Shown: positions 1 through 64,000 of the stretch, piece after piece | Layout of the letters: every line of letters begins with the position of its first letter | Position numbering within the stretch: position 1 is the stretch's first letter | Assembly (NCBI GenBank): GCA_018824145.1 | Contig: JAHJHC010000088.1 | Span: 2,696 to 66,695, forward strand | DNA: 64,000 nt | Source of the DNA: Candidatus Omnitrophota bacterium | GTDB lineage: Bacteria; Omnitrophota; Gorgyraeia; Gorgyraeales; Gorgyraeaceae | Direction of reading: 5' to 3' | Position numbers and translations under genes: made by a program | Notes under the pieces: model-generated | What the model was told of the DNA's origin: nothing | Seen by the model: only the letters and a program-made list of their open reading frames with translations | The model's database searches: none

Positions 1-1101
1 TTCGTTCTTTTCGGCGAATATGAATCTACCCTTTTTGAATTAGTAAAAAATATTATCGAAGGAAAAAAAGAATTTTCTTCTATAGATGGCCTCATTTGGA
101 AGGATGATAAGAATAATGTAATTAAAAATAAACCACGGGATCTCTTTGATTTAAATATGTTGCCGTGGCCTTATAGGGATAGCGTACCGATGAAGAAATA
201 TTGGGATTTACCTGGGGATATCCCTCATCCTTCTGTTCAAATGGTTGCGTCAAGAGGCTGCCCTTTTTCATGTAATTTTTGCCTCTGGCCCCAGATCCTA
301 TTTAACGGAAAGACGTATAGGACGAGGGACGTAAAAGATGTAGTAGATGAGATGGAATATTTAATAAAAGAAAAAGGATTTAAATCCATATATTTTGATG
401 ATGATACTTTCAATATAGGTAAGACTAGAATGATGAATTTATGTAATGAGATTGTAAAAAGAGGCTTAAATGACACTCCTTGGGCTGTGATGGCTAGAGC
501 TGACCTGATGGATGAACAAATACTTAATGCAATGAAAACTGCGGGTTTACACGCAGTAAAATATGGAGTTGAGAGTGTATCTCAGGATATAGTCAATAGA
601 TGCGGTAAATGTTTAGATTTGAAGAAAGCCGAAGAGATGATCAAATATACTAAATCCTTAGGGATATATGTTCATTTAACTTTTTCTTTTGGCTTGCCTG
701 GCGAGACAAAAGAAACAATTAAAAGAGCTATAGATTATGCCTTGCAGCTAAATCCGCAATCTGTGCAATTCTCTATTATTACCCCTTTTCCAGGAACAAG
801 GCTTTTTGAAGAATTAGATGGGAAACAACGGATTTTAACCAAAGATTGGTCTTTGTATGATGGCCATTATAACTGTATTTTTCAACCAGATAACCTTTCT
901 ACGCGCGAATTAGAAGATGCAAAGCAATATGCTTACAGGATGTGGTCTGAACATCAGAGAAGGAATAGAGGGTTTCGTGGAGACGTCAGGAGATTTTTTG
1001 ATTATTATCATAATTATGGCTTGGGCGTAGTCTCTAGAAAGACAGTAAGTTATTTAAGTTATTTTTTATTCAATAGAAAAAAATTCATAGGTAAAATATG
1101 A
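1..1101 (+). CDS. Cobalamin-binding (class B) radical SAM protein, C-terminal part; 5' end lies upstream of the window
   Basis: The frame is open from position 1. It contains the CxxxCxxC cluster motif (SRGCPFSCNFC), a glycine-rich SAM motif and the TIM-barrel layout shared with the paralogs at 6877, 12211 and 16287. Confidence 0.8.
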   Translation, partial: FVLFGEYESTLFELVKNIIEGKKEFSSIDGLIWKDDKNNVIKNKPRDLFDLNMLPWPYRDSVPMKKYWDLPGDIPHPSVQMVASRGCPFSCNFCLWPQILFNGKTYRTRDVKDVVDEMEYLIKEKGFKSIYFDDDTFNIGKTRMMNLCNEIVKRGLNDTPWAVMARADLMDEQILNAMKTAGLHAVKYGVESVSQDIVNRCGKCLDLKKAEEMIKYTKSLGIYVHLTFSFGLPGETKETIKRAIDYALQLNPQSVQFSIITPFPGTRLFEELDGKQRILTKDWSLYDGHYNCIFQPDNLSTRELEDAKQYAYRMWSEHQRRNRGFRGDVRRFFDYYHNYGLGVVSRKTVSYLSYFLFNRKKFIGKI

Positions 1102-4100
1102 ATATTTGGCAGGAGATATTTAGAGGAATAGAAAACGAGAAGCAGGCATTTTGTGGGCCGCACACTGTACAAATAGACTTGACTGATAGATGTAACAATA
1201 CCTGTATTGCTTGCTGGGTGCATTCTCCTTTGTTGGATAAGAAGGAAGTTTTCCCTGAGAGAGAAAAAGAGATCTCATTTCCATTCGTAGAACAGTTAAT
1301 ATGTCAGCTGCGTGTATTGGGGACTAAAGAGATAATTCTTTCTGGCTCAGGTGAACCATTTATGTATCCGCAAATTAAAGAAGCGATATCGCTCATAAAA
1401 AAATCCGGGATATATTTGAATATTATTACCAACGGGACACTTCTTAATAAAGATATGGTTCGTTTTATTGTTGATAAGGGTGTTGATTTGATTACTTTAA
1501 GTATGTGGGCTGGGACGCCGCAGGCTTATGTGAATACACACCCAGGGAGAAGTTTAAGGGATTTCGAAGAGATAAAAGAAAAACTAAAAAACCTGAATTG
1601 CTATAAACAGCAAAGTGGACTTTTATTGCCTCATGTGAAGGTCTACAATGTTTTATGTAACAGAAATCATGATGATGTCGAAGCTATGGTTGATTTTGCG
1701 AAGGATATTGATGCGGGTTTTGTGGAATTTCAAATCGTAGACGTAATAAAAGGAAAAACAGATAATTTGCTTCTCAATAACGAGTTACAGAAAAAGATCA
1801 TTGCTCAGTTTGACAAGATCTCTAAAAGGCATGATTTTGTAAAATGGCACGACTTAAATGTAAAACTTAAGGGTAAAGATACTATGCAGGATTTGCGGGA
1901 TTTCGGGAAACTGTGGAAAAATTATAGATCGGATTTCGTTCTTTTGAAAAAGGCGCAAAATATTATATGTTCAAAGGAAAAATTTTGTGAAAAAATAGAA
2001 CAAAAGAATATCTTATTGCCTCCTGGTCATTTTCAACATCTTGGGTTTCGTTTCTCGTTCAATGAAGAAGTCTGTAAGATTTGCGCACATTTTAGCCGAT
2101 GCTTTCCATCTCAGGAATGTATTGTTGATGCGAATCTTCTGAATGTTTTAGGAATAGGTACGCTTATGAGGAGATTTTCTTCTCCTAAGTCAGAGTTGGG
2201 ATTATATGAAAGACATGTGGATTATTTTCCCTGTTATATCGGTTGGTATTATGCGCGGATCCTTACGAACGGAGATGTAATACCATGTTGTAAGGCGCAT
2301 TTGCATCCCTTAGGTAATATTTACAGAAAGTCATTTTCTGATATATGGGGTTCCAACGCATATAGAAAATTCAGGGTTAAGGCAAAAAGAGCCCCGAAAA
2401 CCGACCCTTATTTTTCCCTGATCAATTGTATTAAAAGTTGTGATAACTGGGGAATGAATGTGGAGATATCTAATAGGACTAAAACTTTTTTACATGACAG
2501 AACTATAACGTCGAAGATGAAATCTGAAAGACAGATTATCGTTTTAGCCAAAGATTATATAGATAGTAATTTTAATCCCAGCTATCACGATTTTGGCAAA
2601 GGACTTGTTATCGACGGCGGACATAAAGTCGGATTTGCTAAGTATAGATTTAGTATAGATGAAGATGGAGAATATGAATTTTGGTCGAGATATGCAAGTA
2701 ATGCTATAAGACCAGTTGATATTTACATGGATGGGATTTTATTGAAAAAGGGAGGACTAAACAAGATTACGGATGGATGGACTTCCAAGTTCCTTAAGTG
2801 GTATGAGGAATTTACAATAGAGTTGAAGAAAGGTGAGCATCTGTTCGGAATACGTTCTTCAAACAGCATTCCCCATATTGAAAAATTTATTCTTTTCAAA
2901 AAAGATAATCCCCCTGCCTTTATAAAAAAAGACAAGCATAAGTTTTTTTATAAAAAATTATCTCAATATATAACAGGAAAAAAAAGGTTGGAATCTTCTC
3001 TTGTAAAGGCAGTGAAAAATAGGTATATCGAAAGTTTAGGTATATATGATGGCGAATATGGATATAAGGGACCGTTTCATGTACAAATAGATTTGACCAA
3101 TAACTGTAATAATACCTGTATTGCATGTTGGTGCAATTCTCCTCTTTTAAAGGAAAAGAGGTTGTCTCCAAGAGAAAAGGAGCAATATCTCCCTATGGGA
3201 CTGGTTAAAGAACTTCTCGATGAAACTTCGGCTAAAGGAGCAACAGAGGTTTATTATTCGGGTAGCGGAGAGCCGTTCATGCACCCTGATATTATGCAAA
3301 TTTTAGAATATAGTAAGAAGAAAAATTTGATTTGTCACGTAAATACTAATTTTAGTCTCCTTACAAAAGAGAAATTAAGATGCCTTATTGATATTGGATT
3401 GGATTTTCTTACTGTAAGTACATGGGCAGCCACACCTGAAACGTATGTTAAGACGCATCCAAATCGAACAAAGGAAGATTTTTATAAAATAAGAGAGAAC
3501 CTATTATATTTAAATACACATAAGAAAGATAAGCCTTGTATCAAGCTTTACAATGTCATTTTTAATATGAATTATTTTGAAGTCGAAAAGATGGTGGAGT
3601 TCGCTAAAGAGACTATGTCTGAATCGTTAGAATTTACATTGGTTGATACCATGCCTAATGCAACAGACATCCTCGTTTTAAACAAAGAGCAATTGATGGA
3701 ATTAAAAAAAGCATTAGATAGGATTAAGTGCGTTCTAGATGAAGATAATAGGGTAAGGGATGCAAATATATTGATTTTTCAATTTGACCAGTTTTTGAGA
3801 AGAATTTATGTGGTTGATGACGTTAAGGAAGCAAAATATGATAGAAATATCATAGATAGGATGCCTTGTTATATTGGCTGGCTTTTTGCAAGAATAATTC
3901 CTAACGGAGAGGTTCATTCCTGTCTTAAGGCACACAGGATTCCCACGGGGTCTTTGTACAAAGATAGATTTTTAGAAATATGGAATTCCCAGAAACAGTA
4001 TCACTTTCGTAAAAAAACATTGGTTTGTAAAAAAGATGACCCGTTTTTCAGGTCTATTGGCAATGATTCTAATATAGAAGAGGCTGGCTGTTATAAGAGT

Positions 4101-5336
4101 TGTGATGATATCGGAAGGAATACCTGGATGTACGACAGGATGAAGGCATTCACTATGCCAGAGAGATTATTACTCGAAGGTATGGCTAAAACCTTAAAAG
4201 TTATAAGAAACATTAAACCTGTAAAAAATGATTATAGAGAGTATCATGAAGATCCGATGTTTGCAGGCATTTTTCACGGGAGGAAGGCCTTTACAGGTCC
4301 GGAGCACGTTGTGATTGACCCTACGAATAAATGTAATTTAAAGTGCATTTCTTGTTGGCTTTACTCACCTTTACTTACTAGTGATAAACCGGATCCCGAT
4401 TTCCTGAAAAAAGAATTACCTAAGGATGTGCTTGTTAAGTTAATAGATGATTTGTCATCTTTGGGGACAAAACGCATTCGTTTTACTGGTGGCGGAGAAC
4501 CTTTTATGCACAAGGATTTAATGGAGATTATAGAGTATGCCCGCAGAAAAAAGCTTCTTGTTGCCTTGTCTACTAATTTTGGTATGGCCTCCAAAAAAGA
4601 TATAAAAAAGCTCATAGATTTAGGTTTAGAAGAATTGTGCATAAGTATATGGGGGTCTAATTCTCAGATTTACGACAAAATCCATCCCGGTGTTTCTTCT
4701 AGTTATTTTGAAAGATTGAAGGAAAATCTACTTTTTCTTAAGGAGACAAAGAAGAACGGGCCTCGTGTTACCTTTGCTAATGTAATTATGAATTTAAATT
4801 TCGAAGATTTTCAAGATATGTATAAATTCGGTTTACAATACGGAGCTGATGCGGTTTATTTTACTCTGGTAGATATATTTCAGAAACAAACAGACAAACT
4901 TTTATTGAATGAAGAAGAAAGAAAGAAGTTGTTAAATATGGCTATGGAGGTTAAAGAGAGAAATAAAGATGACAGTCTACATCTGGAGTTTTTTGATGGT
5001 TTTTTAAGAAGATTATCTAAGTCTTGTGAGGATTTCGAAAAGGGAGAGTATGATAAGTTCGATGTTGATAAGATTCCGTGTTATGTCGGCTGGTTTTTTG
5101 CTAGGGTTTTGGCCAATGGTAATATAGTTCCTTGTTGCCGCGGAGTGAAAAAGGTATTAGGTAATATAAATAAGAAATCCTTTAAAGATATATGGTTTTC
5201 AGAAAAATACAATGAATTTAGAGCAAGGGCAAAGTATTTATCAAAAAATGATATTTATTTTCAGAAAATAGGTTGCATAAAAGAATGTGATAATCTGATG
5301 CATAATGAAGAGATGCATAGTAAGATAGCATCTTAA
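1098..5336 (+). CDS. Giant 1412-aa protein with three tandem radical SAM domains, each followed by a SPASM/twitch-like Cys-rich region
   Basis: Three repeats of about 410 aa each. Each starts with a CxxxCxxCW motif (DRCNNTCIACW, NNCNNTCIACW, NKCNLKCISCW) plus a GSGEPF/GGGEPF motif. Each ends with CYIGW...NG-V-PCC...LGNI...IW, a SPASM-like signature. Repeats 1 and 2 are also similar at the nucleotide level (for example 1161-1245 versus 3078-3160). Confidence 0.8.
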   Translation: MNIWQEIFRGIENEKQAFCGPHTVQIDLTDRCNNTCIACWVHSPLLDKKEVFPEREKEISFPFVEQLICQLRVLGTKEIILSGSGEPFMYPQIKEAISLIKKSGIYLNIITNGTLLNKDMVRFIVDKGVDLITLSMWAGTPQAYVNTHPGRSLRDFEEIKEKLKNLNCYKQQSGLLLPHVKVYNVLCNRNHDDVEAMVDFAKDIDAGFVEFQIVDVIKGKTDNLLLNNELQKKIIAQFDKISKRHDFVKWHDLNVKLKGKDTMQDLRDFGKLWKNYRSDFVLLKKAQNIICSKEKFCEKIEQKNILLPPGHFQHLGFRFSFNEEVCKICAHFSRCFPSQECIVDANLLNVLGIGTLMRRFSSPKSELGLYERHVDYFPCYIGWYYARILTNGDVIPCCKAHLHPLGNIYRKSFSDIWGSNAYRKFRVKAKRAPKTDPYFSLINCIKSCDNWGMNVEISNRTKTFLHDRTITSKMKSERQIIVLAKDYIDSNFNPSYHDFGKGLVIDGGHKVGFAKYRFSIDEDGEYEFWSRYASNAIRPVDIYMDGILLKKGGLNKITDGWTSKFLKWYEEFTIELKKGEHLFGIRSSNSIPHIEKFILFKKDNPPAFIKKDKHKFFYKKLSQYITGKKRLESSLVKAVKNRYIESLGIYDGEYGYKGPFHVQIDLTNNCNNTCIACWCNSPLLKEKRLSPREKEQYLPMGLVKELLDETSAKGATEVYYSGSGEPFMHPDIMQILEYSKKKNLICHVNTNFSLLTKEKLRCLIDIGLDFLTVSTWAATPETYVKTHPNRTKEDFYKIRENLLYLNTHKKDKPCIKLYNVIFNMNYFEVEKMVEFAKETMSESLEFTLVDTMPNATDILVLNKEQLMELKKALDRIKCVLDEDNRVRDANILIFQFDQFLRRIYVVDDVKEAKYDRNIIDRMPCYIGWLFARIIPNGEVHSCLKAHRIPTGSLYKDRFLEIWNSQKQYHFRKKTLVCKKDDPFFRSIGNDSNIEEAGCYKSCDDIGRNTWMYDRMKAFTMPERLLLEGMAKTLKVIRNIKPVKNDYREYHEDPMFAGIFHGRKAFTGPEHVVIDPTNKCNLKCISCWLYSPLLTSDKPDPDFLKKELPKDVLVKLIDDLSSLGTKRIRFTGGGEPFMHKDLMEIIEYARRKKLLVALSTNFGMASKKDIKKLIDLGLEELCISIWGSNSQIYDKIHPGVSSSYFERLKENLLFLKETKKNGPRVTFANVIMNLNFEDFQDMYKFGLQYGADAVYFTLVDIFQKQTDKLLLNEEERKKLLNMAMEVKERNKDDSLHLEFFDGFLRRLSKSCEDFEKGEYDKFDVDKIPCYVGWFFARVLANGNIVPCCRGVKKVLGNINKKSFKDIWFSEKYNEFRARAKYLSKNDIYFQKIGCIKECDNLMHNEEMHSKIAS

Positions 5337-5362
5337 AGTAAAGCTGTTAAATTTACTAAGAC

Positions 5363-6777
5363 ATGGAGAAATTCGACATCATTCTTACTGTTTGTCCACC
5401 ATGGGGAAGTCCTTCTGTACCTATAGGCCTTGCGTATTTAGCCAGTTATCTTAAAGACAAAAAATTAAATCCAAAAGTTTTAGATTTGAACTTAGAAGTG
5501 TTTGATAATTTGAGCAACGAGGGATTCGAAAAATACTGGCTTTCTAGATATTGTAAGCATTGGAGTGACCAGAAATTGTTTTGCGAGTTTATTAAGAATA
5601 TACCTGAACAAATAGAATATTGCGTAGGTAGATTGCTTTCTTTTGGCACGGAAATCATAGGTTTTTCAATTAATCAAAGTAATCGAAATTTTTCAGTTGT
5701 AATTGCCCAAGAGTTAAAAAAAGAAATGAAAAGTTAAAGATAATATTTGGCGGTATGGGTGTCTTCATAAGAGGAGAGCGAATGTTAATTGCGCCTGACA
5801 TTGTGGATGCATATGTTTTAGGTGAAGGTGAAGAATCCCTTTTTGAACTTATATCCAGAATCAAAGAAAATAAAAGTTGTTTGGATGTTCCAGGAGTTTT
5901 AGTAGAGTCTTTCGAAGCCAATTATACCCCTAGAAAGAAAATCAAAAATTTAGATGAGATACCGTTTCCTACATATGAAGACTTTGCTCTAGATAGATAT
6001 CCAGAATCAAATACAATATCTATAATTTCTAGCAGAGGATGTATGAATAAATGTGTTTTTTGTGGAAATTGGCCATTTTGGGGGCAATTCAGGCATAGGA
6101 GTGGAAAGAATATTTTTGATGAGATAAAACATCACTATGAAAGACATGAAATTACTACATTTAAATTTAACGATTTAGCCTGCAATTGGAATTTAGAAGA
6201 ACTTAAACGGCTCTGTAATCTTGTTATAAATAATAAAATGCGTATTACTTGGCAGAGCTATGCAGTATTGGATAATCTATTGACGGATGATATTTTAAAA
6301 GATATGAAATTAACTGGTTGTTGTGCCCTTTCGTTCGGTGTGGAATCAGGATCCAATAGGATCCTTAAATCTATGGATAAAAACCATAGTGCTGAAGTCG
6401 CAGAAAAGGTACTTCGCAGAACTTATAATGCTGGGATTCAGACAAATATTAATATTATGGTAGGCTTTCCAGGTGAAGGTGAACAAGAATTACAGGAAAC
6501 TATAGATTTTTTGATTAGAAATGTTAAGTACATAAGTGTAATCGAAGCTATATCAGTCTGTTATATTAAACCTTTGTCAATATTAGCAAATAATCCACTT
6601 GCCTATAACATAGTTCTTCCTCCCGGACCAGATCGATGGTACAATTGGTCTGCATCTGATGGAACCAGCGACTATGGCAATAGAAAAAACTTTGCAGATA
6701 GAATTTTAAGATTAGTGAAAGACTTGAATTTAAACTTCGATGTAGATAACCTATATGGATATTTTTATATTTTTTAG
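5363..6777 (+). pseudogene. Cobalamin-binding radical SAM gene split by an apparent frameshift in an A7 homopolymer (about 5714-5720); pseudogene or sequencing error
   Basis: ORF 5363-5737 encodes the B12-binding N-terminal region (ILTVCPPWGSPSVPIGLAYLASYL). ORF 5755-6777, in another frame, continues with the paralog-conserved KIIFGG...VLGEGEE region and the rSAM cluster motif (SSRGCMNKCVFC). The frame switch coincides with the run ttaaaaaaag. Confidence 0.6.
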
Positions 6778-6876
6778 ATAATTCATTATAATTGTAACTA
6801 TTAGTGGCCCTGTAACTTTATGGAAAATAATTAGATGGAAAAACATTGATGTAGTTTATATTGTAATGAGGGGAAA

Positions 6877-8349
6877 ATGAGTATGAATAAAGATATAGTT
6901 TTAGTATCTCCTCCGCCAGGCTGGCAAAGGACGTTGCCTATTGGATTAGGATTTTTAGCATCATATTTAAGTAAGAGCGGATTTTCCGCTGTTATTTATG
7001 ATATGGCTTTAGATATGATCGGAAAAGTAAAAGATGAGGATCGCGATTGTCTGTGGGGATTAAAAGCAAAAAATCTTTGGTTAGATCCAGAGGTGTTTAA
7101 ATTATTCGTCACTAAATATGAAAAAGAGATTCAGTCTTGTGTAGACCATATACTTTCTTTTAGTTCATCTATTATAGGTTTTTCGGTTATTCATTCAAAG
7201 CAACTTGTTACTTTAGAGATTATTCGCAGGATTAAAAAGATAGACCCATCTATTACTATAATTGTCGGGGGACCGGCTTGTTTTTATGATGAGGACCGCT
7301 ATATTCTCGAAGCACCTAAGATCATAGACATATTTGTATTAGGTGAAGGAGAGAAGACTTTGTACGAATGCCTTGTTAATATCAAACAAAATAAGCCGCT
7401 TGACGAAATAAAAGGTGTTAGGACTTTGGAGTCTAATTACAAGGGATATATATCCAGAGACCCTATTGAAGATTTAGATACTATTCCTTTTCCTGAATAC
7501 CCTGGTTTGAAGATTGAAGACTATCAACCGGATCCAGTGCCGCTATTCTGTAGCCGCGGATGTTTTGGCAAATGTTCTTTTTGTGAAATTAAAAATATAT
7601 GGAAGAGTTATAGAACAAGGAGTGCCGAGAGTATTTTTGAGGAGATTAAATTCTATGTAGAAAAGAAAGAGATATTTCATTTTTCACTATTCGATTCCAT
7701 AGTGAACGGTGATCCGAAAAATTTAGAAAGGTTATGTGATTTTGTTATTAAATCTATGTATAAGATCCGTTGGGAAGGCAACGTGCTTGCTTTACCTTCG
7801 ATGAATAGGGATATTTATTCAAAAATGCAAAAGGCTGGCTGTGAACTTGTATATTTTGGTGTCGAAACAGGATCTGAATACGTTTGCAAAAAGATGAAGA
7901 AGCCGTTTACGATTTTTGAAGCGGAAAGGAATATTCGCTTAGCGCATGAGGCAGGCATAGAGGTTTCCGTAAATTTCATTACTGGTTTTCCAGGAGAGGA
8001 TGAAGAACATTTTCAGCAAACGATAGATTTCACTAAAAGAAATAGCCAATATATAGATAGAGTCGATTTTATTACCGAATGTCAAGTAGCTAGGGGAACG
8101 CACCTGTTTTTACACCCTGCTGATTACGGAATAGTTATACCAGAAGATTGGCAAGGCTATAAATGGTATACTAATGACGAGAAAAATACCATCTCTGTAA
8201 GACAAGCAAGAACTTTGATTCTTGGGAAGTATTTAGATTCACTGGGGGTTAAAATTAACGTAAATTTTAATCTTGATGATGGAAGCCAAAAAGTCAAGGG
8301 TAAGATAGTCGTTAATTTAAAGAAGGATATTAATAAGGGGACCTTATGA
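6877..8349 (+). CDS. Cobalamin-binding (class B) radical SAM protein
   Basis: N-terminal B12-binding-like region (VLVSPPPGWQRTLPIGLGFLASYL), then IIVGGP and VLGEGE motifs, then the rSAM CxxxCxxC motif (CSRGCFGKCSFC). Confidence 0.8.
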   Translation: MSMNKDIVLVSPPPGWQRTLPIGLGFLASYLSKSGFSAVIYDMALDMIGKVKDEDRDCLWGLKAKNLWLDPEVFKLFVTKYEKEIQSCVDHILSFSSSIIGFSVIHSKQLVTLEIIRRIKKIDPSITIIVGGPACFYDEDRYILEAPKIIDIFVLGEGEKTLYECLVNIKQNKPLDEIKGVRTLESNYKGYISRDPIEDLDTIPFPEYPGLKIEDYQPDPVPLFCSRGCFGKCSFCEIKNIWKSYRTRSAESIFEEIKFYVEKKEIFHFSLFDSIVNGDPKNLERLCDFVIKSMYKIRWEGNVLALPSMNRDIYSKMQKAGCELVYFGVETGSEYVCKKMKKPFTIFEAERNIRLAHEAGIEVSVNFITGFPGEDEEHFQQTIDFTKRNSQYIDRVDFITECQVARGTHLFLHPADYGIVIPEDWQGYKWYTNDEKNTISVRQARTLILGKYLDSLGVKINVNFNLDDGSQKVKGKIVVNLKKDINKGTL

Positions 8350-9143
8350 AAGTTTCTGCCTTAGACTTTCAAATTTTTCTTGTAAGACTAGGGCATGAAT
8401 ATTTTTTTCAGGGATTTTATTATTTCAAATTTCTGGAATACCCTTTAGTTTATAATAATCTTAACCTTGATCCCAGAGATAAATATCTTGATATTGGAAG
8501 CGGCCAATCAATTTTCCCTCTTTTTGCCTTAGTAAAAAATGATTGTTATGTACAAGTCTATGACGATTATTCTCTAATAAAAGATAGCATGGAATATTAT
8601 AAGAATATCATAGAAAAAATGAGCTTAAGCCCTTCTAGTAAAGAGAAATTTACTATCAATGAAACAACAGAGACAGACTTGCCAAGCGATTATTTTGATA
8701 AGATTTCTTGTATTTCTGTATTAGAGCATAGTAGAGGGAATGGCGATACCGAAACAATAAAAACAATTTCAAGGATTTTGAAGAAAAGGGGTAAAGTCGT
8801 AATGACTTTACCTTTTAATAATGGTGAATATATTGAAGAAGAAAATCCAGAAGATATTGGATTTTTTCAGCGCTTGTATAGTTTGGATGCAATAAAACAT
8901 AGAATAGGCGATCCTTCCGGCTTAGAGGTAGAAAAGGTTATATATTTTGGCGAATGTAATGCGCACATAGGCAGATTATATCGACAAAATAAATTTCATA
9001 GATTAAAGTGGATTATGCCATTTTTTCCCTCATTTTTTTGGCGAATATGCCATAGCTATGAAGGGGGGTTTCGTTGTTTTCATGAAAAAGAATTAGATAA
9101 AAAGTATATAGGTGTAAGTTGTATCGTAATGAGAAAGAAATGA
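8346..9143 (+). CDS. Putative class I SAM-dependent methyltransferase
   Basis: Glycine-rich motif I (YLDIGSGQSIFPL) followed by acidic motif II-like residues. Start overlaps the upstream stop by 4 nt, suggesting translational coupling. Confidence 0.45.
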   Translation: MKVSALDFQIFLVRLGHEYFFQGFYYFKFLEYPLVYNNLNLDPRDKYLDIGSGQSIFPLFALVKNDCYVQVYDDYSLIKDSMEYYKNIIEKMSLSPSSKEKFTINETTETDLPSDYFDKISCISVLEHSRGNGDTETIKTISRILKKRGKVVMTLPFNNGEYIEEENPEDIGFFQRLYSLDAIKHRIGDPSGLEVEKVIYFGECNAHIGRLYRQNKFHRLKWIMPFFPSFFWRICHSYEGGFRCFHEKELDKKYIGVSCIVMRKK

Positions 9144-12100
9144 ATTTTCCCAAATATTTATCTATCCAAACTACTTCTTTGTGTAATGCATCTTGTGTAT
9201 TCTGCCCTTACAGGGAGATGCAAGATATATTTCCCCCAAAAATAATGGACATGAATTTGTACAATAAGATTATAGATGAATGTGCAAATTATAAAAATGT
9301 AGAAAGAATTATTCTTTATATGAATAACGAACCGTTAACCGACCCTTATTTATTAGAAAGAATAAATTATGCAAAAGAAAAGATTCCATGGGCAAATGTC
9401 CATATTCTTACAAATGGATTATTGCTCACGGAAGAAATGGCGGAGAGGCTTATAAATTCTAAATTAGATTGGATCGGTATAAGTTTTCATGGGATAAGAC
9501 AAGAGACGATAGAGAATGCAATGGGTATTCCGTTTGGGGTTACTTTAAAGAGGATAGATGGTTTTGTAGAGAGGGCAAGGAGTAAAAAGGATATAAAAGA
9601 ATATGTTATGATTACGTTTTTAAGACATGAATATTTGACAGGAGAAGAAAAGGAAGAAGTAATCGGTTATTGGAAGAGTAAAGGGATAGAAAGGATTAGT
9701 TACTTTGATGGACCTGTTTCTCGTGCAGGGAACGTTAAACGTTTGGCAAAGACTCATAATAAAGGGAGAATTGTAGGTTGTAACTCTATTTGGGCAGATG
9801 AAATGATTCATATTGTTGAGGATGGTAAGATGGTTCTGTGTTGTATGGATTGGAGAAGAGAGCATGTGCTTGGAGATTTGAATAATCAGAGCATTTATGA
9901 GATATGGAATGGAGAAAGAAATAAGACATGGCAACTTATTTATGGTAAAGGAGATATGCCCGACGGCTTTCTTTGTCGAAAATGTGAAGAGGCACAAATA
10001 TCAGAGGAGGATCTATTGCTTATTATGACCCCTCCCTGGCAGACTAAAATGCCCCCGTTAGGCGCAGCATACTTAAGCAGTTTTTTAAGGTCCGAAGGGT
10101 TTAAAATAAAAGTAATAGATTTAAATGTAAAATTACATAATAGTGCTTCCGAGGATAAGAGATCTTTGTGGGATATTTCTACGATAAATAACTTTCCTCC
10201 AGATAAGATTGCAGAGAAATTTGTCCATGAGTTTCAGGGTGAATTAGAAGATTTTATTATGGAGGCATGTAATTCATCTGCAAAGCTTATAGGATTTTCT
10301 ACTACAATAGCCAGCATTACAATTGCTGTCTATTTAGCGCATCAGATTAAATTGAGAGATCCTTCTAAAATTACTATAATAGGAGGTCCTGGCGCTTATT
10401 GGAATACTTTTGACATTGATCCAAAGAAGTTAATAGATATATTTGTAGTCGGAGAAGGGGAATTACCTTTATTGGAGATACTAAAGTGGTCTAAGAGAGA
10501 ATTATCTCTTTCAGGTTTAATTGGAATACCAGGAACCGTAATATGCATAGATCAACAATACCTAAGTTTCCTACCTCCTAATCCTATTAAAAGAATAGAT
10601 GATATACCTTTTCCCGATTTTCTCGAATTTAATCTCAAAGATTATAATAAAGAGGACGGATATAAACCCTTACCGTTGCTTATTAGCAGAGGATGTATTA
10701 ATAGATGCAGTTTTTGTATTGACCACAAGATGAATAATCCTTTTAGAATAAAAGATCCGCATAAAGTGGTTGAAGAGATGAAATTTCATGTGAAACATTA
10801 TGATACCAGAGAATTTGAATTTAATGATTTATTATGCAATGGAAATTTAAAACAGTTGGAAAAGATATGCGATTTGATTATCGAGGAGAATATTGATATA
10901 AAATGGTCAAGTTATGCGGCGATAAGAGAAGGAATGAGTTTAGAATTATGTAGGAAGATGTACAAATCAGGATGTATGGGGATTTGTTATGGAATGGAGT
11001 CTGCTTCAGACATTGTTTTGAAAAAGATGAATAAAAGATATGATTCTCAGCTGGCCGAGGAGGTTATTCGCAATACTCACAATGCAGGTATAAAGAGTTG
11101 CATAAATATAGTTATCGGGCATCCAGGTGAGACTGAGAGAGAATTTAGAAATACTTATGAGTTTATACGAAGAAATAAAGATTATATAGATCAGGTAACT
11201 AATGTTTCTACGTGTTTTGTTTTATCGGAGACTGACCTTATGAATAACCCCAGTAAATTCGGTGTTTATTTTAAATGGCCTTTAAAGACTCGATGGAGAG
11301 CTTTTATTAAAAAGGATGGATTGTGCCCAAATTATACAGAATATTATACTGGACCAGATAATGGCCCTTATTCACGGGCACGTCGACTTAGGAGATTTTT
11401 AGGGCTCCTTCATAAGGAGAATGTCCCTTATCTTATTATAAATTACATAAAACCACACAATGAAAATTTGGATGAGTTTATCGAGGCAGACAAGCGTAAG
11501 AGAAATTTGAAATATAAATATTTTGAGTTAAATGTTTCAGAACAAGGGCGATGTAAATTGTTCTGTAAAAATTTAGAATTGACTAGGGATGTAGGAATGA
11601 ATGCTTCTTTTTTTGTTAATAACAAATGGATTGATTCTTCCACAGCGCGATGGGATGTTAAGCGACATAATGCATTTGTTGACATTAAGATAAGGTGGCC
11701 GGAATTTCCTATTACTCAGCATTGGACGGTAAAATTTACTAGTAGGTCTATAGATTGGGGTATAGAAATATTTTTTCACGAAGGACTAAGAATTTTTCAA
11801 AGTAAAATAGGTGTAATGTTAGTGAATAAATATAATAAATATATATTAAATGATTCAATAGCTAATTTTCCTAGCTTTTCTACAAAAAAGTGGCAAGAGA
11901 TTTTGTTCTCAAGAATTTCCGAAATAGGCTTGGTTTCAAGTAGTCCTTTTCCGGGAATCGTTCTAAAACCGAAATTTGAAAAAGAAGTTTTTATTCAATT
12001 GCAGAATTCCCCTTCTTCTTTATTGACAAGGATGGTCAATGTTTGTTTTTTTGAAAATAGCAATCCCGAAGGATTTAATAATGACGGACATTATTTCAAA

Positions 12101-12148
12101 AAGGGGGAAGTCATAAAAGGTAAGATAGCAATGTCTTTAGATATTTGA
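9119..12148 (+). CDS. 1009-aa fusion: an N-terminal rSAM/SPASM-like domain, a cobalamin-binding rSAM domain, and a C-terminal extension of about 280 aa with no recognisable domain
   Basis: First rSAM motif SLCNASCVFCPY with a downstream Cys-rich region (CNSIW...LCCMDW...LGDL...IW). Second half has a B12-binding-like region (LLIMTPPWQTKMPPLGAAYLSSFL) and a second rSAM motif (ISRGCINRCSFC). An alternative start is at 9140. Confidence 0.8.
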   Translation: MYRNEKEMNFPKYLSIQTTSLCNASCVFCPYREMQDIFPPKIMDMNLYNKIIDECANYKNVERIILYMNNEPLTDPYLLERINYAKEKIPWANVHILTNGLLLTEEMAERLINSKLDWIGISFHGIRQETIENAMGIPFGVTLKRIDGFVERARSKKDIKEYVMITFLRHEYLTGEEKEEVIGYWKSKGIERISYFDGPVSRAGNVKRLAKTHNKGRIVGCNSIWADEMIHIVEDGKMVLCCMDWRREHVLGDLNNQSIYEIWNGERNKTWQLIYGKGDMPDGFLCRKCEEAQISEEDLLLIMTPPWQTKMPPLGAAYLSSFLRSEGFKIKVIDLNVKLHNSASEDKRSLWDISTINNFPPDKIAEKFVHEFQGELEDFIMEACNSSAKLIGFSTTIASITIAVYLAHQIKLRDPSKITIIGGPGAYWNTFDIDPKKLIDIFVVGEGELPLLEILKWSKRELSLSGLIGIPGTVICIDQQYLSFLPPNPIKRIDDIPFPDFLEFNLKDYNKEDGYKPLPLLISRGCINRCSFCIDHKMNNPFRIKDPHKVVEEMKFHVKHYDTREFEFNDLLCNGNLKQLEKICDLIIEENIDIKWSSYAAIREGMSLELCRKMYKSGCMGICYGMESASDIVLKKMNKRYDSQLAEEVIRNTHNAGIKSCINIVIGHPGETEREFRNTYEFIRRNKDYIDQVTNVSTCFVLSETDLMNNPSKFGVYFKWPLKTRWRAFIKKDGLCPNYTEYYTGPDNGPYSRARRLRRFLGLLHKENVPYLIINYIKPHNENLDEFIEADKRKRNLKYKYFELNVSEQGRCKLFCKNLELTRDVGMNASFFVNNKWIDSSTARWDVKRHNAFVDIKIRWPEFPITQHWTVKFTSRSIDWGIEIFFHEGLRIFQSKIGVMLVNKYNKYILNDSIANFPSFSTKKWQEILFSRISEIGLVSSSPFPGIVLKPKFEKEVFIQLQNSPSSLLTRMVNVCFFENSNPEGFNNDGHYFKKGEVIKGKIAMSLDI

Positions 12149-12210
12149 ACATTAAGATGCTAGTAGGTTGGTTTGCCTATAGACAAAAAAGAGATTGAGG
12201 AAATGAGAAA

Positions 12211-15200
12211 ATGAAAGAGTTCAAGGATAAGAAAGAAGTCCCTGATATATTTCTTGTAATTTCACCACCATGGGGCATAGAAGATCCTCCTTTGGGATTA
12301 GCTTGCCTTTCTACGTACCTTAAGATTAGGGGTTTTAAGCCAGAAGTGTTTGATTTTAATATTTATATGTATGACAATGCAAACCAGTCATATAAATACC
12401 TCTGGGAGATGGGAAGTGCAAACGATTGGAGAGGCAAGGGTGCATCTAACGAGATATTTTCTATCTTTAAAAAAGAAATAGATTATTGTGTAGAGAAGAT
12501 TGTTTCTTCTGGCGCTGAGATAGTAGGATTTTCTATGCTTTCTAACTCGCAGGATTTGATTACCGCGAAGATTATAAAAGAAGTTAAGACAAAGAGACCT
12601 AATATCAAGATAATTTTAGGGGGGATTTCTATCTCTGTCTCTGAGCAGAGGGCTTTCTTTGAAGCAAAGGGCAATAATTTAATCGATGCTTATATTATAG
12701 GAGAAGGAGAAGAGAGTTTATGTCAGCTATTGCAAGCCATTAAATCGGCACAATCACTTGAAGGTATTCAGGGCGTTTTAATTTATAAAGATGACAACGT
12801 AATTCACTCACCCAGGATTTTAAAGGAAAATCTTGATGAATTTCCCTTTCCAACATTTGAAGAGTTCGATTTTAATATGTATCTTAATAAAGGCAATAGT
12901 CTTGCTATGGAGTGGTCGAGAGGTTGTATCGGTCATTGTTCTTTCTGTGCCTTTAAAACATCATCATATATGTTTAGAAAAAAGTGTCCGGAGTTAATAG
13001 TTAAAACGGTAGAATATTATATTAAAAAATATAAAACTAATCATTTTTCCCTAGTAGATTCAGCTATAAACGGGGATTTAAAATATCTTGAGGAAATTTG
13101 CAATTTACTCATTAGATATAAACTAAATGTCAAATTTTCCGCTTTAGCTATCCCAAGAAGAGATATGAGCAAGAGATTATTAGGGATAATGAAAGAGGCA
13201 GGATTTATAAGAATAGAATATGGCGTGGAGAGTGGTTCGGATAAGGTCTTAAAGGAAATGAAAAAGGTTTATGCCTCAAGAGACGTTGAGAATATTATAA
13301 AAGCGACTCATGAAACAGGGATTGCAACAGTAATTTATTTGATTATAGGTTTTCCGGGGGAAGGGGAAGTCGAGTTTGCAGAGACAATTGAGTTTTTAAA
13401 GAGTAACAGTGAATATATCGATCTTGTTAAATCTATAAACCCGCTATATCTAATGGCTGGGTCGCATATTTATAAGCATCATAAGCATTATGGGATTACA
13501 TTACCAGCTGTTGACTCTGATATTAAGTGGTTTATAGGTAGAGAAAATACATACAAAATAAGAGTAGAACGGGTAAATAAAATCAGGTATCTTCTGAAAG
13601 AAATAGGTGTTAAATATCATAGTAAAGATAACCAGTTCGAACGCGAAGTGAGTTTTTCACAGGTTTCTTCAGATAGAACTTTAGACTTTTTGTTGGTCAA
13701 TTTGCCTCCCTGGTCGCAGGAAAATCCTCATATAGGGATAGGATTTTTAAGTAGTTATTTGAGGAGTAAGTCTGTTGCTCTGAAAGTGTTGGATTTAAAC
13801 AAAGCCTTTTTTATCAACAACCCGGATTTTAGAATGCTATGGCATGTAGAAAATAAAAATTTTTGGTCAAACAAAGATACATTCCCGTTAATTTTGGAAA
13901 TATTCCAAAAAGATATTGAAAAGTCCGTAGAAGATATTTTGTCTTTTGATTGTGCTGTGTTAGGTTTTTCCGTGGTCGATCCCAAAGAGAAATTAACCAT
14001 AGAGTTTATAGAAAGGATAAAAGAAAAATCCCCGGATAAAAAAATAATTTTAGGGGGACCGGCTACTTCTACTCCTGAACAGAGGAAAATATTTTTAGAT
14101 GCTGCAGGAGAAGACATAGATGTTTTTGTTGTGGGTGAAGGAGAGGAAACTTTGTTTTATTTATTAGAGATGTTTTTACGTAAGAAAGATATCAAGATAA
14201 CAGGAGAGTGCTATATAAAAAATAACGGAAGATGGGTGCATAGAGGTGTGAGACCTATGATTGCTTTGGATGGTATCCCCTTTCCTACTTATGAAGAATT
14301 TGATTTAAATTTATACGGTAAGTCTCTTTTGGTTGAATGGTCTAGAGGATGTAAAGGTAGATGCGCATTTTGTAAGAATTACAGGTTGTTTTCTATGTAC
14401 AGATTTAAACCAGCAGATTGTATAGTGCAAGAGTTGAAATATCATAAAGAAAAATACAATATATGCGAGTTTACAGTTACTGATAGTATTTTAAACGGAG
14501 ATTTAGAGAATTTAAACCAGGTGTGTAATAAGGTGATCTTGGATAACCTAAAGATAAAATGGACAGGGCAGATAGCACCTCATAAATATATGGGTTTTGA
14601 TTTTTTTAAAAAGATGAAAGAAGCTGGATGTTTTAAGCTTCAGATAGGACTGGAATCCGGATCTAATAGGGTTTTAAGGTCTATGCGAAAGACTTTTACG
14701 GCAGAAATCTCTGAAATGAACATAAGGTTTGCTAAAAAAGCTGGGATTGAAACTGAGATCTTTGTAATGGTAGGATTTCCTTCTGAGACAGAGAGAGATT
14801 TTAAGGAGACTTACAATTTTATCAGGAGAAATTCTAATTATATAGATACGATAAAATCAATTAATACCTTGCATTTGATAGCAGGGACAGATATATATGA
14901 AAACAGAGAGAAGTACGGTATTAAACCTTTGCCTGAAAAAGATTGGCATTATTTATGGGAGACTTATGATGGAAATATATATAACTTGAGAAAAGAAAAA
15001 ACGCAAAGGTTATTGGATTTGTCAAATGACTTAGGGTTGAAAGTTATGGAGGCTAATATACAAGAAGGAAAAGAAAATATAGTTGAAACAATAATAGGAA
15101 AACAAGATTTAAAAGAAAAGATCCTAATACTTAAAGAATCCGTGAATAGCTTACAAAGACTTCCGCAGAAAAGGATGATTACAAGAAGAAGTCGGAAGCT

Positions 15201-15315
15201 GTCTAGATGGCTGATCTTGATTTTCCTGTGTTTTTATACATTTTTTTATATTATTTATTTCTGGATCTATATGAAGCTTAGGAATAAGGTATTGTTGGGC
15301 GGTAGGAGAAAATAA
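12211..15315 (+). CDS. 1034-aa tandem fusion of two cobalamin-binding rSAM modules with a C-terminal transmembrane anchor
   Basis: Two copies of the B12-binding region (LVISPPWGIEDPPLGLACLSTYL; LLVNLPPWSQENPHIGIGFLSSYL) and two rSAM motifs (EWSRGCIGHCSFC; EWSRGCKGRCAFC). The C-terminus carries a hydrophobic helix (WLILIFLCFYTFFYIIYFWIY). Confidence 0.8.
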   Translation: MKEFKDKKEVPDIFLVISPPWGIEDPPLGLACLSTYLKIRGFKPEVFDFNIYMYDNANQSYKYLWEMGSANDWRGKGASNEIFSIFKKEIDYCVEKIVSSGAEIVGFSMLSNSQDLITAKIIKEVKTKRPNIKIILGGISISVSEQRAFFEAKGNNLIDAYIIGEGEESLCQLLQAIKSAQSLEGIQGVLIYKDDNVIHSPRILKENLDEFPFPTFEEFDFNMYLNKGNSLAMEWSRGCIGHCSFCAFKTSSYMFRKKCPELIVKTVEYYIKKYKTNHFSLVDSAINGDLKYLEEICNLLIRYKLNVKFSALAIPRRDMSKRLLGIMKEAGFIRIEYGVESGSDKVLKEMKKVYASRDVENIIKATHETGIATVIYLIIGFPGEGEVEFAETIEFLKSNSEYIDLVKSINPLYLMAGSHIYKHHKHYGITLPAVDSDIKWFIGRENTYKIRVERVNKIRYLLKEIGVKYHSKDNQFEREVSFSQVSSDRTLDFLLVNLPPWSQENPHIGIGFLSSYLRSKSVALKVLDLNKAFFINNPDFRMLWHVENKNFWSNKDTFPLILEIFQKDIEKSVEDILSFDCAVLGFSVVDPKEKLTIEFIERIKEKSPDKKIILGGPATSTPEQRKIFLDAAGEDIDVFVVGEGEETLFYLLEMFLRKKDIKITGECYIKNNGRWVHRGVRPMIALDGIPFPTYEEFDLNLYGKSLLVEWSRGCKGRCAFCKNYRLFSMYRFKPADCIVQELKYHKEKYNICEFTVTDSILNGDLENLNQVCNKVILDNLKIKWTGQIAPHKYMGFDFFKKMKEAGCFKLQIGLESGSNRVLRSMRKTFTAEISEMNIRFAKKAGIETEIFVMVGFPSETERDFKETYNFIRRNSNYIDTIKSINTLHLIAGTDIYENREKYGIKPLPEKDWHYLWETYDGNIYNLRKEKTQRLLDLSNDLGLKVMEANIQEGKENIVETIIGKQDLKEKILILKESVNSLQRLPQKRMITRRSRKLSRWLILIFLCFYTFFYIIYFWIYMKLRNKVLLGGRRK

Positions 15316-15337
15316 TCTCAAATAAACGGGGAGAGTT

Positions 15338-16285
15338 ATGACAGGAGACAAAATCAAGTTTTCAGTAGTAGTGCCTTTTTATAATGAAGAAGACAATGTA
15401 AAAATACTCCACAAGGAATTGATTTCTGCGCTGAAAGGGCATGAATATGAGTTAGTTTATGTTAATGACGGAAGCACAGATTCTACTTATTCTAGACTTA
15501 TAAAAGAGACAGAAGACCTTAAGCCGCCGCATGCAAAAATAATTAATTTCACTAAAAATCTTGGTCAGTCGTTTGCGTTCAAGGCAGGATTGGATAATAC
15601 TTCTTTTGATACAATAGTTTTTATAGACGGGGATTTACAAAATGATCCTCGCGATATCCCTTTGTTATTAGAGAAATTTCTAGAGGGATATGATTTGGCC
15701 CAGGGTATAAGGGCGAGGAGGAAGGACCCGTTTTTTTCTAAGATAGTGCCTTCAAAAATAGCCAATTTAATTTTAAGAATTTTATGCGGAAGTAAATTTA
15801 AAGATTTGGGATGTTCTTTAAAAGTATTTTCTAAAAAGATTACCGATAGATTGTTTTTTTATAAAGGGTTTCACAGGCTCCTACCCGTATATTTTTCTTT
15901 AAAAGGCGCTAAGGTTACAGAAGTAAAAGTAAACCACAGAAGTCGAAAATCAGGAAAGAGTAAATATGGATTTTCAAGGACGATAGAAGTGTTATTTGAG
16001 GTTATAAAGATAAATTTTTTCGAGAAAGGCTCAAATAATTTTATATATATTACAATAGGTGTGGGAATGACTTTGGTTATCTTAAGTTTTTTAGTGGGGT
16101 TCAATTTTATTAAATATATCAATTTATACTCCTTTATGGCCCTTCTTTCTTTTGTATTAGGGCTATATCTTTTTGTAATAGCATCAAGTCTTTATATTAT
16201 AAGGTCTTTTTATAGTTATTATCAAAAATATAAAGAATTTGATGCATATTTATTATCAGTTGTAAATTATAGTCAAAATCCCTAA
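15338..16285 (+). CDS. GT2 polyprenol-phosphate glycosyltransferase (GtrB/ArnC/DPM1-like) with C-terminal TM helices
   Basis: N-terminal FSVVVPFYNEE, then DGS...D and DGDLQNDP motifs typical of GT-A family GT2 dolichol-phosphate sugar synthases, followed by two C-terminal hydrophobic helices. Confidence 0.8.
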   Translation: MTGDKIKFSVVVPFYNEEDNVKILHKELISALKGHEYELVYVNDGSTDSTYSRLIKETEDLKPPHAKIINFTKNLGQSFAFKAGLDNTSFDTIVFIDGDLQNDPRDIPLLLEKFLEGYDLAQGIRARRKDPFFSKIVPSKIANLILRILCGSKFKDLGCSLKVFSKKITDRLFFYKGFHRLLPVYFSLKGAKVTEVKVNHRSRKSGKSKYGFSRTIEVLFEVIKINFFEKGSNNFIYITIGVGMTLVILSFLVGFNFIKYINLYSFMALLSFVLGLYLFVIASSLYIIRSFYSYYQKYKEFDAYLLSVVNYSQNP

Positions 16286-16286
16286 T

Positions 16287-17756
16287 ATGATTGCTGTTGG
16301 AAAGGACAATTTTATGCAAGGAATAAAGTTTTGTTTGGTTTTCCCCCCTTATAAAGAAAGTGAAGATATCTTTTTCTTGAAAACCGCGAGAAATAATTTA
16401 GGGAAGATTCCTCCTCTTAGTTTATTGGCTGTGGCTGCAATATTAGAGAAATACGGTGCTGAGGTTAAGCTTATAGATGCAAATGCGTCAGGGCTTTCTG
16501 TAGATGAGGTGATCCAAACTGCTGTTGAATTTTCTCCTGATTTTTTGGGATTCACCTTATCTACATATCAGTTCCATTTTACCTTAGAATGGATAAGGAA
16601 GCTTCGGTCGAAAGTTGACGTTCCTGTAATAGTAGGTGGTCCTCATGCAAGAATATATCCTCGGGAGGTATTAACTCATGAGTGCATCGATTATTGTGTT
16701 ATGGGGGATGCAGAAGATATATTGCCCCAGTTGACCTATTCATTAGTCGAGAAAAAGAGCTTAACTGAAGTAGGGGGGATAGCATATAAAAATAATGAAG
16801 GAGATGTAAAGTCAAACGACTTTTCTTTGTATATTGACAGTTTAGATGGTGCCCCGTTTCCTTCGCGGCATTTATCGGACAATTCTTTATACTATTCTTT
16901 GATATCTAAATATAAAAACTTTACGGCAATGACTTCAAGCAGGGGATGTGTTTTTCAGTGCACATTTTGTGATAATCATTGTATTCCTTACAGGGCTATG
17001 AGTCCTAAGAGGGTTGTGGATGAGATGGAGATTTGCAAAAAAGATTTTGCTATAAATGAAATAGATATGTTTGACGGGGTTTTTTCTGTTAATAAAAAGA
17101 GATTGTTGGAAGTAAGCGATCAAATAGTAAAAAGAAAGCTTAAAATATATTGGTCATTTAGGACCAGGGCTGATTTGATTGATAAAGAGACGCTAACGGC
17201 ATTAAAATCAGCGGGATGTATAAGGATATATTATGGAATAGAAAGTGGTTCCGCTAAGATTTTAAAAAATATTAAGAAGAATGTGGAAATCGAAAATATT
17301 AAATATATACTGAAATTGACAAAAGGCGCAGGGATAGATACCTTTGGATATTTTATGGTTGGAAATTATGGGGAAACCTATGAGACGATCAGCGAGACTA
17401 TGGATCTAATGCTATCTCTCCCCTTGGATTACATACAGATAGCTCCGATATTTTATCCTCCTAATACTGAGGTTTATTCTGATTTAATGAAGGTAATAAA
17501 ACGGGATTATTGGAAGGACTATACCGTAGATTCCGAGTTAGAGATGGAATTCCCTATAATAGGGACTGATTTTAATAAAAGTCAAATCCATTCTATTGTC
17601 AGAAAAATGTATTTACGTTTTTATTTAAGGCCTAAATTTATTATCAAATTCATATTTAGTTTAAAATCTTTTAGCCAATTAGCACGATCGGTAAAGGCAG
17701 TTTTTGATATGGTCAGAGAATCTGTAATAGACAATTCTGCAAATAAGGAGTTTTAA
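16287..17756 (+). CDS. Cobalamin-binding (class B) radical SAM protein
   Basis: B12-binding-like N-terminal region (IVGGPHA, MGDAED) and rSAM motif SSRGCVFQCTFC. Confidence 0.8.
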   Translation: MIAVGKDNFMQGIKFCLVFPPYKESEDIFFLKTARNNLGKIPPLSLLAVAAILEKYGAEVKLIDANASGLSVDEVIQTAVEFSPDFLGFTLSTYQFHFTLEWIRKLRSKVDVPVIVGGPHARIYPREVLTHECIDYCVMGDAEDILPQLTYSLVEKKSLTEVGGIAYKNNEGDVKSNDFSLYIDSLDGAPFPSRHLSDNSLYYSLISKYKNFTAMTSSRGCVFQCTFCDNHCIPYRAMSPKRVVDEMEICKKDFAINEIDMFDGVFSVNKKRLLEVSDQIVKRKLKIYWSFRTRADLIDKETLTALKSAGCIRIYYGIESGSAKILKNIKKNVEIENIKYILKLTKGAGIDTFGYFMVGNYGETYETISETMDLMLSLPLDYIQIAPIFYPPNTEVYSDLMKVIKRDYWKDYTVDSELEMEFPIIGTDFNKSQIHSIVRKMYLRFYLRPKFIIKFIFSLKSFSQLARSVKAVFDMVRESVIDNSANKEF

Positions 17757-17788
17757 AGGATAAAGACATATCCATAGGGTTTGTTGCC

Positions 17789-19237
17789 ATGCGTAAAAAA
17801 AGAAGGATTTTATTAATAGTAATTTTTTTTATTGGGATAAGTTTACGTTTGGCTTCTTTTTCTTTTAATCAGGACAACTTGGATATGGATGATGACGAAC
17901 CTTGGTCGAGAATAAATTTAGCAATGGTCTGGCTTGAATCTGGAGAAGGGATTGTCGATTTAAATTTCAGCCCTCTTTATACTTATATGGTATCGACATT
18001 GCGGTTTTTTGATAAAAAAAATTTTATTTTACTTACACGTCTTGTAAGCCTTGTTTTCGGTAGTCTTTTTATATTTTTATATTTTAATTCAGTAGAGAAG
18101 ATATTTAATGCAAAGATAGCTTATCTTTCCGCTTTTTTTGTAGCCGTTTACCCTTTACACATTCATCTAAGCACGCTTTCTTTACCCGAGGTCATAGCTT
18201 GTTTCTTCTTATTCGCGTCTTTATTTTTTCTGCATCAATTTTTATATGTTTCGGATAGATGGACTAATCTGATTATCTCCGCATTATTTTTAACATATGC
18301 TTGTATGCTGCGATTCGAGTGTTGGCTGTTTATTTTAATATTTTCCACATGGATTTTTGTTAAACGTAAAATTTCTAAGGGGTTATTGATATTTTTGTTT
18401 TTGTCTTTAATTTTTCCTTCGGTATGGATGTTTGTGAATTATAGATATACGGGCAATCCCGTAAATTTTGTATTTATTTCGGCAGAAGCTACCAAGTATT
18501 TTATGTCTACGGAAGATTTATCGTTAAGAGATAAAATCTGGGGATGGCCCAAGGTATTGTATTATACGTTAGGCAGCCCTTTATTTATACTTTGTTGTAT
18601 GGGTTTTATCGTCCCTCTTGTTTTTAGGAAATTTAGAAATGTATTTTATTATTCATTTGCGATATTCTTTTCAATTTATATGGTTAAGTCTATTAATAAT
18701 ACTTATAGTTTCGATATTTGGAGGTATAGTTTGCCATTAGGCTTATTTTTTATTCCCTTTGCTGGTGTAATTATCTACTCATCGCCGGCTTTTTTTCAAA
18801 GAAAAAAATATTTTATAATGTTCATTTGTCTGCTTGTGTTTTTTGCTTGCATTAAAACGTCATATGTTTTTTCTAAAGGAAGTCAAGCGCCTGAAACTTT
18901 AAATAAAGTGGTGGAATGGATAAAAGCGAATATTTCTGATTCAAACAAAAGAATTTTACTGGAAATATCGCCGAGATATCCTTTGAATCACCCCTATATA
19001 GTAATAAATTCCAATCTTAAATCTTATCAGCACCTCGGATTTTTTTCTACTGGCATGGAAGAGTCTGATGAGAAGTGGGATGAATTTCTCTGTTTGCTTG
19101 GAGATGCAAATTATATACTAGTCAATAAAGAAGAAAGTTTTTTCTCTGAAATATTTTCCGAAGAAAAAGAAATCATAGAAAAGAATGTTATAAAGGTATT
19201 CGAAAATGAAGATTGGTTTATTTGTAAACTTGAATAA
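17789..19237 (+). CDS. Polytopic membrane protein, GT-C superfamily glycosyltransferase (ArnT/PMT-like)
   Basis: More than 10 predicted TM helices. Has an acidic DDDE motif in the first extracytoplasmic loop. Sits directly downstream of a polyprenol-phosphate sugar synthase gene. Confidence 0.55.
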   Translation: MRKKRRILLIVIFFIGISLRLASFSFNQDNLDMDDDEPWSRINLAMVWLESGEGIVDLNFSPLYTYMVSTLRFFDKKNFILLTRLVSLVFGSLFIFLYFNSVEKIFNAKIAYLSAFFVAVYPLHIHLSTLSLPEVIACFFLFASLFFLHQFLYVSDRWTNLIISALFLTYACMLRFECWLFILIFSTWIFVKRKISKGLLIFLFLSLIFPSVWMFVNYRYTGNPVNFVFISAEATKYFMSTEDLSLRDKIWGWPKVLYYTLGSPLFILCCMGFIVPLVFRKFRNVFYYSFAIFFSIYMVKSINNTYSFDIWRYSLPLGLFFIPFAGVIIYSSPAFFQRKKYFIMFICLLVFFACIKTSYVFSKGSQAPETLNKVVEWIKANISDSNKRILLEISPRYPLNHPYIVINSNLKSYQHLGFFSTGMEESDEKWDEFLCLLGDANYILVNKEESFFSEIFSEEKEIIEKNVIKVFENEDWFICKLE

Positions 19238-20693
19238 GCGTATAATCATTGCCCTTTTGATTTTGTTTTTTTTCATAATAAGGGCATGGTTTTTTCTGAA
19301 TACCGATAATCTTTATGGAGCCATACCTTCTCAAAAAATAATTCATTCCCAGTTGATTCTGGAAAATCCATTCGATGTATGGGATGTGAACCCGTTATTA
19401 TACCCTTATCTTTTGGGCGCATGGATAAAAGTTACAAACGATATACTCGTATCTCCGCGAATTTTAAGTCTTGTGTTTTCAGTGTTAATGGTTGTGCCTT
19501 TTTTTAAGTTTTGCGAGATCTTATTTAGGGAAAAGAGAAAGGCAGTGCTGGCTACGGTTTTATTGGGTATTTTTCCTGTGCATATTATGCAAAGCGTAGT
19601 TTCCATGGAAGAAGTCTTTTTCTATTTCTTTTTATTTTTTTCGCTCTACTTTTTTTTGAAATATAAATATGAAAAACAGAATATAAAGATTTTGATTGTA
19701 TCGGCGCTTTTACTCACTATTTCTTGCGGATTTAGGTTTGAGGGATTTTTGTACCCGGCTTTACTTTTTCTCTTTCTTTTAGGAAAGGATAAAAAGCCGT
19801 GTTTGATTTTTCTGGGTATTTCTATGGCTGTTCCGGTTTTATGGGGATTAATAAGTTATGTTAAGTGGCATAATCCTTTTTCTTCGTTTTGGATACAAGA
19901 TGCCGTTGCTTCTTTGGAAATCGAATTGTACAATCAAAAATTTAAGAATGTTTTCGAAAGTGTTATGACTTGTTTACCTTTAGCCGCAATAATTTTTGGT
20001 TTTTTGGGGCTATTGGCAGGCTTAAAAAATAAAAGGTTGTCTGTTGTATATTTATGTTTCTTTGTGTTTTTAGGCATATTTACATTTAAGATATTAAACA
20101 AGGGGTTGTTGTTTCAGGAGCGGTATGTCCTGGCTTTTTCTATTTTTTTTATAATTTTCATTGCAGAAGGTGTTTATTCTATGCTTGATAGGCTTTCTAA
20201 AGTGTGGATAAGAAACTCTATTGTCGTTATTTTGTGCATGTATTATTTTTTTTATACCGCCCATTTATTTAGAGAAAATGAGTTTTTTGGAATGAAAGCA
20301 CCTGAGGAGATAAGGCATATAATTGCATTATTAAGGGATGAACAGAGAAACGATGCAATTATACTGCTGGATGTAGATATGTTTCATGAGTATCCGGAAT
20401 ATATTAATGTTTCAGCTGGATTTAGCCCAAAGAGGGCCGTAATGCCACTGGTTGAAGAAATAATGCATAGGAGACTTACGCCTGGAACCAAGAAAGAGCA
20501 TACGGAATTCGATAAGAGAATTTTGCGCCTATTAAAGGAAAAGAAGATTAATTACATCCTTTATTGTACTAAGGATGGATATTTAAAATATCTTTTTCCT
20601 TTATCGGGTGATTTGGATCAGATAGAAGGTTCTTACTATAAAAGGATTTTCAAAGGAAATATTTTTTGGTTATATAAAATATCACAGGGCTGA
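19206..20693 (+). CDS. Polytopic membrane protein, paralog of 17789-19237 (GT-C-like)
   Basis: Multi-TM protein. Its first-loop region aligns with the upstream paralog (N-x-DNL ... L-E ... D-x-N-PLxY-Y). Confidence 0.5.
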   Translation: MKIGLFVNLNKRIIIALLILFFFIIRAWFFLNTDNLYGAIPSQKIIHSQLILENPFDVWDVNPLLYPYLLGAWIKVTNDILVSPRILSLVFSVLMVVPFFKFCEILFREKRKAVLATVLLGIFPVHIMQSVVSMEEVFFYFFLFFSLYFFLKYKYEKQNIKILIVSALLLTISCGFRFEGFLYPALLFLFLLGKDKKPCLIFLGISMAVPVLWGLISYVKWHNPFSSFWIQDAVASLEIELYNQKFKNVFESVMTCLPLAAIIFGFLGLLAGLKNKRLSVVYLCFFVFLGIFTFKILNKGLLFQERYVLAFSIFFIIFIAEGVYSMLDRLSKVWIRNSIVVILCMYYFFYTAHLFRENEFFGMKAPEEIRHIIALLRDEQRNDAIILLDVDMFHEYPEYINVSAGFSPKRAVMPLVEEIMHRRLTPGTKKEHTEFDKRILRLLKEKKINYILYCTKDGYLKYLFPLSGDLDQIEGSYYKRIFKGNIFWLYKISQG

Positions 20694-20699
20694 TAAATT

Positions 20700-22577
20700 A
20701 TGTGTGGAATTTGCGGTATAAAAGGATTGTCTTTTAAAGAATCCAGTGTTTATTTGGATGATATGCTTAAAGTCTTATCGCATCGCGGGCCAGATACAGA
20801 AGGTAGATATGCTGAAGAAAATTTATCTATGGGAGTAAAAAGATTAAGTATTATAGATTTAGTTGCGGGGTCACAACCAGTATACAGTGAAGATAAGAGT
20901 ATAGTTTTAGTATGTAATGGGGAAATTTATAATTTTCATTCATTGAAAAATAAGCTTGTCAAAAAAGGCCATAATTTTTATACCGGAACAGATATAGAAG
21001 TTATAGTGCATCTATACGAAGAATCAGGACCAGCGTGTTTAGAGGAACTTGAAGGCATGTTTGCCTTTGCAATATGGGATAAAAAGAAAAAGCTTCTTTT
21101 TATCGCGAGAGATAGATTGGGGATAAAACCACTTTATTATTTTAATAAAAATGGATTATTTGGTTTTGGTTCAGAGCTGAAAGCATTATTGACATTGCCA
21201 TTTGTCCCTAAGATTTTAAATCCTGATGTAGCAGATTTATATTTTTCTTTAGAATATGTCCCTTCACCTTTATCGATTTTTAGAGACATTTTCAAATTAA
21301 AGCCGGGTCATTATCTGATTTATAAAGATTCACAGTTAGAGATCAATCGTTATTGGGATTTAAAATCCTTGGATATAGATAGAAATATAAGAATCTCTGA
21401 AGCAGAAGACAGATTGAAATATCTTCTAAGAAATTCCATAAAAACCCATATATTAAGTGATGTTCCTTTGGGTATATTTTTGAGTGGAGGGATTGATTCG
21501 AGTACTTTGATTGCCTTTGCAAGAGATATGTTCCCGCAGGATCTTAACACTTTTTCTATGGGGTTTGCTGATAAAGGATTCGATGAATCGAAATACGCGG
21601 GAGCTGTTTCGCGACATTTCAATACACAACATCATAGTTTTATCTTTACAATAAAAGATTTAATAAATATCTTTCCGGAAGTCACTGCTGCTTTAGATGA
21701 ACCATTTGCTGATATGTCTATTTTTCCGACCTATTTACTTTGTAAATTTTCTCGCCAGTTTGTTAAGGTGGCGTTGTCCGGAGAAGGAGGGGATGAGCTG
21801 TTTATGGGATACCCGACTTATCGCGCCCATCGATATATGCAGTTGTATCAAAAAATCCCGGAATATATAAGGAAATCTATAATAACTCCGTTTGTGAATC
21901 ATTTACCGGTTTCGCTTGAATATTTTAGCCTGGATTTTAAATTGAAACAATTTCTGAAAGCCCAATCTTCACAAAGCCCTTATTTGCAGCATCTATTATG
22001 GATGGGTTCATTTACGTCTTCAGATAAAGAAGACCTCTTTCAAGGAGACTTTAGGAAGAAAAGCTCTGAAAAATTATTGGAAGATTATGTCAAGTCACTG
22101 CTGGATACTAAAGGAGCGCCTTCGGGTTTAAAAGGGATTCAGTATTTGGATATTTTTAGCTATTTATCGGAAGATTTGCTGGTGAAGGCTGACAGGGCTA
22201 GTATGGCTGCCTCGTTAGAGACAAGGGTCCCATATTTAGATTATAAATTAGTAGAGTTTATCTGGAGTCTACCGTCACAGTTGATCTTTCAAAAGCGATT
22301 GTTAAAACATCTAATGAGAAATATTTTACCTTCAAGTATTATAACACGGCCCAAAAAGGGATTTTCATTGCCTTTTTCAAAATTGATATTAGATAAGGAT
22401 GTTTTTATATTATTCGAAGGATTATTCAGTAAGGATTTTATTCTTCGGCAGAATATATTTAATTATAAATATATAAGAAGGCTTCTTGATGAGCATATTG
22501 CTGTGAAAAAAGATAATCGCAAAAAACTGAGTACTTACATGATGTTCCAGTCTTGGTATAAAAATTATTTCTCTTGA
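20700..22577 (+). CDS. asnB: Asparagine synthetase (glutamine-hydrolysing), AsnB family amidotransferase
   Basis: N-terminal MCGICGI, placing the Ntn nucleophile at Cys2. PP-loop motif SGGIDSS is present. Length is 625 aa. Confidence 0.9.
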   Translation: MCGICGIKGLSFKESSVYLDDMLKVLSHRGPDTEGRYAEENLSMGVKRLSIIDLVAGSQPVYSEDKSIVLVCNGEIYNFHSLKNKLVKKGHNFYTGTDIEVIVHLYEESGPACLEELEGMFAFAIWDKKKKLLFIARDRLGIKPLYYFNKNGLFGFGSELKALLTLPFVPKILNPDVADLYFSLEYVPSPLSIFRDIFKLKPGHYLIYKDSQLEINRYWDLKSLDIDRNIRISEAEDRLKYLLRNSIKTHILSDVPLGIFLSGGIDSSTLIAFARDMFPQDLNTFSMGFADKGFDESKYAGAVSRHFNTQHHSFIFTIKDLINIFPEVTAALDEPFADMSIFPTYLLCKFSRQFVKVALSGEGGDELFMGYPTYRAHRYMQLYQKIPEYIRKSIITPFVNHLPVSLEYFSLDFKLKQFLKAQSSQSPYLQHLLWMGSFTSSDKEDLFQGDFRKKSSEKLLEDYVKSLLDTKGAPSGLKGIQYLDIFSYLSEDLLVKADRASMAASLETRVPYLDYKLVEFIWSLPSQLIFQKRLLKHLMRNILPSSIITRPKKGFSLPFSKLILDKDVFILFEGLFSKDFILRQNIFNYKYIRRLLDEHIAVKKDNRKKLSTYMMFQSWYKNYFS

Positions 22578-22621
22578 TGAGGATTATGCGGGAGAAAAGA
22601 ATGGATGGAGGCTGATTTGTT

Positions 22622-23785
22622 ATGAATATTTTGATGGTTCACCCTCATGATATATTTGATAAGTCCGAGCCCTGGACAATAAGGATTAAAAGCATAGCTA
22701 AGGAGGTCGTCGAAAGGTCTCACGAAGTAAAATTATGTTATTTTCCTTTAACGATCAATGAAAGGTACTTGCCCAAAAAAATAAATTCGATAGAGCTGAT
22801 TCCTTTAGATAGAACGCCTTCGCCTAAGGCATTTATTTTGAATATCATAAGACTTATAAAATTATGTAAATGGGCAGATGTCGTCCATTTTCAAAAGTGT
22901 CAGCATTATGCTGCTATCCCTACGTTAATCGCAGCATATATTGCCGGGAGGACGTTACATTACGATTGGGATGACTGGGAGGAGAAGATATGGTATGAAT
23001 CCTGTGGTAGATCTTTAAACTCAAGATTTATAGGCTTCTCTTTTAAAGTGCTGGAAAGGTTTATTCCTTTATTGGTTGATTCTGTTTCATGCGCAAGCAG
23101 TCATTTGAAATATCTGACTCATAAATTTGGAGTGAAGAAGGAATGTATATTTGATGCCCCTGTAGGAGCTGATTTAGTAAAATTCAAGCCTGATTTAGAT
23201 GGGAGGGGGATAAAAGAGAGACATGATATAAGAGGTGAGCTGGTTTTATATATAGGTCAGCTTCATGGAGCTCAATATGTCAATTTATTTATAAAGTCAG
23301 CCAACATAGTTTTACACAGATACCCGAATGTGACTTTTATGATTGTAGGGGAAGGGTTTTTAGAAAATAAATTAAGAGATCTTGTCTATAGTTTAGGTAT
23401 AGACGATAGAGTTGTTTTTACCGGAAGCGTACCTCATGATGATATCCCTTACTATATCGCAGCTTCAGATATCTGTGTAGCTGCTTTTATGGAAACAGAG
23501 GTAACAATATGTAAAAGTCCTTTGAAGATTGTAGAATATTTGGCAAGTGGCAAGCCTATAACAGCAAGTAACGTAGGTGAAGTTAGAAGAATGGTAGGAG
23601 GCGTAGGGGTTTTGGTTGAGCCTTCTAGCCAGCATTTTTTAGCAGATGGCATTATTCAGCTTTTAAAGGATAAGGATTTAAGAGGTAGATTAGGAAAAAA
23701 TGCAAGACGTAGGGCAGAAGAAAAATACAATTGGAGCCGTACCTCTGAGAATATTTTGAAGGCATATCAATCTCAACTCACATAG
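22622..23785 (+). CDS. GT4 (GT-B fold) glycosyltransferase
   Basis: C-terminal E-x7-E-like region (KIVEYLASGKPITASNVGEV) typical of GT4/RfaB-type enzymes. Confidence 0.8.
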   Translation: MNILMVHPHDIFDKSEPWTIRIKSIAKEVVERSHEVKLCYFPLTINERYLPKKINSIELIPLDRTPSPKAFILNIIRLIKLCKWADVVHFQKCQHYAAIPTLIAAYIAGRTLHYDWDDWEEKIWYESCGRSLNSRFIGFSFKVLERFIPLLVDSVSCASSHLKYLTHKFGVKKECIFDAPVGADLVKFKPDLDGRGIKERHDIRGELVLYIGQLHGAQYVNLFIKSANIVLHRYPNVTFMIVGEGFLENKLRDLVYSLGIDDRVVFTGSVPHDDIPYYIAASDICVAAFMETEVTICKSPLKIVEYLASGKPITASNVGEVRRMVGGVGVLVEPSSQHFLADGIIQLLKDKDLRGRLGKNARRRAEEKYNWSRTSENILKAYQSQLT

Positions 23786-23792
23786 GATTTTT

Positions 23793-24893
23793 GTGAAAGT
23801 TATTTTTGTTACAAGAGAAGGTCATGGCCTATCTGGCGCAAGGGTAAGATGTTATAACTTTGCCCGTGTATTGAGACGGTATGGAATAACCACAGAGGTG
23901 TTTTCTTTTGCTGATAATTTAGGTGCTAAATACGGCGAGAAAGAGTTTGAAATGTCTTATTTAGAGAAACTCAGATATAATATCAAGGCATTTAAACTAC
24001 TGTTAAGAGAAGAAAAGGATGCGGTTTTTTTTATACAGCGATTAAATTATCATACTATAGCTCCTTTCATGGTTTCTTTATTAAAAAAAAATAGATTTAT
24101 ATTTGATTGTGATGACTGGAATATACGGGAAGATCCCATATATTATTTTAATTTATTTCCTAGTTCTAAGATGGAATTTTTAACACGTAAGATTACTAGA
24201 TATGCAAACATTTGTACTGTGGCAAGTGTATTTTTAAAAGATTATTTATGTAGATTTAATAAGAAGATTTATTATCTTCCTACAGGAGTGGATACAGCTA
24301 TTTTTAATCCCAACGACAGTCATAATAACAGTTCAAAAATTAGTTTTTCTTGGATTGGTACTTTGTACCATAAGGAAATGCAGGAAAATATTAGATTTAT
24401 TTTAGCTTGCTTTTCTGAGTTAGCCGATAGATATCGTAACATTTTTTTAAATCTTGCTGGCGAGGGGGTATATTTTCGTGAAATCAGCCGGTATGTAGCT
24501 ACTCTGCGATATAGAGACAGAATAATGATAAATAATTGGATCCCACCGGATAAAATCCCCGACCACCTTTCGCATATCGATATTGGTCTTTTGCCTCTGA
24601 TCCAGCATACAAAATTCAATAAATCAAAAAGCCCCACCAAGCTTTTTGAATACATGGCAATGGGAAAACCCACTGTTTCAAGCAATATTGGAGAAGCAGC
24701 GCATATTATTCATAATGGTGAAAATGGTTTTTTGGCAGGCACAAAAGAAGAATTTGTGGCCAGGATGGAAGAGTTAATTAATGATCCTATTTTGTGTAGG
24801 AGCATTGGGGATAGCGCTAGGAAAAGTGTAGAAGAAAAGTATTCTCTTAATGTGTTAAGCAGGCGCCTCTACGATATATTAAAAACAATATAA
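23793..24893 (+). CDS. GT4 (GT-B fold) glycosyltransferase
   Basis: KLFEYMAMGKPTVSSNIGE motif near the C-terminus, within a GT-B layout. Confidence 0.75.
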   Translation: MKVIFVTREGHGLSGARVRCYNFARVLRRYGITTEVFSFADNLGAKYGEKEFEMSYLEKLRYNIKAFKLLLREEKDAVFFIQRLNYHTIAPFMVSLLKKNRFIFDCDDWNIREDPIYYFNLFPSSKMEFLTRKITRYANICTVASVFLKDYLCRFNKKIYYLPTGVDTAIFNPNDSHNNSSKISFSWIGTLYHKEMQENIRFILACFSELADRYRNIFLNLAGEGVYFREISRYVATLRYRDRIMINNWIPPDKIPDHLSHIDIGLLPLIQHTKFNKSKSPTKLFEYMAMGKPTVSSNIGEAAHIIHNGENGFLAGTKEEFVARMEELINDPILCRSIGDSARKSVEEKYSLNVLSRRLYDILKTI

Positions 24894-25840
24894 TGATAAA
24901 TATATCCATTATAATTTTAACTTTTAATAGCTCTGAGCATATTAAATCTTGTCTGGATTCTGTATTTAGACAAAGTTATCGGAATTTTGAGGCGATTTTA
25001 GTAGATAATGGTTCAATAGATGACACCTTATCATTGGTAAAAAGGGATTATCCAAAAGTTAGATTGGTTGAGAATAAAAGAAATCTTGGTGCTTGTGCGG
25101 CAAGAAATAAAGCTATTGGTCTCGCTAAAGGGAGGTGGATTCTGACCTTGGATTGCGATGTTATTTTAAAAAAGGATTTTATTGAGAAAATAGTCGGATT
25201 TATAGGAGAGGCTGGAGAGTCAATAGGCATGTTTCAACCGAAGATCTTACAAATAGATAGAAAGACTATTTATTCTTGTGGGATATATCTTTCTAATATG
25301 AGAAGATTCCATGACATTGGCAGAGGGATTCCTGAAAATGGTAGATTTGACATGACAAAAGATATTTTCGGTGCTTGTTCTGCTGCGGCGGTGTACAAAA
25401 AACAGATGTTAGAAGAAATAAAAGAAACCACGGGTTATTTTGATGAAAGATTTTTCTTCTTAGTAGAGGATGTGGACTTAGCATGGCGGGCACAAAGAAA
25501 GGGTTGGGGAGCAAAATTTTATTCTGAAGCAGTTTGTTATCATTATGGCAATTCTTCAGGGTCGGATAAAAAACTCAGGCAATTTCTTTCTTTTCGCAAT
25601 CGATATTACACCATAATAAAAAATGAGGGCCTTAGAAAATATATTAAGAAATTTTTTCCATTATTGTGTTATGATTTTCCGAGATTAGTATATTTGTTTT
25701 TTACTAATAAGTATATTTTAAGAACAGTTAAAGATAAAGTATCTATATCCCTGAAGGGTGAATTTCTACATGTTGCTATAACTCTCCTGTTAACTCACCG
25801 ATTACTTGACAGGCTGTTGTATGTATGGGAAAATTATTAA
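24893..25840 (+). CDS. GT2 glycosyltransferase (rhamnosyltransferase-like)
   Basis: ISIIILTFNSSEHIKSCLDSV...VDNGSIDDT and a DCDV motif. Paralog of the gene at 40963-41856. Confidence 0.8.
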   Translation: MINISIIILTFNSSEHIKSCLDSVFRQSYRNFEAILVDNGSIDDTLSLVKRDYPKVRLVENKRNLGACAARNKAIGLAKGRWILTLDCDVILKKDFIEKIVGFIGEAGESIGMFQPKILQIDRKTIYSCGIYLSNMRRFHDIGRGIPENGRFDMTKDIFGACSAAAVYKKQMLEEIKETTGYFDERFFFLVEDVDLAWRAQRKGWGAKFYSEAVCYHYGNSSGSDKKLRQFLSFRNRYYTIIKNEGLRKYIKKFFPLLCYDFPRLVYLFFTNKYILRTVKDKVSISLKGEFLHVAITLLLTHRLLDRLLYVWENY

Positions 25841-26631
25841 CAATGGATTACGCTATAGAGATAAAAAACCTAAAGAAAATATTTTTTGAAAGAAAAGGAT
25901 TTACTGAAATACTGCGTTGTCCTTTTAAGAGAAAGGAAGGCAAGCTTGTTTTATATAATGTTAATTTAGGCATAGAAAAGGGTTCCATATTTTGTCTTTT
26001 GGGGCCAAACGGAGCAGGTAAGACTACACTTATAAAAATAATATGTACTTTGATACTCCCTACGGAAGGGAAGGTTTTTGTAAATGGAGTTGATGTAGAA
26101 AAAGAAGAATGGAGGGCTAAGGGTTTTATTGGGCTTGTGACAGGAGAAGAAAGGAGTTTTTTCTGGAGGCTTTCAGGTAGAGAAAACCTGCTTTTTTTCG
26201 CCTCTTTATATAATATCCATGGAAAAAAAGCATCTAAGAAGGTTTCCGAAGTCTTAGAAATAGTTAGGATAGATGACCCTAAAAAGAGATATCAGGAATA
26301 TTCCGGTGGAATGAAACAGAGATTGGGAATTGCAAGAGCCCTTTTAGGAAACCCTGAAATTCTTTTAATGGATGAGCCTACTAAAAGTTTAGATCCTATA
26401 GCAGCCGAAGAATTAAGAAAATTTCTAAAGGAAAAACTCTGTAGAGAATTGAAAACAACGATTTTTTTTACTACACATCAACTTAACGAGGCAGAGAAAC
26501 TCGCTAGTAAGATTGCTATAATAAATAAAGGTGAAATCAAGGTTTCAGGGACATTAGATGAGCTTATGAGTGGAGTGAAGCAAGATAACGTAGATTTAGA
26601 TAAGATGTATGCCTATTATGTCAATTCGTAA
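25825..26631 (+). CDS. ABC transporter ATP-binding protein (Wzt/TagH-like)
   Basis: Walker A GPNGAGKTT, ABC signature LSGGMKQR, Walker B LLMDEPT. Confidence 0.9.
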   Translation: MGKLLTMDYAIEIKNLKKIFFERKGFTEILRCPFKRKEGKLVLYNVNLGIEKGSIFCLLGPNGAGKTTLIKIICTLILPTEGKVFVNGVDVEKEEWRAKGFIGLVTGEERSFFWRLSGRENLLFFASLYNIHGKKASKKVSEVLEIVRIDDPKKRYQEYSGGMKQRLGIARALLGNPEILLMDEPTKSLDPIAAEELRKFLKEKLCRELKTTIFFTTHQLNEAEKLASKIAIINKGEIKVSGTLDELMSGVKQDNVDLDKMYAYYVNS

Positions 26632-27397
26632 AATATTATCATTTATCCGCAAAGATGCAATAATAAACATGAGTTATAGAACTATTTTTTTGATGTCTTT
26701 TGTAAGAATAATATCTTCCACGTTGATTTTCTTTTTTATGGCTAAATTATTTCGCAAACCGGAATACTTCCCGTTTGTATTAATAGGCATTGCATTTACC
26801 TCATATTTATACACTTCTCTCGGAACTTTTTCAAGTAGATTTAGAGACGAACAAGCTGCAGGAACTTTAGAGGCTATGTTGGTAGCGCCGACTAAAACAA
26901 AGGATATATTTATAGGGATCGGGGCATGGGATTATTTGTTCACTACTTTTAGAGTGTTTATATATATATTATTGGGGGTTCTGTTTTTTGGGGTTAATTT
27001 AAATAATGCTAATATATTAGCAGCAATATTGATACTATGTCTCAGTATAATTTGTTTTAGTTGCATGGGAATTAGTGCCGCAGGTCTTGTTTTAATCTTT
27101 AAAAGAATGAATCCCGTGACATGGATAATAGGAGGATTTACTGGTCTTGTTGGAGGAGTATATTTTCCTGTAGAGATATTGCCGATATGGATAAGGGGTA
27201 TCTCATATATACTACCGCTTACATATTCATTGAAAGGACTTAGGGGTGCTCTGCTTTATGGCAATTCTATCAGAGAATTGATGCCAGAGATATTACTATT
27301 GTGTATCTTTATAATTGTTTTATTTCCACTAAGCACATTAATTTTTAAAAAAGCAATGAAAAAAACAAAAATAGATGGTAGTCTCGTGCATTATTAA
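26609..27397 (+). CDS. ABC-2 type transporter permease (Wzm/TagG-like)
   Basis: Six predicted TM helices in 262 aa. Start overlaps the ATPase gene. Confidence 0.8.
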   Translation: MPIMSIRKILSFIRKDAIINMSYRTIFLMSFVRIISSTLIFFFMAKLFRKPEYFPFVLIGIAFTSYLYTSLGTFSSRFRDEQAAGTLEAMLVAPTKTKDIFIGIGAWDYLFTTFRVFIYILLGVLFFGVNLNNANILAAILILCLSIICFSCMGISAAGLVLIFKRMNPVTWIIGGFTGLVGGVYFPVEILPIWIRGISYILPLTYSLKGLRGALLYGNSIRELMPEILLLCIFIIVLFPLSTLIFKKAMKKTKIDGSLVHY

Positions 27398-27402
27398 TCA
27401 GA

Positions 27403-27594
27403 ATGCCAGAAAAAGATAATATGGAAATAGAAAAAATATATCCGAAGATTAGTAGATTTAAAGATAACGGCAAACATTATTTCCGGGAAAAAGGCGATAA
27501 CTCTAGTAGTATAGGGGCTATTCAAGAAAATGATGTAATAGGAAGGTTGGAATATGTAAAAGAAGGTGAAGGGCAGAGCAAGAAATATTTGTAG
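27403..27594 (+). CDS. Small hypothetical ORF (63 aa)
   Basis: Open frame only. Hydrophilic, with no recognisable motif. Confidence 0.25.
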   Translation: MPEKDNMEIEKIYPKISRFKDNGKHYFREKGDNSSSIGAIQENDVIGRLEYVKEGEGQSKKYL

Positions 27595-27615
27595 ATAGTT
27601 TAATCTGTATTAGAG

Positions 27616-27649
27616 ATTGCTTCGGCCACCTTTCGGTGGCCTCGCAATG
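27616..27649 (+). terminator. Stable stem-loop (GGCCACC-TTTC-GGTGGCC closed by an ATTGC/GCAAT outer stem) downstream of the ABC genes; possible terminator or rearrangement scar
   Basis: Perfect 7-bp GC-rich inner stem plus a 5-bp outer stem. No canonical U-tract follows. Confidence 0.35.
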
Positions 27650-27770
27650 ACAGGCTTTTAGAAGAGCTGGACCGTTACGGTTTGGAGAGGCATTGGCGAG
27701 TAGGAAACTTTCCTGAAAAAAATCTTCCCAATGAGCCATATATATAATATACTTATGGGGTTTGGTGGGA

Positions 27771-28307
27771 TTTGCAGAAGATTCAGAAAAGTCCATAGGC
27801 ATACTTCAACCAAAGATTTTACAAATAGACCGGAAGAATATTTATTCTTGAGACACATATCTCCCCAATATAAAAAGGTTCCATGACATAAGTAGAGGGG
27901 AGCTTAATAATGGTAAATTCGAGAAGGTAAAGGATATCTTTGGAGCTTGCTCTGCAACGGCACTGTACAAAAGACAGATGTTGGAGGAAATAAGGGAAAG
28001 TACAGGCTATTTTGATGAGAGATTCTTTTTCTTGGTAGAGGATGTAGATTTAGCCTGGCGTGCACAGAGAAAAAGTTGGAAAGCAAGATTCTATCCTGGA
28101 GCAGTCTGTTATCACTATGGTAATTCGTCAGGTTTAGATAAGAAATTTAGACAATATCTGTCTTTTCGTAATAGGCACTATTCTATAATAAAAAATGAAG
28201 GGCTTAAAAATTATTTTAAAAAATTCTTTCCGTTGTTGTTTTATGATATTCCTCGGTTATTATATTTGGTTTTTACTAATCGTTATATCTTAAGAAAAAT
28301 AAATTAA
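27771..28307 (+). pseudogene. Truncated, degenerate duplicate of the 3' 60% of the GT2 gene at 24893-25840
   Basis: Nucleotide and protein collinearity with 25216-25840. Remnant reads SIGILQPKILQIDRK...YS*...FHDISRG...MLEEIRESTGYFDERFFFLVEDVDLAWRAQRK; parent reads SIGMFQPKILQIDRK...MLEEIKETTGYFDERFFFLVEDVDLAWRAQRK. An in-frame TGA at about 27849 disrupts the upstream part. Only the last 109 codons stay open. Confidence 0.7.
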
Positions 28308-28309
28308 AC

Positions 28310-29806
28310 ATGAGATTTTTTAAAGAGTATATTCTGAAAGATAAAATATTTAAAAATTGGCAGATTTTATTAATACTTATGGTTTCTTTATGTTTGCGCC
28401 TGTATCATCTTGGTTATCATGATTTCTGGTATGACGAGATAGGTACAGTGGATTATGCTCAACATCCTTGGAATAATTGGAATGCCCCTTTTTACTGGAT
28501 ATTGCTTCATTTTTGGATAAAAGTTTTTAAAATTTCAGAATTCGGTTTACGTTTTCCTTCTTTAGTTTTTAGTTTTTTTTCTATAATTCTCGTTTTCTTA
28601 ATAGGAAAAAGACTTTTTAATAAGAAGGCTGGCCTTTTAGCTAGCATATTTATGGGGCTTTCTCCTTTTCATATTTGGTATGCTCAGGAAGCACGTGATT
28701 ACAGTATGTTATTATTTTGGGGTACGCTTTCCTCATGGTTACTCCTCAAAGCAATTAAAAAACAAAGATTGAAATCCTGGGTAATCTTTACAATGGTTTC
28801 TATAGCAGGGTTTTACACCAATTATTTTTATACTTTCCTTTTTGTCGCACATATTATTTTTGTTGTTACATTTTTTAAGCGTTTGAAATTAAAACTGAAG
28901 AATTTGATTCCCTTCTTTGTCGTTAGTCTGTGTTTTTCGCTATACTTAAACCGTTTTTTAGGCAAATTTTTTAGTGTCTGGCAGGGTTTTTGGATTCCTG
29001 AACCAGAAGTACGCTCTTTGGTTATTACTATAGAAAATTTTATTCTTGGTTATAACGCCAATTTCCCTTCATATCTCATTGTAAGCATTTTAATAGCAGT
29101 ATTTTTTACCATTGTAATTATAAAATTGAAAGATATCCGGTTTCGACCTGCAATTGTATTTTGTCTATATTTGTTCTTAACCCCCATTGTTTTAGCTTTT
29201 CTTTTTTCAAAAACATTTTTTTCGGTTTATCTTGATCGCGGTTTGATTGTTACAAGTCCCTATTTTTATCTGATATTATCTTTTGGCGTGTTTAGCTTGA
29301 ACAAAAGGTATTTAAGAACAGGTAGTCTGGTTATTTTATTTTCTTTAATTTGCATAGCCCTTTATGGGTATTATATGGATTGGATGCCTACATCTTCTTT
29401 TCATTATACAGGAGTCCATCTTAAAAAATCCATAAAGCCAGTAGTTAAATTTATAGAAGATGAGTTAAGAGTACGAGATAGGATTGTTTTTACTAACGAA
29501 TCAGTACTGCCATCTTTTCGGTTTTATAGTCCCCAAGAAAGATCTTTTCATTTTTTATTTGTACCAGGAGAGGCGTTCGACCCTTTTTCCCAAAGGCCGG
29601 TATATGAAAACAGATATTACCTTTCGACCTATAACTTAAGAGATTTTGAATTTGATAGATTATGGGTTATATCTTGCGATTGGTCAAGAGATGGGAGTTT
29701 AGACGGAAATTCTCAAGCAGTAAAAGATTTCTTGGATAGGAATTTTAGATTACAATTCATCCGAGAATTTGATGGATTATGGGTATTTAGATATGATACA
29801 TTTTAG
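28310..29806 (+). CDS. Polytopic membrane GT-C superfamily glycosyltransferase (ArnT/PMT family-like)
   Basis: More than 10 TM helices. First-loop DE motif (FWYDEIGTVDYA) is characteristic of GT39/GT83-type transferases. Confidence 0.6.
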   Translation: MRFFKEYILKDKIFKNWQILLILMVSLCLRLYHLGYHDFWYDEIGTVDYAQHPWNNWNAPFYWILLHFWIKVFKISEFGLRFPSLVFSFFSIILVFLIGKRLFNKKAGLLASIFMGLSPFHIWYAQEARDYSMLLFWGTLSSWLLLKAIKKQRLKSWVIFTMVSIAGFYTNYFYTFLFVAHIIFVVTFFKRLKLKLKNLIPFFVVSLCFSLYLNRFLGKFFSVWQGFWIPEPEVRSLVITIENFILGYNANFPSYLIVSILIAVFFTIVIIKLKDIRFRPAIVFCLYLFLTPIVLAFLFSKTFFSVYLDRGLIVTSPYFYLILSFGVFSLNKRYLRTGSLVILFSLICIALYGYYMDWMPTSSFHYTGVHLKKSIKPVVKFIEDELRVRDRIVFTNESVLPSFRFYSPQERSFHFLFVPGEAFDPFSQRPVYENRYYLSTYNLRDFEFDRLWVISCDWSRDGSLDGNSQAVKDFLDRNFRLQFIREFDGLWVFRYDTF

Positions 29807-31031
29807 CTCGATAAAAGAGACTGACATCGAGAGTCGGTTGGCTTTGCTTTTAGCAAGATGGATAATATATGATAATGGTTTTGAAAAGATAGAAAATTTA
29901 TTGATGCAGGAAAAGATCGAATGGAAGAAGTTCCGAGAGATCATTGTATATCATGAATTGTGTGCTTTTGCCTACATTTGTTTAAAAAAACATCTTTATT
30001 TGTTGCCTAATAACAGCATGGAGTTATTAAAAAAAGATTACTATTTTTGTTTAACCCATCAGGTTTTTTTATGGCGTGAATTCTTACGCATAGCACATAT
30101 TTTCAGAGATAAAAATATAGAGTTTACACCGTTAAAAGGAATAGCTTTTTTTATAGACAATATGTATGGTGAAAGAAGATATTTGAGACCCATGGTGGAT
30201 ATAGACCTTATGGTTAAAAAGGAAACGTTGCCTTTGGTTGAAAGAATCCTGGGAAGTCTTGGGTATGAGAAACATTTGGGAGGCAATAAAGAGGATTATT
30301 GGAAAAGCCAAAACTATCATTTACCATTTATAAAAAAAAGACAAAAAGGATTGCCTTGTATGGCCGAAATGCATTGGGACCTAGATTATAAAAGAAAGAA
30401 TCCCTTGCTGCCTTATTTATGGAGCAGGATAAAAAAAATGCGTTTGGATGGCAAAGAGATATCCCTCCTTAGTCCAGAAGATACACTTTTTAGTATTGCG
30501 CTCCATCATCGCCGATTCGGAAAAATGCTTTGTTTAAAGAATGTTTGTGACACAGCAATGTTGCTGGAACGATACAAGGATGATATTGACTGGCATTACA
30601 TATTAAGGGAGGCAGAAAGAGAGGGGATGAGGACGATACTATATTTTATATTTACTCAGGCAACTCTTTTGCTTGACGTAAAAATACCCCCTTTCGTTTT
30701 AAGAAGACTAGATATACCTGGGTATAAGAGGCAGTTAATTGAACGATTTATTCTTAGCAATACTTTTGCGGTAGAGTCGGGGTTAAATAACTATAAATCT
30801 CTTTATCTCAGGACTCATTTTTTAATTTATGATAATATATGGGATCCAGTTAAATGTGTACTAGGTCTTCCTCTAGAACAATTTGCTAAATTTTATAGTT
30901 TACAACCTTATTCCAGAAGAACTAACTTGCTTTACAAGATTCGTTATCTATATTTCTTGAAGAGTCTTCTTGTGATTATACTAAATGCAACAACTAAAAG
31001 AATGTCGAAGTTGCTAAAAAATAAGAAATGA
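29769..31031 (+). CDS. Uncharacterised nucleotidyltransferase family protein (NTP_transf_5-like)
   Basis: MVDIDLMVKK motif typical of minimal nucleotidyltransferase folds. Members of this family co-occur with HprK-related kinases and PqqD/rSAM genes. Confidence 0.55.
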   Translation: MMDYGYLDMIHFSSIKETDIESRLALLLARWIIYDNGFEKIENLLMQEKIEWKKFREIIVYHELCAFAYICLKKHLYLLPNNSMELLKKDYYFCLTHQVFLWREFLRIAHIFRDKNIEFTPLKGIAFFIDNMYGERRYLRPMVDIDLMVKKETLPLVERILGSLGYEKHLGGNKEDYWKSQNYHLPFIKKRQKGLPCMAEMHWDLDYKRKNPLLPYLWSRIKKMRLDGKEISLLSPEDTLFSIALHHRRFGKMLCLKNVCDTAMLLERYKDDIDWHYILREAEREGMRTILYFIFTQATLLLDVKIPPFVLRRLDIPGYKRQLIERFILSNTFAVESGLNNYKSLYLRTHFLIYDNIWDPVKCVLGLPLEQFAKFYSLQPYSRRTNLLYKIRYLYFLKSLLVIILNATTKRMSKLLKNKK

Positions 31032-31246
31032 CAATCACTCTCGTATTTCCACTTTTAATGGCAGAACGGAATTTTATGGTGAGAAGATTTCTTTTTGAAT
31101 GTACTAAAGAAATAGATTGGAAGGGAATTAATGAGATGGGAAAGAAATTGTTAAATAAACCTAAAAAATCGGCTACAGAATAAATTTTTGAGTCATTCTC
31201 ATGCTCATATGTTAATTCATGCCGCTTTAAAATGAAAAGTTCTCCT

Positions 31247-31274
31247 TTGAACATAGCTGAAGATATGGTAAAAT
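31247..31274 (+). promoter_or_regulatory. Putative sigma70-type promoter: TTGAAC, 16-nt spacer, TGgTAAAAT extended -10
   Basis: Read directly from sequence, 23 nt upstream of the ATG at 31297. It lies in the only sizeable intergenic gap (31032-31296) of this block. Confidence 0.35.
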
Positions 31275-31296
31275 TTGCTTGTAAATCGGATAGGAC

Positions 31297-32694
31297 ATGA
31301 TGAAAACCGTGAAATTTTCTATAGGATATAACCATGACATGGGATTGTTAGATCTTTTGGAGGAATTTAAAAGTAATATTGAAGCAGTTTATTTCCCTGT
31401 TCCTTATCAGTTTTTAAGTTCAGGTAGAAATCTTCCTCAGGGAAAAGATTACATTGGCGAAATTGTAAAAATAATTAAGAAATGTAATTCATTAAATATT
31501 ATACCCGAATTATTATTGAATGCTACTTGTGATGGAGGAAGAGGATTAAAAAAGAACTTTCCAGCGGACATGATTAAATATATTAAGGAGTTGAAGGATT
31601 TAGGGTTAAAGAATATTATAGTTACAAACCCTGTTTATATTAGTAGGATCAGAAAAGAGATCAAAGATATTACCATCGAATCTTCCGTTAATTGTTATAT
31701 AAAAACCGTAGAACATGCTTCATATTTGAAAGATTTAGGCGTGGATATTTTAACTATTGATAGGGATATAAATAGAGATATACCTTTGATAAAAAAAATC
31801 AAAAAATCTACCGGACTTAAAATAAAGATAATGCTTAACGAAGGGTGCTTGAAAAATTGCCCTTTCAGAAATGTTCATTATAATTATCTTTCTCATAGTA
31901 CTACGAAGGAAAATTCTCAAAATAGCATTCTTTCAGATTATTTTTGTTATACTATATATTCAAAAAATCCTGAAAAAGTATTTAAAACACCGTTCATACC
32001 GCCAGAGGCATTGGGATATTATATTGATTTTGTGGATTATTTTAAGTTATCTACCAGAGTATTTGATTTACCCAGGATAAAGCGATGCTTGGAGGCTTAT
32101 AAAGAGCAGAGATTTAGCGGTAATTTATTAAATATATTAGATAGCCCAGGTCTTTCTTATTTTAGTTTCATAAATCATGATGCTTTGAAAAAAAACAACT
32201 ACTTTTTAAAGATGCTTAAATGTGACGAGAATTGTGCCGAATGTAATTATTGTAATAGATTAAAGCAAGAAGCGGCTATTATAAATACCAGTTTATTGAA
32301 AGGAGAAGAAAGAAACAAAGAAGATGCAAAAGCTATTGTTGTCTTTGAGAGACTTTTAAAAGATTTCCCAAAGGAATCTGCTATTTATTTAGGTTTAGCA
32401 AAAGCATATTTACACTTTAAAAAGTATAAAGAAGCTATTGAGATTTTGAGTAAAGCCTTATCTTTTAATTTAAATAACGCTAACATTTGCTATCTGTTAG
32501 GTGTTTGTTATGTAGGGGTAGAAGACTTTAATAATGCAATAGAGAATCTTAAAAAAGCCAAAGAAAAAGGTTTTAAGAGTGCTAGAGTAAATTTTTTACT
32601 TTCAGGATGTTACAGAAGAATCAAGATGAAAAAGAAAGCGCTTAGAGAATTAGATGAAGGGATTCAAAAGATAAAAGAGGTAAATGTGGTTTAA
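31297..32694 (+). CDS. Hypothetical protein with an N-terminal domain of unknown function, a C4 Cys cluster (CDENCAECNYC) and C-terminal TPR repeats
   Basis: TPR-like helical repeats (AIYLGLAKAYLHFKKYKEAIEIL; ANICYLLGVCYVGVEDFNNAIENL). I could not assign the N-terminal domain securely. Confidence 0.6.
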   Translation: MMKTVKFSIGYNHDMGLLDLLEEFKSNIEAVYFPVPYQFLSSGRNLPQGKDYIGEIVKIIKKCNSLNIIPELLLNATCDGGRGLKKNFPADMIKYIKELKDLGLKNIIVTNPVYISRIRKEIKDITIESSVNCYIKTVEHASYLKDLGVDILTIDRDINRDIPLIKKIKKSTGLKIKIMLNEGCLKNCPFRNVHYNYLSHSTTKENSQNSILSDYFCYTIYSKNPEKVFKTPFIPPEALGYYIDFVDYFKLSTRVFDLPRIKRCLEAYKEQRFSGNLLNILDSPGLSYFSFINHDALKKNNYFLKMLKCDENCAECNYCNRLKQEAAIINTSLLKGEERNKEDAKAIVVFERLLKDFPKESAIYLGLAKAYLHFKKYKEAIEILSKALSFNLNNANICYLLGVCYVGVEDFNNAIENLKKAKEKGFKSARVNFLLSGCYRRIKMKKKALRELDEGIQKIKEVNVV

Positions 32695-33595
32695 AGCAGT
32701 ACGCTATCGGGAGAACTATTTTATGAAAAATCATATGTTTAGCTGCGAATTTTTTAAACTAGGGCCTTTTACCGTTTGTATTAATTTTGAAAATGATGAA
32801 TTAAGAAAAGAGGTAACCTCTCTTTTTAAAGAAAACTGGCCGGTAATTAGTGTTTATCAGATAACACCTAATGTAGTAGACTGTTATTGTCATGTTTTTA
32901 TCAGTGAGAGGTATTATAAAGATTATATTGAAAAAACTCCAAAAGATAATACGAGCTATTGTTATGCGGCAGATAATAGATTATTGACCTATTCTTCGGA
33001 TTTTAAGCTTATAAGATACTTTATAAACACGACAAGCAATTATATTGCATATATTTTAGACTTTATAGGCAAATTATTTATTTTTTCACCATTTTTATTA
33101 AGGCATAATTCGCTTATGTTGCATGCCGCCGGAGTAGTTTATAAAAATAAGGGATTTATTTTTGCAGGCCCTGCAGGTATAGGTAAAACAACTATTTGTA
33201 AGATTCTCTGTCGTGGCGGTGCGTATCCTTTATCGGATGATAGAGTTATCGTGCGTAATGAAGGGGGTAAATTCACGGTTTATCCTTTATGGATTTTCTC
33301 TTCGGATGGCATGGACTTGAGCTATGAATTTATGAAATTGCAATTTCATTCTTTTCCATTGAAAGCGATATTTTTTTTACAACAAAGTAAAAAATTTGCT
33401 TTAAAAGAGATGAATTTTTTGGACAAGATAAGTATGATTTCAAAAAACTCCCTTTTGTTTTCCGAGAACATCAGAGATTCGAGAGAGGATTTTTTTTTAA
33501 GCGTACACAGCATATCCAAAAATAAGCATATTTACAAGCTTTGCTATGATAGAAGCGATAAAATATTCCCTTTATTAGATTCTTATGATGAGTGA
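32684..33595 (+). CDS. HPr kinase/phosphorylase-related (HprK C-terminal domain-like) putative kinase
   Basis: LHAAGVVYKNKGFIFAGPAGIGKTT matches the HprK-like core (LHAsav...G.gvL..G.sG.GKS) and includes a P-loop. Confidence 0.6.
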   Translation: MWFKAVRYRENYFMKNHMFSCEFFKLGPFTVCINFENDELRKEVTSLFKENWPVISVYQITPNVVDCYCHVFISERYYKDYIEKTPKDNTSYCYAADNRLLTYSSDFKLIRYFINTTSNYIAYILDFIGKLFIFSPFLLRHNSLMLHAAGVVYKNKGFIFAGPAGIGKTTICKILCRGGAYPLSDDRVIVRNEGGKFTVYPLWIFSSDGMDLSYEFMKLQFHSFPLKAIFFLQQSKKFALKEMNFLDKISMISKNSLLFSENIRDSREDFFLSVHSISKNKHIYKLCYDRSDKIFPLLDSYDE

Positions 33596-34877
33596 TCGTT
33601 TTATAGTTTTAAAAAGAAAACATAAAAAATCGTGGTTATTTGACAAACTCGAAGGGAAAATTTTTTCTCTCAATCGGACCGCAGCCGAAATATTAAAGTT
33701 AATATGCGAAAATAGAAAAAAAGAGGAAATAAAGAAAATTTTTACCGAGAAATTAGATATTAAAGATGTCCGGATTTTCAAAAAAGATTTTGATCGCTTT
33801 AAATCCATGGTCGAAAGTAAAAAAATATCCGATGTTTCGCATAGAAAAATTCCTCCTCGTGCACTTAGAAATATACAGTTGTGTTTGACCTATAGGTGTA
33901 ATCTATCTTGCCGCCATTGTTATCAGAGTAATCATAATGCTGTCGGTTATATGCCGTTAGGATTAGTAAAAAAAGCATTAGGAGAAATTTCAAGGATGCA
34001 TAGTATTGAATCAGTGGTTTTATCAGGAGGCGAGCCTTTTTTACATAAAGATATTTTTGCAATATTTGAATCCGTCTCTTCTCTTTTAGACTTGGGCAAA
34101 AGGGTTAGGGTATGTACTAACGGAACTATTTTTAGACCGAGCGAGATTAGGAGAATAGACAATAGAATGGAGTTTTTCGTTAGTCTTGATGGAAGCACAG
34201 AGAAACAAAACCGTATAATTAGAGGCCCTGGTAAATTTCGAGCTACTTTGCGAATAATAGAATCCCTCGTAAATAATGGCAACGTAGTAATAATTAATTT
34301 TGTTGTAAACCGCTATACCTGGAAAGATATGCTAAAAATATGTAGTTTAGGTAAAAAATTAGGGATATCCAGAATAAATTTTCTACCAACGATTTTTATA
34401 AATAAGTCCGAAGCCTATGTGCGAAGACTGATTATACCTCGGGAGAAACGGGTTGCTTTTTTAAAAGAAAAAGAAAAGATAAAGCATCAATTTGACAGGA
34501 ATTTTTTTTTGGGGAGATTCCTAGAGCTGAATTTTCTTTCGGGTACTTCTAAAAGAAAATTCCCGATTATTTTGCTACCTTGCCCTGCAGGGACTCAAAA
34601 GTGTTATGTCGAACCAAGTGGGGATGTGGTCCCTTGTTATTATCTAGGAGGACATGTGGGGGGGAATTTTAAAAGTTTTTCCATGAAACAAATTTGGAAT
34701 TTCCCTGCTGTGCAATTTGAACGCGCACGTTTTCCTTATATTGTTGACGAAGAAGATATGCCTGGATGTACGGATTGTGAATATGTTTTTCAATGTTTCG
34801 AGGAAAATTTCGATAATGTATTATTTTCAAATTTACGCGGGGAAGTAATAAAAGAAATTATCTGTTATAAACTGTAA
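33585..34877 (+). CDS. Radical SAM/SPASM domain protein with an N-terminal PqqD-like (RRE) domain
   Basis: N-terminal region of about 90 aa resembles PqqD (LNRTAAEILKLICENRKKEEI). rSAM motif LTYRCNLSCRHC plus GGEPF. The C-terminus carries SPASM cysteines (CPAGTQKCYVEPSGDVVPCYYL ... GCTDCEYVFQC). Confidence 0.8.
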   Translation: MMSDRFIVLKRKHKKSWLFDKLEGKIFSLNRTAAEILKLICENRKKEEIKKIFTEKLDIKDVRIFKKDFDRFKSMVESKKISDVSHRKIPPRALRNIQLCLTYRCNLSCRHCYQSNHNAVGYMPLGLVKKALGEISRMHSIESVVLSGGEPFLHKDIFAIFESVSSLLDLGKRVRVCTNGTIFRPSEIRRIDNRMEFFVSLDGSTEKQNRIIRGPGKFRATLRIIESLVNNGNVVIINFVVNRYTWKDMLKICSLGKKLGISRINFLPTIFINKSEAYVRRLIIPREKRVAFLKEKEKIKHQFDRNFFLGRFLELNFLSGTSKRKFPIILLPCPAGTQKCYVEPSGDVVPCYYLGGHVGGNFKSFSMKQIWNFPAVQFERARFPYIVDEEDMPGCTDCEYVFQCFEENFDNVLFSNLRGEVIKEIICYKL

Positions 34878-34918
34878 TAGGATTTTTTTCAACCTATTGC
34901 CATCAAAATTCCACAAAA

Positions 34919-36286
34919 ATGAAGACACCAAAGTTGGCTTTTGTTGAACGATCAGAAAGTGATTTTATCAGCGCGAAAATTGCTAACGAAAACTTTATAA
35001 ATTTTTTATCCAAATACATGGAGGTAGACAGAATTTCTGTAGCAGAAAAAAAAGATTTAAAAGAGACCTTTGAAAACATCGAAAATGATAAATTCGACTA
35101 TGTATATATCGATAGTTTTAATTTTCTTTTAGAGACGTTTCTTTTAAGGGATAGATATCAACTAAATATATCTATAATTGCCCGCCTCGATTCAATTATT
35201 CACCAAGAACAAAATAACTTTGCCTATCTAATACCATTGATAAGGGAAGGTGATATGCTTTTTACCCCATCACGATATTCTCAAAATTCTTACTACAGAA
35301 TATCAGATAAGGTAAAAATCCATTGCATTCCACACGCCATAGATATAAATTTAATCCAAAAAAATATGAACCCAAATATTAAAAACGATAAAATTATCAT
35401 AACTTATTTGGGAAGGTTGGCAGACCAAAAAGGTGTTAGCATATTAATAGAATCTATGCCTCGAATTTTTTCTGAAGTAAGAAATGTACAATTGAATGTA
35501 ATAGGTCCATTAAGTGGGGATAGAATAACTAATTATCCGCAAACAGAATATGTTAAAAAAATAAAGGAGCGCGTAAAAGAACTAAATTTAGCTGAAATTA
35601 TCCACTTTAAGGGAGTCCAATTTGGTGCGGATAAATATAAACTTTTATCTCAGTCAGTAATCTTGGTTAACCCGACTATTGCTGCGGAAGAGACTTTTGG
35701 TATAGTAAATATAGAGGCTTTGTCGTGTGGAGTACCAGTGGTAGCAACCAATTGGGCAGGTATAAATGAAATAATTAATGATAAAATAAATGGAGTCCTG
35801 GTAGATATCGAGTGTAAGAAGTTTAAGAGAGGTAATTTCACAGGTAAGAGTTATAAAGTGAACCAGAGACAACTGGTGAATTCAATAGTAAGTATTTTGC
35901 AAAGCAAGACACTCCAGCTAAAATTAAAGCAAAATGCCTTGATAAGTGCAAAAGATTATGATTATCGAAAAATAATGCCTTGTCTTGTCGATTTATTAAA
36001 TAAGACAAATAGAGGGCGGTTACAAAAGAGGGCGTGGGGATCAATAAAAACTAAAAAAGCAACAGATTTTGACTATCTTTATAATAGGGATTTCCTTTTT
36101 TTTCTTTATTACTTTAAATATAATTTATATACATATTCTGAGTTGTATCAAAAATTTTTCGGCAGTGACGTTTTATCTTTCAATGAACCGAAAGCAGGGA
36201 GAAATTTTAACATTAAAGAATCTGATAAGGATAGGAATAGGAACATTCTCAGGGTTTACTCAGATTATTTAATGTTAAGAGATTAA
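34919..36286 (+). CDS. GT4 (GT-B fold) glycosyltransferase
   Basis: NIEALSCGVPVVATNWAGINEIINDKINGVLV near the C-terminus, a GT4 E-x7-E region. Confidence 0.75.
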   Translation: MKTPKLAFVERSESDFISAKIANENFINFLSKYMEVDRISVAEKKDLKETFENIENDKFDYVYIDSFNFLLETFLLRDRYQLNISIIARLDSIIHQEQNNFAYLIPLIREGDMLFTPSRYSQNSYYRISDKVKIHCIPHAIDINLIQKNMNPNIKNDKIIITYLGRLADQKGVSILIESMPRIFSEVRNVQLNVIGPLSGDRITNYPQTEYVKKIKERVKELNLAEIIHFKGVQFGADKYKLLSQSVILVNPTIAAEETFGIVNIEALSCGVPVVATNWAGINEIINDKINGVLVDIECKKFKRGNFTGKSYKVNQRQLVNSIVSILQSKTLQLKLKQNALISAKDYDYRKIMPCLVDLLNKTNRGRLQKRAWGSIKTKKATDFDYLYNRDFLFFLYYFKYNLYTYSELYQKFFGSDVLSFNEPKAGRNFNIKESDKDRNRNILRVYSDYLMLRD

Positions 36287-36306
36287 AAAGGTACGATTTA
36301 AATTAC

Positions 36307-36335
36307 TTTACAAGATAAGTGGCGTGTTGTATAAT
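36307..36335 (+). promoter_or_regulatory. Putative sigma70-type promoter: TTTACA, 17-nt spacer, TATAAT
   Basis: Read directly from sequence. Followed by RBS GGGAGG and the ATG at 36355 of the PqqD gene. Confidence 0.4.
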
Positions 36336-36354
36336 TTCATTGGCTGGGAGGCAT

Positions 36355-36672
36355 ATGATGAAATGGAAAGATGAAAGACCTATCAGGAAAAATAATACTG
36401 TCCTAAGGGAAATAGAAGGCGAGAGTCTGTTGGTTCCGATCGCCCAGTTTGATGACCCATTTTTGATTTTGTACACCCTTAATGACGCAGGCAGATTCAT
36501 TTGGGATATTATCGGTACTTCTTGTTCGGCAGGAGAGATTGTCAAAAAGTTGATGGAACAATATGAAGTCGATGAAAAATGCGCCCAAAAAGACGTAGAA
36601 ATGTTTCTTTCCCTCTTGCATGATAAAGATTTGATTTCTTTCAATAAGGTAGAAAATGACCGAAACATGTAA
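36355..36672 (+). CDS. PqqD-family protein (RiPP recognition element / peptide chaperone)
   Basis: LNDAGRFIWDIIGTSCSAGEIVKKLMEQYEVDEKCAQKDVEMFLSLLHDKDLI matches the PqqD consensus LNetgafiWeLldG.rtveeIv..l.e.ydv..e.a..Dv.eFl..L...gLi. Start chosen at the ATG after the GGGAGG RBS; the ORF track starts it at 36319. Confidence 0.75.
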   Translation: MMKWKDERPIRKNNTVLREIEGESLLVPIAQFDDPFLILYTLNDAGRFIWDIIGTSCSAGEIVKKLMEQYEVDEKCAQKDVEMFLSLLHDKDLISFNKVENDRNM

Positions 36673-37825
36673 TCGTTATTATAGTACGCGTTATTTTTTA
36701 AGCACTCGTGATAGAAATAAACAATCAGCTACTCATAAGGTAGGCATAAAAGCTATTTTGTTTTCTTTGTTTATCAATCTTACCCATTGCTGCAATTTAG
36801 ACTGTTCAATATGTTTAGTGAAGAGTGATTTGTCTTCAAGAAAAAAACAAGAACTAGATACACGCACTATAAAACAAATTTTAGATGAAGCAGCTTCTTT
36901 AGGAGCGTTAAATGTTGGTTTTTCTGGAGGAGAACCTTTATTACGCGAGGACTTCGAAGATGTTTATGTTTATGCAATTAAAAAAGGATTTTTAGTATCA
37001 ATATATTCTAATATCACTTTATTAACTAGTTCTACACTTGATCTTTTTCAAAGATATCCCCCTGACAGGATTCAGGTTTCCGTTTATGGTTTATCTAGAG
37101 AGATATATGAGAAAGTTACAAGGGTTCCAGGATCTTTCGACTCTTTTATGAATAACCTTGCTGGGTTGAGAGAGAGAAGAATTAGGCTTAGCTTGCAATT
37201 TACCCTTTGTTCCAGTAATGAAAAAGAATGTGAACATTTCATCCATTCTTTCCCAAAGAAAGATTACGAGCTTAAAAATGCTACAATTTATTTATATAAA
37301 CATATGAGATCCGATGCTAGGAGAAATGCTTTAATTGAACAGGTGATGTTGCCGCCAGCTAAGATGGCTTATTATGTGTTTAAATATCAGTTTAGTAGCC
37401 GGATGGGCTTCTTGTTTTCTCCTTCTGATAGGAGAAAGATAAGGGGTCAAAATAAACTTTTTTGGAGATGTTTAAAAGATATAGAAACACTTAGTATTAG
37501 TCCTTCAGGTGAATGTTGCTTTTGTTACGAGATGCCTGTACCCGAAAATAGACGTCAGTATAAACCAGGTAAGTTGAAGGAAATTGTACGGGTGCTTTTA
37601 GAAGAGAAAAAAAATGCAATCATGCCGGATATAGAATGTCGAGATTGTCCTAATCTTTTATATTGCGAGTGGTGTCCACTTTATGCTTACGTATTTATGG
37701 GAAAGTTAGCACCTATTCCTTATTTCTGCGAAGTTATGAAAGAATTAAATTTACTGGGTGTGCCTATGCTTACAGAGGAGGTAATTTATGCCGGAAAAGA
37801 AAAGGAACAAAAAGAAAAAGTATGA
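36656..37825 (+). CDS. Radical SAM/SPASM domain peptide-modifying enzyme
   Basis: rSAM cluster motif LTHCCNLDCSIC, GGEPL motif, and C-terminal SPASM cysteines (CCFCYE ... CRDCPNLLYCEWCP). Start overlaps the end of the PqqD gene. Confidence 0.85.
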   Translation: MTETCNRYYSTRYFLSTRDRNKQSATHKVGIKAILFSLFINLTHCCNLDCSICLVKSDLSSRKKQELDTRTIKQILDEAASLGALNVGFSGGEPLLREDFEDVYVYAIKKGFLVSIYSNITLLTSSTLDLFQRYPPDRIQVSVYGLSREIYEKVTRVPGSFDSFMNNLAGLRERRIRLSLQFTLCSSNEKECEHFIHSFPKKDYELKNATIYLYKHMRSDARRNALIEQVMLPPAKMAYYVFKYQFSSRMGFLFSPSDRRKIRGQNKLFWRCLKDIETLSISPSGECCFCYEMPVPENRRQYKPGKLKEIVRVLLEEKKNAIMPDIECRDCPNLLYCEWCPLYAYVFMGKLAPIPYFCEVMKELNLLGVPMLTEEVIYAGKEKEQKEKV

Positions 37826-37952
37826 AGCACCTTGCTTAGAAGAAGTATCTATTCAGGAAGGTGGAGGAATAGCTACTGGTTGTTCTAACTGGAGAGGTGT
37901 ACATGAACTCTGCAGTTGTGGTTGCGAAAATGGGGGTAGCGCGGTCAACTAA
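37788..37952 (+). CDS. Candidate RiPP precursor peptide (54 aa): MPEKKRNKKKKYEAPCLEEVSIQEGGGIATGCSNWRGVHELCSCGCENGGSAVN
   Basis: Not in the supplied ORF track because it is under 60 aa. The ATG at 37788 is preceded by a perfect Shine-Dalgarno GAGGAGG with a 5-nt spacer. It has a Lys-rich leader, a Gly-Gly-Gly junction and a C-terminal core with 4 Cys. It lies directly 3' of, and overlapping, the rSAM/SPASM gene. Confidence 0.6.
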   Translation: MPEKKRNKKKKYEAPCLEEVSIQEGGGIATGCSNWRGVHELCSCGCENGGSAVN

Positions 37953-38019
37953 TGAGATTGCAAATGATAATTTGTAATAAGATTTTAGAAGATAGGCACC
38001 AGTTTCTTAAACTTAAGCC

Positions 38020-38547
38020 ATGATAAACCAAATAATAAAAGAGCTTGAAATAGAAAGGATAAAAAGTCTTTTAGACGATAGGAAATACTTCTGGTTAAGT
38101 GTTCGTGGTAAGTCTATGGAGCCAGTTTTAAGAGCTGATTATAAAGTAAAAATTAGAAAAGTAGATGTAAATAAAATTAAAGTCGGAGATATTATAGTTT
38201 TTGGCAGGGGACAAATTGTCTGCCACAGAGTTATTAGGAGGTTGAAGTTTTTTAACGAAACTTACTTTATCCATAAAGGAGATAATGTCGTTATTGGGGA
38301 CATAGTTACTGGTAGCGATTTAATCGGTAAAGTAGAAACAATAATAGACGACAAAAAACAGGAAATCAATAAAGAAGCCTGGCAATATCGCGCCCCTAAT
38401 ATGAAAAGGTTTGCGGAATTGCACTATATTTATTTAATCTGTGTCCTAGTAAAAAAAAGAATTTTAAAAGAGAGAAGGAATAAGTTTACAGAATTATTAA
38501 AGAGAATTTTTTGGAAAATAATAGTAACCCCGCTAAATGCCGTCTAA
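38020..38547 (+). CDS. S26-type signal peptidase I-like (S24/S26 superfamily) peptidase lacking an obvious N-terminal TM anchor
   Basis: GKSMEPVL (compare the GDSMxPTL Ser box), CHRVIRRL (compare the KRVIG Lys box) and KGDNV (compare the GDNR box). Confidence 0.55.
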   Translation: MINQIIKELEIERIKSLLDDRKYFWLSVRGKSMEPVLRADYKVKIRKVDVNKIKVGDIIVFGRGQIVCHRVIRRLKFFNETYFIHKGDNVVIGDIVTGSDLIGKVETIIDDKKQEINKEAWQYRAPNMKRFAELHYIYLICVLVKKRILKERRNKFTELLKRIFWKIIVTPLNAV

Positions 38548-38660
38548 TTGCTATTGAAGGCATGCTAAATTTAATTGAAAATTCAGCGTACTAATATAAG
38601 AAATTTTCATTATGCCTGTCAAGGTCATGTATAAAGTTAGAAAATATAGAAATTTTCTCC

Positions 38661-39390
38661 ATGGCCTATGTCATAGATATATCTAGGCTAACCAAAGAAT
38701 TTATACCTGCTAAAATTCCCCATCACTTTATAGTACATCTTTTTAAAAAACAAAGACCTGTTTTGGCGATCAATAAAGTTAGCCTTCAAATTAAAAAAGG
38801 TGATACATTTGCACTGGTAGGGCCAAATGGTGCTGGGAAAACTACTCTGATCAAGATCTTGTCCGGTCTTATCTTGCCTACAAAAGGAAGAGCCAAAGTT
38901 GCTGGTTATGACATTTTAGACGAAAAGATGATTAAAGTGTCAGTGGGCCTAGTGAGTGGCGATGAGCGAAGTTTTTATTGGAGGTTAACTCTGTGGCAGA
39001 CCCTTTCTTTTTTTCTGCACTTTATAACCTTTCTGCTACACAGTCTAAAAGTAGAATAGAGAAATTAAGCGGTTTATTAGAGATTACTTCACAGTTAGAT
39101 AAGAGATTTCAGGAATGTTCTACCGGTGTAAAAGAGAGGGTAGTTATTGCTCGTGGCCTTTTGAATAATCCCAAAGTTTTATTTATGGACGAACCTACGA
39201 AAAGTTTGGATTTTGAAACAGGTAGAAATTTAAGAAGCTTTACAAGAAATAGATTAGTGAATAAAGAGGAATGGTGTTATTTGTCTTTAAATGATGATGC
39301 GAAGAAAGCTAACGCTAAAAGCTATCAGTATTTCATGTTTAATTCCGTAGGGTTAAGAGTCAGAGGGGAGGAGTATGTTTTGCCGGAGGA
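38661..39390 (+). pseudogene. ABC transporter ATP-binding protein paralog (of 25825-26631) disrupted by a frameshift near 38985-39000, with a degenerate C-terminus
   Basis: ORF 38661-39059 has Walker A GPNGAGKTT ... DERSFYWRLT. ORF 38978-39502, in another frame, continues with PFFFSALYN ... the signature-like CSTGVKER ... Walker B LFMDEPTKSLD. Together they are collinear with the intact paralog. Confidence 0.6.
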
Positions 39391-39399
39391 ACCTCAGGT

Positions 39400-39744
39400 T
39401 GTACAAGATAATATCATTGGAATAGAAAACCGTGCAGGGGATACCTGGAAATTGAAACGATGGAATAAATATTCTGAATTGATAAGTTTATTAAAGATAT
39501 AAATGATTGTAAGATTATTGTAACCGGAGATACTTTGGCGATGCATCTTGGTTTGGGATTGAAAAAGAAAACAGTGGTAATGTTCGGACCTACTTCAAGT
39601 TCTGAGATATACTCTTATGGCAGAATGATAAAAGCAGTTTCTCCTATTACGTGCCAATGTTGTTATAAAAGGGAATGTTTAAAGAATCCAAGTTGCATGG
39701 ATTTGATTCCAGTCAAAAAGGTCTTTGATGTAATATTAGATTAA
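39400..39744 (+). pseudogene. GT9 (heptosyltransferase-like) C-terminal fragment spread over two frames
   Basis: Frame 2 reads GDTWKLKRWNKYSELISLL (compare GT9 K-x-W-p-x-e-x-f-x-x-L). Frame 1 reads CKIIVTGDTLAMHLGLGLKKKTVVMFGPT (compare GT9 lvItnDSGpmHLAaAlg.PtValFGpT). There is no N-terminal half. Confidence 0.5.
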
Positions 39745-40947
39745 AGCCAGCAATATCCAGAAAAAAAGACCTACCTGAGGAATGAAATATGTGTTGTCTA
39801 TTAGATTGTGCGAGAAGAAAGCTAACCCGCCTAACAGTATAATGCTATTTTTCGGGTCTTCCTTGAATTTCCTTAAAAATAGGATGATTAAATATACTAC
39901 GCTTAGAAGTCCTAATATACCTGTTTCAACGCCTTGATGTAGGAGTATGTTGTGTGCATAGCGTGTATTTGTGGTTACGCCAACCTTATACTTTAGGAAT
40001 ACTTCTTTGAAGTTTCCTGCGCCTACGCCGGTTATAGGATGGGCTTTTATAATAGCCATTGAAGTGCGCCAGTAATTTAGGCGCTGGGTTATGGAATTTT
40101 GTGGGTTTTCAAGGTTCGTCAGGCGTTCCCATCGGTTTATTAGAATGAAAGTAATGACAATAGCTATAAGGATAAAGGTTGTTATAGGGATTATCTTTTG
40201 TTTTTTGAGGGATTTGTATGAAAGGATGACTAATATGGTTAACGCGAAGGTAAGGCTTAACCATGCCCCCATTGATTTTGTGAAGATAAGGGCAATAGCT
40301 ATTAAAAGTGATGCTGCGTACCAAAATAAGGGACGGAGCCCATTTTTTAAAAAATGGGCTCCGTCCCTTATTAAATGCAATGAAAAGAAAAACATTATTA
40401 TCAAATATCCCCCAAAAACAGTAGGGGAGGGGAATGTTCCTATTGTGCGCTTTGCGATTAATATATCTTTTGCATAGGAAGATTTTAAGAGGAAGTCGCT
40501 ATTTATCTTTCTGAGATAGTCTAAAGTGCGCTGGTATCCCCAGAAATATTGATATATTGAGTATATGCTTATTATTACACTAGCTATGACAATGGTTTTA
40601 ATCAGTAAATTTTTCTGCTTTTCGTTAAGTTGACTTACAGTAAAGAAAATAGCGAAAAAACTCACGAACTTAATAGTTTCTCTGATGGAATTCTGGAAAT
40701 TGACCGAGAAGACAGTGGATATAGTATAGGCCAAGAAAATCAGTAAGATCGGAACATGGAAGGCATTTTTTGAAATCATTTTTTTATTAACGAGCAAGGT
40801 TAGAATTGCAAGAAATATAATAACATTCTGATAGTAAGTTTCTACCGTTGGATAAGCAAGGCCGGAGAAAAAAGGCCTAATAAAGACAAAGAATACTAAA
40901 GGGATAAATATGAAATATGATAAAGGTTTAGATTTTGAGGAAGTCAT
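39736..40947 (-). CDS. O-antigen ligase / Wzy_C family polytopic membrane protein
   Basis: More than 10 TM helices and a YAHNILLHQGVETGILG motif resembling the Wzy_C / O-antigen ligase conserved region. The only minus-strand gene in the first 50 kb. Confidence 0.5.
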   Translation of the reverse strand: MTSSKSKPLSYFIFIPLVFFVFIRPFFSGLAYPTVETYYQNVIIFLAILTLLVNKKMISKNAFHVPILLIFLAYTISTVFSVNFQNSIRETIKFVSFFAIFFTVSQLNEKQKNLLIKTIVIASVIISIYSIYQYFWGYQRTLDYLRKINSDFLLKSSYAKDILIAKRTIGTFPSPTVFGGYLIIMFFFSLHLIRDGAHFLKNGLRPLFWYAASLLIAIALIFTKSMGAWLSLTFALTILVILSYKSLKKQKIIPITTFILIAIVITFILINRWERLTNLENPQNSITQRLNYWRTSMAIIKAHPITGVGAGNFKEVFLKYKVGVTTNTRYAHNILLHQGVETGILGLLSVVYLIILFLRKFKEDPKNSIILLGGLAFFSHNLIDNTYFIPQVGLFFWILLALI

Positions 40948-40962
40948 GATATAATTTATTTT

Positions 40963-41856
40963 ATGATATCAGTAATTATTGTAAATTACAATAAGAAAGA
41001 TTTATTGAAGAGATGTCTGGATTCTGTTAGGGGACAGGGTTTTAAGGACATAGAGATTATTGTGGTGGATAATGCGTCTCCGGACGATAGCGTTGAAATG
41101 GTTAGGATGTATTATCCTGAAGCTAAATTGATATGGAATACAAGAAATTTGCTTTTTTGTAAGGCATATAATCAGGGGATAGATGCCTCGAAAGGGAATT
41201 TTATAGTATGTTTAAATAATGATGTTGTCTTGGATAAAGATTATTTAAAAGAGGCCTTGTTTGCAATAGGTCTGGATAATAGAATTGGCATGGTCAGCGG
41301 CAAGATTTTAAGGGTGGACAAAAAGACAATAGATTCTGCGGGTCTTTTCCTGGGTAAGAATAGGAAACCTATCGAAAGAGGTTATGGAAAACAGGATGAA
41401 GCGCAATATGAAAAACCAGGTTATGTCTTTGGAGTGAGCGGTGCCTGCGCTTTTTTTAGAAGGAGCATACTCATGGATATAAAAGATGAGAATGGATATT
41501 TTGACGAGAGATTTGGTATGTATTATGAGGATCTGGATTTATGTTGGAGGGCACAGAAAAAAGGATGGAAGGCTTATTATTATCCGAAGGCTGTAGCATA
41601 TCATGTTAGATCTGCAACAGCAGTTGGCCGGATAGGGATAAAGAAAATAAACTTGCCTTACCTGACAGATAGTTTAAAGAGGATGTATATTAAGAATAGA
41701 TACTTATGCATGAAGAAAAATGATTCTCTGAGAGGAATTTTGTTGAACTTGCCGTTTATTATATGCTATGAGATGAAAATATGGTTATACATGTTTTTTA
41801 ATTTAGCTCTCAAGAGCTCTCAAGAGATTTTTCTTGACCGTGATAAAAAAACATAG
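40963..41856 (+). CDS. GT2 glycosyltransferase (rhamnosyltransferase-like), paralog of 24893-25840
   Basis: MISVIIVNYNKKDLLKRCLDSV ... VDNASPDDS ... YFDERFGMYYEDLDLCWRAQKKGW. Confidence 0.8.
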   Translation: MISVIIVNYNKKDLLKRCLDSVRGQGFKDIEIIVVDNASPDDSVEMVRMYYPEAKLIWNTRNLLFCKAYNQGIDASKGNFIVCLNNDVVLDKDYLKEALFAIGLDNRIGMVSGKILRVDKKTIDSAGLFLGKNRKPIERGYGKQDEAQYEKPGYVFGVSGACAFFRRSILMDIKDENGYFDERFGMYYEDLDLCWRAQKKGWKAYYYPKAVAYHVRSATAVGRIGIKKINLPYLTDSLKRMYIKNRYLCMKKNDSLRGILLNLPFIICYEMKIWLYMFFNLALKSSQEIFLDRDKKT

Positions 41857-41882
41857 TATAATCCTCTTCGATAGGGGGAGAA

Positions 41883-42152
41883 ATGGCAGTAGTAAAAGAG
41901 AAGAAAAAAGAGCTCATAAAGGGGTTTGCTGAACACGAAAAAGATACTGGTTCTTGCAGTGTGCAGGTAGCTTTACTAACCGAACGGATTAATAATCTTA
42001 CGGAACATTTTAAGTCACATAAAAAAGATTTTAATTCCAGGGTAGGTCTTTTACGTTTGGTCAGTCAAAGAAAGAGGCTCCTGGATTATCTAAAAAAAGA
42101 GAATACTGAAAGATATCGCGAGCTTATAGGAAAATTAAAACTGAAGAAATAG
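41883..42152 (+). CDS. rpsO: 30S ribosomal protein S15
   Basis: 89-aa protein with TGS...VQVA.LTERI..L..H...HKKD..SRRGLL motifs typical of S15. Located immediately upstream of pnp. Confidence 0.95.
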
Positions 42153-42157
42153 ATGGA

Positions 42158-42230
42158 AAGCGGATTTATCGGCCCTGGGATAATATGTATTTTATAAATA
42201 AGAGACAGGGGACATGATTCCGCTTTTTTT
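42158..42230 (+). terminator. Putative rpsO intrinsic terminator: a long imperfect hairpin (GCGGA...CCCTG...CAGGG...TCCGC) followed by T7
   Basis: Nested complementary arms ending in tccgcttttttt at 42219-42230. Confidence 0.35.
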
Positions 42231-42243
42231 ATAACACAGCAAT

Positions 42244-42296
42244 GTAGCTGCAGCATCTTATGCTGCATAGAAGGCATGGCAAGGCCATGCAACTAC
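42244..42296 (+). repeat. 53-nt structured motif, copy A: closing arms GTAGCTGC/GCAACTAC around two triloop hairpins (GCAGCAT-CTT-ATGCTGC; GCATGGC-AAG-GCCATGC), in the pnp leader
   Basis: Read directly from sequence. It has the same length and architecture as copy B at 44404-44456, with compensatory stem changes. Confidence 0.5.
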
Positions 42297-42314
42297 AGAG
42301 TGATAGGAGAAATT

Positions 42315-44402
42315 ATGGATCATATTAAAGTCGAGACAAAGATTGGCAGAGAAAATTTGATTATCGAAGTCGGAAAAATGGCAAAGCAGGCAAATGGGTC
42401 AGTCTGCGTGCAATATGGCGGCACAGTGGTTTTGGTTGCAGCCGTGTGTTCTAAGGAATTGCGCGAAGGTATAGATTTTTTTCCTCTTACAGTAGAATAT
42501 CAGGAAAAGACTTATGCAGCAGGTAAGATCCCCGGCGGATACTTTAAACGGGAAGGCAGGCCTTCGGAGAAGGAGATATTGACTGCCAGACTGATAGACC
42601 GGCCTATAAGACCGCTATTTCCAAAGGGATTTATGAACGAGGTCCAGATCTTCAGCATAGTATTTTCAAGTGACGGAGAGAATGATTCTGATATCCCTGC
42701 CATAATAGGTGCTTCAGCTGCATTGACTATTTCAGATATACCTTTTTCAGGGCCTATCGGTGCAGTGAAGGTCGGTTTAGTAGATGATAAGTTTATCGCA
42801 AATCCGACTTTTAAAGAGCTTGAAAATAGTGCCTTGGAGCTGGTTGTGGTTGGTTTTAAGGATAAGATCATTATGCTGGAGGCAGGCGCTAACGAGGTTT
42901 CCGAAGATAAAATGCTTGAGGCTATAGAGTTTGCACAAAAGCATATAAGCGAGACTATTGCTTTACAGGAAGATCTGCAGAAGAAGGTCGGCAAGGAGAA
43001 ATTTGAACCAGAGTTGAAAGTGACGCAGGAAGGATTGTATGGAAAGGTCAGGGACTTGTCTGTCCCTGAATTGCAGAAAATAAATTCGCTTCCAATAGAA
43101 GAGCAAAGAAAAGAGGCCTTGGATATTTTAAGTAAATCTATAGTAGAGAAATTAAAGGCTGAAGACGGAGCCTTGAACGATACCGATATAAAGAATGCCT
43201 TGGGCAAGGTTGAAAAAGAGGAGATCAGAAAGTTTATTCTTGGGAAAAGGACAAGGGTTGACGGAAGAAAGGATACGGATATAAGGACTATAAGTTGTGA
43301 AGTCGGGATATTACCGAGGACTCATGGGTCCGGTCTTTTTACCAGGGGCCAGACACAGAGTTTATCCACCACTACACTTGGAACTAGTCAGGATGAACAG
43401 CGGTTGGATGACCTTGAAGGAGAGAGGTTTAAGAGCTTTATGTTGCATTATAATTTTCCGCCTTTCAGCGTAGGTGAGGTTAGGCCCGCCAGAGGGCCTG
43501 GCAGAAGGGAAATCGGCCACGGCGCTTTAGCAGAAAGGGCACTTAAGGCAGTAATGCCTTCCAATGAGGAATTTCCTTATACAGTGAGAGTGGTTTCGGA
43601 TATCTTGGAATCAAATGGCTCTAGCAGTATGGCAACTGTATGTGCGGCAACCCTTTCCCTTATGGATGCAGGTGTTCCCATAAAGAAACCTGTTGTAGGG
43701 ATAGCAATGGGTTTGATAAAAGAGGATAAGGATACGATGATCTTGACTGATATTGCGGGTATTGAGGACCATTTTGGCGATATGGATTTTAAAATTACGA
43801 GCACGGATTCCGGAATTACTGCTCTTCAGATGGATCTGAAGATCGACGGTATAGATATTGCATTAATAAAAAAGATAGTAAAGCAGGCGAGCCCTGCCAG
43901 GGATTTTATCCTAAATAAAATCTCAGAAGTGATAGGTAAACCCAGGGAAGAGGTTTCGGAATACGCGCCTAAGATAATTTCAATCACCATTAATAAGGAA
44001 AAGATCAGAGATCTGATAGGTCCCGGAGGAAAAGTAATAAAGAGGATAATTAAGGATACGGGCGCAACTGTCGAGGTGGAAGATGACGGTAAGGTCTCTG
44101 TATCATCAGATAGCCAGGAGTCTATCACGAAGGCCATAGAAATCATAAAGGGCATAACAGGCGAGGCAGAGATAGGTACGGTTTACGAAGGCACGGTTAC
44201 CCGTGTGATGAATTTTGGTGCGTTTTGTGAAATATTCCCCGGTAAAGAAGGCCTGGTTCATGTGTCTGAAATAGCAGATAAGTTCGTGAAGAATGTAGAG
44301 GATGTTATCAAGGTGGGCGATAAGGTCAAAGTGAAGCTTATTAAAATAGATGAGATGGGCAGGTATAATCTCAGCATAAAACAGGCCCAGGTCCAAGAAT
44401 AA
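42315..44402 (+). CDS. pnp: Polyribonucleotide nucleotidyltransferase (PNPase)
   Basis: Two RNase PH domains, a KH domain and a C-terminal S1 domain (GTVTRVMNFGAFCEI...GLVHVSEI). Start set at the ATG at 42315 (MDHIKVETKIG), after the AGGAGA RBS. The ORF track's 42276 start would overlap the structured leader. Confidence 0.95.
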   Translation: MDHIKVETKIGRENLIIEVGKMAKQANGSVCVQYGGTVVLVAAVCSKELREGIDFFPLTVEYQEKTYAAGKIPGGYFKREGRPSEKEILTARLIDRPIRPLFPKGFMNEVQIFSIVFSSDGENDSDIPAIIGASAALTISDIPFSGPIGAVKVGLVDDKFIANPTFKELENSALELVVVGFKDKIIMLEAGANEVSEDKMLEAIEFAQKHISETIALQEDLQKKVGKEKFEPELKVTQEGLYGKVRDLSVPELQKINSLPIEEQRKEALDILSKSIVEKLKAEDGALNDTDIKNALGKVEKEEIRKFILGKRTRVDGRKDTDIRTISCEVGILPRTHGSGLFTRGQTQSLSTTTLGTSQDEQRLDDLEGERFKSFMLHYNFPPFSVGEVRPARGPGRREIGHGALAERALKAVMPSNEEFPYTVRVVSDILESNGSSSMATVCAATLSLMDAGVPIKKPVVGIAMGLIKEDKDTMILTDIAGIEDHFGDMDFKITSTDSGITALQMDLKIDGIDIALIKKIVKQASPARDFILNKISEVIGKPREEVSEYAPKIISITINKEKIRDLIGPGGKVIKRIIKDTGATVEVEDDGKVSVSSDSQESITKAIEIIKGITGEAEIGTVYEGTVTRVMNFGAFCEIFPGKEGLVHVSEIADKFVKNVEDVIKVGDKVKVKLIKIDEMGRYNLSIKQAQVQE

Positions 44403-44403
44403 C

Positions 44404-44456
44404 GTAGTTGCAGCACCTTGTGCTGCCAATGTAGCACCATGAGATGGTGCAGCTAC
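44404..44456 (+). repeat. 53-nt structured motif, copy B: arms GTAGTTGC/GCAGCTAC around hairpins GCAGCAC-CTT-GTGCTGC and GCACCAT-GAG-ATGGTGC, in the uppP leader
   Basis: Read directly from sequence. It shows co-variation relative to copy A. Confidence 0.5.
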
Positions 44457-44462
44457 ATTTAT

Positions 44463-45209
44463 ATGACATTGTTTGAAGCGATAATTTCAGGCATTGTGCA
44501 AGGCCTGACAGAGTTTCTTCCTATCTCGAGCTCCGGCCATCTTGTTATTCTCCACAGAATAATTGGACTCCAGGAGCCTCAAATAGCCTTTGATATTTTT
44601 TTGCATGTAGGTACTCTCATAGCAATATTTATAGTATTCTGGAGAGATATCCTGGATGTTTTTGGTTCTAAAAAGAAGACAGGCATTTTAATTTTATTAG
44701 GGACTGCTCCAACAGCGATTTTTATAGCGCTCTTCGGAGAAAAAGTTGCGGCTTCATTTACAAATGTTAGATTTGTTGGAGCCATGCTGATTGTAACCGG
44801 ACTCTGGTTGATCTTGGGGAATTTCTTCAGGTATGGTACGACGCAATTCTCAGGATTTAAGGCTATTTTTATCGGATTAGCGCAGGGCATCGCTGCCTTC
44901 CCGGGAATATCAAGAAGCGGTGCGACTATTTCCACTGCACTATTTCTGGGAATCGATCCTAAAAGCGCTGCCAGGTTTTCTTTTTTATTAGCTATCCCGG
45001 CGATTATAGGGGCCTTTTTATTGAAGATAAAGGACTTCTCTCTTAACGGAAGCAATATGAATAACTACATCCTTGGCCTAGTCGTATCTTGTATCGTCGG
45101 TATTTTGTCATTAAAATTGTTATTAAGGGTTCTTTATAGGAATAAATTTCATTTGTTTGGGATTTATTGTATAGTGGCCGGGCTGCTGGTGCTCGGATTT
45201 TTAAAATGA
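44463..45209 (+). CDS. uppP: Undecaprenyl-diphosphatase (BacA/UppP)
   Basis: IISGIVQGLTEFLPISSSGHLVI matches the BacA signature. The protein has eight TM segments. Start moved to the ATG at 44463. Confidence 0.9.
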   Translation: MTLFEAIISGIVQGLTEFLPISSSGHLVILHRIIGLQEPQIAFDIFLHVGTLIAIFIVFWRDILDVFGSKKKTGILILLGTAPTAIFIALFGEKVAASFTNVRFVGAMLIVTGLWLILGNFFRYGTTQFSGFKAIFIGLAQGIAAFPGISRSGATISTALFLGIDPKSAARFSFLLAIPAIIGAFLLKIKDFSLNGSNMNNYILGLVVSCIVGILSLKLLLRVLYRNKFHLFGIYCIVAGLLVLGFLK

Positions 45210-47482
45210 AAAAAAACAAAAAAAACCTTATAGTTTCTTTTGGATTATTCGGTCTGGCATTGTTGTTGCTGGCGGCGTTGATTTCTTATTCTCCTTACGA
45301 TATCCGTTTTGAGACATCTAAGCCTAATCTCTCTACAAGAAATTATATCGGCATAGTCGGTGCCTACACCGCGTGGATTATATTCAAGATCGTAGGATAT
45401 GCGGGGTTTCTTATACCGCTCTTGTGCGTGGTCTGGGGCATGGGTATGCTCACTGAAAAATTGACACAGCGGCCGGTATTTAGATTCCTGGGGATAATCT
45501 TATTGTTTTCTTCAGCTGCTACGCTTTTTAGTTTGACCGGTATAGATGACCCTGTGTTTATGGTCGAAAGGGGAGGCATCCTCGGTTTTTATATAGCGAA
45601 TATCCTTCTTGAATACTTTGGGATCATGGGAGGGTATATAATAACTACTACTTTGAGTATTTTAGCGCTTTTAGCCTGCACTGAATTTCTGATCTTAACC
45701 TTTGCCTCATTTTTGGTTTTACGCACATGGAATCTGTATAAAGGCTTGAAAATAAAACGGGCCCAGAAAAAAATATTTAAACCTAAAGAGCGTATCGAAC
45801 CAAGGCCGAGATTAAAGCCAGCAGTGAAGATGCCTTCCTACGCCAAGACTTCGGATGACAGGTTGGATGGCAGGCAGAAGACACCTCTTGAACCCCGAGC
45901 CTGTCAAGAGGGCATTTTAGATAGGGAAGAAGATGACCAAAGGGGGTCCCGAGCGGAGTCGAGGGAAAGGCCAAGAATAATTTTACCTAAAGTTAAACCA
46001 GCGCCAAAGCCGGTCCCTAAAAAACCAGTAAAGATCGAACCGCGCATAGTAGGTGACTATAAACTGCCTACCCTGGACTTGTTGGACTTAGCCCCGCCTG
46101 AATCAGAAAGGACGTTGGATGATGGTTTAGAGGACAGTGCCGGGATCCTGGAAGATACGTTACGTGATTTTGGCATAGAGTCAAAGGTGGTGGATATAAG
46201 TAAAGGCCCTGTGATTACCAGATACGAATTGCAACTTGCCCCAGGGGTGAAGGTAAATAGGATCACGGCTTTGAGTGATGATATAGCCCTTACTATGAAG
46301 GCCCCGACTGTTAGGATCGTTGCCCCTATACCGGGAAAATCAGCAGTGGGTATAGAGGTCCCTAATCAGAAAACAGCACTGGTATATATAAGGGAAATAC
46401 TTGAATCCAAGGAATATCAGAAAATGGCATCTAGTTCAAAACTTGCCATAGCACTTGGAAAAGATATCTCGGGTAAGAGTGTTGTAGCGGATATCGGTGA
46501 TATGCCGCATCTTTTTATTGCAGGTACTACTGGTTCAGGGAAAACAGTATGTGTTAATTCTTTGATAATGAGCATGATTTATAACGCTACCCCGGATGAG
46601 TTGAAATTTTTAATGATTGATCCCAAAATGGTGGAATTGGCTATCTATAATGGCCTACCCCATCTTTTATGTCCAGTGGTTACTGATGCGAAAAAGGCTA
46701 AGGCAGCCCTTGGTTGGGTGGTAAGTGAGATGGAAGCAAGATATAAATTGCTGGCAAATCTTACTGTCAGGAACATCGATGCGTTTAATGTAAAGTCAGA
46801 AGATAAACTCCCTTATATAGTGGTAATTATAGATGAGCTTGCAGACCTTATGATGACAGTCCAGGAAGATGTGGAAAATGCGATTACCAGGCTTGCCCAG
46901 CTTTCAAGGGCAGTGGGCATACATATGATACTTGCAACGCAAAGGCCGTCGGTTGATGTGGTAACAGGCGTAATAAAGGCAAACTTCCCGGCAAGGGTCT
47001 CTTTTAAGGTGGCGTCAAAAGTGGATTCAAGGACTGTTTTGGATATGAACGGTGCTGATAAATTACTGGGAAAAGGGGATATGTTGTTTTTAAAGCCTGG
47101 TAACGAGAAGCCGATAAGGGCCCAGGGTACACTTCTTACTGATGCGGAGATAGAAAAGGTCGTTACTATGGTAAAGGAACAGAGGGAGCCTGTTTATAGT
47201 GACGAGATACTCGAGGAACAGGCAAAGGGTGTATCCGGTACATCAGGATTTTCGAAGGATGAATTTTTTGATGAGGCAGTAAAGATGGTGCTCCAAACAG
47301 GCCAGGCATCTGTATCAATGCTCCAGCGCAGGCTTAGGCTGGGTTATACGAGGGCTGCAAGATTGATAGACACTATGGAAGAACAGGGGATAATAGGCCC
47401 TTTTAGAGGAAGCAAGCCGAGAGAGATTTTGGTAAAAGAATATAAAAGTGAAGTAGAACCCTCTGAAGAAGATACATTATAG
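45206..47482 (+). CDS. ftsK: DNA translocase FtsK/SpoIIIE
   Basis: N-terminal TM helices, a Pro/Lys-rich linker, Walker A GTTGSGKT, ATQRPSVDV and a C-terminal gamma winged-helix domain. Start moved to MKKNKKN at 45206. Confidence 0.9.
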   Translation: MKKNKKNLIVSFGLFGLALLLLAALISYSPYDIRFETSKPNLSTRNYIGIVGAYTAWIIFKIVGYAGFLIPLLCVVWGMGMLTEKLTQRPVFRFLGIILLFSSAATLFSLTGIDDPVFMVERGGILGFYIANILLEYFGIMGGYIITTTLSILALLACTEFLILTFASFLVLRTWNLYKGLKIKRAQKKIFKPKERIEPRPRLKPAVKMPSYAKTSDDRLDGRQKTPLEPRACQEGILDREEDDQRGSRAESRERPRIILPKVKPAPKPVPKKPVKIEPRIVGDYKLPTLDLLDLAPPESERTLDDGLEDSAGILEDTLRDFGIESKVVDISKGPVITRYELQLAPGVKVNRITALSDDIALTMKAPTVRIVAPIPGKSAVGIEVPNQKTALVYIREILESKEYQKMASSSKLAIALGKDISGKSVVADIGDMPHLFIAGTTGSGKTVCVNSLIMSMIYNATPDELKFLMIDPKMVELAIYNGLPHLLCPVVTDAKKAKAALGWVVSEMEARYKLLANLTVRNIDAFNVKSEDKLPYIVVIIDELADLMMTVQEDVENAITRLAQLSRAVGIHMILATQRPSVDVVTGVIKANFPARVSFKVASKVDSRTVLDMNGADKLLGKGDMLFLKPGNEKPIRAQGTLLTDAEIEKVVTMVKEQREPVYSDEILEEQAKGVSGTSGFSKDEFFDEAVKMVLQTGQASVSMLQRRLRLGYTRAARLIDTMEEQGIIGPFRGSKPREILVKEYKSEVEPSEEDTL

Positions 47483-47524
47483 TTAGTTTAGCCCGTTGCA
47501 TAGAATTAACGGAGTCAACGGATT

Positions 47525-48427
47525 ATGTCCGATTCACTAGGAAAAACACTCAAAAGGATTAGAGAAGCTAAAAAGCTTTCCATAGAAGAGGCTTCAGAAA
47601 AAACCCGCATATCTAAAAAAATCCTGCAGACCATAGAAGAAGATAGATTAAACGAGCTCCCTTCAGAGTTTTATGCCAGGGGTTTTATAAAGACATACTC
47701 CAGGTTCCTTAATGCGTCCGAAGAAAAGAAAATAAAAGAATATTTATCAGGTATCCAGCAAAAAGAAAAGCCTATCCTTATATTGGAAGGCGAGAAAGTC
47801 CCGGGGGACTGGTTTTTGAAGCATAAAAAGTATATCGGCATAGCAGTTATTGCGATTTTCAGTATGTGGACGATTTTATTCAGTGTTGTGCAGGTAACGA
47901 AATTTGTAAAAAATACTTCTGCAAAGTTCAAGATACAGATGGCTAAGAGACGGGAGGCAAAAGAGGAGCAAAAAAAGAAGATAGAGCAAAAAAAGAAGGC
48001 AGATGAAGAGAAAAAGAAGAAAGAAGCTGCAGAGAAAAAGAAGGCAGCTGCAAAGATTGCCCGCCCTGAGCAAAGTCGAAAGGATTTACCTGCACCTTCG
48101 TCTGCAGCTACTGCTACGGTCGCATCTAGTAAAGTAAGTTCAGAAACGACAACGCCCGTAAAAAAAGAAAATATCGAGCTTGAGATCATAGCGCATTATA
48201 ACTCCTGGGTCGAGATCATTAGCGACGGAGAGCTTGTATTTAGAGGCATATTGAAAAAAGGGACTGAGGATATTTGGAAGGCAAAAAAAGAGATGAAGTT
48301 GGAAGTCGGCAACGCAGGCGGCGTAGAGCTGACGCTCAATGAGAAAAAACTCGGTACCCCCGGCAAAAAGGGAGAGAAGAAGGAAGTCATTATTACGGAA
48401 GACGGGTATAAAATAAGTGCGCTGTAG
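47525..48427 (+). CDS. rodZ: RodZ-like cytoskeletal protein (HTH-XRE domain, TM segment, K/E-rich linker, C-terminal DUF4115-like domain)
   Basis: N-terminal HTH (LGKTLKRIREAKKLSIEEASEKTRISKKILQTIEE), one TM helix, a KE-rich low-complexity linker and a C-terminal beta-rich domain. Confidence 0.55.
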   Translation: MSDSLGKTLKRIREAKKLSIEEASEKTRISKKILQTIEEDRLNELPSEFYARGFIKTYSRFLNASEEKKIKEYLSGIQQKEKPILILEGEKVPGDWFLKHKKYIGIAVIAIFSMWTILFSVVQVTKFVKNTSAKFKIQMAKRREAKEEQKKKIEQKKKADEEKKKKEAAEKKKAAAKIARPEQSRKDLPAPSSAATATVASSKVSSETTTPVKKENIELEIIAHYNSWVEIISDGELVFRGILKKGTEDIWKAKKEMKLEVGNAGGVELTLNEKKLGTPGKKGEKKEVIITEDGYKISAL

Positions 48428-48461
48428 CGCCAGACGTACAGTGAGTGTCACTAGTACAAAA

Positions 48462-48484
48462 GGGGACGAATGTCCCCATTTTTT
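48462..48484 (+). terminator. Intrinsic terminator hairpin GGGGAC-GAAT-GTCCCC followed by ATTTTTT
   Basis: Perfect 6-bp GC stem plus a T-tract, immediately before the rimO ATG at 48485. Confidence 0.55.
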
Positions 48485-49744
48485 ATGAAGAAGACATTTA
48501 GTATAATAAGCCTGGGTTGTCCGCGGAATCTTGTGGATTCAGAGTGCATTATCTCTGAATTTAAAAAGAAAAGATATGCATATAAGGAAAAAATTGACAA
48601 TATAGACATACTGATCATCAATACATGCGCCTTTATTGAAGACGCCAAAAAAGAATCCATAGACACTATTCTAAAAGCCATAGATGCGAAAGAAAATGAC
48701 ACAATAAAAAGAATCATAGTGACAGGGTGTCTTTCCCAGAGGTATAAGAAGGAATTACAAAGTGAATTTAAAGGCGTAGATGAGTTTAGAGGTGTCGTGG
48801 ATTTCAAGGCCACCTTTAAAAGGGATCTTACGGATTCTTTGACACCGAGCCATTCCGCGTATATTAAGATATCAGAGGGATGCAGGAATAGATGCAGCTA
48901 TTGTATAATACCTTACATTAAAGGGCCTTATAGGAGCAGGCCTATGGACTCAATAGTAAAAGAATCCGAAGACTTATTTAAGAAAGGTGTCAGAGAGATT
49001 GTCTTAGTGGGACAGGACACGTCTCTTTATGGCGTAGATTTATACAAGAAAAAAATCCTGGGTGTGTTATTGAAAAAATTAGACAAGATCTCAGGAGAGA
49101 ATTGGGTCAGAGTCCTTTACTCTCATCCTGCGAATTTAGATAGAAGCATAATAGAGATAATCAGGGACAGTAAGAATATCTGCAGATATATTGATTTACC
49201 CATTGAACACATAAGCGACAGGATATTGCGACAGATGGGACGGAAGACTAAAAAGAAAGATATAATTTCATTGATCGGATATATCCGTAGTAGCGTGCCT
49301 GATATAGCATTGCGAACATCTATAATCGTCGGCTTTCCCGGCGAGACAGAAAGGGATTTCCAGGAGCTTTTGTCATTTATTAAGGCGATTAAATTTGAAA
49401 GATTGGGACTCTTCAGGTATTCTAGAGAGGAAGGTACCCCTGCAGCTAAGTTTAAAAACCAGTTGTCAGAGAAAGAAAAAGACCGGCGTTTTAATGAAGC
49501 GATGTCGCTCCAGCAGGCAATATCCAGCGAGATAAACGAGAATTTCAAGGATAAAGTATTAAAGGTCTTGATCGAAAATAGGGAAGAGGATTATTATATA
49601 GCTAGGACCCAATACGACGCGCCGGAGGTGGACGGGGTGGTGTATGTAAAAGGTGAAAATTTAAGGATAGGCGATTTTTACAATGTCCGTATAACCGATA
49701 CCTACGAGTATGATTTAGTAGGAGAATATGAACCTTGCAAATAA
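48485..49744 (+). CDS. rimO: MiaB-family methylthiotransferase, probably ribosomal protein S12 methylthiotransferase RimO
   Basis: N-terminal MTTase domain (ISLGCPRNLVDSE), rSAM motif EGCRNRCSYC and a C-terminal TRAM domain. Start moved to MKKTFSII, downstream of the terminator. Confidence 0.65.
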   Translation: MKKTFSIISLGCPRNLVDSECIISEFKKKRYAYKEKIDNIDILIINTCAFIEDAKKESIDTILKAIDAKENDTIKRIIVTGCLSQRYKKELQSEFKGVDEFRGVVDFKATFKRDLTDSLTPSHSAYIKISEGCRNRCSYCIIPYIKGPYRSRPMDSIVKESEDLFKKGVREIVLVGQDTSLYGVDLYKKKILGVLLKKLDKISGENWVRVLYSHPANLDRSIIEIIRDSKNICRYIDLPIEHISDRILRQMGRKTKKKDIISLIGYIRSSVPDIALRTSIIVGFPGETERDFQELLSFIKAIKFERLGLFRYSREEGTPAAKFKNQLSEKEKDRRFNEAMSLQQAISSEINENFKDKVLKVLIENREEDYYIARTQYDAPEVDGVVYVKGENLRIGDFYNVRITDTYEYDLVGEYEPCK

Positions 49745-50294
49745 ACTAACGATTTCCAGGATGATCCTGGCAGTCATATTTATACTTTCTTTATTTATCA
49801 GAGGTGTGGGTGCAAAATTTTTTGCCCTAGCCGTATTCTTGACTGCTTGCGTTACGGATTATTACGACGGGTTAATAGCAAGGAAGAAGGAGATTATTAC
49901 AGAATTCGGCAAACTCATGGACCCGATCGCTGATAAGATCTTGATTTTAGGCGCCTTTCTGGCATTTGTTGAGATGAAAATAATACCTTCATGGATGGTG
50001 ATGGTGATTATTGCCAGAGAACTTGTTATTACAGGGATAAGGATAATTGCTCTATCAAGAAAAAAAGTCCTCTCAGCCTCAATGGCAGGGAAGCATAAAA
50101 CAGTTTCGCAGATGGTGGCAGTGTTGTCTGTACTGATCTTTTTGATAATCAGGGATTCGGGGTTTACTTTCCAATATATAGAGTATTATAGTTCAGGCGT
50201 CTATATGCTTATGTTAATTACTGTTTTGATGACATTGACATCCGGCGTTTCCTTTATGCTAAAAAATAAATATATTTTCATGGGTGAAGAATGA
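49728..50294 (+). CDS. pgsA: CDP-diacylglycerol--glycerol-3-phosphate 3-phosphatidyltransferase
   Basis: CDP-alcohol phosphatidyltransferase motif DYYDGLIARKK...GKLMDPIADKIL. Confidence 0.85.
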   Translation: MNLANKLTISRMILAVIFILSLFIRGVGAKFFALAVFLTACVTDYYDGLIARKKEIITEFGKLMDPIADKILILGAFLAFVEMKIIPSWMVMVIIARELVITGIRIIALSRKKVLSASMAGKHKTVSQMVAVLSVLIFLIIRDSGFTFQYIEYYSSGVYMLMLITVLMTLTSGVSFMLKNKYIFMGEE

Positions 50295-50743
50295 AGATAA
50301 TCGATAATTTATGTAAAATAATCGCAAGTGTTTTCTATATAGGATATTTTCCCGTGGCCCCGGGCAGCATGGGGAGCTTTGCGGCGCTGTTTTTATACTA
50401 TTTTATAAAAGAGAGTCCGCTGCTTATGGGGGTTGCTATTATAGTAGCTCTTATACTCGGCCTTATAACTGCAGGCAGGGCAGATAGCCTTTTTGGAGGA
50501 AAAGATTCAGGTGAGATTATAATAGATGAATTCATGGGCATGCTGGTGAGCTTGATCTTTTTACCTGCGACCATGGGTTATATAGTATCAGCATTCTTAC
50601 TCTTCAGATTTTTCGATATAATAAAGCCTAAACCCATATCTGGTCTTGAAGAATTAGGCGGAGGCCTGGGGATAATGGCAGACGACCTGATGGCTGGGAT
50701 ATATACGAATTTGATATTACAGGTTGTGTATAGATTGTTGTAG
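50291..50743 (+). CDS. pgpA: Phosphatidylglycerophosphatase A
   Basis: GYFPVAPGSMGSFAAL matches the PgpA consensus. Small membrane protein co-located with pgsA. Confidence 0.7.
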   Translation: MKIIDNLCKIIASVFYIGYFPVAPGSMGSFAALFLYYFIKESPLLMGVAIIVALILGLITAGRADSLFGGKDSGEIIIDEFMGMLVSLIFLPATMGYIVSAFLLFRFFDIIKPKPISGLEELGGGLGIMADDLMAGIYTNLILQVVYRLL

Positions 50744-50752
50744 TTGCAGCTA
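50739..50752. repeat. Palindrome GTAGTTGCAGCTAC, equal to the two closing arms of the 53-nt motif without the internal hairpins. It contains the stop codons of convergent pgpA (TAG) and ligT (CTA)
   Basis: Read directly from sequence. Confidence 0.4.
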
Positions 50753-51325
50753 CATTGGTTTGGTTAGATACGATTCTGCCAAAGGTGTATAGATAGCGCC
50801 TTTTGGCGTGAGCGTGCTTTGGAAGAGGATGAGCTTATCAATCTTGATCTCATCCTGAAACTGAAGCCCTGTTTCAGAGATGATTTTTGTAAGTCCTGAT
50901 ATATTTTTTAAAGATTTGACCCTTCCGAGCGTGAGATGGGTCTTGAACTCACGCTTTTCTTTTGCGAAGTTCAATCTTTCCAAAGCTGTCTCTACTGAAT
51001 TAGCTAAAAGTATTACATTTTCTTTACCTTTATCAATCCCTATCCAGATAACCCTTGGTCGCTGCAGGTTAGGGAATGCTCCTATCTTTGAAAGTTTGAT
51101 ATTAAACTGAGTAAAATTTTCTGATATATTCTTAAGCGCTTCGGAGATATTTGGCACTAGACTCCCATCTATATTCCCAAGGAATTTCAGAGTCAGATGC
51201 ATCTGGTTTTCAGTTACCCATTTGATCTGGGTGTTGGATTTTTTGAATTGGGTTATGAGATCGGAGAGTTTTTGTTTATTGGGCTCGTCTATTTCTATAG
51301 CTACAAAAGCACGGATTGTGTCCAT
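50750..51325 (-). CDS. thpR: RNA 2',3'-cyclic phosphodiesterase (2'-5' RNA ligase family, ThpR/LigT)
   Basis: Two H-x-T-x motifs (HLTLKFLG; HLTLGRV) in a protein of about 190 aa. Confidence 0.8.
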   Translation of the reverse strand: MDTIRAFVAIEIDEPNKQKLSDLITQFKKSNTQIKWVTENQMHLTLKFLGNIDGSLVPNISEALKNISENFTQFNIKLSKIGAFPNLQRPRVIWIGIDKGKENVILLANSVETALERLNFAKEKREFKTHLTLGRVKSLKNISGLTKIISETGLQFQDEIKIDKLILFQSTLTPKGAIYTPLAESYLTKPM

Positions 51326-51327
51326 AG

Positions 51328-52581
51328 TTAGTGTAATCGCATCATATCGAGCGCTGCCTGCGTGGCCTTACGCTTTATTATCTCACGCTGTCCCAGAAAG
51401 TAGAATTCTTTACATACGCATTTATTTTTCTTGGAGAGAGCTATATACACCTGTCCCACAGGCTTTTTCTTAGTGCCGCCTCCTGGCCCGGCAATGCCGC
51501 TTATGCCAATGCCTATGTCGGACCCTCCTAATAATCTTACATTTTTTGCCATTAAGCTGGCGACATTTTTTGAAACTGCGCCGTATTGTGTTATTGTTTT
51601 AGGAGGGATGTTGAGAATCTTGGTTTTTGCCTCGTTACTATAAGCTACAATCCCCATTTTAAAATATTCAGAACTTCCTGGTATATTTGTAATTCTATTT
51701 GCAAGAAGCCCGCCTGTACAGGATTCAGCGATAGACAAGGATTTTTTACTTTTCAAAAGACTTTTTCCGACGACTTCTTCCAGGGTCTCATTGTCATATC
51801 CGAAGATATGATTTTTCAGCCGCGCCTCGATCTTTTTTTCTATTTTACTTATAGTAAAATCCACGTTTTTTTTATCTTGGTCAGTCACGGTTATCTTTAC
51901 AGATATTTCTCCTGGATGAGGATATATGCCCATTTGGACATTGCCCTCGATTTTTAATATATCCTCGATTTTTTCATTTACCTCTGATTCCGGGAGCCCG
52001 GTTATTTTTATTATTCTGGATTTAATTATTTTATCTGGCCGGAATCTATCTTTAAGGAAATTGCTCACGTCTTTTTCTATCATGGGTTGCATCTCAAAAG
52101 GTACGCCTGGCAGGGCTATTAATATTTTCTTGCGTGCAGGGATTATTAATCCCGGTGCAGTCCCGATGTCATTTAATATTACCTTAGCGCCTTCCGGGAT
52201 ATAGGCCTGGCGGAGATTATTGGCAGGCATTTTTAATTTCCGCTTTTTAAAGTGTGCCTTTATATGATTTTCAACGACTTTACTAAAGATTAATTTTCTG
52301 TAGAGTGCTTGTGATATGCATTCTAGCGTTAGATCATCTACAGTAGGGCCAAGCCCGCCGGTAAGTATAACGATATTGGAGTCGGTAAGAGATTCTTTTA
52401 TAGAAGAGATTATGACTACAGGATCGTCAGGGATGGATATCTCTCTAATGGTCTTTATGCCGATACTAGAGAGTCTCCTTGCTATGTACTGGGCATTGGT
52501 ATTATTAATATGGCCCAGCATGATCTCGTTTCCTATACAAATTATGTGAGCGGATATTTCCATGAATATTATTATATGCAA
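51328..52581 (-). CDS. cinA: CinA family competence/damage-inducible protein (nicotinamide-nucleotide amidohydrolase PncC-like)
   Basis: N-terminal MoCF-biosynthesis-like domain (EIICIGNEIMLG) and a C-terminal CinA domain (SLSIAESCTGGLLANRIT). Confidence 0.85.
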   Translation of the reverse strand: MHIIIFMEISAHIICIGNEIMLGHINNTNAQYIARRLSSIGIKTIREISIPDDPVVIISSIKESLTDSNIVILTGGLGPTVDDLTLECISQALYRKLIFSKVVENHIKAHFKKRKLKMPANNLRQAYIPEGAKVILNDIGTAPGLIIPARKKILIALPGVPFEMQPMIEKDVSNFLKDRFRPDKIIKSRIIKITGLPESEVNEKIEDILKIEGNVQMGIYPHPGEISVKITVTDQDKKNVDFTISKIEKKIEARLKNHIFGYDNETLEEVVGKSLLKSKKSLSIAESCTGGLLANRITNIPGSSEYFKMGIVAYSNEAKTKILNIPPKTITQYGAVSKNVASLMAKNVRLLGGSDIGIGISGIAGPGGGTKKKPVGQVYIALSKKNKCVCKEFYFLGQREIIKRKATQAALDMMRLH

Positions 52582-52750
52582 TATCTATCCTATAAGCAAT
52601 ATTTTAAAAAATTTAAAAATATATGAAAGAAAATACATATGATTGGTGTCTGATATATAAGGAGGTGATGCCATAATTTGCTTTACTTTAAGGAGTTGGA
52701 GCTGTATAATTTTAATAATATTGTGCTGTAAAAAAAACCGGAGGTATATC

Positions 52751-53782
52751 ATGGCAAAAAAAGAAGAGAAAAAGATAATAGCTGTAGTAGATAAAGATGG
52801 AAAGGAAAAGGCGTTAAATCTGGCAGTTACGCAGATAGAGAAACAGTTTGGCAAAGGTTCTATAATGCGGCTTGGTAAAGAGACAAAGTTCGAGGTTGAC
52901 GCAATCCCAACCGGCGCATTGTCTTTGGACCTTGCTTTGGGTATAGGCGGTGTTCCTAGAGGTAGGGTTATAGAGATTTTCGGGCCTGAGGCAGGAGGGA
53001 AGACCACATTGACCTTGAGCATTATTTCAGAGGTACAGAAGCGTGGCGGAGTAGCTGCGTTTATAGATGCCGAACATGCATTGGATCCTAGCTATGCCAA
53101 GAAATTAAGGGTAAATCTGGATGACCTTTTGATCTCACAGCCGGACACAGGTGAACAGGCCCTTGATATTGCAGAGATGCTCGTAAGGAGCAATGCAGTT
53201 GATTTGATTGTTGTGGATTCAGTGGCTGCGCTTGTGCCAAGGGCAGAGATAGAGGGAGAAATGGGAGATAGGCATATCGGGCTTCAGGCTAGGCTCATGT
53301 CACAGGCATTGAGGAAGTTGACAGCTATCATCTCAAAGACGAATACATGTGTTGTTTTTATAAATCAGATAAGAGAAAAGATCGGCGTTATGTTTGGTAA
53401 CCCCGAGACCACTACAGGCGGCAGGGCATTAAAATTTTATTCTTCAGTGAGGCTTGATTTAAGAAAGATAAGCAGCATAAAAACAGGGGATAGTATAATC
53501 GGCGCAAGGATAAGGGCAAAGGTTGTAAAGAATAAAGTTGCCCCTCCTTTTAGAAACGCAGAATTTGACATTATGCACGACGAAGGCATCTCAAAATCAG
53601 GGAGCATTTTGGATTTAGGCGTAAATATGGGGATTTTAGAAAAATCCGGTACATGGATGACATTCGGAAGTGAAAAGATCGGCCAGGGTAGAGAATCAGC
53701 CCGGGAATTCTTAAAGAGTAATGCCAAGGTTTGTAATGATATAGAAAAAAAGATCAGAGAAACTATAGCAGCCAAAAAATAA
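52751..53782 (+). CDS. recA: Recombinase RecA
   Basis: Walker [11 protein letters not shown], plus the L1 and L2 loop regions. Start set at the ATG at 52751, after the GGAGG RBS. Confidence 0.95.
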
Positions 53783-53797
53783 TTAACGACTACGACA

Positions 53798-53826
53798 TTC
53801 GGCAACACGTGCCCCGTGCTGCCGAA
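53798..53826 (+). terminator. Stem-loop (TTCGGCAACACG-TGCCCC-GTGCTGCCGAA) after recA; possible terminator without a canonical U-tract
   Basis: 11 of 12 bp paired, read from sequence. Confidence 0.3.
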
Positions 53827-53838
53827 AGGGTTAAAAAA

Positions 53839-55287
53839 ATGCAAAGAATAAAAATACCTCTTTTAACCATCACAATTCTCCTGTTGGCAACCCTTTCTTA
53901 TGCAGAACCTCCAAAGGAAGCGCTTTGTCTGCAGGATGCTTTCTCTAAGGTCTCTGAAGAAGTAGGTCCTGCAGTAGTCAATATAAGCATAGTACAGACA
54001 GAGCGCTATCAGAGGGTATATTACCCGTTTTCCCAATTTGAGGATGAATTTTTCAAGGACTTCTTTGATGATTTTTTTGTGGACGGCCCTCAAAGGGAAT
54101 ATAAAAAAGTAGGGGTAGGTTCCGGTGTTATTATCGATAAACAGGGACACATCCTTACCAACGAACATGTTATCCAAAACGCTGATAAGATTACAGTCAC
54201 TCTTTCTGACGGAAGGGAGTTCGAAGGCCTATTGACAGGGTCTGACGTATATTCAGACCTGGCTATTATAGAGATCGACCCTAAAGGCGAAGACCTGCCG
54301 TTTGCAAGGCTGGGTGATTCAGACGGGGTAAAGATAGGGCAATGGGCAATAGCCATTGGCAATCCTTTTGCGTTTGCAGTAAAAAATCCAGAACCGACAC
54401 TTACAGTAGGTGTTGTAAGCGCCTTAAATAGAAGCCTCCCCAGGACAGATAAACGGGTCAGGGAATATTCTGATTTGATTCAGACAGACGCGTCCATTAA
54501 TCCCGGCAATAGCGGAGGGCCTCTTTTAAATATCTATGGAGAAATCATAGGCATAAATGTCGCTATTTTTACATTGAGCGGAGGTTCAGAGGGAATAGGT
54601 TTTGCAATCCCGATAAATGCTGCTAAAAAGATAATGAAGGATTTGATTGAAGGCAGACAAGTCCTTCACGGCTGGCTTGGCGTCGTGATTCAGGATGTCG
54701 ACGCTGATATCGCCGGATATTTTGGTTTCAGAGATAATCAAGGTGTCTTGGTTTCCATGGTTGTGGAAGGCAGCCCTGCCGAGTATGCTGGTTTAAGATC
54801 AAAGGATGTTATAATCTCTTTTGAAAATGAAAATATAAGGAACACCCAGGATCTAATAAGAAGGGTCCTGAAAAAAGAAGTTGGAGATAAAGCTACTCTT
54901 GGCGTCATCAGGGGAGGCAGGCAATATTCAGTGGATGTAGAGATAGGGGCAAGGCCTGGGGAACAACCACAGGAGGCATTTGAAAAGAAAGAGGATATAA
55001 AATCAGCTGAGGTTAAAGATATAAAATATTGGAGAGGGCTTGAAGCCTCTGATATCACATCTGAAATGGCTTTGCGATATAAGCTGGAGGTTGATAGCGG
55101 AGTAATAGTGATAAACGTAGAGCCGGCTAGCCCTGCAGAGAATGCCGGAATAAGAAGGGGAGATATTATTTACGAGATAAATAGAGCGCCTATCAATAGT
55201 ATGAGAGATTATATAAATATAGTCAGCAGGGTTTCAGGCGACGCTTTGGTCGGGACGTATAGAGGGTATGTGGTGGTTAAGGAGTAA
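53839..55287 (+). CDS. htrA: HtrA/DegP-family periplasmic serine endoprotease with two PDZ domains
   Basis: Signal peptide, catalytic triad context (LTNEHVI; DLAIIEI; GNSGGPLLN) and two PDZ domains. Start moved to MQRIKIPLL. Confidence 0.85.
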   Translation: MQRIKIPLLTITILLLATLSYAEPPKEALCLQDAFSKVSEEVGPAVVNISIVQTERYQRVYYPFSQFEDEFFKDFFDDFFVDGPQREYKKVGVGSGVIIDKQGHILTNEHVIQNADKITVTLSDGREFEGLLTGSDVYSDLAIIEIDPKGEDLPFARLGDSDGVKIGQWAIAIGNPFAFAVKNPEPTLTVGVVSALNRSLPRTDKRVREYSDLIQTDASINPGNSGGPLLNIYGEIIGINVAIFTLSGGSEGIGFAIPINAAKKIMKDLIEGRQVLHGWLGVVIQDVDADIAGYFGFRDNQGVLVSMVVEGSPAEYAGLRSKDVIISFENENIRNTQDLIRRVLKKEVGDKATLGVIRGGRQYSVDVEIGARPGEQPQEAFEKKEDIKSAEVKDIKYWRGLEASDITSEMALRYKLEVDSGVIVINVEPASPAENAGIRRGDIIYEINRAPINSMRDYINIVSRVSGDALVGTYRGYVVVKE

Positions 55288-55300
55288 AAAGGGTATAAAG

Positions 55301-55684
55301 ATGAGATCTAAAAAACAACTGTTTGTCGTATTATCCGTGATTGTTGTGCTTATTATAAGCGGTATCTTTGTTGTTTATCGTTATACTATCGCTGATATGG
55401 TATTTTCTCCGCATTCTCTACCTCGTGTTGACTTGGATGCATGGGGACAGTTACAGAAGGGTATGACAAAAGAAGATGTTATAGCCTTACTTGGTGATTC
55501 ACATAGTAAAACCAGCCCTGTCATAACAGCAGAAAGTAACAAAACCAGCTCCGTAGATAAAGAATATTGGGAGTACAACTGGACAGACGGTCTTTCCGGC
55601 GTTTTCGGCCCTTCCCTTAGGGCTTATGTTGTTTATTTCGACGGACAAGGTAAGGTTGTTTCTTTTAGGGAACCGGTTAAGTAA
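55301..55684 (+). CDS. SmpA/OmlA (BamE-like) domain protein with an N-terminal membrane anchor
   Basis: LQKGMTKEDVIALLGDS matches the BamE motif L..GMTK.qV...LG.P. Confidence 0.45.
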   Translation: MRSKKQLFVVLSVIVVLIISGIFVVYRYTIADMVFSPHSLPRVDLDAWGQLQKGMTKEDVIALLGDSHSKTSPVITAESNKTSSVDKEYWEYNWTDGLSGVFGPSLRAYVVYFDGQGKVVSFREPVK

Positions 55685-55846
55685 TAATAGATGGAAAAAC
55701 TATCAATAGCAGCAGCAATTCCCTCAGATGAATGTTCAATAATTACAATAGAGAAAATAGAAATCATGGACACTTCCTGCTTTTCGCATAAAAATTCAGT
55801 AAATTAGGATGTGTCCCTAATTTAAAATTTAAAAAAGGAGATAGGA

Positions 55847-56260
55847 ATGAGAATTGGGAGGGTTATAGTTGGAGGTGTTGTTGTCACGGTATTTGATGCG
55901 ATTGTGGGAGCGGTTACTTGTGGCGGGGTTTTTAACTGGGTTTATAAGCTTGAGCCTGTGAATGTTTGGAAACCAATGGAAGGTGCTCCGGGGATCGGGT
56001 ATTACATAGGTGCGTTGTTGCTTAATATTTTATTTGTTGCAGTTTACGCTATGTTACAAAAGGGTATACCTGGAAAAAATAGACTGCGTAAGGGGCTGTT
56101 ATTTGGACTGTGTGTGTGGGCAGTTGGGATTCTACCTGGTATGTTTGCCACATATATGTTTATGACTGTTGCTCCTGCTGTTGTATTTTATTGGGCAATT
56201 TTGGCTTTAATCCAAGAACCACTAAAGGGATTAATAGGTGCTGCTGTATATGGGGAATAG
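55847..56260 (+). CDS. Small hypothetical membrane protein (3-4 TM helices)
   Basis: ORF with hydrophobic segments. A 9-bp perfect hairpin lies immediately downstream. Confidence 0.4.
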   Translation: MRIGRVIVGGVVVTVFDAIVGAVTCGGVFNWVYKLEPVNVWKPMEGAPGIGYYIGALLLNILFVAVYAMLQKGIPGKNRLRKGLLFGLCVWAVGILPGMFATYMFMTVAPAVVFYWAILALIQEPLKGLIGAAVYGE

Positions 56261-56267
56261 TAGTAGT

Positions 56268-56289
56268 AGGGGAGACTTAAGTCTCCCCT
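56268..56289 (+). terminator. Perfect 9-bp stem-loop AGGGGAGAC-TTAA-GTCTCCCCT downstream of 55847-56260
   Basis: Read from sequence. No U-tract follows. Confidence 0.35.
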
Positions 56290-56295
56290 ACAGTT

Positions 56296-56718
56296 GTGGA
56301 TAACTTTACTATGGGCGTGTATGTTTATTGCATAAAAGAAGATTATGTGTATAAATCTTCTATAAAAGGGCGAGAGTTTGAGAATGAGTGGTTTCGATTG
56401 GCGAAGGATGGGACAGTGATTGTGAAAGGGTCGAATAAAAGAGGGTATGCTTGGGATGGTTGTAGTCTCAAATTCAAGATTAAGGATGTTTATTTTGGGA
56501 CACCTGAAGCTGTTTTGAATGTTTCCACAGGAAAGAGTAAGACGTATTATGCTTCCATGATCCACGATATTTTTTATCAATTCAGTAAAGATGTGAAGTC
56601 GTTTATTAAGCGTAAAGAAGTTGACAAGGAGTTTTATGTTATTCTGAAAAGAGACAATTTTAGATTTTCAAAATTATATTATAGATTTGTACGTATGTTA
56701 GGGTGGTTATTCTGGTAA
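56296..56718 (+). CDS. Hypothetical protein
   Basis: ORF only, with no recognisable motif. Confidence 0.3.
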   Translation: MDNFTMGVYVYCIKEDYVYKSSIKGREFENEWFRLAKDGTVIVKGSNKRGYAWDGCSLKFKIKDVYFGTPEAVLNVSTGKSKTYYASMIHDIFYQFSKDVKSFIKRKEVDKEFYVILKRDNFRFSKLYYRFVRMLGWLFW

Positions 56719-56793
56719 GTAGCATGGGGACACTTTTAATCTTGAAAAAGGGGACAGGTGCAAAGCTAAAATCGCAAACGGTACAATAATTTT

Positions 56794-59367
56794 ATGAAGG
56801 TTGATGAGATACGGGATAGGTTTTTGGGGTTTTTTGAGAAGTATGGGCATCGGGTTTATCCTAGTGATTCGCTTGTGCCCGGGAAGGATCCTACACTTCT
56901 TTTTACGGGTGCTGGGATGAATCAGTTTAAGGATGAGTTTTTGGGTAGGGTGACTGGGGCTAGGAGGGCAGCTACTTGTCAAAAGTGCATAAGGACCGGA
57001 GATCTTGAAAATGTCGGCAGGACGCCGGACCATCATACGTTTTTTGAGATGCTTGGGAATTTTTCTTTCGGGGATTATTTTAAGAAAGAGGCGATTTTGT
57101 GGGCGTGGGAGTTTCTTACGGAAGAATTGGCCTTGAAAGAAAAGGATTTGTGGGTGTCTGTGTATACAGATGATGTTGAGGCGTATAATATTTGGAAGGA
57201 TATTATCAAAGTCCATGTAGAAAAAATATTGAAGCTTGGCGCAAAGGAGAATTTTTGGCCTTCAAATGCGCCTAGTGACGGGCCGAATGGGCCGTGTGGG
57301 CCGTGTTCAGAGATCTTTTATGGCGGGGCTGATGGGGTCGAGGTGTGGAATCTTGTGTTTACACAGTTTGATAGGAAGGGTGGGGGAGAACTGGCAGCTT
57401 TACCGAGTAAGAATATAGATACTGGGATGGGGCTTGAGAGGATTGCAAGGGTTATGCAGGGTAAGGAGACAAACTTTGAGATAGATTCGTTTGAGCCGAT
57501 AGTTAGTGAAATAAAAAAATATGCGGGAAGAAGTCAGAAGATTAATACTATTAATGCTATTAGTGACCATATACGCGCAGTTACATTTGCGATCGGGGAC
57601 GGGGTCTTGCCGTCCAATGAGGAAAGAGGTTATGTTATCCGTAAGTTGATCCGCAGGGCGTTCTGGTATGGAAGGGTCATTGGTACAGGAGGTCAGCCGT
57701 TTTTGTATAAAGTAGTGCCTATCGTCGCTAAAGTAATGAAAAGGCCTTATCCGGAGATTACAAAGCAAAGAGAGGATATTGCCCAGGTAGTCCTTGCAGA
57801 GGAAGAGAGGTTTAGAAATACTATTGAGGAAGGCCTTGAGAAGTTAAACCAGATGATCGGTGATGCTAGATATAAAGGCATTCTTTCCGGAGAAGGTGTC
57901 TTTAAATTGTATGATACGTATGGGTTTCCTTTGGAGTTGACTCAGGAGATTGCAACATCTAGTAATATAAAAGTGGACCTGAAAGGATTTGAAAAATGTA
58001 TGGCCGAGCAGCGTACTAAGTCACGCCAGAGTAGTAAGATAAAAGAGTCTATTTTTGATGCAATATCTCTTGAAGACAGGCTGGATATAGATAAGACCGG
58101 ATTTATAGAAGATAAAAAGGAGATGGATACCAGGGTTTTGAAGATAATAGTGGGAAACGAGGTGAAAGAAGAGATTAAAAAGAATGAAAAAGGGAATGTG
58201 TTTTTGAAAGAGACGAATTTCTACGGAGAGAAGGGCGGCCAGGTCGGTGATACAGGGGTGTTATTGAAGGGTGGCAAGGTGATAGCAGATGTCCTTAGTG
58301 CAATTGACACAGCAGGTGTAGTGCGGCATGAGGTCTTGGTAAAAGAGGGTGTTTTAAAGGCAGGGGATACTGTAGTAGCGCGGATAGATATAACTCGCAG
58401 AGAAAATATCATGAAGAATCATACTGCCACGCATCTTTTGCATAATGCTTTGAGGAAGGTATTGGGGCAGCATGTAAAACAGTCAGGGTCATTAGTTGCT
58501 TCTGACAGGTTGAGGTTTGATTTTACGCATTTTAAGGCGCTTACGGATGAGGAGCTCTCCAGGGTAGAGGGTCTTGTAAATGAATACATAAAGAATGATA
58601 GTTCAGTAGCGACTAAAGAGATTGCCTTTAATGAAGCCAGTGACGAGGGTGCAATAGCCATTTTCGGAGAGAAATACGGGGATAAGGTGAGGATGGTTTC
58701 CGTAGGAGATTATAGTAAGGAGTTATGCGGGGGTACACATGTAGAGAAGACCAGTGATATAGAAGTCTTTAAGATAATTTCAGAGTCTTCTATTGCAAGC
58801 GGTGTGAGGAGGATCGAGGCTGTTACAGCCGGAGAGGCGCATAAAAAGATTAAAGAGAATCAGGATTTGATTAAGGAGCTTGCGAGTTCTCTGGAAACTG
58901 CTCCTTGGGATATCCCTAAACAAATAGAAAAATTATCGGATATGCTTAAGAAAGCAGAGAGGAGATTAGATAGTATAAGTAATACACTTATTGCCTCTAG
59001 CATGGATAATATCCTGGATAACGCGAAAAAGGTAAAAGACTGCGAAGTTATTATCATGGAGTTGACAAATGTGGATATGGGTTTTTTGAGGAAGGCCAGT
59101 GATATAATAAAAAGCAGAATGAAAAAAGGTATTTTTGTATTATTATCCAGTAAGGATGAGAAGTTTTCTATTTGTTTGGGGATGAGTGAGGCGCTTAAAA
59201 AAGAAAAATTGGATGCAGTTAAGCTCTTGGATGAGATAGGCAGCAGTTTTGGTATAAAAGGCGGAGGCCGGCCTGACTTTGCGCAGGCAGGCGGGAAAGC
59301 AGGTATTGATATTAAGGGTATGTTGAAAAGGGCCCAGGAGATAGTTGTAAAAAATATTAAGGGGTAA
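56794..59367 (+). CDS. alaS: Alanine--tRNA ligase
   Basis: Class II aaRS AlaRS N-terminus (FLGFFEKYGHRVYPSDSLVP..DPTLLFTGAGMNQFK), editing domain HxxxH (HTATHLLH...) and C-terminal DHHA1-like domain (GGGRPDFAQAGG). Confidence 0.95.
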   Translation: MKVDEIRDRFLGFFEKYGHRVYPSDSLVPGKDPTLLFTGAGMNQFKDEFLGRVTGARRAATCQKCIRTGDLENVGRTPDHHTFFEMLGNFSFGDYFKKEAILWAWEFLTEELALKEKDLWVSVYTDDVEAYNIWKDIIKVHVEKILKLGAKENFWPSNAPSDGPNGPCGPCSEIFYGGADGVEVWNLVFTQFDRKGGGELAALPSKNIDTGMGLERIARVMQGKETNFEIDSFEPIVSEIKKYAGRSQKINTINAISDHIRAVTFAIGDGVLPSNEERGYVIRKLIRRAFWYGRVIGTGGQPFLYKVVPIVAKVMKRPYPEITKQREDIAQVVLAEEERFRNTIEEGLEKLNQMIGDARYKGILSGEGVFKLYDTYGFPLELTQEIATSSNIKVDLKGFEKCMAEQRTKSRQSSKIKESIFDAISLEDRLDIDKTGFIEDKKEMDTRVLKIIVGNEVKEEIKKNEKGNVFLKETNFYGEKGGQVGDTGVLLKGGKVIADVLSAIDTAGVVRHEVLVKEGVLKAGDTVVARIDITRRENIMKNHTATHLLHNALRKVLGQHVKQSGSLVASDRLRFDFTHFKALTDEELSRVEGLVNEYIKNDSSVATKEIAFNEASDEGAIAIFGEKYGDKVRMVSVGDYSKELCGGTHVEKTSDIEVFKIISESSIASGVRRIEAVTAGEAHKKIKENQDLIKELASSLETAPWDIPKQIEKLSDMLKKAERRLDSISNTLIASSMDNILDNAKKVKDCEVIIMELTNVDMGFLRKASDIIKSRMKKGIFVLLSSKDEKFSICLGMSEALKKEKLDAVKLLDEIGSSFGIKGGGRPDFAQAGGKAGIDIKGMLKRAQEIVVKNIKG

Positions 59368-59370
59368 GAC

Positions 59371-60594
59371 ATGAAGATTCTAAGGTTATCGAGTAAAGAG
59401 ATACAGAATTTATGCGAGAGGTATTATTATCATAAAAAAAGGGTCCAGGAAAAGGTGCGTAAGATCGTGCAGGATGTGAGGGATGAAGGTGATAAGGCGC
59501 TTATTAGATATACCAGAAAGTTTGATAAGGTTAAGCTTATGCCTCGTGATTTAAAGGTGCCTGCAAATGAGATCAATGGTGCTTATCAAAATATAGATAC
59601 GGATTTTATATCAAACCTTAAGGCTATCATTGAAAATATACAAAAGTTCCACAAGAAACAATTGCCGAAGCCGTGGAAGATAAAACAAGAAGAAGGAGTG
59701 GAGTTGGGCGAGATATTCAGGCCTATTGATAGGGTAGGGATCTATGTGCCGGCTGGCACTGCGCCTTTGGTTTCAAGTGTTTATATGAGTGTTTTACCTG
59801 CGAAGATAGCTGGCGTGAAGAAGATAATCCTTGTTACGCCTCCATCTAGCTCCGGAAGGGTGGACTCGCATATACTTTCAGTAGCGAATCTTTTGAAGGT
59901 GGATGAGATTTATAGGGTAGGCGGTGCGCAGGCAATAGCAGCCCTGGCCTTTGGTACAAAGACTATTCCAAAGGTTGATAAGATAGTAGGGCCGGGTAAT
60001 GATTATGTAACTGAGGCTAAGCGTCAGGTCTATGGATATGTTGATATAGATATGCTGGCAGGGCCTAGTGAAGTGGTGATATTGGCCAATCAGTTTTCGG
60101 ATAAGGATTATGTAGTGCATGATCTCTTGGCACAGGCAGAACATCTTAAGGGCCTGGCAGTGGTGGTTACTACATCCAAGAAGTTTGCCAAGATGATCAA
60201 GAAGGAGATTGATAAGGGGTATGTTGTGCTCGCAAAGAATATTGAGCAGGCTGCCGAGATTATAAATAGGATTGCGCCTGAACATCTTGAGATACTTATA
60301 AGGAGGCCCACTAGAGTTTTGAAGCTGATAAATAATGCAGGCGCTATATTTATAGGGCCTTATTCACCTGTTTGTATAGGTGATTATGTTGCTGGACCAA
60401 GTCATGTATTGCCTACAGGAGGTACAGCTAGATTCTTTTCAGGCCTTGGCGTAAGGTCTTTTCTTAAAAGTACACATACTATTACGTATTCAAAGAAGGC
60501 ACTTGAGAAAGAAGGACCTGGCATTGAAAAAATGACAAAGATAGAAGGGCTCCAGAAGCATTTGGAGTCGTATAAGGTGAGGTTTTCCGCTTAG
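59371..60594 (+). CDS. hisD: Histidinol dehydrogenase
   Basis: IDMLAGPSEVVIL, QAEH and APEHLEI motifs. Confidence 0.85.
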   Translation: MKILRLSSKEIQNLCERYYYHKKRVQEKVRKIVQDVRDEGDKALIRYTRKFDKVKLMPRDLKVPANEINGAYQNIDTDFISNLKAIIENIQKFHKKQLPKPWKIKQEEGVELGEIFRPIDRVGIYVPAGTAPLVSSVYMSVLPAKIAGVKKIILVTPPSSSGRVDSHILSVANLLKVDEIYRVGGAQAIAALAFGTKTIPKVDKIVGPGNDYVTEAKRQVYGYVDIDMLAGPSEVVILANQFSDKDYVVHDLLAQAEHLKGLAVVVTTSKKFAKMIKKEIDKGYVVLAKNIEQAAEIINRIAPEHLEILIRRPTRVLKLINNAGAIFIGPYSPVCIGDYVAGPSHVLPTGGTARFFSGLGVRSFLKSTHTITYSKKALEKEGPGIEKMTKIEGLQKHLESYKVRFSA

Positions 60595-60600
60595 AAAGAT

Positions 60601-61248
60601 ATGAAGGTTATTGACTTAGGCATTACAGATTATTTAGAGGCTTATGAGATTCAGATGGGCCTGGTGAAAGAGGTTTCTGCAGGGATATCTGAAGATACAT
60701 TGCTTATTACAGAACACAGGCCTGTTATAACAATAGGCAGGAAAGGGTCGTGGGATAGTATTTTGAGATCAAAAGAAGAGCTTTTTTCCAGAGGCATAGA
60801 TGTTTTTAACATTGACAGAGGCGGAGATGTTACGTATCATAGCCCTGGTCAAATAGTCAGTTACCCTATTTTTAGATTAATAGATGAGGCCCGGGATATA
60901 CATAATTTTTTGGATTTTTTAGAGGCAGTTGGTAAGAGTTTTTTGATGCAATATGGTATTATTTCCGAGGACAGGCCTGGAGATAGGGGCCTGTGGGTTG
61001 AAGGGAAAAAGATCGGTTCGATAGGAATAGGCGTGAAAAAATGGGTTACATATCACGGCATAGCAATAAATATCGATCCGGACATGGCTCCTTTTTCATT
61101 TATTAAGCCCTGTGGCATGGAATCAGTGAAGGTGACTTCTTTAAGGGATGTGTTGTGCCGGGAAATAGACCTGGAAGATGCTAAAAGTAAACTCGAATTA
61201 TCGTTCAAAAAGGTTTCCTTATTGGCTTCGGCAGTCAGTTCGAACTGA
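60601..61248 (+). CDS. lipB: Lipoyl(octanoyl) transferase
   Basis: RGGDVTYHSPGQIVSYPIF, an active-site Cys in KPCG, and GIAINI. Confidence 0.85.
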   Translation: MKVIDLGITDYLEAYEIQMGLVKEVSAGISEDTLLITEHRPVITIGRKGSWDSILRSKEELFSRGIDVFNIDRGGDVTYHSPGQIVSYPIFRLIDEARDIHNFLDFLEAVGKSFLMQYGIISEDRPGDRGLWVEGKKIGSIGIGVKKWVTYHGIAINIDPDMAPFSFIKPCGMESVKVTSLRDVLCREIDLEDAKSKLELSFKKVSLLASAVSSN

Positions 61249-62056
61249 TGACGCTGTCAGAGACACTAAAGAGCTTATCCGTGATTTGCGGCTTAACACT
61301 GTATGCCAGAGTGCTCAATGCCCGAATATATACGACTGTTTTGCTAAGAAAAGATGCACGTTTTTGCTCTTAGGGAATCGTTGCACAAGAAATTGTAGGT
61401 TCTGTGCCGTTGAAAAGCGAAAGACACAAACTTTACAGGCACCGCAGAAAGAAGAACTTTTTAATATTAAAGAGGCAGTCAGAAGATTGGATTTACGCAA
61501 GGTGGTTATAACTTCTGTTACAAGAGATGATTTGAGTGACGGAGGTGCGGGACATTTTGCAGAGTGTATTGAGATTTTGAAAGGTCTTAGTGCGGGGTTA
61601 GACATAGAAGTCCTTGTGCCTGATTTTCTTGGAAAAAAGGAATCGATTGAAAAAGTCGTTTCTGGAGGGCCCAGGGGGTTTTCGCATAACGTAGAGACTG
61701 TCCCAAGGCTTTTTACCAGGGTCAGGCCAGAGGCAGAATATCAGAGATCCCTGGATGCCATAAGATATGCCAAAGAAATAGCGCCGTGGCTGATTACAAA
61801 GAGTGGCCTGATGGTAGGGCTTGGCGAAACAAGAAAAGAAGTTTATAATGTAATGAAGGATTTGAAAGAGTCGGGGTGTGATATAATTACAATCGGCCAG
61901 TACCTGATGCCAAACCCGCATTGTCTGGAGGTCGAGGAGTTTTTGCACCCTGATGAATTTGTACAATTTTCAAAATGGGCTCGGGAACTGGGGTTTGAAA
62001 AATTTAGTTGTAGCCCGTTTACGAGGTCGTCAAAGGAGGGAATATGGCAGAGTTGA
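61178..62056 (+). CDS. lipA: Lipoyl synthase
   Basis: Auxiliary cluster CQSAQCPNIYDC and rSAM cluster CTRNCRFCAV. Start is uncertain: the listed ORF overlaps lipB by 71 nt. Confidence 0.9.
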   Translation: MLKVNSNYRSKRFPYWLRQSVRTDDAVRDTKELIRDLRLNTVCQSAQCPNIYDCFAKKRCTFLLLGNRCTRNCRFCAVEKRKTQTLQAPQKEELFNIKEAVRRLDLRKVVITSVTRDDLSDGGAGHFAECIEILKGLSAGLDIEVLVPDFLGKKESIEKVVSGGPRGFSHNVETVPRLFTRVRPEAEYQRSLDAIRYAKEIAPWLITKSGLMVGLGETRKEVYNVMKDLKESGCDIITIGQYLMPNPHCLEVEEFLHPDEFVQFSKWARELGFEKFSCSPFTRSSKEGIWQS

Positions 62057-62274
62057 AGTTACCTGAACTGGCAGAAGGTGTAAACGAGGCAGTTGTTTCC
62101 TTTTGGCATTTTAAAGAAGGTGACAGTGTTAAGGAAGGCGATGAAATAGTTGAGATGGCTACTGATAAGGCAGCGTTTAATGTCCCTTCGAAAGCCTCGG
62201 GGACGTTGAAAAAGATCATGGTAAATGAAGGTGATACTGTTAAGGTAGGACAGTCATTAGCTATTATAGAGTAA
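62044..62274 (+). CDS. Stand-alone lipoyl/biotinyl-attachment domain protein (76 aa)
   Basis: Single hybrid-motif domain with a probable lipoyl-lysine in EMATDKAAF. Sits immediately downstream of lipB-lipA. Confidence 0.6.
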   Translation: MAELKLPELAEGVNEAVVSFWHFKEGDSVKEGDEIVEMATDKAAFNVPSKASGTLKKIMVNEGDTVKVGQSLAIIE

Positions 62275-62283
62275 GGGGGAGAT

Positions 62284-62769
62284 ATGAAAGAAATACTGGA
62301 AATTTTAGAAAAAGATGCACGGTTGACACCTGAGGAGATATCCAAAACCTTAAAGAAGAGTGTTGGCACAGTAAAAAAGGCCATTAAGAAATTTGAGAAA
62401 GACGGCGTTATACTTAAATATAAAACAATCATTAATAGGGAACTTGTCAGAGAGGAAACAAGTAGTGTTCGGGCCTTGATAGAGGTAAAGATCGCGCCAC
62501 AGAGAGGATATGGCTTTGATCATATAGCTGAAAGGATATATAGGTTCCAGGAGGTGGTGAGTTGTTATCTCCTTTCAGGCACGTATGATCTTTTATTGGT
62601 CGTGGAGGGAAGAGATATACATGCAGTAAGCAGTTTTGTTTCCGAGCGGCTGGCTACCCTTGATAATGTGAGGGGTACTGTTACGCATTTTCTTTTGAAA
62701 AAATATAAAGAAGACGGGGATATATTAAAACGGGCAGAACGCGATAAACGTATAGCTATATCGTTTTGA
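62284..62769 (+). CDS. Lrp/AsnC family transcriptional regulator
   Basis: N-terminal HTH (ILEILEKDARLTPEEISKTLKKSVGTVKKAIKKFEKDGVI) plus a C-terminal RAM domain. Confidence 0.8.
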   Translation: MKEILEILEKDARLTPEEISKTLKKSVGTVKKAIKKFEKDGVILKYKTIINRELVREETSSVRALIEVKIAPQRGYGFDHIAERIYRFQEVVSCYLLSGTYDLLLVVEGRDIHAVSSFVSERLATLDNVRGTVTHFLLKKYKEDGDILKRAERDKRIAISF

Positions 62770-62784
62770 AGAGGATAAAAGAAA

Positions 62785-63939
62785 ATGAAGATTTCTAAAA
62801 AAGTACGCGAAATCCCGCCTTCAGGGATAAGAGAATTTTTCGAGCTTGTTATAGGGATGAAGGATGTTATATCCCTTGGTGTGGGGGAGCCGGATTTCGT
62901 TACACCTTGGAATATTTGCGAGGCTAGTATATTTTCTATTGAAAAGGGGTATACCTCGTATACATCCAATAAAGGTCTTTACGAGTTAAGGTCGCAGATT
63001 TCCAGATTTTTAAAGGCCAAACATAACCTAAACTATGACCCTGAAGAGGAGATACTTATTACTACGGGTGTGAGTGAGGCCTTAGACCTTGCTTTGAGGG
63101 CGCTTATAAATCCAAGGGATAAAGTCTTAGTGCCGAATCCTTATTATGTATCGTATTATCCTGTTGCGTTTTTAGCGGGTGGTGTTCCTATATTTGTTAA
63201 TACAAAAGACACGGCTTTTAAACTGACGCCGTCTATAGTGGAGAGATATGTGTCGAAGGGGGTAATGGCGATTCTCTTAAACTACCCTACTAATCCTACG
63301 GGTGTGTCTTATTCGAAAAAAGAGCTCTTGGAACTATCGAAGGTTTTTATAAAGAATAATTTGATTGTTATTAGTGATGAGATCTATGATGAGCTGACCT
63401 ATGATTTTTCACATACGCCGATCAGTTCTTTAAAGAGCATGAAAGAGAGGACTGTCTACCTGAATGGTTTTTCTAAAAGTTTTGCAATGACAGGGTGGAG
63501 GGTAGGGTTTGCATGCGGGCCGAGAGAGATTATAAGCGCAATGACTAAGATACATCAATACACTATGTTATGTGCTCCTATAATGGGGCAAATAGGAGCA
63601 ATAGAGGCATTAAGAGGATCAAACCGTTATGTAATGGAAATGAAGCGTGAGTATAAAAGAAGGCGCGAGTTTATAGTGGAGAGACTGAATGAAATAGGGC
63701 TCCTGTGCCCTAAGCCGGACGGCGCTTTTTATGTATTTCCTTCCATAGAAAATACAGGCATGGACTCCTTAGAGTTTGCAAAAAAACTGTTAAAGAAAGA
63801 AAAAGTGGCAGTTGTCCCCGGGACCGCATTTGGTTCGCAGGGGAAAGGTCATATACGGATCTCTTACGCATCTTGCATGTCGGATTTAAAAGAGGCATGT
63901 GTAAGGATAGAGAGGTTTCTTAAGGCAAGAAATGGCTGA
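62785..63939 (+). CDS. Class I/II PLP-dependent aminotransferase (aspartate aminotransferase-like)
   Basis: PLP-Lys motif NGFSKSFAMTGWRVGF in a protein of about 384 aa. Confidence 0.85.
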   Translation: MKISKKVREIPPSGIREFFELVIGMKDVISLGVGEPDFVTPWNICEASIFSIEKGYTSYTSNKGLYELRSQISRFLKAKHNLNYDPEEEILITTGVSEALDLALRALINPRDKVLVPNPYYVSYYPVAFLAGGVPIFVNTKDTAFKLTPSIVERYVSKGVMAILLNYPTNPTGVSYSKKELLELSKVFIKNNLIVISDEIYDELTYDFSHTPISSLKSMKERTVYLNGFSKSFAMTGWRVGFACGPREIISAMTKIHQYTMLCAPIMGQIGAIEALRGSNRYVMEMKREYKRRREFIVERLNEIGLLCPKPDGAFYVFPSIENTGMDSLEFAKKLLKKEKVAVVPGTAFGSQGKGHIRISYASCMSDLKEACVRIERFLKARNG

Positions 63940-64000
63940 AGTTAAGAGAGTACTATTAATGTATATAACATTGAATTCCGGGCACCATCGTGCCAGTTCG

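Follow-up and report, generated by a model that had tools for sequence, protein, structure and literature searches.

Radical SAM array behind a Wzt-type exporter in Candidatus Omnitrophota: a probable tailoring block for a cell-surface glycan

The first 17,756 nucleotides of the window, the whole 64,000-nucleotide stretch of Candidatus Omnitrophota DNA analysed here, hold a single operon of tightly packed, co-directional genes with 11 radical SAM domains (Table 1). We propose that this array probably serves to tailor a cell-surface glycan made by an ABC-transporter-dependent pathway, in which radical tailoring of a polyprenol-linked glycan in the cytoplasm would be coupled to export. A glycan rather than a peptide is the most likely substrate, because the array lies directly behind a polysaccharide exporter and sugar-binding-type domains are common to both. 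We found no description of glycan tailoring of this kind in the literature.

Composition of the array

The initial annotation had put the number of radical SAM domains at about 11 in 17.7 kb, and Pfam returns precisely 11, in all of which the CX3CX2C motif is intact. Of these, seven belong to the B12-binding class-B type and four to the SPASM/twitch type. For comparison, one radical SAM gene, MiaB/RimO-like, at 48470, occurs in the window's 22 kb of housekeeping genes, and two more lie outside the array at 33585 and 36656. The genes listed in the initial annotation are all present, but its list had passed over a GT2 gene within the array. A hydropathy scan finds one hydrophobic segment among the radical SAM proteins of the array, a C-terminal transmembrane helix in gene G (aa 997-1015), which fits a cytoplasmic location of these enzymes.

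Table 1. Features of the array and of the glycan genes that follow it (window coordinates).
Feature	Position	Strand	Radical_SAM domains (Pfam)	Evidence
Gene A, 3' part, X-domain + B12-binding rSAM	1..1101	+	1	Radical_SAM 67.8 bits (Pfam)
Triple rSAM-SPASM/twitch protein, 1412 aa	1098..5336	+	3	3 Radical_SAM + 3 SPASM (Pfam); three CX3CX2C
CBM35/CBM6-like insert between rSAM units 1 and 2	2508..3017	+		profile of orthologous inserts vs PDB
Gene C, B12-rSAM split by frameshift	5363..6777	+	1 (in 5755-6777)	ORFs 5363-5737 and 5755-6777
Gene D, stand-alone B12-binding rSAM	6877..8349	+	1	B12-binding 43.3 bits, Radical_SAM 84.4 bits (Pfam)
Class I SAM methyltransferase	8346..9143	+		weak matches to Methyltransf_23, _11, _31 (Pfam)
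Gene F, rSAM-SPASM + B12-rSAM + C-terminal X-domain	9140..12148	+	2	2 Radical_SAM, SPASM, B12-binding (Pfam)
X-domain of gene F	11480-12145	+		matches gene A (E 4e-14) and upstream Wzt (E 5e-13)
Gene G, double B12-rSAM	12211..15315	+	2	2 Radical_SAM + 2 B12-binding (Pfam)
GT2, polyprenyl-phosphate sugar synthase-like (ArnC/PgfS)	15338..16285	+		Glycos_transf_2 (Pfam)
Gene I, B12-binding rSAM, A/I subgroup	16287..17756	+	1	B12-binding 82.4 bits, Radical_SAM 83.4 bits (Pfam)
Two GT-C fold PMT_2, ArnT-like membrane glycosyltransferases	17789..20693	+		PMT_2 (Pfam)
AsnB-type glutamine amidotransferase	20700..22577	+		Asn_synthase + GATase_7 (Pfam)
GT4, GT4, GT2 glycosyltransferases	22622..25840	+		Pfam
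Second ABC-2 type transporter, DrrA-like ATPase + permease	25825..27397	+		Pfam
Third GT-C (PMT_2) glycosyltransferase	28310..29806	+		PMT_2 62.2 bits (Pfam)
O-antigen ligase-like membrane protein, Wzy_C	39736..40947	-		Wzy_C 87.5 bits (Pfam)
GT2 closing the low-GC glycan island	40963..41856	+		Pfam

PF02310 scores above its gathering threshold in genes D, F, G (twice) and I, and below it in gene A (27.6 bits, in a part that lies upstream of the window, in the Logan contig L001) and in the N-terminal fragment of gene C (17.8 bits). Since both genes still align with the other B12-binding paralogs, gene C over 438-470 aa and gene A over 253-378 aa that comprise the radical SAM core and only part of the B12 region, the seven cobalamin-binding domains of the initial annotation hold by homology, least firmly for gene A. 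Gene C had been described as frameshifted, and a +/-1 shift is found in the A7 run at 5716-5722; the repaired reading, ELKK-KRNEKLKIIFGG, agrees with the paralogs and aligns with gene D at 33% over 470 aa. The frameshift is also present in the L001 assembly. Gene F starts at the ATG at 9140, as in the Logan gene calling.

Class-B radical SAM proteins had been characterised as typically methyltransferases, which is fair in general, but the class includes the non-methylases BchE, HpnJ and OxsB, and two of the seven domains, A and I, have HpnJ and BchE as their top NCBIfam families. The scores lie below the equivalog cut-offs, both for HpnJ (200 bits for A and 171.6 for I, against 577.6) and for BchE (133 and 155.5 bits, against 481). 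Among solved sequences, AprD4 and OxsB are nearest to gene I. For the other five B12-binding proteins or domains the top sub-threshold families are RiPP C-methyltransferases and P-methyltransferases (TIGR03975, PhpK, ApyD). Against TIGR03975, whose cut-off is 281.85 bits, single proteins score 104-135, the upper value being the top match of gene D, and the protein with two domains scores 273; no array protein reaches the cut-off of any NCBIfam RiPP or methyltransferase family. Methyl transfer would, by analogy, be the most probable reaction of the class-B domains, with A and I perhaps an exception.

The triple protein (MBU1853423.1 at NCBI, Candidatus Omnitrophica bacterium) consists of three rSAM-SPASM units that are 34-43% identical to one another, and PF13186 matches all three as well as gene F. 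Alignment of the SPASM C-terminal regions reveals about 4-5 cysteine positions, three of them invariant across the three units (PCY, C.K.C), a pattern that would suit one auxiliary cluster (twitch-like) better than two. The nearest solved sequences to the SPASM unit are the BtrN twitch domain, BlsE and MoaA. With AprD4, BtrN and BlsE make up the sugar- or cyclitol-acting enzymes nearest to the array proteins, although these matches are weak (E 1e-8 to 1e-18) and partial. The insert between units 1 and 2 has no Pfam match at E<=0.01. A profile (A4) built from 15 orthologous inserts and searched against PDB sequences matches CBM35/CBM6 modules (2w1w and 2w47, E 8e-5; 8j3x, 1.5e-4; 2vzp, 7e-4; 1uxz, 0.027).

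The X-domain and the Wzt-type exporter

What lies upstream of the array is visible in L001, which extends 2.5 kb 5' of the window and encodes the C-terminal part of a Wzt-type exporter ATPase followed by gene A. Over its whole length, the partial ORF found there can be aligned with the C-terminus of L082, itself a partial Wzt-X4 ORF (55% identity over 446 aa), and it is 35-47% identical to the C-termini of other Wzt-X ORFs. The full gene A protein has 749 aa, its start lying 1149 nt upstream of the window (L001 1374-3623), and its N-terminal ~235 aa form a domain, here termed the X-domain, that is also found in Wzt and at the C-terminus of gene F. The X-domain has no Pfam match. Its predicted fold, from a model built on six sequences only, is a galactose-mutarotase-like supersandwich of ~220 aa; this fold is shared by proteins that have no carbohydrate substrate, for example the YidC P1 domain, an NDH subunit and a virus capsid protein. 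Wzt_C (PF14524) is not matched, and a Wzt-X3 protein from a related locus (L007) and the L001 ORF give no Pfam match except ABC_tran. The X-domain, with its other predicted fold, thus differs from the known carbohydrate-binding domain of Wzt.

At E<=1e-3 the X-domain family comprises 610 representative clusters among 1.84 billion proteins. In a set of 154 X-domain proteins (150 listed members of the family together with earlier finds), 86 are Wzt proteins with one to five X-domains (Wzt-X1 to X5), one of them also SPASM-fused; 60 consist of X-domains only and are mostly fragments, and eight are fused to radical SAM domains. The same association is apparent from gene order. Across 120 related loci, mostly from Omnitrophota, the recurring order is a WecA-like initiator, Wzm, Wzt-X(2-6), X-B12-rSAM, rSAM-SPASM, GT4, GT2 and AsnB. 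Eighty of these loci were found with the rSAM-SPASM unit, and they contain B12-rSAMs (63 loci), GT4 (44), X-domains (39) and Wzt (28). In a reverse test, 40 loci were found with the X-domain alone: radical SAM genes are present in 37, the remaining three are truncated at Wzt, and none of the 26 loci that span 10 kb or more lacks them. Orthologues of gene A (49-68% identity) directly follow Wzt-X in most of the related loci that bear X-domains.

By Pfam and NCBIfam, the core order in the syntenic loci is GT4, WecA-like Glycos_transf_4, flavoprotein, ABC-2 permease and ATPase, with the WecA-like gene two genes upstream of Wzm in L047 and L089. The permease (PF01061) has Wzm/KpsM as its best NCBIfam match and the ATPase has TagH and galactan Wzt. 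This pair lies directly upstream in those loci. In the present contig the C-terminal Wzt repeats are the part read, in L001, and synteny suggests that Wzm, the ATPase domain of Wzt and the WecA-like protein are encoded there as well. The related loci have up to 13 radical SAM domains, compared with 11 here, and up to five in one naturally fused polypeptide. Fusions also join them to glycosyltransferases (11 GT4-rSAM-SPASM, two of them Pfam-confirmed, two GT2-rSAM and one B12rSAM-GT2). The gene F architecture is repeated in L008, and L008 and L010 have orthologues of the class I methyltransferase, whose earlier assignment Pfam bears out weakly, at the same position.

Glycan genes continue beyond the array. 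The GT2 within it scores 127.6 bits to ArnC and 126 to PgfS in NCBIfam, both under cut-off, and inspection of its translation by eye reveals C-terminal hydrophobic stretches. The AsnB-type protein exceeds the cut-off for asn_synth_AEB (482 against 267.1 bits) and falls below that for the XrtA/PEP-CTERM amidotransferase (532 against 816.9); AsnB follows GT4-GT2 repeatedly in related loci, where orthologous GT4/GT2 genes come after the radical SAM genes in many cases. The second ABC-2 transporter has DrrA/DrrB rather than Wzt as its top NCBIfam match. Past ~42 kb the GC content goes up. The initial annotation had offered the lipid-linked glycan of the adjacent glycosyltransferases as a fallback substrate, and this is the suggestion favoured by the shared carbohydrate-binding-type domains, the CBM35-like insert, the GT-rSAM fusions and the synteny with WecA-like, Wzm, Wzt and GT genes.

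A proposed pathway and its parallels

How might such a pathway operate? A WecA-like phosphotransferase, seen in the syntenic relatives, would start a polyprenol-phosphate-linked glycan, and GT4 and GT2 enzymes, whose genes are present here and which may act on this substrate, would extend it at the cytoplasmic face of the membrane. The cytoplasmic radical SAM proteins would dock on the lipid-linked glycan through the X-domain (A and F), the CBM35-like insert (triple protein) and the membrane anchor (G), as the domains and the predicted fold suggest. For the B12-binding domains, C-methylation at unactivated carbons of the sugars would be the most probable reaction, with the A/I subgroup perhaps catalysing another rearrangement. 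The SPASM/twitch domains would perform redox-type steps (alcohol oxidation, epimerisation, deoxygenation or decarboxylation), and the class I methyltransferase and AsnB would introduce amide groups and methyl groups on O or N. Each of these reactions is proposed by analogy with GenK/GenD1, HpnJ, BtrN, AprD4 and BlsE. Wzm and Wzt would export the finished chain, and the position of the X-repeats at the C-terminus of Wzt suggests that they recognise it, as the known C-terminal domain of Wzt does the capped O-antigen terminus. In the periplasm, judging from gene content, the GT2 polyprenyl-P-sugar synthase and the three GT-C enzymes would add side residues, and the Wzy_C-type ligase would join the glycan to an acceptor.

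A more far-reaching scenario, which we advance tentatively, is that Omnitrophota and some other anaerobes could share a general and so far undescribed means of diversifying their surface polysaccharides, in which long arrays of CBM-tethered radical SAM enzymes rewrite a simple polyprenol-linked glycan after polymerisation and the galactose-mutarotase-like Wzt repeats, as a new class of reader, check the product. Such rewriting may consist of C-methylation, oxidation, epimerisation or deoxygenation at multiple sites, perhaps with C-C links as well, as a glycan counterpart of polytheonamide maturation.

The nearest parallel for the exporter is the ABC-transporter-dependent O-antigen pathway with a terminator enzyme, as in the WbdD-Wzt system of E. 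coli O9a/O8 (Wzm-Wzt structural work: PMC9445017, PMC3482155), where, as in the syntenic relatives of this locus, an ABC-2 permease and a C-terminally extended ATPase lie beside glycosyltransferases and a WecA-like initiator; tailoring enzymes encoded by the exporter, and export coupled to recognition of the modified glycan, would suit this locus. However, the E. coli Wzt has a single Wzt_C, whereas here 2-6 galactose-mutarotase-like repeats of ~220 aa are found that are also fused to tailoring enzymes, and tailoring in E. coli is by a kinase/O-methyltransferase rather than by radical SAM proteins. The ArnC/PgfS-type GT2 and the three PMT_2 GT-C genes after the array resemble three-component systems for extracytoplasmic glycan decoration (GT2, flippase and GT-C; PMC11127046), but no small flippase was identified here and gene I separates the GT2 from the GT-C genes. 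For the chemistry, the aminoglycoside and nucleoside-sugar enzymes provide the closest precedent, with radical reactions at unactivated sugar or cyclitol carbons and with BtrN, BlsE and AprD4 as best or near-best solved matches. GenK and GenD1 catalyse C-methylation, AprD4 deoxygenation, BtrN oxidation and BlsE decarboxylation. Those enzymes are single, soluble and directed at small molecules, whereas the array proteins are joined to one another or to CBM-type modules and tied to polymer export. HpnJ, the top NCBIfam match of A and I at scores far below its cut-off, is of a family named hopanoid-associated and rearranges a lipid-linked sugar, the glucosamine of bacteriohopanetetrol; unlike HpnJ, gene A has an additional X-domain, and no hopanoid genes were seen nearby.

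If this proposal is correct, radical SAM chemistry would be routine for bacterial surface glycans, beyond antibiotics, cofactors and RiPPs, and C-methylated, deoxygenated or other radical-derived sugars would be predicted on the envelopes of the ultra-small, largely uncultivated Omnitrophota. The X-domain would be a sugar-binding-type family that marks these exporters and enzymes, its repeats in Wzt a new type of putative substrate-recognition module, and the multi-rSAM fusions a large resource for enzymology.

Alternative substrates

It is conceivable, if unlikely, that the radical SAM enzymes act before polymerisation and make unusual nucleotide-sugar or polyprenyl-P-sugar monomers (branched, deoxy or C-methyl) for the glycosyltransferases, in which case the substrate would still be a glycan. 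To our knowledge every sugar-acting radical SAM enzyme (DesII, GenK, AprD4, BtrN, BlsE) is a small-molecule enzyme, and gene I, flanked by the polyprenyl-P-sugar synthase-like GT2 on one side and by the GT-C genes on the other, is suitably placed for modification of a lipid-linked monosaccharide. However, it is polymers that CBM35-like modules and supersandwich repeats typically recognise, and Wzt, which must recognise the finished lipid-linked chain, has a domain in common with the enzymes. Moreover, the GT4-rSAM fusions and the polypeptides with 3-5 radical SAM domains suggest processivity on one tethered substrate.

An improbable alternative is that the array modifies a lipid, be it the polyprenol carrier or a hopanoid-like or membrane-spanning lipid, in the manner of HpnJ/HpnP/HpnR, Tes, the GDGT-modifying enzymes or the proposed 'ladderane' B12-rSAMs. 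Sub-threshold NCBIfam matches to HpnJ (200 and 172 bits), rSAM_ladder_B12 (at most 206, double protein) and Tes (106) point this way, as do GDGT-MAS as a weak solved match and the 'ladderane' clusters assigned to Omnitrophota in BGC surveys (PMC9902471), but all lipid-family scores are far under the cut-offs. Moreover, the enzymes have accessory domains of the carbohydrate-binding type, the conserved partners are glycosyltransferases, WecA-like, Wzm and Wzt, and the annotated ORFs include no genes for fatty acids, isoprenoids or squalene, many neighbouring ORFs being unannotated. Genome mining may call arrays such as this one RiPP or 'ladderane' clusters, and they are probably envelope-glycan loci.

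The initial annotation had put first a likeness to the proteusin/polytheonamide clusters, with a substrate perhaps encoded upstream. In a RiPP cluster of this kind, many B12-rSAM C-methyltransferases and epimerase-like radical SAM enzymes would act on a ribosomal precursor encoded elsewhere. B12-rSAM paralog arrays are known from polytheonamide biosynthesis, where diverged paralogs and other radical SAM genes (PoyB, PoyC, PoyD) also share one operon, an arrangement that implies many modifications of one polymeric substrate, and TIGR03975, a RiPP C-methyltransferase subfamily, is the top sub-threshold family for five domains. This reading is nonetheless highly improbable: intergenic gaps of at most 100 bp leave no room for a precursor gene in the array, where the absence of a substrate gene had been noted correctly, the 2.5 kb of L001 hold Wzt-X and gene A instead of an NHLP or Nif11 leader, Pfam detects no RiPP-recognition element (RRE/PqqD) in the array proteins, and the context is one of glycosyltransferases and an exporter with carbohydrate-binding-type modules. 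The window does contain a separate module at 36.3-38.0 kb, 20 kb downstream, in which a candidate precursor, a Cys-rich peptide of 54 aa (37788-37952), lies beside its own pair of PqqD-like and radical SAM genes; this peptide-directed radical SAM chemistry in the neighbourhood counts against glycan tailoring. The PqqD, peptide, HprK-like and NTP_transf_5 genes have no counterparts in the 80 related loci, whereas the GT, Wzt and X-domain genes recur there.

Architecture of the array

The array (window 1-17756) consists of co-directional plus-strand genes that are tightly packed or overlapping according to the ORF listing and Pfam, and whose proteins carry the NCBI records MBU1853423.1 and neighbours. 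The initial annotation had estimated about 11 radical SAM (rSAM) domains in 17.7 kb, and 11 Radical_SAM domains are indeed found, with the CX3CX2C motif in 11/11. Seven had been read as the class-B, B12-binding type (B12-rSAM), and this reading holds: five of the seven exceed the PF02310 gathering score, and those of genes A and C are sub-threshold but homologous, gene C aligning to other B12-rSAM paralogs over 438-470 aa and gene A over only 253-378 aa, which makes the assignment weakest for gene A. The frameshifted B12-rSAM noticed at the outset is gene C, which carries a +/-1 shift at an A7 run (5716-5722) and whose repaired reading fits the paralogs; an independent Logan assembly shows this shift too. 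The opposite end of the window comprises 22 kb of housekeeping genes, with only one rSAM gene among them, MiaB/RimO-like; two further rSAM genes of the window lie at 33585 and 36656.

Genes of the array and of the putative downstream peptide module (window positions)
Feature	Position	Strand	Description
gene A	1-1101	+	part within the window; full protein 749 aa in the overlapping Logan contig L001
gene B	1098-5336	+	1412 aa, three rSAM-SPASM units
gene C	5363-5737 plus 5755-6777	+	B12-rSAM broken by frameshift
gene D	6877-8349	+	B12-rSAM
class I methyltransferase	8346-9143	+	weak assignment
gene F	9140-12148	+	rSAM-SPASM, B12-rSAM, C-terminal extension (X-domain, 11480-12145)
gene G	12211-15315	+	two B12-rSAM units, one C-terminal transmembrane helix
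GT2	15338-16285	+	within the array; absent from the initial annotation
gene I	16287-17756	+	B12-rSAM
NTP_transf_5	29769
TPR protein	31297
HprK-like/ScmC-like protein	32684
rSAM-SPASM	33585
PqqD-like chaperone	36319-36672
rSAM	36656-37825
54-aa Cys-rich ORF	37788-37952		with Shine-Dalgarno sequence; MPEKKRNKKKKYEAPCLEEVSIQEGGGIATGCSNWRGVHELCSCGCENGGSAVN
signal-peptidase-I/S24-like gene	38020-38547
split ABC ATPase (DrrA-like)	38661-39502

The B12-rSAM units of C, D, F, G1 and G2 are 29-37% identical to one another and A is 32% identical to I, with 23-29% identity between the C/D/F/G group and the A/I group; the three SPASM units of gene B share 34-43%. Judged by their sequences, the array paralogs are old, not recent duplicates. 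The only hydrophobic segment among the rSAM proteins is the C-terminal helix of G, a pattern that fits cytoplasmic, membrane-proximal enzymes. A promoter scan returned promoter-like sites at chance level (72 versus 73.7 expected), and the terminator-like sites were all judged by their coordinates to be intragenic or on the opposite strand.

The array lies in a low-GC island (0.31-0.36) that covers window 1 to about 42 kb and includes GT2, GT4, three GT-C (PMT_2), an AsnB-type amidotransferase, an ABC-2 transporter and a Wzy_C ligase-like gene. From there onwards, GC rises to 0.39-0.42 over ordinary housekeeping genes (S15, PNPase, UppP, FtsK, RodZ, PgsA, RecA, AlaRS and HisD).

Enzyme families were assigned from NCBIfam scores and PDB sequence matches, and no NCBIfam model is at or above cut-off for the array enzymes. 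Below threshold, C, D, F and G match the RiPP C-methyltransferase subfamily TIGR03975, PhpK P-methyltransferases and ApyD (solved structures, for D only: 9ccb and OxsB), A and I match HpnJ and BchE (for I only: AprD4 and OxsB), and the SPASM units match tungsten-cofactor maturase, NirJ, PqqE and AhbD-type models (BtrN twitch domain, BlsE and MoaA). A housekeeping BchE or HemN-like role was rejected, since the scores lie far under the cut-offs and the genes sit in a low-GC glycan island. The weak matches to BtrN, BlsE and AprD4, which act on sugars or cyclitols, would agree with a carbohydrate substrate, as leads rather than as tests.

The gene upstream of the array and its X-domains

Where a leader peptide had been expected 5' of the window, a different kind of gene is found. 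An exact-match scan of metagenome contigs for DNA 5' of the window gave no match; L001, which is identical to the window in the overlap, extends 2522 nt further upstream and holds a partial 447-aa ORF made of two copies of a ~220-aa domain (X-domain). This ORF has no Pfam match; further copies of its domain are found N-terminally in gene A and C-terminally in gene F (E 5e-13 to 4e-14). In syntenic loci, the orthologue of the ORF makes up the C-terminal portion of a longer protein (Wzt-X, 900-1660 aa), which starts with an ABC ATPase (best matches TagH and galactan-export Wzt) and is preceded by an ABC-2 permease that best matches Wzm/KpsM. Over its full length, the L001 ORF aligns to the C-terminal end of a partial Wzt-X4 ORF (55% identity, 446 aa); its identity to the C-terminal ends of other Wzt-X ORFs is 35-47%. 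Together with the syntenic Wzt-X genes, these alignments argue that the gene directly 5' of the array encodes a Wzt-type glycan exporter ATPase with X-repeats, the repeats being read here and the ATPase domain predicted from synteny. Wzm and the initiator gene would likewise be expected on this contig from the syntenic relatives.

A single X-domain search returned 1 match and a 5-sequence profile 4, both limited by the word index, and a full HMMER search of 1.84 billion representative proteins returned far more (610 clusters, E<=1e-3). Architectures were classified in 154 proteins, 150 among the matches listed plus earlier finds: 86/154 are Wzt-X1 to X5, 60/154 are X-only and mostly fragments, and in 8/154 the X-domain is fused to rSAM-SPASM or B12-rSAM. 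One classified Wzt-X protein additionally bears a SPASM rSAM. A model built from six sequences matches the folds of GH174 fucanase, aldose 1-epimerases, GH38 mannosidases, polysaccharide lyases, OpgG, OpgD and beta-galactosidase domain 5, and Foldseek gave the same set. The invariant residues include many aromatic ones (Trp, Tyr or Phe) and no His, which suggests that the X-domain serves in binding rather than catalysis. Its copy number in Wzt varies from 2 to 6 across loci, the six-repeat case being a 1663-aa Wzt homologue (L065 3916-8907), and such variation suggests multivalent binding of a repeating polymer.

A second accessory module is a 170-aa insert between units 1 and 2 of gene B (window 2508-3017), conserved in 14 relatives. 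Its profile matches CBM35 and CBM6 structures at E 8e-5, these being profile-to-sequence matches only, and retrieved no homologues from the protein collection in a word-index-limited search; an AF2 model from the single sequence (pLDDT 50) was discarded. The X-domain and the CBM35-like insert thus both point to a carbohydrate polymer.

Recurrence of the array in related loci

A species-wise scan (one genome each) with the aligned SPASM units of gene B recovered 80 loci, whereas the whole triple protein retrieved none from the genome contigs. The loci are mostly from Omnitrophota MAGs or SAGs, with some labelled Planctomycetia and others from Desulfobulbaceae, Cloacimonadota, Aminicenantes, Patescibacteria and DPANN or Methanosarcinales archaea. 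B12-rSAM genes occur in 63/80, GT4 in 44/80, X-domains in 39/80 and Wzt in 28/80. To remove the selection bias of an rSAM-based scan, 40 metagenomic loci were fetched via the X-domain alone. rSAM genes are present in 37 of these 40, the remaining three ending at or just past Wzt, and in each of the 26 loci that are 10 kb or longer (26/26).

The recurring gene order, by Pfam and NCBIfam, starts with GT4, Glycos_transf_4 (WecA-like), a flavin amine-oxidase-like gene, Wzm and Wzt-X(2-6), and continues with X-B12-rSAM, one to three rSAM-SPASM genes, GT4, GT2 and AsnB. X-B12-rSAM, the gene A orthologue, lies directly 3' of Wzt-X in most loci having both, and is often fused to a second B12-rSAM or a SPASM rSAM. 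Other fusions comprise 11 GT4-rSAM-SPASM, two GT2-rSAM and one B12rSAM-GT2, those in L017 and L023 being confirmed by Pfam; such fusions tie the rSAM enzymes to glycosyltransfer. Polypeptides with several rSAM domains are common in the related loci, where 96 ORFs encode between two and five of them; the median is 5 rSAM domains per locus (<=21 kb) and the maximum 13 (L054). With its 11 domains in 17.7 kb, the window is thus a large representative of a recurring class, not a one-off.

Several relatives differ in detail. In L054 (1671-21101), L076 and L063, 8-12 separate ~340-aa rSAM-SPASM genes stand in tandem after Wzt-X3, X-SPASM and B12rSAM-X genes, a different expansion route of the same module. 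Single polypeptides carry SPASM plus 4 x B12-rSAM (L023 14894-21077, 2061 aa), 4 x B12-rSAM (L059 945-7241, 2098 aa; labelled archaeal, Methanosarcinales) or 3 x B12-rSAM plus SPASM (L074 1400-7282, 1960 aa; labelled archaeal, Woesearchaeota). A 697-aa protein of GT4 plus a long HEAT-repeat region (L085 15737-17830) takes the place of the first GT4 after the rSAM genes. The flavin amine-oxidase-like protein keeps its place between the WecA-like gene and Wzm (L089 5707-7005, L047 1488-2795, L007 2-910); it has weak UDP-galactopyranose mutase similarity, and its best scores are to uncharacterised PRK07208 models.

Substrate of the rSAM enzymes

We consider it probable that the array tailors a glycan. 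From gene content, domain sharing, predicted fold, fusions and synteny, we infer binding, the level of the substrate and each chemical step as follows. A polyprenol-linked glycan would be built at the inner membrane face, where the rSAM enzymes would grip it via X-domain, CBM35-like module and membrane anchor and act on unactivated sugar carbons, the B12 type most probably by methylation and the SPASM/twitch type most probably by oxidation, epimerisation, deoxygenation or decarboxylation. Wzm and Wzt would export the chain, with the X-repeats as reader of the finished glycan, much as known Wzt proteins use a C-terminal carbohydrate-binding domain to recognise the capped end of the O-antigen (PMC9445017, PMC3482155). 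Periplasmic decorations would then be added via the GT2 and GT-C genes (cf. PMC11127046), and the product attached by a Wzy_C-type ligase.

The enzymes might instead act on sugar monomers ahead of polymerisation, which we regard as unlikely for the array. Gene I lies between a polyprenyl-P-sugar synthase-like GT2 and two GT-C genes, a location that would suit an enzyme acting on a lipid-linked monosaccharide donor rather than on the main chain. That the substrate is a lipid seems to us distinctly improbable. As for a peptide, the initial annotation had seen no precursor, and within the array intergenic gaps of at most 100 bp leave no room for such a gene. What appears to be a separate RiPP-like peptide system lies further downstream, at 36319-38547 with the preceding stretch 29769-34877. 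The 54-aa peptide matches no NCBIfam family, and the 80 related loci contain no homologue of the PqqD-like, peptide, HprK-like, NTP_transf_5 or peptidase genes, so the module is not a conserved partner of the arrays; a RiPP reading from this peptide was rejected on that ground, and we hold a RiPP product of the array to be very improbable. BGC surveys report RiPP and 'ladderane' clusters in Omnitrophota (PMC9902471), some of which may be these arrays.

In the full-text literature we found no paper linking radical SAM arrays with Wzm/Wzt clusters, O-antigen ABC pathways or CBMs, and none describing radical SAM arrays of this type in Omnitrophota. Read as glycan tailoring, the system is a glycan pathway of the ABC-transporter-dependent kind; its exporter reader domain is undescribed and its load of rSAM tailoring enzymes unprecedented.

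Besides the A7 shift of gene C, the island shows two further apparent disruptions, the DrrA-like ABC ATPase, which consists of two overlapping ORFs, and a 109-aa GT2 fragment (27978-28307); all three may stem from assembly errors, gene decay or phase variation. GC skew is positive throughout the window, and nearly all genes lie on the plus strand.

Follow-up and report, generated by a model that had tools for sequence, protein, structure and literature searches.

Two fused radical-SAM proteins and their modules

The window analysed here is a 64,000-nt stretch of a metagenome-assembled genome of Candidatus Omnitrophota, to which all coordinates refer, and it encodes on the plus strand two large proteins, P1 and P2, in which several radical-SAM modules are joined in a single chain. 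The P1 ORF (9119-12148) and the P2 ORF (12211-15315) are uninterrupted, and a search for internal stop codons in the two ORFs found none. A length of 1009 aa had been predicted for P1, which is the figure counted from an upstream TTG at 9119; the ATG at 9140 is the likelier start and gives 1002 aa (9140-12148), as in the NCBI and Logan gene calls. Each protein has been deposited twice, in identical form, in two NCBI accession series (P1, named 'radical SAM protein' by NCBI, as MBU1062389.1 and MBU1853428.1; P2 as MBU1062388.1 and MBU1853429.1), and both are also found in Logan, ENA and JGI data. An independent assembly (Logan, SRR2544004) aligns to window positions 1-10852 (10,852 nt) with 0 mismatches, and this overlap covers the junction between the first two modules of P1 (S and B, described below). 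The proposal that the fusions are artefacts of an overlooked stop codon, of a frameshift or of chimerism in the assembly could draw on the metagenomic source, on a nearby frameshift-split paralogue (5363-6777) and on two ABC fragments at 38661-39502 that also appear split, but it is effectively refuted by the continuous ORFs, the identical deposits, the mismatch-free overlap, the 37% identity of the two halves of P2, which indicates an old duplication and not an assembly repeat, and the recurrence of the same fusion orders in dozens (>60) of diverged homologues at 35-70% identity. Both fusions are genuine.

P1 has the order S-Bx-X. The S module (aa 1-290, 9140-10009) consists of a radical-SAM core (CX3CX2C at 9182-9205) and a Twitch-like auxiliary-cluster domain; a linker of ~7 aa leads to the Bx module (aa 291-769, 10010-11446), which contains a cobalamin-binding domain, a second radical-SAM core (CX3CX2C at 10694-10717) and a C-terminal subdomain, and is followed by the X domain (aa 770-1002, 11447-12145). 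Pfam profile mapping confirmed the predicted domain content of both proteins, with matches on P1 to Radical_SAM in two stretches (1.7e-34), B12-binding (PF02310, 2.7e-11, 43.8 bits vs the gathering threshold of 32.1) and SPASM (7.4e-10, over gathering; PF13186, 39.4 bits vs 21.5, aa 226-289 of the ORF), and all the motifs quoted earlier are present, i.e. CNASCVFC, LCCMDW, CINRCSFC, CIGHCSFC and CKGRCAFC, the last three being the CX3CX2C motifs of the B modules. Kyte-Doolittle hydropathy analysis found no hydrophobic segment in P1.

The full SPASM motif comprises seven cysteines and two auxiliary clusters. Across 79 homologues of the S module the only invariant auxiliary cysteines are Cys214, Cys234, Cys235, Cys279 and Cys282 (9779-9985), which are enough for one cluster, and the module is therefore Twitch-like; the predicted 'SPASM-type' label holds for the Pfam match but not for the full seven-cysteine motif. 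The nearest solved relative of S, with a similar fold, is BtrN, the butirosin 2-deoxy-scyllo-inosamine dehydrogenase, a Twitch-type radical-SAM enzyme whose substrate is an aminocyclitol. By comparison with BtrN, the S module may oxidise a secondary alcohol group in a sugar or cyclitol.

Bx shares 31-34% identity with the remaining B modules of the window, and its orthologues (55-64% identity) adjoin X in every homologue that has them. In another Omnitrophota genome (locus L090), S and B-X are separate neighbouring genes: the S gene ends in '...CEEAKQEI*' and B-X starts 9 nt downstream, within the gene order methyltransferase / S / Bx-X / Ba-Bb-T / GT4 / GT4 / ABC ATPase / permease, whose products are 49-67% identical to those of the window. 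This is Rosetta-stone evidence that P1 came about by the joining of adjacent genes.

The C-terminal ~280 aa of P1, thought at first to hold no recognisable domain, resolve into the C-terminal subdomain of the B12 module and a beta-sandwich of ~215-230 aa, the X domain, which has the beta-supersandwich fold of the galactose mutarotase / aldose 1-epimerase superfamily and is covered by no Pfam or NCBIfam model. True mutarotases have conserved catalytic His and Glu residues. The invariant columns of our X alignment (A1) are G, W, D, S, W, W, K and W, with no conserved His or Glu, and together with the absence of a Pfam match this points to a binding-type domain; an active mutarotase was considered and ruled out on the same catalytic residues.

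P2 (1034 aa, 12211-15315) has the order Ba-Bb-T. The Ba (aa 1-490, 12211-13680) and Bb (aa 491-960, 13681-15090) modules each contain a B12-binding domain and a radical-SAM core, with CX3CX2C motifs at 12925-12948 and 14350-14373 that are invariant in 15 homologues, and Pfam detects both domains in two stretches (Radical_SAM, 4.9e-43; B12-binding, 1.5e-21, 76.9 bits vs gathering 32.1). P2 is an old duplication and fusion of Ba and Bb. Bb is of the type always found directly before T, with 52-69% identity to the T-adjacent modules of B-B-T, S-B-B-T, B-B-B-T and S-B-T homologues. The T tail (aa 961-1034, 15091-15312), delimited by hydropathy and conservation, runs from a helix with LK..IN.LQ.LP through a basic stretch to a single transmembrane (TM) helix with YT..YI.YFW and a terminal LR.K.LLGG. 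The predicted C-terminal membrane helix was borne out by hydropathy analysis, which places the only hydrophobic segment of P2, with basic flanks, at aa 997-1021 (15199-15273; 19-aa Kyte-Doolittle mean 2.36), i.e. a single TM segment within the last ~40 residues and none elsewhere or at the N-terminus, as expected of a tail anchor. Helix and motif are kept in 63 homologues, with 10-23 residues beyond the helix, and this conservation supports the membrane tether. The most economical reading of an anchored P2 is that its substrate is lipid-linked and lies on the cytoplasmic side of the membrane.

Relation to class B radical-SAM enzymes

P2 had also been called a double methyltransferase. The duplicated B12-radical-SAM unit stands; the assignment as methyltransferase does not follow from it, since all matches of P1 and P2 to named B12-radical-SAM or SPASM families in NCBIfam lie under the curated cut-offs and the B12-radical-SAM class also holds non-methylating members, i.e. 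ring-contracting and cyclising enzymes (PMC9204698). The subfamilies compared included TIGR03975, PhpK, MgmA/TIGR04014, HpnJ and BchE, and HpnJ, PhpK and TIGR03975 were among the top matches; the nearest model, TIGR03975, reached 273.2 vs a cut-off of 281.85, a score summed over two modules. The best PDB match of P2 is the cobalamin-dependent C-methylase MgmA (9ccb, 6.9e-14).

In the B modules of the window, as in the known class B enzymes, the cobalamin-binding domain is N-terminal and precedes the CX3CX2C core. The known enzymes are single modules acting on small molecules or proteins, whereas the fused proteins described here have two or three modules per chain together with a tail anchor or X, and lie in a probable polysaccharide cluster. 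Precedents for action on sugars or lipid-linked sugars are GenK/GenD1 (gentamicin), MoeK5 (moenomycin) and HpnJ (hopanoid): GenK and MoeK5 C-methylate sugars, and HpnJ contracts the ring of a lipid-linked glucosamine (PMC9204698). Neither fusions nor tandem arrangements, glycans or polysaccharides come up in two reviews of class B radical-SAM enzymes, one of them PMC9204698, and we found no published description of these fusions or of the cluster.

Sequence comparison shows the fusions to be conserved and modular. The homologues include the architectures S-B-X (16), S-B-T (15), S-B-B-T (18+9), B-B-T (11), B-X (7) and B-B-B(-T) (8), across which Bx-X and Bb-T behave as orthologous units. S is also fused to GT4 glycosyltransferases (P0068, P0073-79), and B to GT4 (P0152, P0154, P0158, P0161) or to Wzt_C (P0167).

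The gene cluster in the window and in other genomes

All neighbouring genes of the cluster lie on the plus strand. The window opens with the C-terminal part (1-1101; 0 mismatches in the overlap with L092) of a 749-aa X-(B12-like)-radical-SAM protein with an HpnJ-like core (HpnJ model 1.3e-53, below cut-off), whose N-terminal X domain is encoded immediately before the start of the window (HMM match aa 14-219) and which has relatives of 53-73% identity in seven related loci. It is followed by a 1412-aa triple radical-SAM/SPASM fusion (1098-5336; three Radical_SAM and three SPASM stretches in Pfam; 54-68% identity in five related loci), by the split B12-radical-SAM paralogue mentioned above (124-aa and 340-aa ORFs in different frames, aligning to P2 aa 12-127 and 156-469, with the same split in the Logan assembly), by a single-module B12-radical-SAM paralogue (6877-8349, 35-36% identity to the P2 modules) and, directly upstream of S, by a class I SAM methyltransferase (8346-9143; Pfam Methyltransf_23/11) with an orthologue of 57% identity at the same position in L090. 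Downstream of P2, the block 15338-22577 encodes a polyprenol-phosphate glycosyltransferase (GT2_a, ArnC/PgfS-like, with two C-terminal TM helices), an HpnJ/BchE-like B12-radical-SAM protein, two GT-C proteins (PMT_2) and an AsnB-type amidotransferase nearest to the EPS-associated XrtA amidotransferase model. Three glycosyltransferases (GT4_a, GT4_b and GT2_b by Pfam, 22622-25840) and an ABC-2 type exporter pair of ATPase and permease (Wzt/Wzm-like, DrrAB-like, 25825-27397, at the same position in L090) complete this group. Further downstream, at 29769-37825, lies a sub-cluster of RiPP-like components, i.e. NTP_transf_5, an HprK/ScmC-like protein and a radical-SAM-SPASM protein.

The conserved partners in other genomes are GT4_a, the X-bearing radical-SAM protein, the triple radical-SAM-SPASM protein and the ABC exporters. 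GT4_a is the most conserved partner outside the radical-SAM group (48-68% identity in eight of the ten related loci, including the Nanoarchaeota locus), and GT4/GT2 genes, an ABC-2 permease and an ABC ATPase are found at each of L001-L005 and L088-L090. Clusters of this type are typical of Omnitrophota, and DPANN archaea have them too: in the Nanoarchaeota locus (L005), a Wzt with Wzt_C and a Wzm stand beside B-S-B, B and B-B genes. A further locus (L091) carries a GT9 / GT4-GT4-S / B operon. The syntenic clusters L090, L001, L088 and L089 do not have the block 15338-22577; they keep P2-type genes (37-61% identity) and pass straight to the GT4 genes, and by this comparison the block is a lineage-specific insertion.

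X is common to P1 and the exporter ATPase of the cluster. It stands C-terminal to ABC_tran in P0182, P0192, P0199 and P0207, and it is also present on the exporter ATPases of L090, L089, L002 and L011 and on the product of an ORF just upstream of the window; the ATPases carry 2-5 copies in tandem. The Wzm/Wzt O-antigen ABC transporters recognise the modified end of the chain through a carbohydrate-binding domain on Wzt (PMC9445017). That recognition domain is a C-terminal extension of the exporter ATPase, and X holds the same place on the ATPase of the glycan ABC exporter in these clusters. The two differ in that X has a galactose-mutarotase-like fold, occurs in tandem copies and is not PF14524 (Wzt_C), for which Pfam gave no match in P1 or the ABC-X proteins; the Nanoarchaeota exporter has the canonical Wzt_C instead of X. 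X also differs in being present on the putative tailoring enzymes as well (P1 and the 749-aa protein), an arrangement that to our knowledge has not been described for the Wzt carbohydrate-binding domains. We infer that X binds glycan.

Proposed radical tailoring of an exported polysaccharide, and alternatives

We propose, with a probability of roughly 0.6, that P1 and P2 serve as multi-catalytic tailoring enzymes in a polysaccharide pathway that is rich in radical-SAM proteins and depends on an ABC transporter, and that the cluster as a whole probably makes a cell-surface polysaccharide and modifies it chemically. The best reading of their role is radical tailoring in the cytoplasm, probably with C-methylation, of a lipid-linked polysaccharide before ABC export. 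The polymer would be assembled by the GT4/GT2 glycosyltransferases on a polyprenol carrier at the cytoplasmic membrane face, and while still in the cytoplasm its unactivated sugar carbons would be modified by a battery of radical-SAM modules. The B modules would use SAM and cobalamin, most likely for C-methylation and in some cases perhaps for ring contraction or rearrangement, and S, which like BtrN would have a single auxiliary Fe-S cluster, would oxidise or epimerise a sugar position. Access to the substrate may be gained by two alternative routes, in that the T anchor would keep the catalytic domains of P2 at the inner membrane face and the X domain of P1 would bind the glycan; given the 2-5 X copies on the exporter ATPase, the pump would recognise the same polymer. 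P1 arose by fusion of adjacent S and Bx-X genes, and P2 by the old joining of Ba and Bb. No nucleotide-sugar tailoring genes were found in the window, which fits modification after assembly. Against the polysaccharide explanation count the below-cut-off scores of all matches to named B12-radical-SAM or SPASM families, the RiPP-like sub-cluster at 29769-37825 and the lack of glycosyltransferase neighbours around some distant tandem-B homologues, such as that of the Cloacimonetes locus L007.

A more specific version of the original prediction would take the substrate of P2 to be a polyprenol-phosphate monosaccharide supplied by the neighbouring GT2 (ArnC/GtrB-like), modified before flipping and transferred by GT-C, similar to the Arn pathway. 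The annotation of these downstream genes stands, their order directly after P2 (GT2, B12-radical-SAM, two PMT_2 genes) agrees with the proposal, and L003 has a PMT_2 gene after its S-B-B-T gene; a conserved partnership was not found, since the GT2_a/GT-C/AsnB block is missing from L090, L001, L088 and L089 despite their P2-type genes, and only two of the five loci with T-type proteins have a GT-C gene within 10 kb. We consider this substrate unlikely. Still less probable is the maturation of a ribosomal peptide or (glyco)protein, in the manner of SPASM maturases and PoyB/C-type B12 C-methyltransferases, with the glycosyltransferases decorating the peptide: no precursor gene turned up (the radical-SAM block has a single small ORF, 5363-5737, which is the N-terminal part of the split paralogue), Pfam detects no RRE/PqqD domain, the modules are fused to GT4, Wzt_C or a carbohydrate-type fold and none to a peptide-recognition domain, and the AsnB homologue is nearest to an EPS-associated model. 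Modification of membrane lipids, i.e. the bridging, cyclising or methylating of membrane-spanning lipids after the model of SPASM/Twitch Hbs with the B12-radical-SAM proteins Hgm and GrsA/B, would account for the membrane anchor and is similarly improbable. In the ten loci examined, the surroundings of the fusions contain no genes for lipid synthesis (mss, tes, plsC-type), whereas glycosyltransferases and exporters of polysaccharide are a constant feature; X, with its carbohydrate-type fold, is present on exporter ATPases; the majority of the family carries X or lacks an anchor altogether; and the cluster is also carried by DPANN archaea, which largely lack lipid synthesis. The curated Tes model is absent among the best 25 NCBIfam models listed for P1 or P2.

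A more specific form of the polysaccharide reading, which we offer tentatively as one possibility, is a 'RiPP-like' logic in which housekeeping nucleotide sugars would first be polymerised into a simple chain, which some dozen radical-SAM modules would then diversify in the cytoplasm, with X as a 'glycan recognition element' common to the tailoring enzymes and the exporter ATPase. The proteusin/polytheonamide RiPP pathways likewise diversify a simple polymer after its polymerisation by many radical-SAM enzymes (an epimerase and several B12-radical-SAM C-methyltransferases) that share a recognition element. Their polymer is a ribosomal peptide, whereas here neither a precursor gene nor an RRE was found and the contextual evidence points throughout to a glycan, and the resemblance is best taken as analogy, not membership. 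If this logic holds, the products may contain C-methylated, epimerised, oxidised or ring-contracted residues otherwise unknown in glycans, one domain type would serve both tailoring and export, and P1 and P2 would be fused, assembly-line-like forms of the tailoring machinery.

Domain order and recurrence of the fused proteins P1 and P2

The two fusion genes, P1 and P2, are uninterrupted open reading frames on the + strand at 9119-12148 and 12211-15315, where the original prediction had placed them, and neither is broken by a stop codon. P1 more probably starts at the ATG at 9140, the start chosen in both the NCBI and the Logan gene calls, which gives a protein of 1002 aa. In Pfam analysis P1 is arranged in the order Radical_SAM, SPASM, B12-binding, Radical_SAM, and P2 carries the pair B12-binding, Radical_SAM twice, which bears out both the proposed joining of a SPASM-type radical-SAM unit (S) to a B12-radical-SAM unit (B) in P1 and the tandem B units of P2. 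The CX3CX2C motif is intact in all four modules. Many matches to cobalamin-dependent radical-SAM families were obtained from NCBIfam (among them TIGR03975, PhpK, ApyD, HpnJ, MgmA, BchE and the ladderane enzyme), none of which reached the curated cut-off. The genes are spaced by 62 nt in a co-directional, tightly packed array, with a GAGG ribosome-binding site ahead of P2; a promoter and terminator scan gave no enrichment over shuffled sequences.

An artefactual origin of the fusions is all but excluded. Identical proteins are deposited in NCBI from metagenome-assembled genomes of Candidatus Omnitrophica/Omnitrophota (P1 as MBU1062389.1 and MBU1853428.1, P2 as MBU1062388.1 and MBU1853429.1, all named just "radical SAM protein"), and both can be found in the JGI, ENA and Logan collections as well. 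L092, assembled by Logan from run SRR2544004, matches window positions 1-10852 with 0 mismatches, a span that includes the S-B junction of P1. The two halves of P2 are only 37% identical to each other, and other proteins contain orthologues specific to each half; a recent or assembly-derived duplication is thus ruled out.

Modules were mapped in 181 retrieved homologues: S, B, the C-terminal domain of P1 (X) and the C-terminal tail of P2 (T). The combinations found were S-B-X (16 proteins), S-B-T (15), S-B-B-T (18), S-B-B-X (4), B-B-T (11), B-B-B with or without T (8), B-X (7) and S-B-B-B-T (1), together with nine further S-B-B proteins ending in a TM helix; these counts indicate a recurrent, modular fusion theme. 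The hosts are chiefly Omnitrophota, and also Nanoarchaeota/Woesearchaeota, Cloacimonetes, Planctomycetia and others. Among the modules, conservation is highest in S (44-74% identity). Two units are conserved: B modules of the P1 type show 55-64% identity in proteins where they precede X, and those corresponding to the second B module of P2 show 52-69% where they precede the tail, S-B-T proteins included. S and the more variable first B module of P2 are additions to these two units. A scan of genome contigs with the B-B-T alignment was driven by the generic cobalamin-domain pattern [DE]x[FY][VI][VIL]GEGE[EK] and is unusable for statistics; most of the B12-rSAM loci that it retrieved are unrelated, and L008-L014 alone are close.

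The origin of P1 can be followed in L090, an Omnitrophica locus (GCA_021735655.1) syntenic with the window, where the gene order is methyltransferase (57% identity to its window counterpart), S, B-X, B-B-T, GT4, GT4, ABC ATPase and permease. Here S is a separate 290-aa gene (67% identity to P1 aa 1-286), followed after 9 nt by a 720-aa B-X gene (49% identity to P1 aa 291-1002), and the B-B-T protein is 53% identical to P2 with the same tail. In P1 the two parts are joined through about 7 residues (...CRKCEEA-QISEEDL-LLIMTPPW...). Since L090 keeps S and B-X separate and the window joins them, P1 is a fusion of two neighbouring genes, and such fusions are a textbook sign of cooperating activities.

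The X domain and the membrane tail

The C-terminal region of P1 had been thought to contain no recognisable domain; aa 770-1002 are now modelled by AlphaFold2 as a confident all-beta domain (pLDDT 89.2, pTM 0.84) with a galactose-mutarotase-like fold. When these residues were aligned with 22 homologous segments (alignment A1), the invariant positions were Trp-rich (W61, W93, W104 and W149, with G50, D63, S64 and K120), and A1 contains no conserved His or Glu. As the catalytic His/Glu are not conserved, a true mutarotase is ruled out, and X, judged from its sequence, looks like a binding module.

A profile search found X in 558 of 1.84 billion representative proteins, often in 3-5 and up to 8 tandem copies. 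Multi-X proteins such as P0182, P0192, P0199 and P0207 carry an N-terminal ABC-transporter ATPase domain in Pfam; P0187 (1188 aa) joins X repeats to rSAM-SPASM, and in P0186 (1856 aa) an ABC domain, X repeats and rSAM-SPASM combine exporter and tailoring enzyme in one chain. Within related loci the X HMM matched two to three times in the large ATPase of the exporter in L090, L089, L002 and L011, and twice in a partial ORF just upstream of the window (L092 3-1343), which is truncated where the contig stops and probably represents the C-terminus of such an ATPase. One N-terminal copy is present in a 740-800-aa rSAM protein of L092, L090, L001/2, L089 and L088, and a partial copy in the end-truncated L003 orthologue. 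Window positions 1-1101 (ORF listed as 157-1101) encode the C-terminal part of this protein (X-rSAM), which in the L092 3-3623 region is 749 aa long with an N-terminal X and an HpnJ-like radical-SAM core. By these HMM matches, X is present in no fewer than three proteins of a single cluster, namely the exporter ATPase, X-rSAM and P1. In Wzt proteins a carbohydrate-binding domain is likewise appended to the exporter ATPase (PMC9445017); X occupies the same position, yet it is not PF14524. The same data would fit equally well a sub-alternative in which X, instead of binding glycan, docks the enzymes to the exporter through homotypic contacts.

The predicted C-terminal hydrophobic helix of P2 is present by Kyte-Doolittle hydropathy, as a single segment at aa 997-1021 (score 2.36) flanked by Arg/Lys, and is conserved in 63 homologues. 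P1 shows no such segment by hydropathy, and P2 is the only radical-SAM protein of the window that has one. In the 63 homologues the tail (15091-15312, + strand) follows a conserved pattern: a helix bearing LK..IN.LQ.LP, a run of basic residues, a TM helix with YT..YI.YFW and finally LR.K.LLGG; 10-23 residues lie beyond the TM helix. Conservation of sequence inside the helix suggests that the tail does more than anchor passively, perhaps docking to a membrane partner, and hints at a specific membrane partner or oligomerisation. Radical-SAM chemistry requires cytoplasmic SAM and reductant, and no N-terminal hydrophobic segment was found in P2; the catalytic domains would therefore face the cytoplasm.

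Gene content of the island and of related loci

Positions 1-42,000 of the window form a low-GC co-directional island (GC 0.33 vs 0.41). At about 42000 the GC rises from about 0.33 to about 0.41, the glycan island stops and housekeeping genes start (PNPase at 42276, UppP at 44418, FtsK, RodZ, MiaB-like, PgsA, CinA, RecA, HtrA, AlaRS and HisD); scans of the window for tRNA genes and Rfam elements were negative, so no such element marks the boundary. The island holds about 13 radical-SAM domains, in X-rSAM, a triple rSAM-SPASM, a split B12-rSAM, a B12-rSAM, P1, P2, a further B12-rSAM, an rSAM-SPASM and an rSAM gene. It also encodes glycosyltransferases (two GT4, three GT2 plus a fragment, one GT1 and three GT-C of the PMT_2 type), an ABC-2 exporter pair, a Wzy_C-family protein, a class I methyltransferase and an AsnB-type amidotransferase whose closest model is EPS-associated XrtA. 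No nucleotide-sugar modification genes were found in the island.

The triple rSAM-SPASM (1098-5336, 1412 aa), with three consecutive units, is a larger fusion than P1 or P2; versions of 1284-1434 aa occur in five related loci at 54-68% identity. The split B12-rSAM paralogue lies in different frames at 5363-5737 (124 aa) and 5755-6777 (340 aa), which align to P2 aa 12-127 and 156-469. As the independent Logan assembly reproduces the split, it is probably a true frameshift or pseudogene, or else a two-piece enzyme. The 124-aa ORF at 5363, at first sight a candidate RiPP precursor, is instead the N-terminal cobalamin domain of this paralogue.

Several smaller features were noted in the island. 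A second, RiPP-like sub-cluster at 29769-37825 contains NTP_transf_5, peptidase-U32/TPR, HprK-related/ScmC-like, rSAM-SPASM and GT1 genes and one further rSAM gene, which are not conserved in the related loci examined save for weak matches (21-27% identity) of its two radical-SAM genes. Overlapping ORFs at 38661-39059 and 38978-39502 each encode one half of an ABC ATPase domain (N-terminal and C-terminal, respectively) and look like a frameshifted or degraded gene, adjoined by a small S24-peptidase-like gene at 38020-38547. At 27397-28307 about 580 nt without a long ORF precede a 109-aa GT2 fragment, probably a truncated gene, with 53-61% identity matches in L001 and L088.

Related loci share a common core of ABC-2 permease, ABC ATPase with X repeats, X-rSAM (53-73% identity in 7 loci), triple rSAM-SPASM, S/B fusions and the glycosyltransferase GT4_a (48-68% identity in 8 of 10 loci). 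A Nanoarchaeota locus encodes B-S-B, B, B-B, several rSAM-SPASM proteins, GT2, GT4 and a canonical Wzt (Wzt_C)/Wzm pair. Direct fusions of the modules to glycan machinery were also observed (S-GT4, GT4-GT4-S, B-GT4 and B-Wzt_C).

A putative radical-SAM tailoring pathway for surface glycans

All functional statements made here are computational. The most economical model is a polyprenol-linked polymer tailored in the cytoplasm: GT4/GT2 enzymes would assemble the polymer, the many radical-SAM modules would modify it, and the ABC-2 transporter with X repeats on its ATPase would then export it, the tail keeping P2 at the membrane and X directing P1. The most likely reaction of the B modules is C-methylation, by analogy with their best solved relative, the C-methylase MgmA, and their best family matches, which are C- and P-methylases. 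Ring contraction or cyclisation is possible instead, the cobalamin-dependent class including ring-contracting HpnJ and OxsB and cyclising BchE (PMC9204698). In S the auxiliary cysteines C214, C234, C235, C279 and C282 (CX19CC...CX2C) are invariant in 79 homologues; these five suffice for a single auxiliary cluster, where a full SPASM domain has two. S would probably oxidise or epimerise a sugar carbon.

A substrate of the polyprenol-P-monosaccharide type, feeding the GT-C enzymes, is a weaker alternative. The original prediction had tied P2 to downstream polyprenol-P GT2 and GT-C genes, and their annotation holds: the block at 15338-22577 encodes an ArnC/PgfS-like GT2 with two C-terminal TM helices, a B12-rSAM, two GT-C and AsnB. 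The link itself is not conserved, the block being an insertion relative to L090, L001 and L088, where GT4 directly follows the P2-type genes. Modification of membrane lipids on the Hbs/Hgm/Grs model (bioRxiv 10.1101/2023.10.20.563219) and peptide maturation are also weaker than the tailoring of an exported polymer.

The component superfamilies are already known; the novelty lies in their modular fusion, in the sharing of X and in a substrate that is apparently a glycan. Radical-SAM chemistry on sugars belongs to small-molecule pathways (aminoglycosides, moenomycin, hopanoid head groups), and we know of no case in which it tailors cell-surface polysaccharides on a large scale. In full-text literature searches, fused or tandem B12-rSAM enzymes, radical-SAM-rich polysaccharide clusters and X were nowhere described, nor was such a cluster for Omnitrophota, Wzt, glycan C-methylation or SPASM plus glycosyltransferase. 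The words "fusion", "fused" and "tandem" are absent from two reviews of cobalamin-dependent radical-SAM enzymes (PMC9204698, PMC12931638), and "glycan" and "polysaccharide" from the latter, of 2026. A 2026 Omnitrophota preprint reports giant proteins with radical-SAM and GT4 domains together and variable polysaccharide cassettes; the enzymes studied here are not described in it.

If the model is correct, Omnitrophota and DPANN, whose cells are ultra-small and often episymbiotic, would have fused multi-module enzymes that give their surface glycans C-methylated sugars or sugars altered by radical chemistry in other ways, and such glycan modifications would form a class not known before. X would be a new carbohydrate-recognition domain family of 558 representative clusters with no Pfam model, and the cluster would be an experimentally tractable case of substrate recognition common to tailoring enzymes and exporter. 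The analysis also places hundreds of database entries labelled just "radical SAM protein" in a functional context. A compact operon on an unrelated Gram-negative metagenome contig (L091, 9106-15003) encodes a GT9 of the heptosyltransferase family, a 1052-aa GT4-GT4-S protein and a 604-aa B12-rSAM, and this minimal unit of glycosyltransferases, S and B may be the easiest system for experiment.

Follow-up and report, generated by a model that had tools for sequence, protein, structure and literature searches.

A conserved, probable cell-envelope glycosylation operon from an uncultivated Omnitrophota links a cobalamin-binding radical SAM enzyme to GT-C glycosyltransferases

The genes at positions 15338 to 29806 of the window, the 64,000-nucleotide stretch analyzed here, form a genuine operon that is conserved and whose role is probably to decorate the cell envelope with lipid-carried sugars. 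The analysis established the identities and folds of its parts, operon-like packing, a conserved gene order, and a wide linkage between a cobalamin-binding (B12) radical SAM (rSAM) enzyme and GT-C membrane glycosyltransferases, a pairing found in dozens of unrelated microbes that seems not to have been described before. We consider it probable that the block makes up the glycosylating half of an extensive low-GC cell-envelope island and operates along the lines of the Arn, Gtr, or Ppm/Pmt pathways, most likely through cytoplasmic tailoring of a lipid-linked sugar followed by GT-C transfer outside the membrane. The source genome is that of an uncultivated Omnitrophota. Every gene named in a first-pass annotation of this DNA (GT2, B12-rSAM, GT-Cs, AsnB, two GT4s, a further GT2, and an ABC-2 pair) is present on the + strand at the position assigned to it (Table 1), and the B12-rSAM gene is indeed wedged between the GT2 and GT-C genes. 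From 12211 to 27397, the junctions between genes measure -32 to +44 bases on a single strand, and such tiny or overlapping junctions amount to operon-like packing. The surrounding island looks mosaic: it includes the scar between 27397 and 28310, genes that are split, and a number of distinct modules.

Table 1. Features of the glycosylation block and of the radical SAM array upstream of it
Feature	Position	Strand	Evidence
Co-inherited rSAM array upstream of GT2	1-15315	+	Pfam, NCBIfam
B12-rSAM cut by window start, frame open at base 1	1-1101	+	
Triple rSAM-SPASM fusion	1098-5336	+	
B12-rSAM split by frameshift	5363-6777	+	
B12-rSAM	6877-8349	+	
SAM methyltransferase	8346-9143	+	
rSAM-SPASM+B12-rSAM fusion	9119-12148	+	
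Double B12-rSAM	12211-15315	+	
Polyprenyl-phosphate glycosyltransferase (GT2, GtrB/ArnC/DPMS type), two-helix C-terminal membrane anchor	15338-16285	+	PF00535 88.8 bits
Class B (cobalamin-binding) rSAM enzyme; conserved GT-C partner	16287-17756	+	PF02310 82.4 bits, PF04055 83.4 bits
GT-C 1 (PMT_2/GT39-like), rare family	17789-19237	+	PMT_2 27.4 bits
GT-C 2 (PMT_2/GT39-like)	19206-20693	+	PMT_2 37.2 bits, PMT 22.3 bits
Glutamine-hydrolysing AsnB-family amidotransferase	20700-22577	+	Asn_synthase 307.9 bits, GATase_7 152.7 bits
GT4 glycosyltransferase a	22622-23785	+	PF00534 91.2 bits
GT4 glycosyltransferase b	23793-24893	+	PF13692 70.5 bits, PF00534 65.5 bits
Soluble-type GT2 glycosyltransferase	24893-25840	+	PF00535 104.3 bits
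ABC transporter ATPase (DrrA/NodI-like), 268 aa	25825-26631	+	PF00005 110.5 bits
ABC-2 type permease	26609-27397	+	PF01061 62.7 bits
Degenerate scar, ~0.9 kb, not a gene	27397-28309	+	S24-like fragment, hairpin, GT2 pseudogene
GT-C 3 (PMT_2/GT39-like), outside conserved core	28310-29806	+	PMT_2 62.2 bits

The proposal of a polyprenyl-phosphate sugar synthase coupled to GT-C enzymes is supported by HMM and fold tests and by synteny. The 15338 GT2 carries the FSVVVPFYNEE and DGDLQNDP motifs and two C-terminal hydrophobic helices. Its best solved relatives are ArnC (3e-36), GtrB (sll0501, 5ekp; 2.8e-23 over residues 5-305), and Pyrococcus DPMS (5mlz; 1.9e-21), and its best partial matches in NCBIfam, ArnC (127.6 bits) and PgfS (126.1 bits), fall far under the equivalog cutoffs. 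All three multi-TM proteins exceed the Pfam PMT_2 gathering score of 26.1, and the weakest of them, GT-C 1, is also confidently predicted to adopt a GT-C fold. The top 42 Foldseek matches of its AlphaFold model (pLDDT 86.3, pTM 0.87) in the PDB are all GT-C (STT3, AglB, PglB, ALG9/12, ArnT, DPY19, Pmt4, Aft, and Emb; 6.4e-9 for STT3, TM 0.63 for both ALG12 and ArnT). A search of 5.8 billion clusters found only 12 relatives of GT-C 1; its first-loop motif is DMDDDEPW, in which D32 and D36-E37-P38-W39 are invariant in four orthologs. The first-loop DE/DDDE signature ascribed to the GT-Cs holds for GT-C 1 and for GT-C 3 (YDE, within HDFWYDE) but not for GT-C 2, which has a single invariant Asp (D34). 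GT-C 2 is 27% identical to GT-C 1, and its orthologs (33-38% identity) follow GT-C 1 in loci L002, L005, L007, and L085. The three had been taken as one set, which fits GT-C 1 and 2 in the core but not GT-C 3 (24% identical to GT-C 2), which lies past the scar and has no ortholog detected in any of the loci retrieved. The scar itself, unmentioned in the first-pass annotation, contains a weak S24-like fragment (27448-27576; its blastx match to the S24 protein encoded at 38020 has E 0.02), a GC-rich hairpin (~27624-27645) that occurs once in the window, and a 5′-truncated copy of the 24893 GT2 with an in-frame stop (27762-28307; blastx aligns 180 aa of it with residues 100-279 of that GT2, 73% identical).

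The gene set also keeps its order elsewhere. At least six relatives, with proteins 33-73% identical, retain the core (rSAM array, GT2, B12-rSAM, GT-C, GT-C, AsnB, GT4), and a fuller order (rSAM array, GT2, B12-rSAM, carbamoyltransferase, GT-C, GT-C, AsnB, GT4, GT4, GT2) is found in L002, L005, L007, L008, and L085 and partly in L086 and L087. In L002, L005, L007, and L008 the GT2 is preceded by orthologs of the array genes, 41-69% identical and arranged as in the window, and rSAM arrays are also found upstream in L085 and L087. The GT2 orthologs directly upstream of the B12-rSAM are 54-57% identical in L005, L007, and L008 and 41% in L059; AsnB orthologs are 47-58% identical in relatives and 35-39% in DPANN-labelled loci; those of GT4 a are 73% (L002), 67% (L008), and 47% (L083) identical; and GT4 b and the 24893 GT2 have orthologs in L002 at 55% and 59%, respectively. 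The sugar-type (NodU/CmcH-type) carbamoyltransferase is present in every close relative and in 31 of the 61 well-flanked loci, and is absent from the window.

The most conserved gene of the block is the wedged B12-rSAM, with homologs at 40-72% identity across many phyla as labelled in MAGs and a CxxxCxxC motif (C221/C225/C228) invariant in 38 homologs. Its linkage to GT-C genes proved much broader than the first-pass annotation had guessed: 47 of the 61 well-flanked loci have a GT-C no farther than 10 kb away (48 counting the STT3 in L003), a set that includes many related genomes, so that counts of loci overstate independent events. The loci carry MAG labels of Omnitrophota, Myxococcota/Proteobacteria, and DPANN archaea, and the linked genes are arranged in no fewer than three different ways. 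Two Woesearchaeota-labelled loci have a B12-rSAM homolog (40% identity) flanked, in a different arrangement, by a GtrB-like GT2, AsnB, and two PMT_2 GT-Cs. Forty-six loci with a Myxococcota or Proteobacteria label encode a ~540-aa protein transcribed divergently from the B12-rSAM; members of its family bear PF13231 and are named GT39 by NCBI, the median identity of these GT-Cs is 40%, and the structural matches of a model (pLDDT 92.3) are all GT-C folds (ArnT TM 0.55). Because these Myxococcota-type loci have no adjacent GtrB-like GT2, the rSAM need not act on the product of that enzyme.

The upstream array and two downstream modules show SPASM and PqqD features typical of peptide maturases, so a portion of the island may be devoted to a peptide. 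This raises the question of whether the whole block belongs to a RiPP pathway, in which the rSAM-SPASM/B12-rSAM array would mature a ribosomal peptide, the glycosyltransferases decorate it, AsnB amidate or cyclise it, and a DrrAB-like pump export it or confer immunity. SPASM domains occur in 1098-5336, 9119-12148, and 33585-34877; the TIGR03975 model for RiPP C-methyltransferases gives the double B12-rSAM 273 bits (cutoff 282); the region downstream of the block encodes a ScmC/HprK-like protein, PqqD domains, and NTP_transf_5; and a 54-aa Cys-rich ORF (37788-37952) follows a PqqD-rSAM pair. However, that ORF, the sole candidate precursor, is 8 kb past the block beside its own PqqD-rSAM, peptidase, and ABC genes, and GT-C enzymes take lipid-linked donors outside the cytoplasm. 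AsnB retains its glutaminase Cys2 (N-terminal MCGICG; PP-loop SGGIDSS) and reaches 482 bits with TIGR01536, the model for true Asn synthases (cutoff 267), versus 247 bits (cutoff 525) with the lasso cyclase model; its closest family is the XrtA/PEP-CTERM EPS amidotransferase TIGR03108 (532 bits, below the cutoff of 817). Moreover, the B12-rSAM/GT-C pair occurs in more than 40 loci without nearby SPASM/PqqD relatives (tblastn with window proteins), and its commonest third partner is the sugar-type carbamoyltransferase. We therefore regard a RiPP pathway as unlikely.

Still less likely is that the block makes a membrane-lipid head group, with the GT2 glycosylating a lipid, an HpnJ-like B12-rSAM turning the sugar ring, by contraction or rearrangement, into a cyclitol-like head group, and the other rSAMs modifying lipid chains. 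The model for this would be the sugar-ring chemistry proposed for HpnI/HpnK/HpnJ and calditol synthase, which provide genetic precedent for a radical SAM step on a lipid-linked sugar (PMC13459092). HpnJ gives the top curated-family score for both the 16287 enzyme (171.6 bits) and 157-1101 (182.6 bits), and the array has weak Tes (106 bits) and ladderane-lipid B12-rSAM matches, but all of these scores are 3- to 4-fold under the family cutoffs. Hopanoid or ether-lipid genes were not found in the window, the nearest solved relatives of the GT2 are polyprenyl-phosphate enzymes, and the number of other transferases (three GT-Cs, three GT4s, and two more GT2s) speaks for a larger glycan. The same comparison bears on the suggestion that the product is C-methylated, which is not indicated for the wedged rSAM: it scores nearer HpnJ and BchE than the methylases (HpnJ, then ApyD at 160.4 bits and BchE at 155.5 bits, all under cutoff), and its PDB matches are AprD4 and OxsB.

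An ordinary ABC-transporter-dependent O-antigen or capsule locus, in which a GT4/GT2 polymer on Und-PP is exported by Wzm/Wzt and ligated by WaaL, with Gtr-like side branches and the B12-rSAM as a passenger from the array, is less likely again. Two GT4s, a GT2, and an ABC-2 pair do stand in a row, a Wzy_C (O-antigen-ligase family) protein (39736-40947) and uppP (44418) lie downstream, the low GC of the island is typical of surface-polysaccharide loci, and LPS and capsule glycosyltransferases have been reported in Omnitrophota hypervariable loci (preprint 10.64898/2026.06.07.730766). Against this, the rSAM is no passenger, as it keeps its GT-C, GT2, AsnB, and carbamoyltransferase partners across phyla, and the window contains no initiating phosphoglycosyltransferase. 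The label "Wzm/Wzt-like" was too specific: the exporter is DrrAB/NodIJ-like and is not syntenic, with no orthologs of the pair in the relatives' loci. The ATPase scores best on TIGR01188 drrA (215.7 bits, under cutoff) and has no extra C-terminal domain; the permease gives ~30-42 bits on DrrB, NodJ, and PRK15066, and its best PDB match is an ABCG/H-like transporter (7e-7), with no Wzm or TarG match in that search. Fortuitous adjacency of genes from unrelated pathways, for which nothing speaks beyond the mosaic look of the island, is very improbable given the order kept in relatives and the varied arrangements of the rSAM/GT-C linkage.

We thus favor a scheme in which a lipid-linked sugar is tailored in the cytoplasm before GT-C enzymes transfer it. 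The membrane-anchored 15338 GT2 would transfer sugar from a nucleotide sugar to polyprenyl phosphate on the cytoplasmic face, where soluble enzymes (the 16287 B12-rSAM, AsnB, and, in close relatives, the carbamoyltransferase) would tailor it prior to membrane crossing. The radical step may be a carbon rearrangement or a C-methylation; amidation of a carboxyl group would fall to AsnB, and O-carbamoylation of a hydroxyl to the carbamoyltransferase. NodU-, TobZ-, and CmcH-family carbamoyltransferases and EPS-associated AsnB paralogs act on sugars, and we infer that the substrate of all three tailoring enzymes (rSAM, AsnB, and carbamoyltransferase) is the lipid-linked sugar and not a nucleotide sugar or the acceptor. 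GT-Cs 1 and 2, and the more loosely attached GT-C 3, would then deliver the sugar to acceptors that lie on the inner membrane's outer face. Within the cytoplasm, both GT4s and the second GT2 may assemble or lengthen a glycan, and the ABC-2 pump, an accessory particular to the present genome, may export or flip a lipid-linked product. An exported, amidated glycan or glycolipid, as the first-pass annotation proposed, may be the product. No flippase of the GtrA, ArnE/F, or Wzx type appears in the gene annotation of the window, nor does any gene for nucleotide-sugar synthesis. Because generic AsnB alone among the block enzymes reaches a curated NCBIfam equivalog threshold, the donor sugar and acceptor cannot be named. 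Tailoring of a lipid-linked sugar ahead of GT-C transfer has precedents in ArnD and in DPR-to-DPA epimerisation, and the likeness of the block to the Arn, Gtr, and Ppm/Pmt systems lies in its pairing of a polyprenyl-phosphate sugar synthase with GT-C enzymes.

The gene for a cobalamin-dependent radical SAM (B12-rSAM) enzyme that lies wedged between a GtrB-like GT2 gene and two GT-C genes raises the question of whether these neighbors belong together. All of the genes that the first-pass annotation named in the block at 15338-29806 are present as Pfam matches, the GT2 motifs it quoted are visible in the sequence, and the two GT4 proteins, the second GT2, and the ABC-2 permease and ATPase match its description. 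We aligned 38 B12-rSAM homologs, fetched 80 loci from one-genome-per-species contigs and more through exact-protein look-ups, and compared every window protein with every fetched locus by tblastn. Five close relatives (L002, L005, L007, L008, and L085), with B12-rSAM 58-72% identical to that of the window, share the order rSAM array, GtrB-like GT2 (54-57%), B12-rSAM, NodU/CmcH-type carbamoyltransferase, GT-C 1 (38-42%), GT-C 2 (33-38%), AsnB (47-58%), GT4a (67-73%), GT4b (55%), and GT2 (59%). Two further loci (L086 and L087) hold the same parts rearranged, and the window is the sole member of the close-relative loci without the carbamoyltransferase. Because the core order is kept in the relatives, chance adjacency of the block genes, which the annotation had allowed for should synteny be missing, is excluded.

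Features of the window referred to in the text (positions in nucleotides; block genes are on the + strand)
Feature	Position	Match or detail	Setting
HpnJ-like rSAM	157-1101		first gene of the rSAM array 1-15315
B12-rSAM gene, frameshift-split	5363-6777	B12-binding ORF 5363-5737; radical SAM ORF 5755-6777, other frame	rSAM array
GtrB-like GT2	15338-16285		block
B12-rSAM (16287)	16287-17756		block
GT-C 1	17789-19237		block
GT-C 2	19206-20693		block
AsnB	20700-22577		block
GT4a	22622-23785		block
GT4b	23793-24893		block
Second GT2	24893-25840		block
ABC-2 ATPase	25825-26631		block
ABC-2 permease	26609-27397		block
Recombination scar	27397-28310		between ABC-2 permease and GT-C 3
GT-C 3	28310-29806		block
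ScmC/HprK-like, PqqD-rSAM-SPASM, NTP_transf_5 module	29769-34877	NTP_transf_5, 139.9 bits	outside block
PqqD-domain protein	36319-36672	54.8 bits	compact RiPP-like module 36319-39502
Radical SAM protein, Cys-rich C-terminus	36656-37825		RiPP-like module
54-aa ORF, five Cys in C-terminal half	37788-37952	MPEKKRNKKKKYEAPCLEEVSIQEGGGIATGCSNWRGVHELCSCGCENGGSAVN	RiPP-like module
S24/signal-peptidase-like protein	38020-38547		RiPP-like module
ABC ATPase split in two ORFs	38661-39059 and 38978-39502		RiPP-like module
Wzy_C membrane protein (minus strand) and GT2	39736-41856	Wzy_C, 87.5 bits; GT2 at 40963-41856	edge of low-GC island
Housekeeping genes	42276-64000	pnp, uppP, ftsK, rodZ, MiaB-like, pgsA, pgpA, cinA, recA, htrA, alaS, hisD, lipB, lipA	right third

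The linkage of B12-rSAM and GT-C genes, for which the annotation had called for comparative genomics, extends beyond these relatives. A GT-C lies within 10 kb of the B12-rSAM in 47 of the 61 loci that have 2.5 kb or more of sequence on each side, across several labeled phyla (48 of 61 counting an STT3-type enzyme beside the Auribacterota homolog), and many of the genomes are related, so that these loci are not independent events. At 40-46% identity, the B12-rSAM family reaches MAGs labeled Myxococcota, Delta-, Alpha-, and Gammaproteobacteria, Auribacterota, Woesearchaeota, and Nanoarchaeia, the labels being as given and several looking unreliable. Other partners in the 61 loci are carbamoyltransferase (31), GtrB-like GT2 (9), and AsnB (9). 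Searching by tblastn with the window GT-Cs missed the distant GT-Cs of other phyla, which were recovered with a custom HMM and all-against-all clustering of neighboring ORFs. By this clustering, the commonest B12-rSAM neighbor, in 46 Myxococcota/Proteobacteria-labeled loci, is a divergently transcribed membrane protein of roughly 540 aa. A representative is unflagged by Pfam, PF13231 is found in about a quarter of 70 homologs, and two are named GT39 by NCBI. Profile-profile comparison with the GT-C 1 family aligned the PMT_2 core at a probability of 62%, which is only suggestive, and a structural model (pLDDT 92.3, pTM 0.92) gave fold matches to GT-C enzymes only, including ArnT at TM 0.55. 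These divergent GT-Cs have a median identity of 40% (minimum 29%) and keep their position. Together with the B12-rSAM and, after it, a NodU/CmcH-type carbamoyltransferase, the gene forms a minimal three-gene unit (L004, 8322-13162) that about 45 loci resemble (e.g., L026, L028, L040, L048, and L050), with no other window homologs nearby. In two Woesearchaeota-labeled loci, L059 and L083, with genes on both strands, the B12-rSAM homolog is flanked by a GtrB-like GT2 (39-41%), AsnB (35-39%), and two PMT_2 GT-Cs each. The pairing occurs in at least three different gene arrangements. Beside the GT-C genes of L059, at 1571-2509, is a gene for an LPG_synthase_TM (MprF flippase-domain-like) protein (100.3 bits), a candidate flippase for a lipid-linked sugar; the window showed no equivalent. 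Each part belongs to a known kind, and pairing GtrB with GT-C follows a classical logic; what appears new is the conserved coupling of B12-rSAM to GT-C, with carbamoyltransferase or AsnB partners, in distant lineages. In the literature we searched, nothing relevant dealt with clusters of rSAM/GT-C, of rSAM/carbamoyltransferase, or of rSAM and glycan genes in Omnitrophota. An Omnitrophota preprint mentions only rSAM and GT domains within giant proteins and, in hypervariable loci, GTs for LPS/capsule (10.64898/2026.06.07.730766).

The GT2 that heads the block carries PF00535 (88.8 bits, residues 9-172), a DXD motif (DGD, in FIDGDLQNDP), and two C-terminal hydrophobic helices at about residues 235-295. 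Its nearest solved relatives in the PDB are ArnC (3e-36), the GtrB homolog sll0501 (2.8e-23), and Pyrococcus dolichyl-phosphate mannose synthase (1.9e-21), and the GtrB alignment covers residues 5-305, thus including the membrane helices. The best curated families are ArnC (127.6 bits, cutoff 529) and PgfS (126.1, cutoff 500), with PpgS at 26.9 (cutoff 370), and there was no equivalog-level match to ArnC, PgfS, PpgS, or AglJ. We therefore classify the protein, from its sequence, as a predicted member of the polyprenyl-phosphate glycosyltransferase group that belongs to no named subfamily. GtrB/ArnC-type GT2s make polyprenyl-phosphate-linked donors, and GT-C enzymes, with outward-facing active sites, use them. 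The identity of the three multi-TM proteins as GT-Cs, which the annotation had made dependent on HMM matches, holds: all exceed the PMT_2 gathering score of 26.1 bits, GT-C 1 marginally (27.4) and GT-C 2 and GT-C 3 at 37.2 and 62.2. PDB sequence searches with all three, and profile searches with ortholog alignments, returned no matches. Because of this and its marginal PMT_2 score, GT-C 1 was modeled, with its 12 known relatives as the input alignment. It is predicted to adopt a GT-C fold: the best 42 PDB fold matches of the model (pLDDT 86.3, pTM 0.87) are all GT-C, with TM 0.55-0.65 to STT3, ALG12, and ArnT. The first-loop DE/DDDE motif claimed for these enzymes applies to GT-C 1, in which D32 and D36-E37-P38-W39 are invariant in four orthologs, and to GT-C 3 (YDE, in the single sequence inspected), but not to GT-C 2, which has one invariant Asp, D34, and no DE pair. 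From their family and the adjacent GtrB-like GT2, we infer that the GT-Cs use a polyprenyl-phosphate-linked sugar donor.

GT-C 3 stands apart from the other two. It lies beyond the scar, is only 24% identical to GT-C 2, and was without a counterpart when the related loci fetched were searched by tblastn with window proteins, indicating that the three GT-Cs are distant relatives and that the conserved core contains only GT-C 1 and GT-C 2. The scar holds no gene and contains a 5′-truncated duplicate of the second GT2 (180 residues, 73% protein identity, in-frame stop), a weak fragment similar to the S24 peptidase at 38020, and a GC-rich hairpin, GGCCACC-TTTC-GGTGGCC, present in a single copy in the window. 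GC-rich hairpins of this kind are common as repeat elements in uncultivated lineages. An inverted-repeat search of the scar with default seeds returned nothing.

The block is part of a low-GC island that spans at least 42 kb and has nearly all genes on the + strand. G+C is 33% over bases 1-42000 and rises at about 42000 from 0.33 to 0.41, reaching 41% in the right third. Because frame 1 is already open at base 1 and runs on into the first gene, the island extends upstream of the window. Spacing of -32 to +44 bases between the genes from 12211 to 27397 argues for their co-transcription; promoter and terminator scans gave background level only and were uninformative on operon limits. An Rfam search detected no riboswitch or other RNA, and a tRNA search found none to mark an integration site. 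The same gene block is also present on a Logan contig of run SRR2544004. No flippase, initiating transferase, or nucleotide-sugar synthesis gene was found in the window. At the island's edge are genes for a membrane protein of the Wzy_C (O-antigen ligase/polymerase) family and a GT2.

AsnB, with its MCGICG N-terminus (Cys2) and PP-loop SGGIDSS (Pfam 307.9 and 152.7 bits) and a TIGR01536 score of 482 bits, above the cutoff of 267, has the sequence features of a true glutamine-dependent enzyme. Its closest family is the exopolysaccharide-locus XrtA/PEP-CTERM amidotransferase TIGR03108, of which it is a nonmember (531.8 versus a cutoff of 816.9). A lasso cyclase is ruled out by the intact glutaminase and the better Asn-synthase score. 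The exporter that had been called Wzm/Wzt-like is indeed an ABC-2 permease (PF01061, 62.7 bits) with a separate ATPase (PF00005, 110.5 bits) of 268 aa, but the Wzm/Wzt identity is too specific: the ATPase consists of the ABC domain only, the best families are DrrA/DrrB/NodIJ, the best solved structure is ABCG/H-like, and neither Wzm nor TarG is among the solved matches at E≤1. The pair was not seen in the cluster of any relative compared.

The wedged B12-rSAM contains PF02310 (B12-binding, 82.4 bits) and PF04055 (radical SAM, 83.4 bits), and the CxxxCxxC cysteines C221, C225, and C228 are invariant, identifying it as a predicted class B (cobalamin-dependent) radical SAM enzyme. All of its curated-family scores are below cutoff, both on the nonmethylating side (HpnJ, 171.6 with a cutoff of 578; ApyD, 160.4; BchE, 155.5 bits) and on the methyltransferase side (PhpK, 118; TIGR03975, 103.7; HpnR, 83; TsrM-type, 43.3 bits). 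Since the best scores are to HpnJ, ApyD, and BchE, whereas those of the array paralogs upstream are on C- and P-methyltransferase models, a rearrangement would be at least as likely as the methylation assumed in the first-pass annotation. HpnJ is also the best curated-family score of the first array gene, a homolog of which (49-55% identical) adjoins the B12-rSAM homolog in several distant loci (L063, L066, L074, L076 at about 12000-12130, and L080 at 1602). This adjacency suggests that the two paralogous radical enzymes work together. Elsewhere in the array, one B12-rSAM gene is split by a frameshift, which could reflect a pseudogene, programmed frameshifting, or an assembly error. The array also encodes a triple rSAM-SPASM (1412 aa), an rSAM-SPASM plus B12-rSAM (1009 aa), and a double B12-rSAM (1034 aa) fusion, and longer rSAM fusions of 1818 and 2286 aa occur in relatives (L005, 3571-9027; L002, 2164-9024). 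These fit the tendency of Omnitrophota to encode giant multienzyme proteins (10.64898/2026.06.07.730766).

How might these proteins act together? A scheme of loading, tailoring, flipping, and transfer is the simplest that fits the linkage; in it, the GtrB-like GT2 would load a sugar on polyprenyl phosphate and the rSAM and AsnB, joined in relatives by the carbamoyltransferase, would tailor it; these enzymes are soluble, which places their action in the cytoplasm. The tailored lipid-linked sugar would then be flipped and transferred by a GT-C to an envelope acceptor, while the GT4s and second GT2 would assemble or extend the glycan. Tailoring of lipid-linked sugars has precedents in ArnD, which acts on Und-P-Ara4FN, and in decaprenyl-phospho-ribose epimerization. 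A radical SAM step on a lipid-linked sugar is supported genetically for the HpnI/HpnK/HpnJ route and exemplified by calditol synthase (PMC13459092). We speculate that the 16287-type enzymes may form an unrecognized B12-rSAM family acting at carbon on a sugar linked to polyprenyl phosphate and remodeling it by ring contraction or rearrangement, as proposed for HpnJ, or by C-methylation, creating an unusual donor that dedicated GT-Cs install on the envelope, and that this rSAM/GT-C module, often with carbamoyltransferase or with GtrB-like GT2 and AsnB, spread between bacteria and DPANN archaea; taken as a whole, we hold this proposal to be possible rather than probable.

A RiPP pathway has real support outside the block, from the SPASM domains of the rSAM array and from the two modules downstream of it, one with PqqD, rSAM, Cys-rich ORF, S24 peptidase, and ABC genes. 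The other resembles Haft's SynChlorMet/HprK-related cassettes. Besides NTP_transf_5, it encodes a protein with U32-like and TPR parts, a P-loop protein with matches to ScmC and to HprK-related kinases A/B, and an rSAM-SPASM enzyme whose N terminus gives a weak, subthreshold PqqD-like match. Peptide modification nevertheless leaves the block itself unexplained, as the conserved partners there are sugar and lipid-carrier enzymes, and tblastn with window proteins found no SPASM/PqqD relatives in the many distant loci that keep the rSAM/GT-C pair. A lipid head-group modification or a plain O-antigen is possible, but each leaves conserved parts unexplained.

Lipid A modification, O-antigen decoration, mycobacterial wall synthesis, and the O- and N-glycosylation of proteins all depend on periplasmic-face glycosylation by GT-Cs. 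To our knowledge, any editing of the lipid-linked donors has in every studied case been the work of simple hydrolases or epimerases. A conserved pairing of cobalamin radical SAM enzymes with GT-Cs would extend radical chemistry to these donors and would predict hitherto unseen envelope sugars (C-branched, carbocyclic, carbamoylated, or amidated). Among the lineages that carry the pairing are Omnitrophota and Woesearchaeota-labeled MAGs, whose cells are very small and whose lifestyles are host-dependent and in which surface structures are likely mediators of attachment, and the minimal three-gene version of Myxococcota/Proteobacteria-labeled loci provides a compact testable system. Even if the chemistry proves ordinary, the linkage gives a well-supported functional context to a large family of unannotated "B12-binding radical SAM" and "GT39" proteins.

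Among known systems, the Arn pathway of lipid A aminoarabinose modification (ArnC, ArnD, ArnE/F, and ArnT) is similar in that a membrane-anchored GT2 loads undecaprenyl phosphate, editing is cytoplasmic, and a GT-C transfers the sugar in the periplasm; among solved proteins ArnC is the closest to the block's GT2, and ArnT ranks with the best fold matches of the GT-Cs. However, none of the window's ORFs of 150 aa or more has an ArnA, ArnB, ArnD, or ArnE/F domain, the editing enzymes of the block are a B12 radical SAM enzyme and AsnB (plus carbamoyltransferase in relatives), and the block has two to three GT-Cs where Arn has one. O-antigen glucosylation by GtrA/GtrB/GtrC and the Streptococcus mutans Pgf system (PgfS, PgfM1, PgfE, and PgfM2) likewise place a GtrB-type synthase beside one or two GT-Cs, with PgfS the second-best curated match of the block's GT2 and GtrB aligning over the whole protein. 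The block lacks a GtrA flippase and a PgfE epimerase and scores below the equivalog cutoffs, whereas the known systems lack radical SAM, AsnB, and carbamoyltransferase components. Resemblance to Ppm1/Pmt protein O-mannosylation (actinobacteria and eukaryotes; GT39) lies in the PMT_2/PMT matches of all three GT-Cs, the DPMS-like donor synthase, and the NCBI name of GT-C 1, "glycosyltransferase family 39"; in contrast, no MIR domains occur in the block, and Pmt fold matches are partial (TM 0.35-0.53), with STT3, ALG12, and ArnT better. The Wzm/Wzt and TarGH exporters of lipid-linked polymers share an ABC-2 membrane domain and separate ATPase beside glycosyltransferases, but the block's ATPase lacks the C-terminal domain with which Wzt binds carbohydrate, and the clusters of relatives do not keep the pair. 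In the HpnI/HpnK/HpnJ pathway to the hopanoid cyclitol-ether side chain and in calditol synthesis, a glycosyltransferase puts a sugar on a lipid before a proposed radical SAM rearrangement, much as we envisage here. The block differs in that its B12-rSAM scores 172 bits against the HpnJ cutoff of 578, that hopanoid genes are absent, that the lipid carrier is most likely polyprenyl phosphate, and that GT-Cs would pass the remodeled sugar on.
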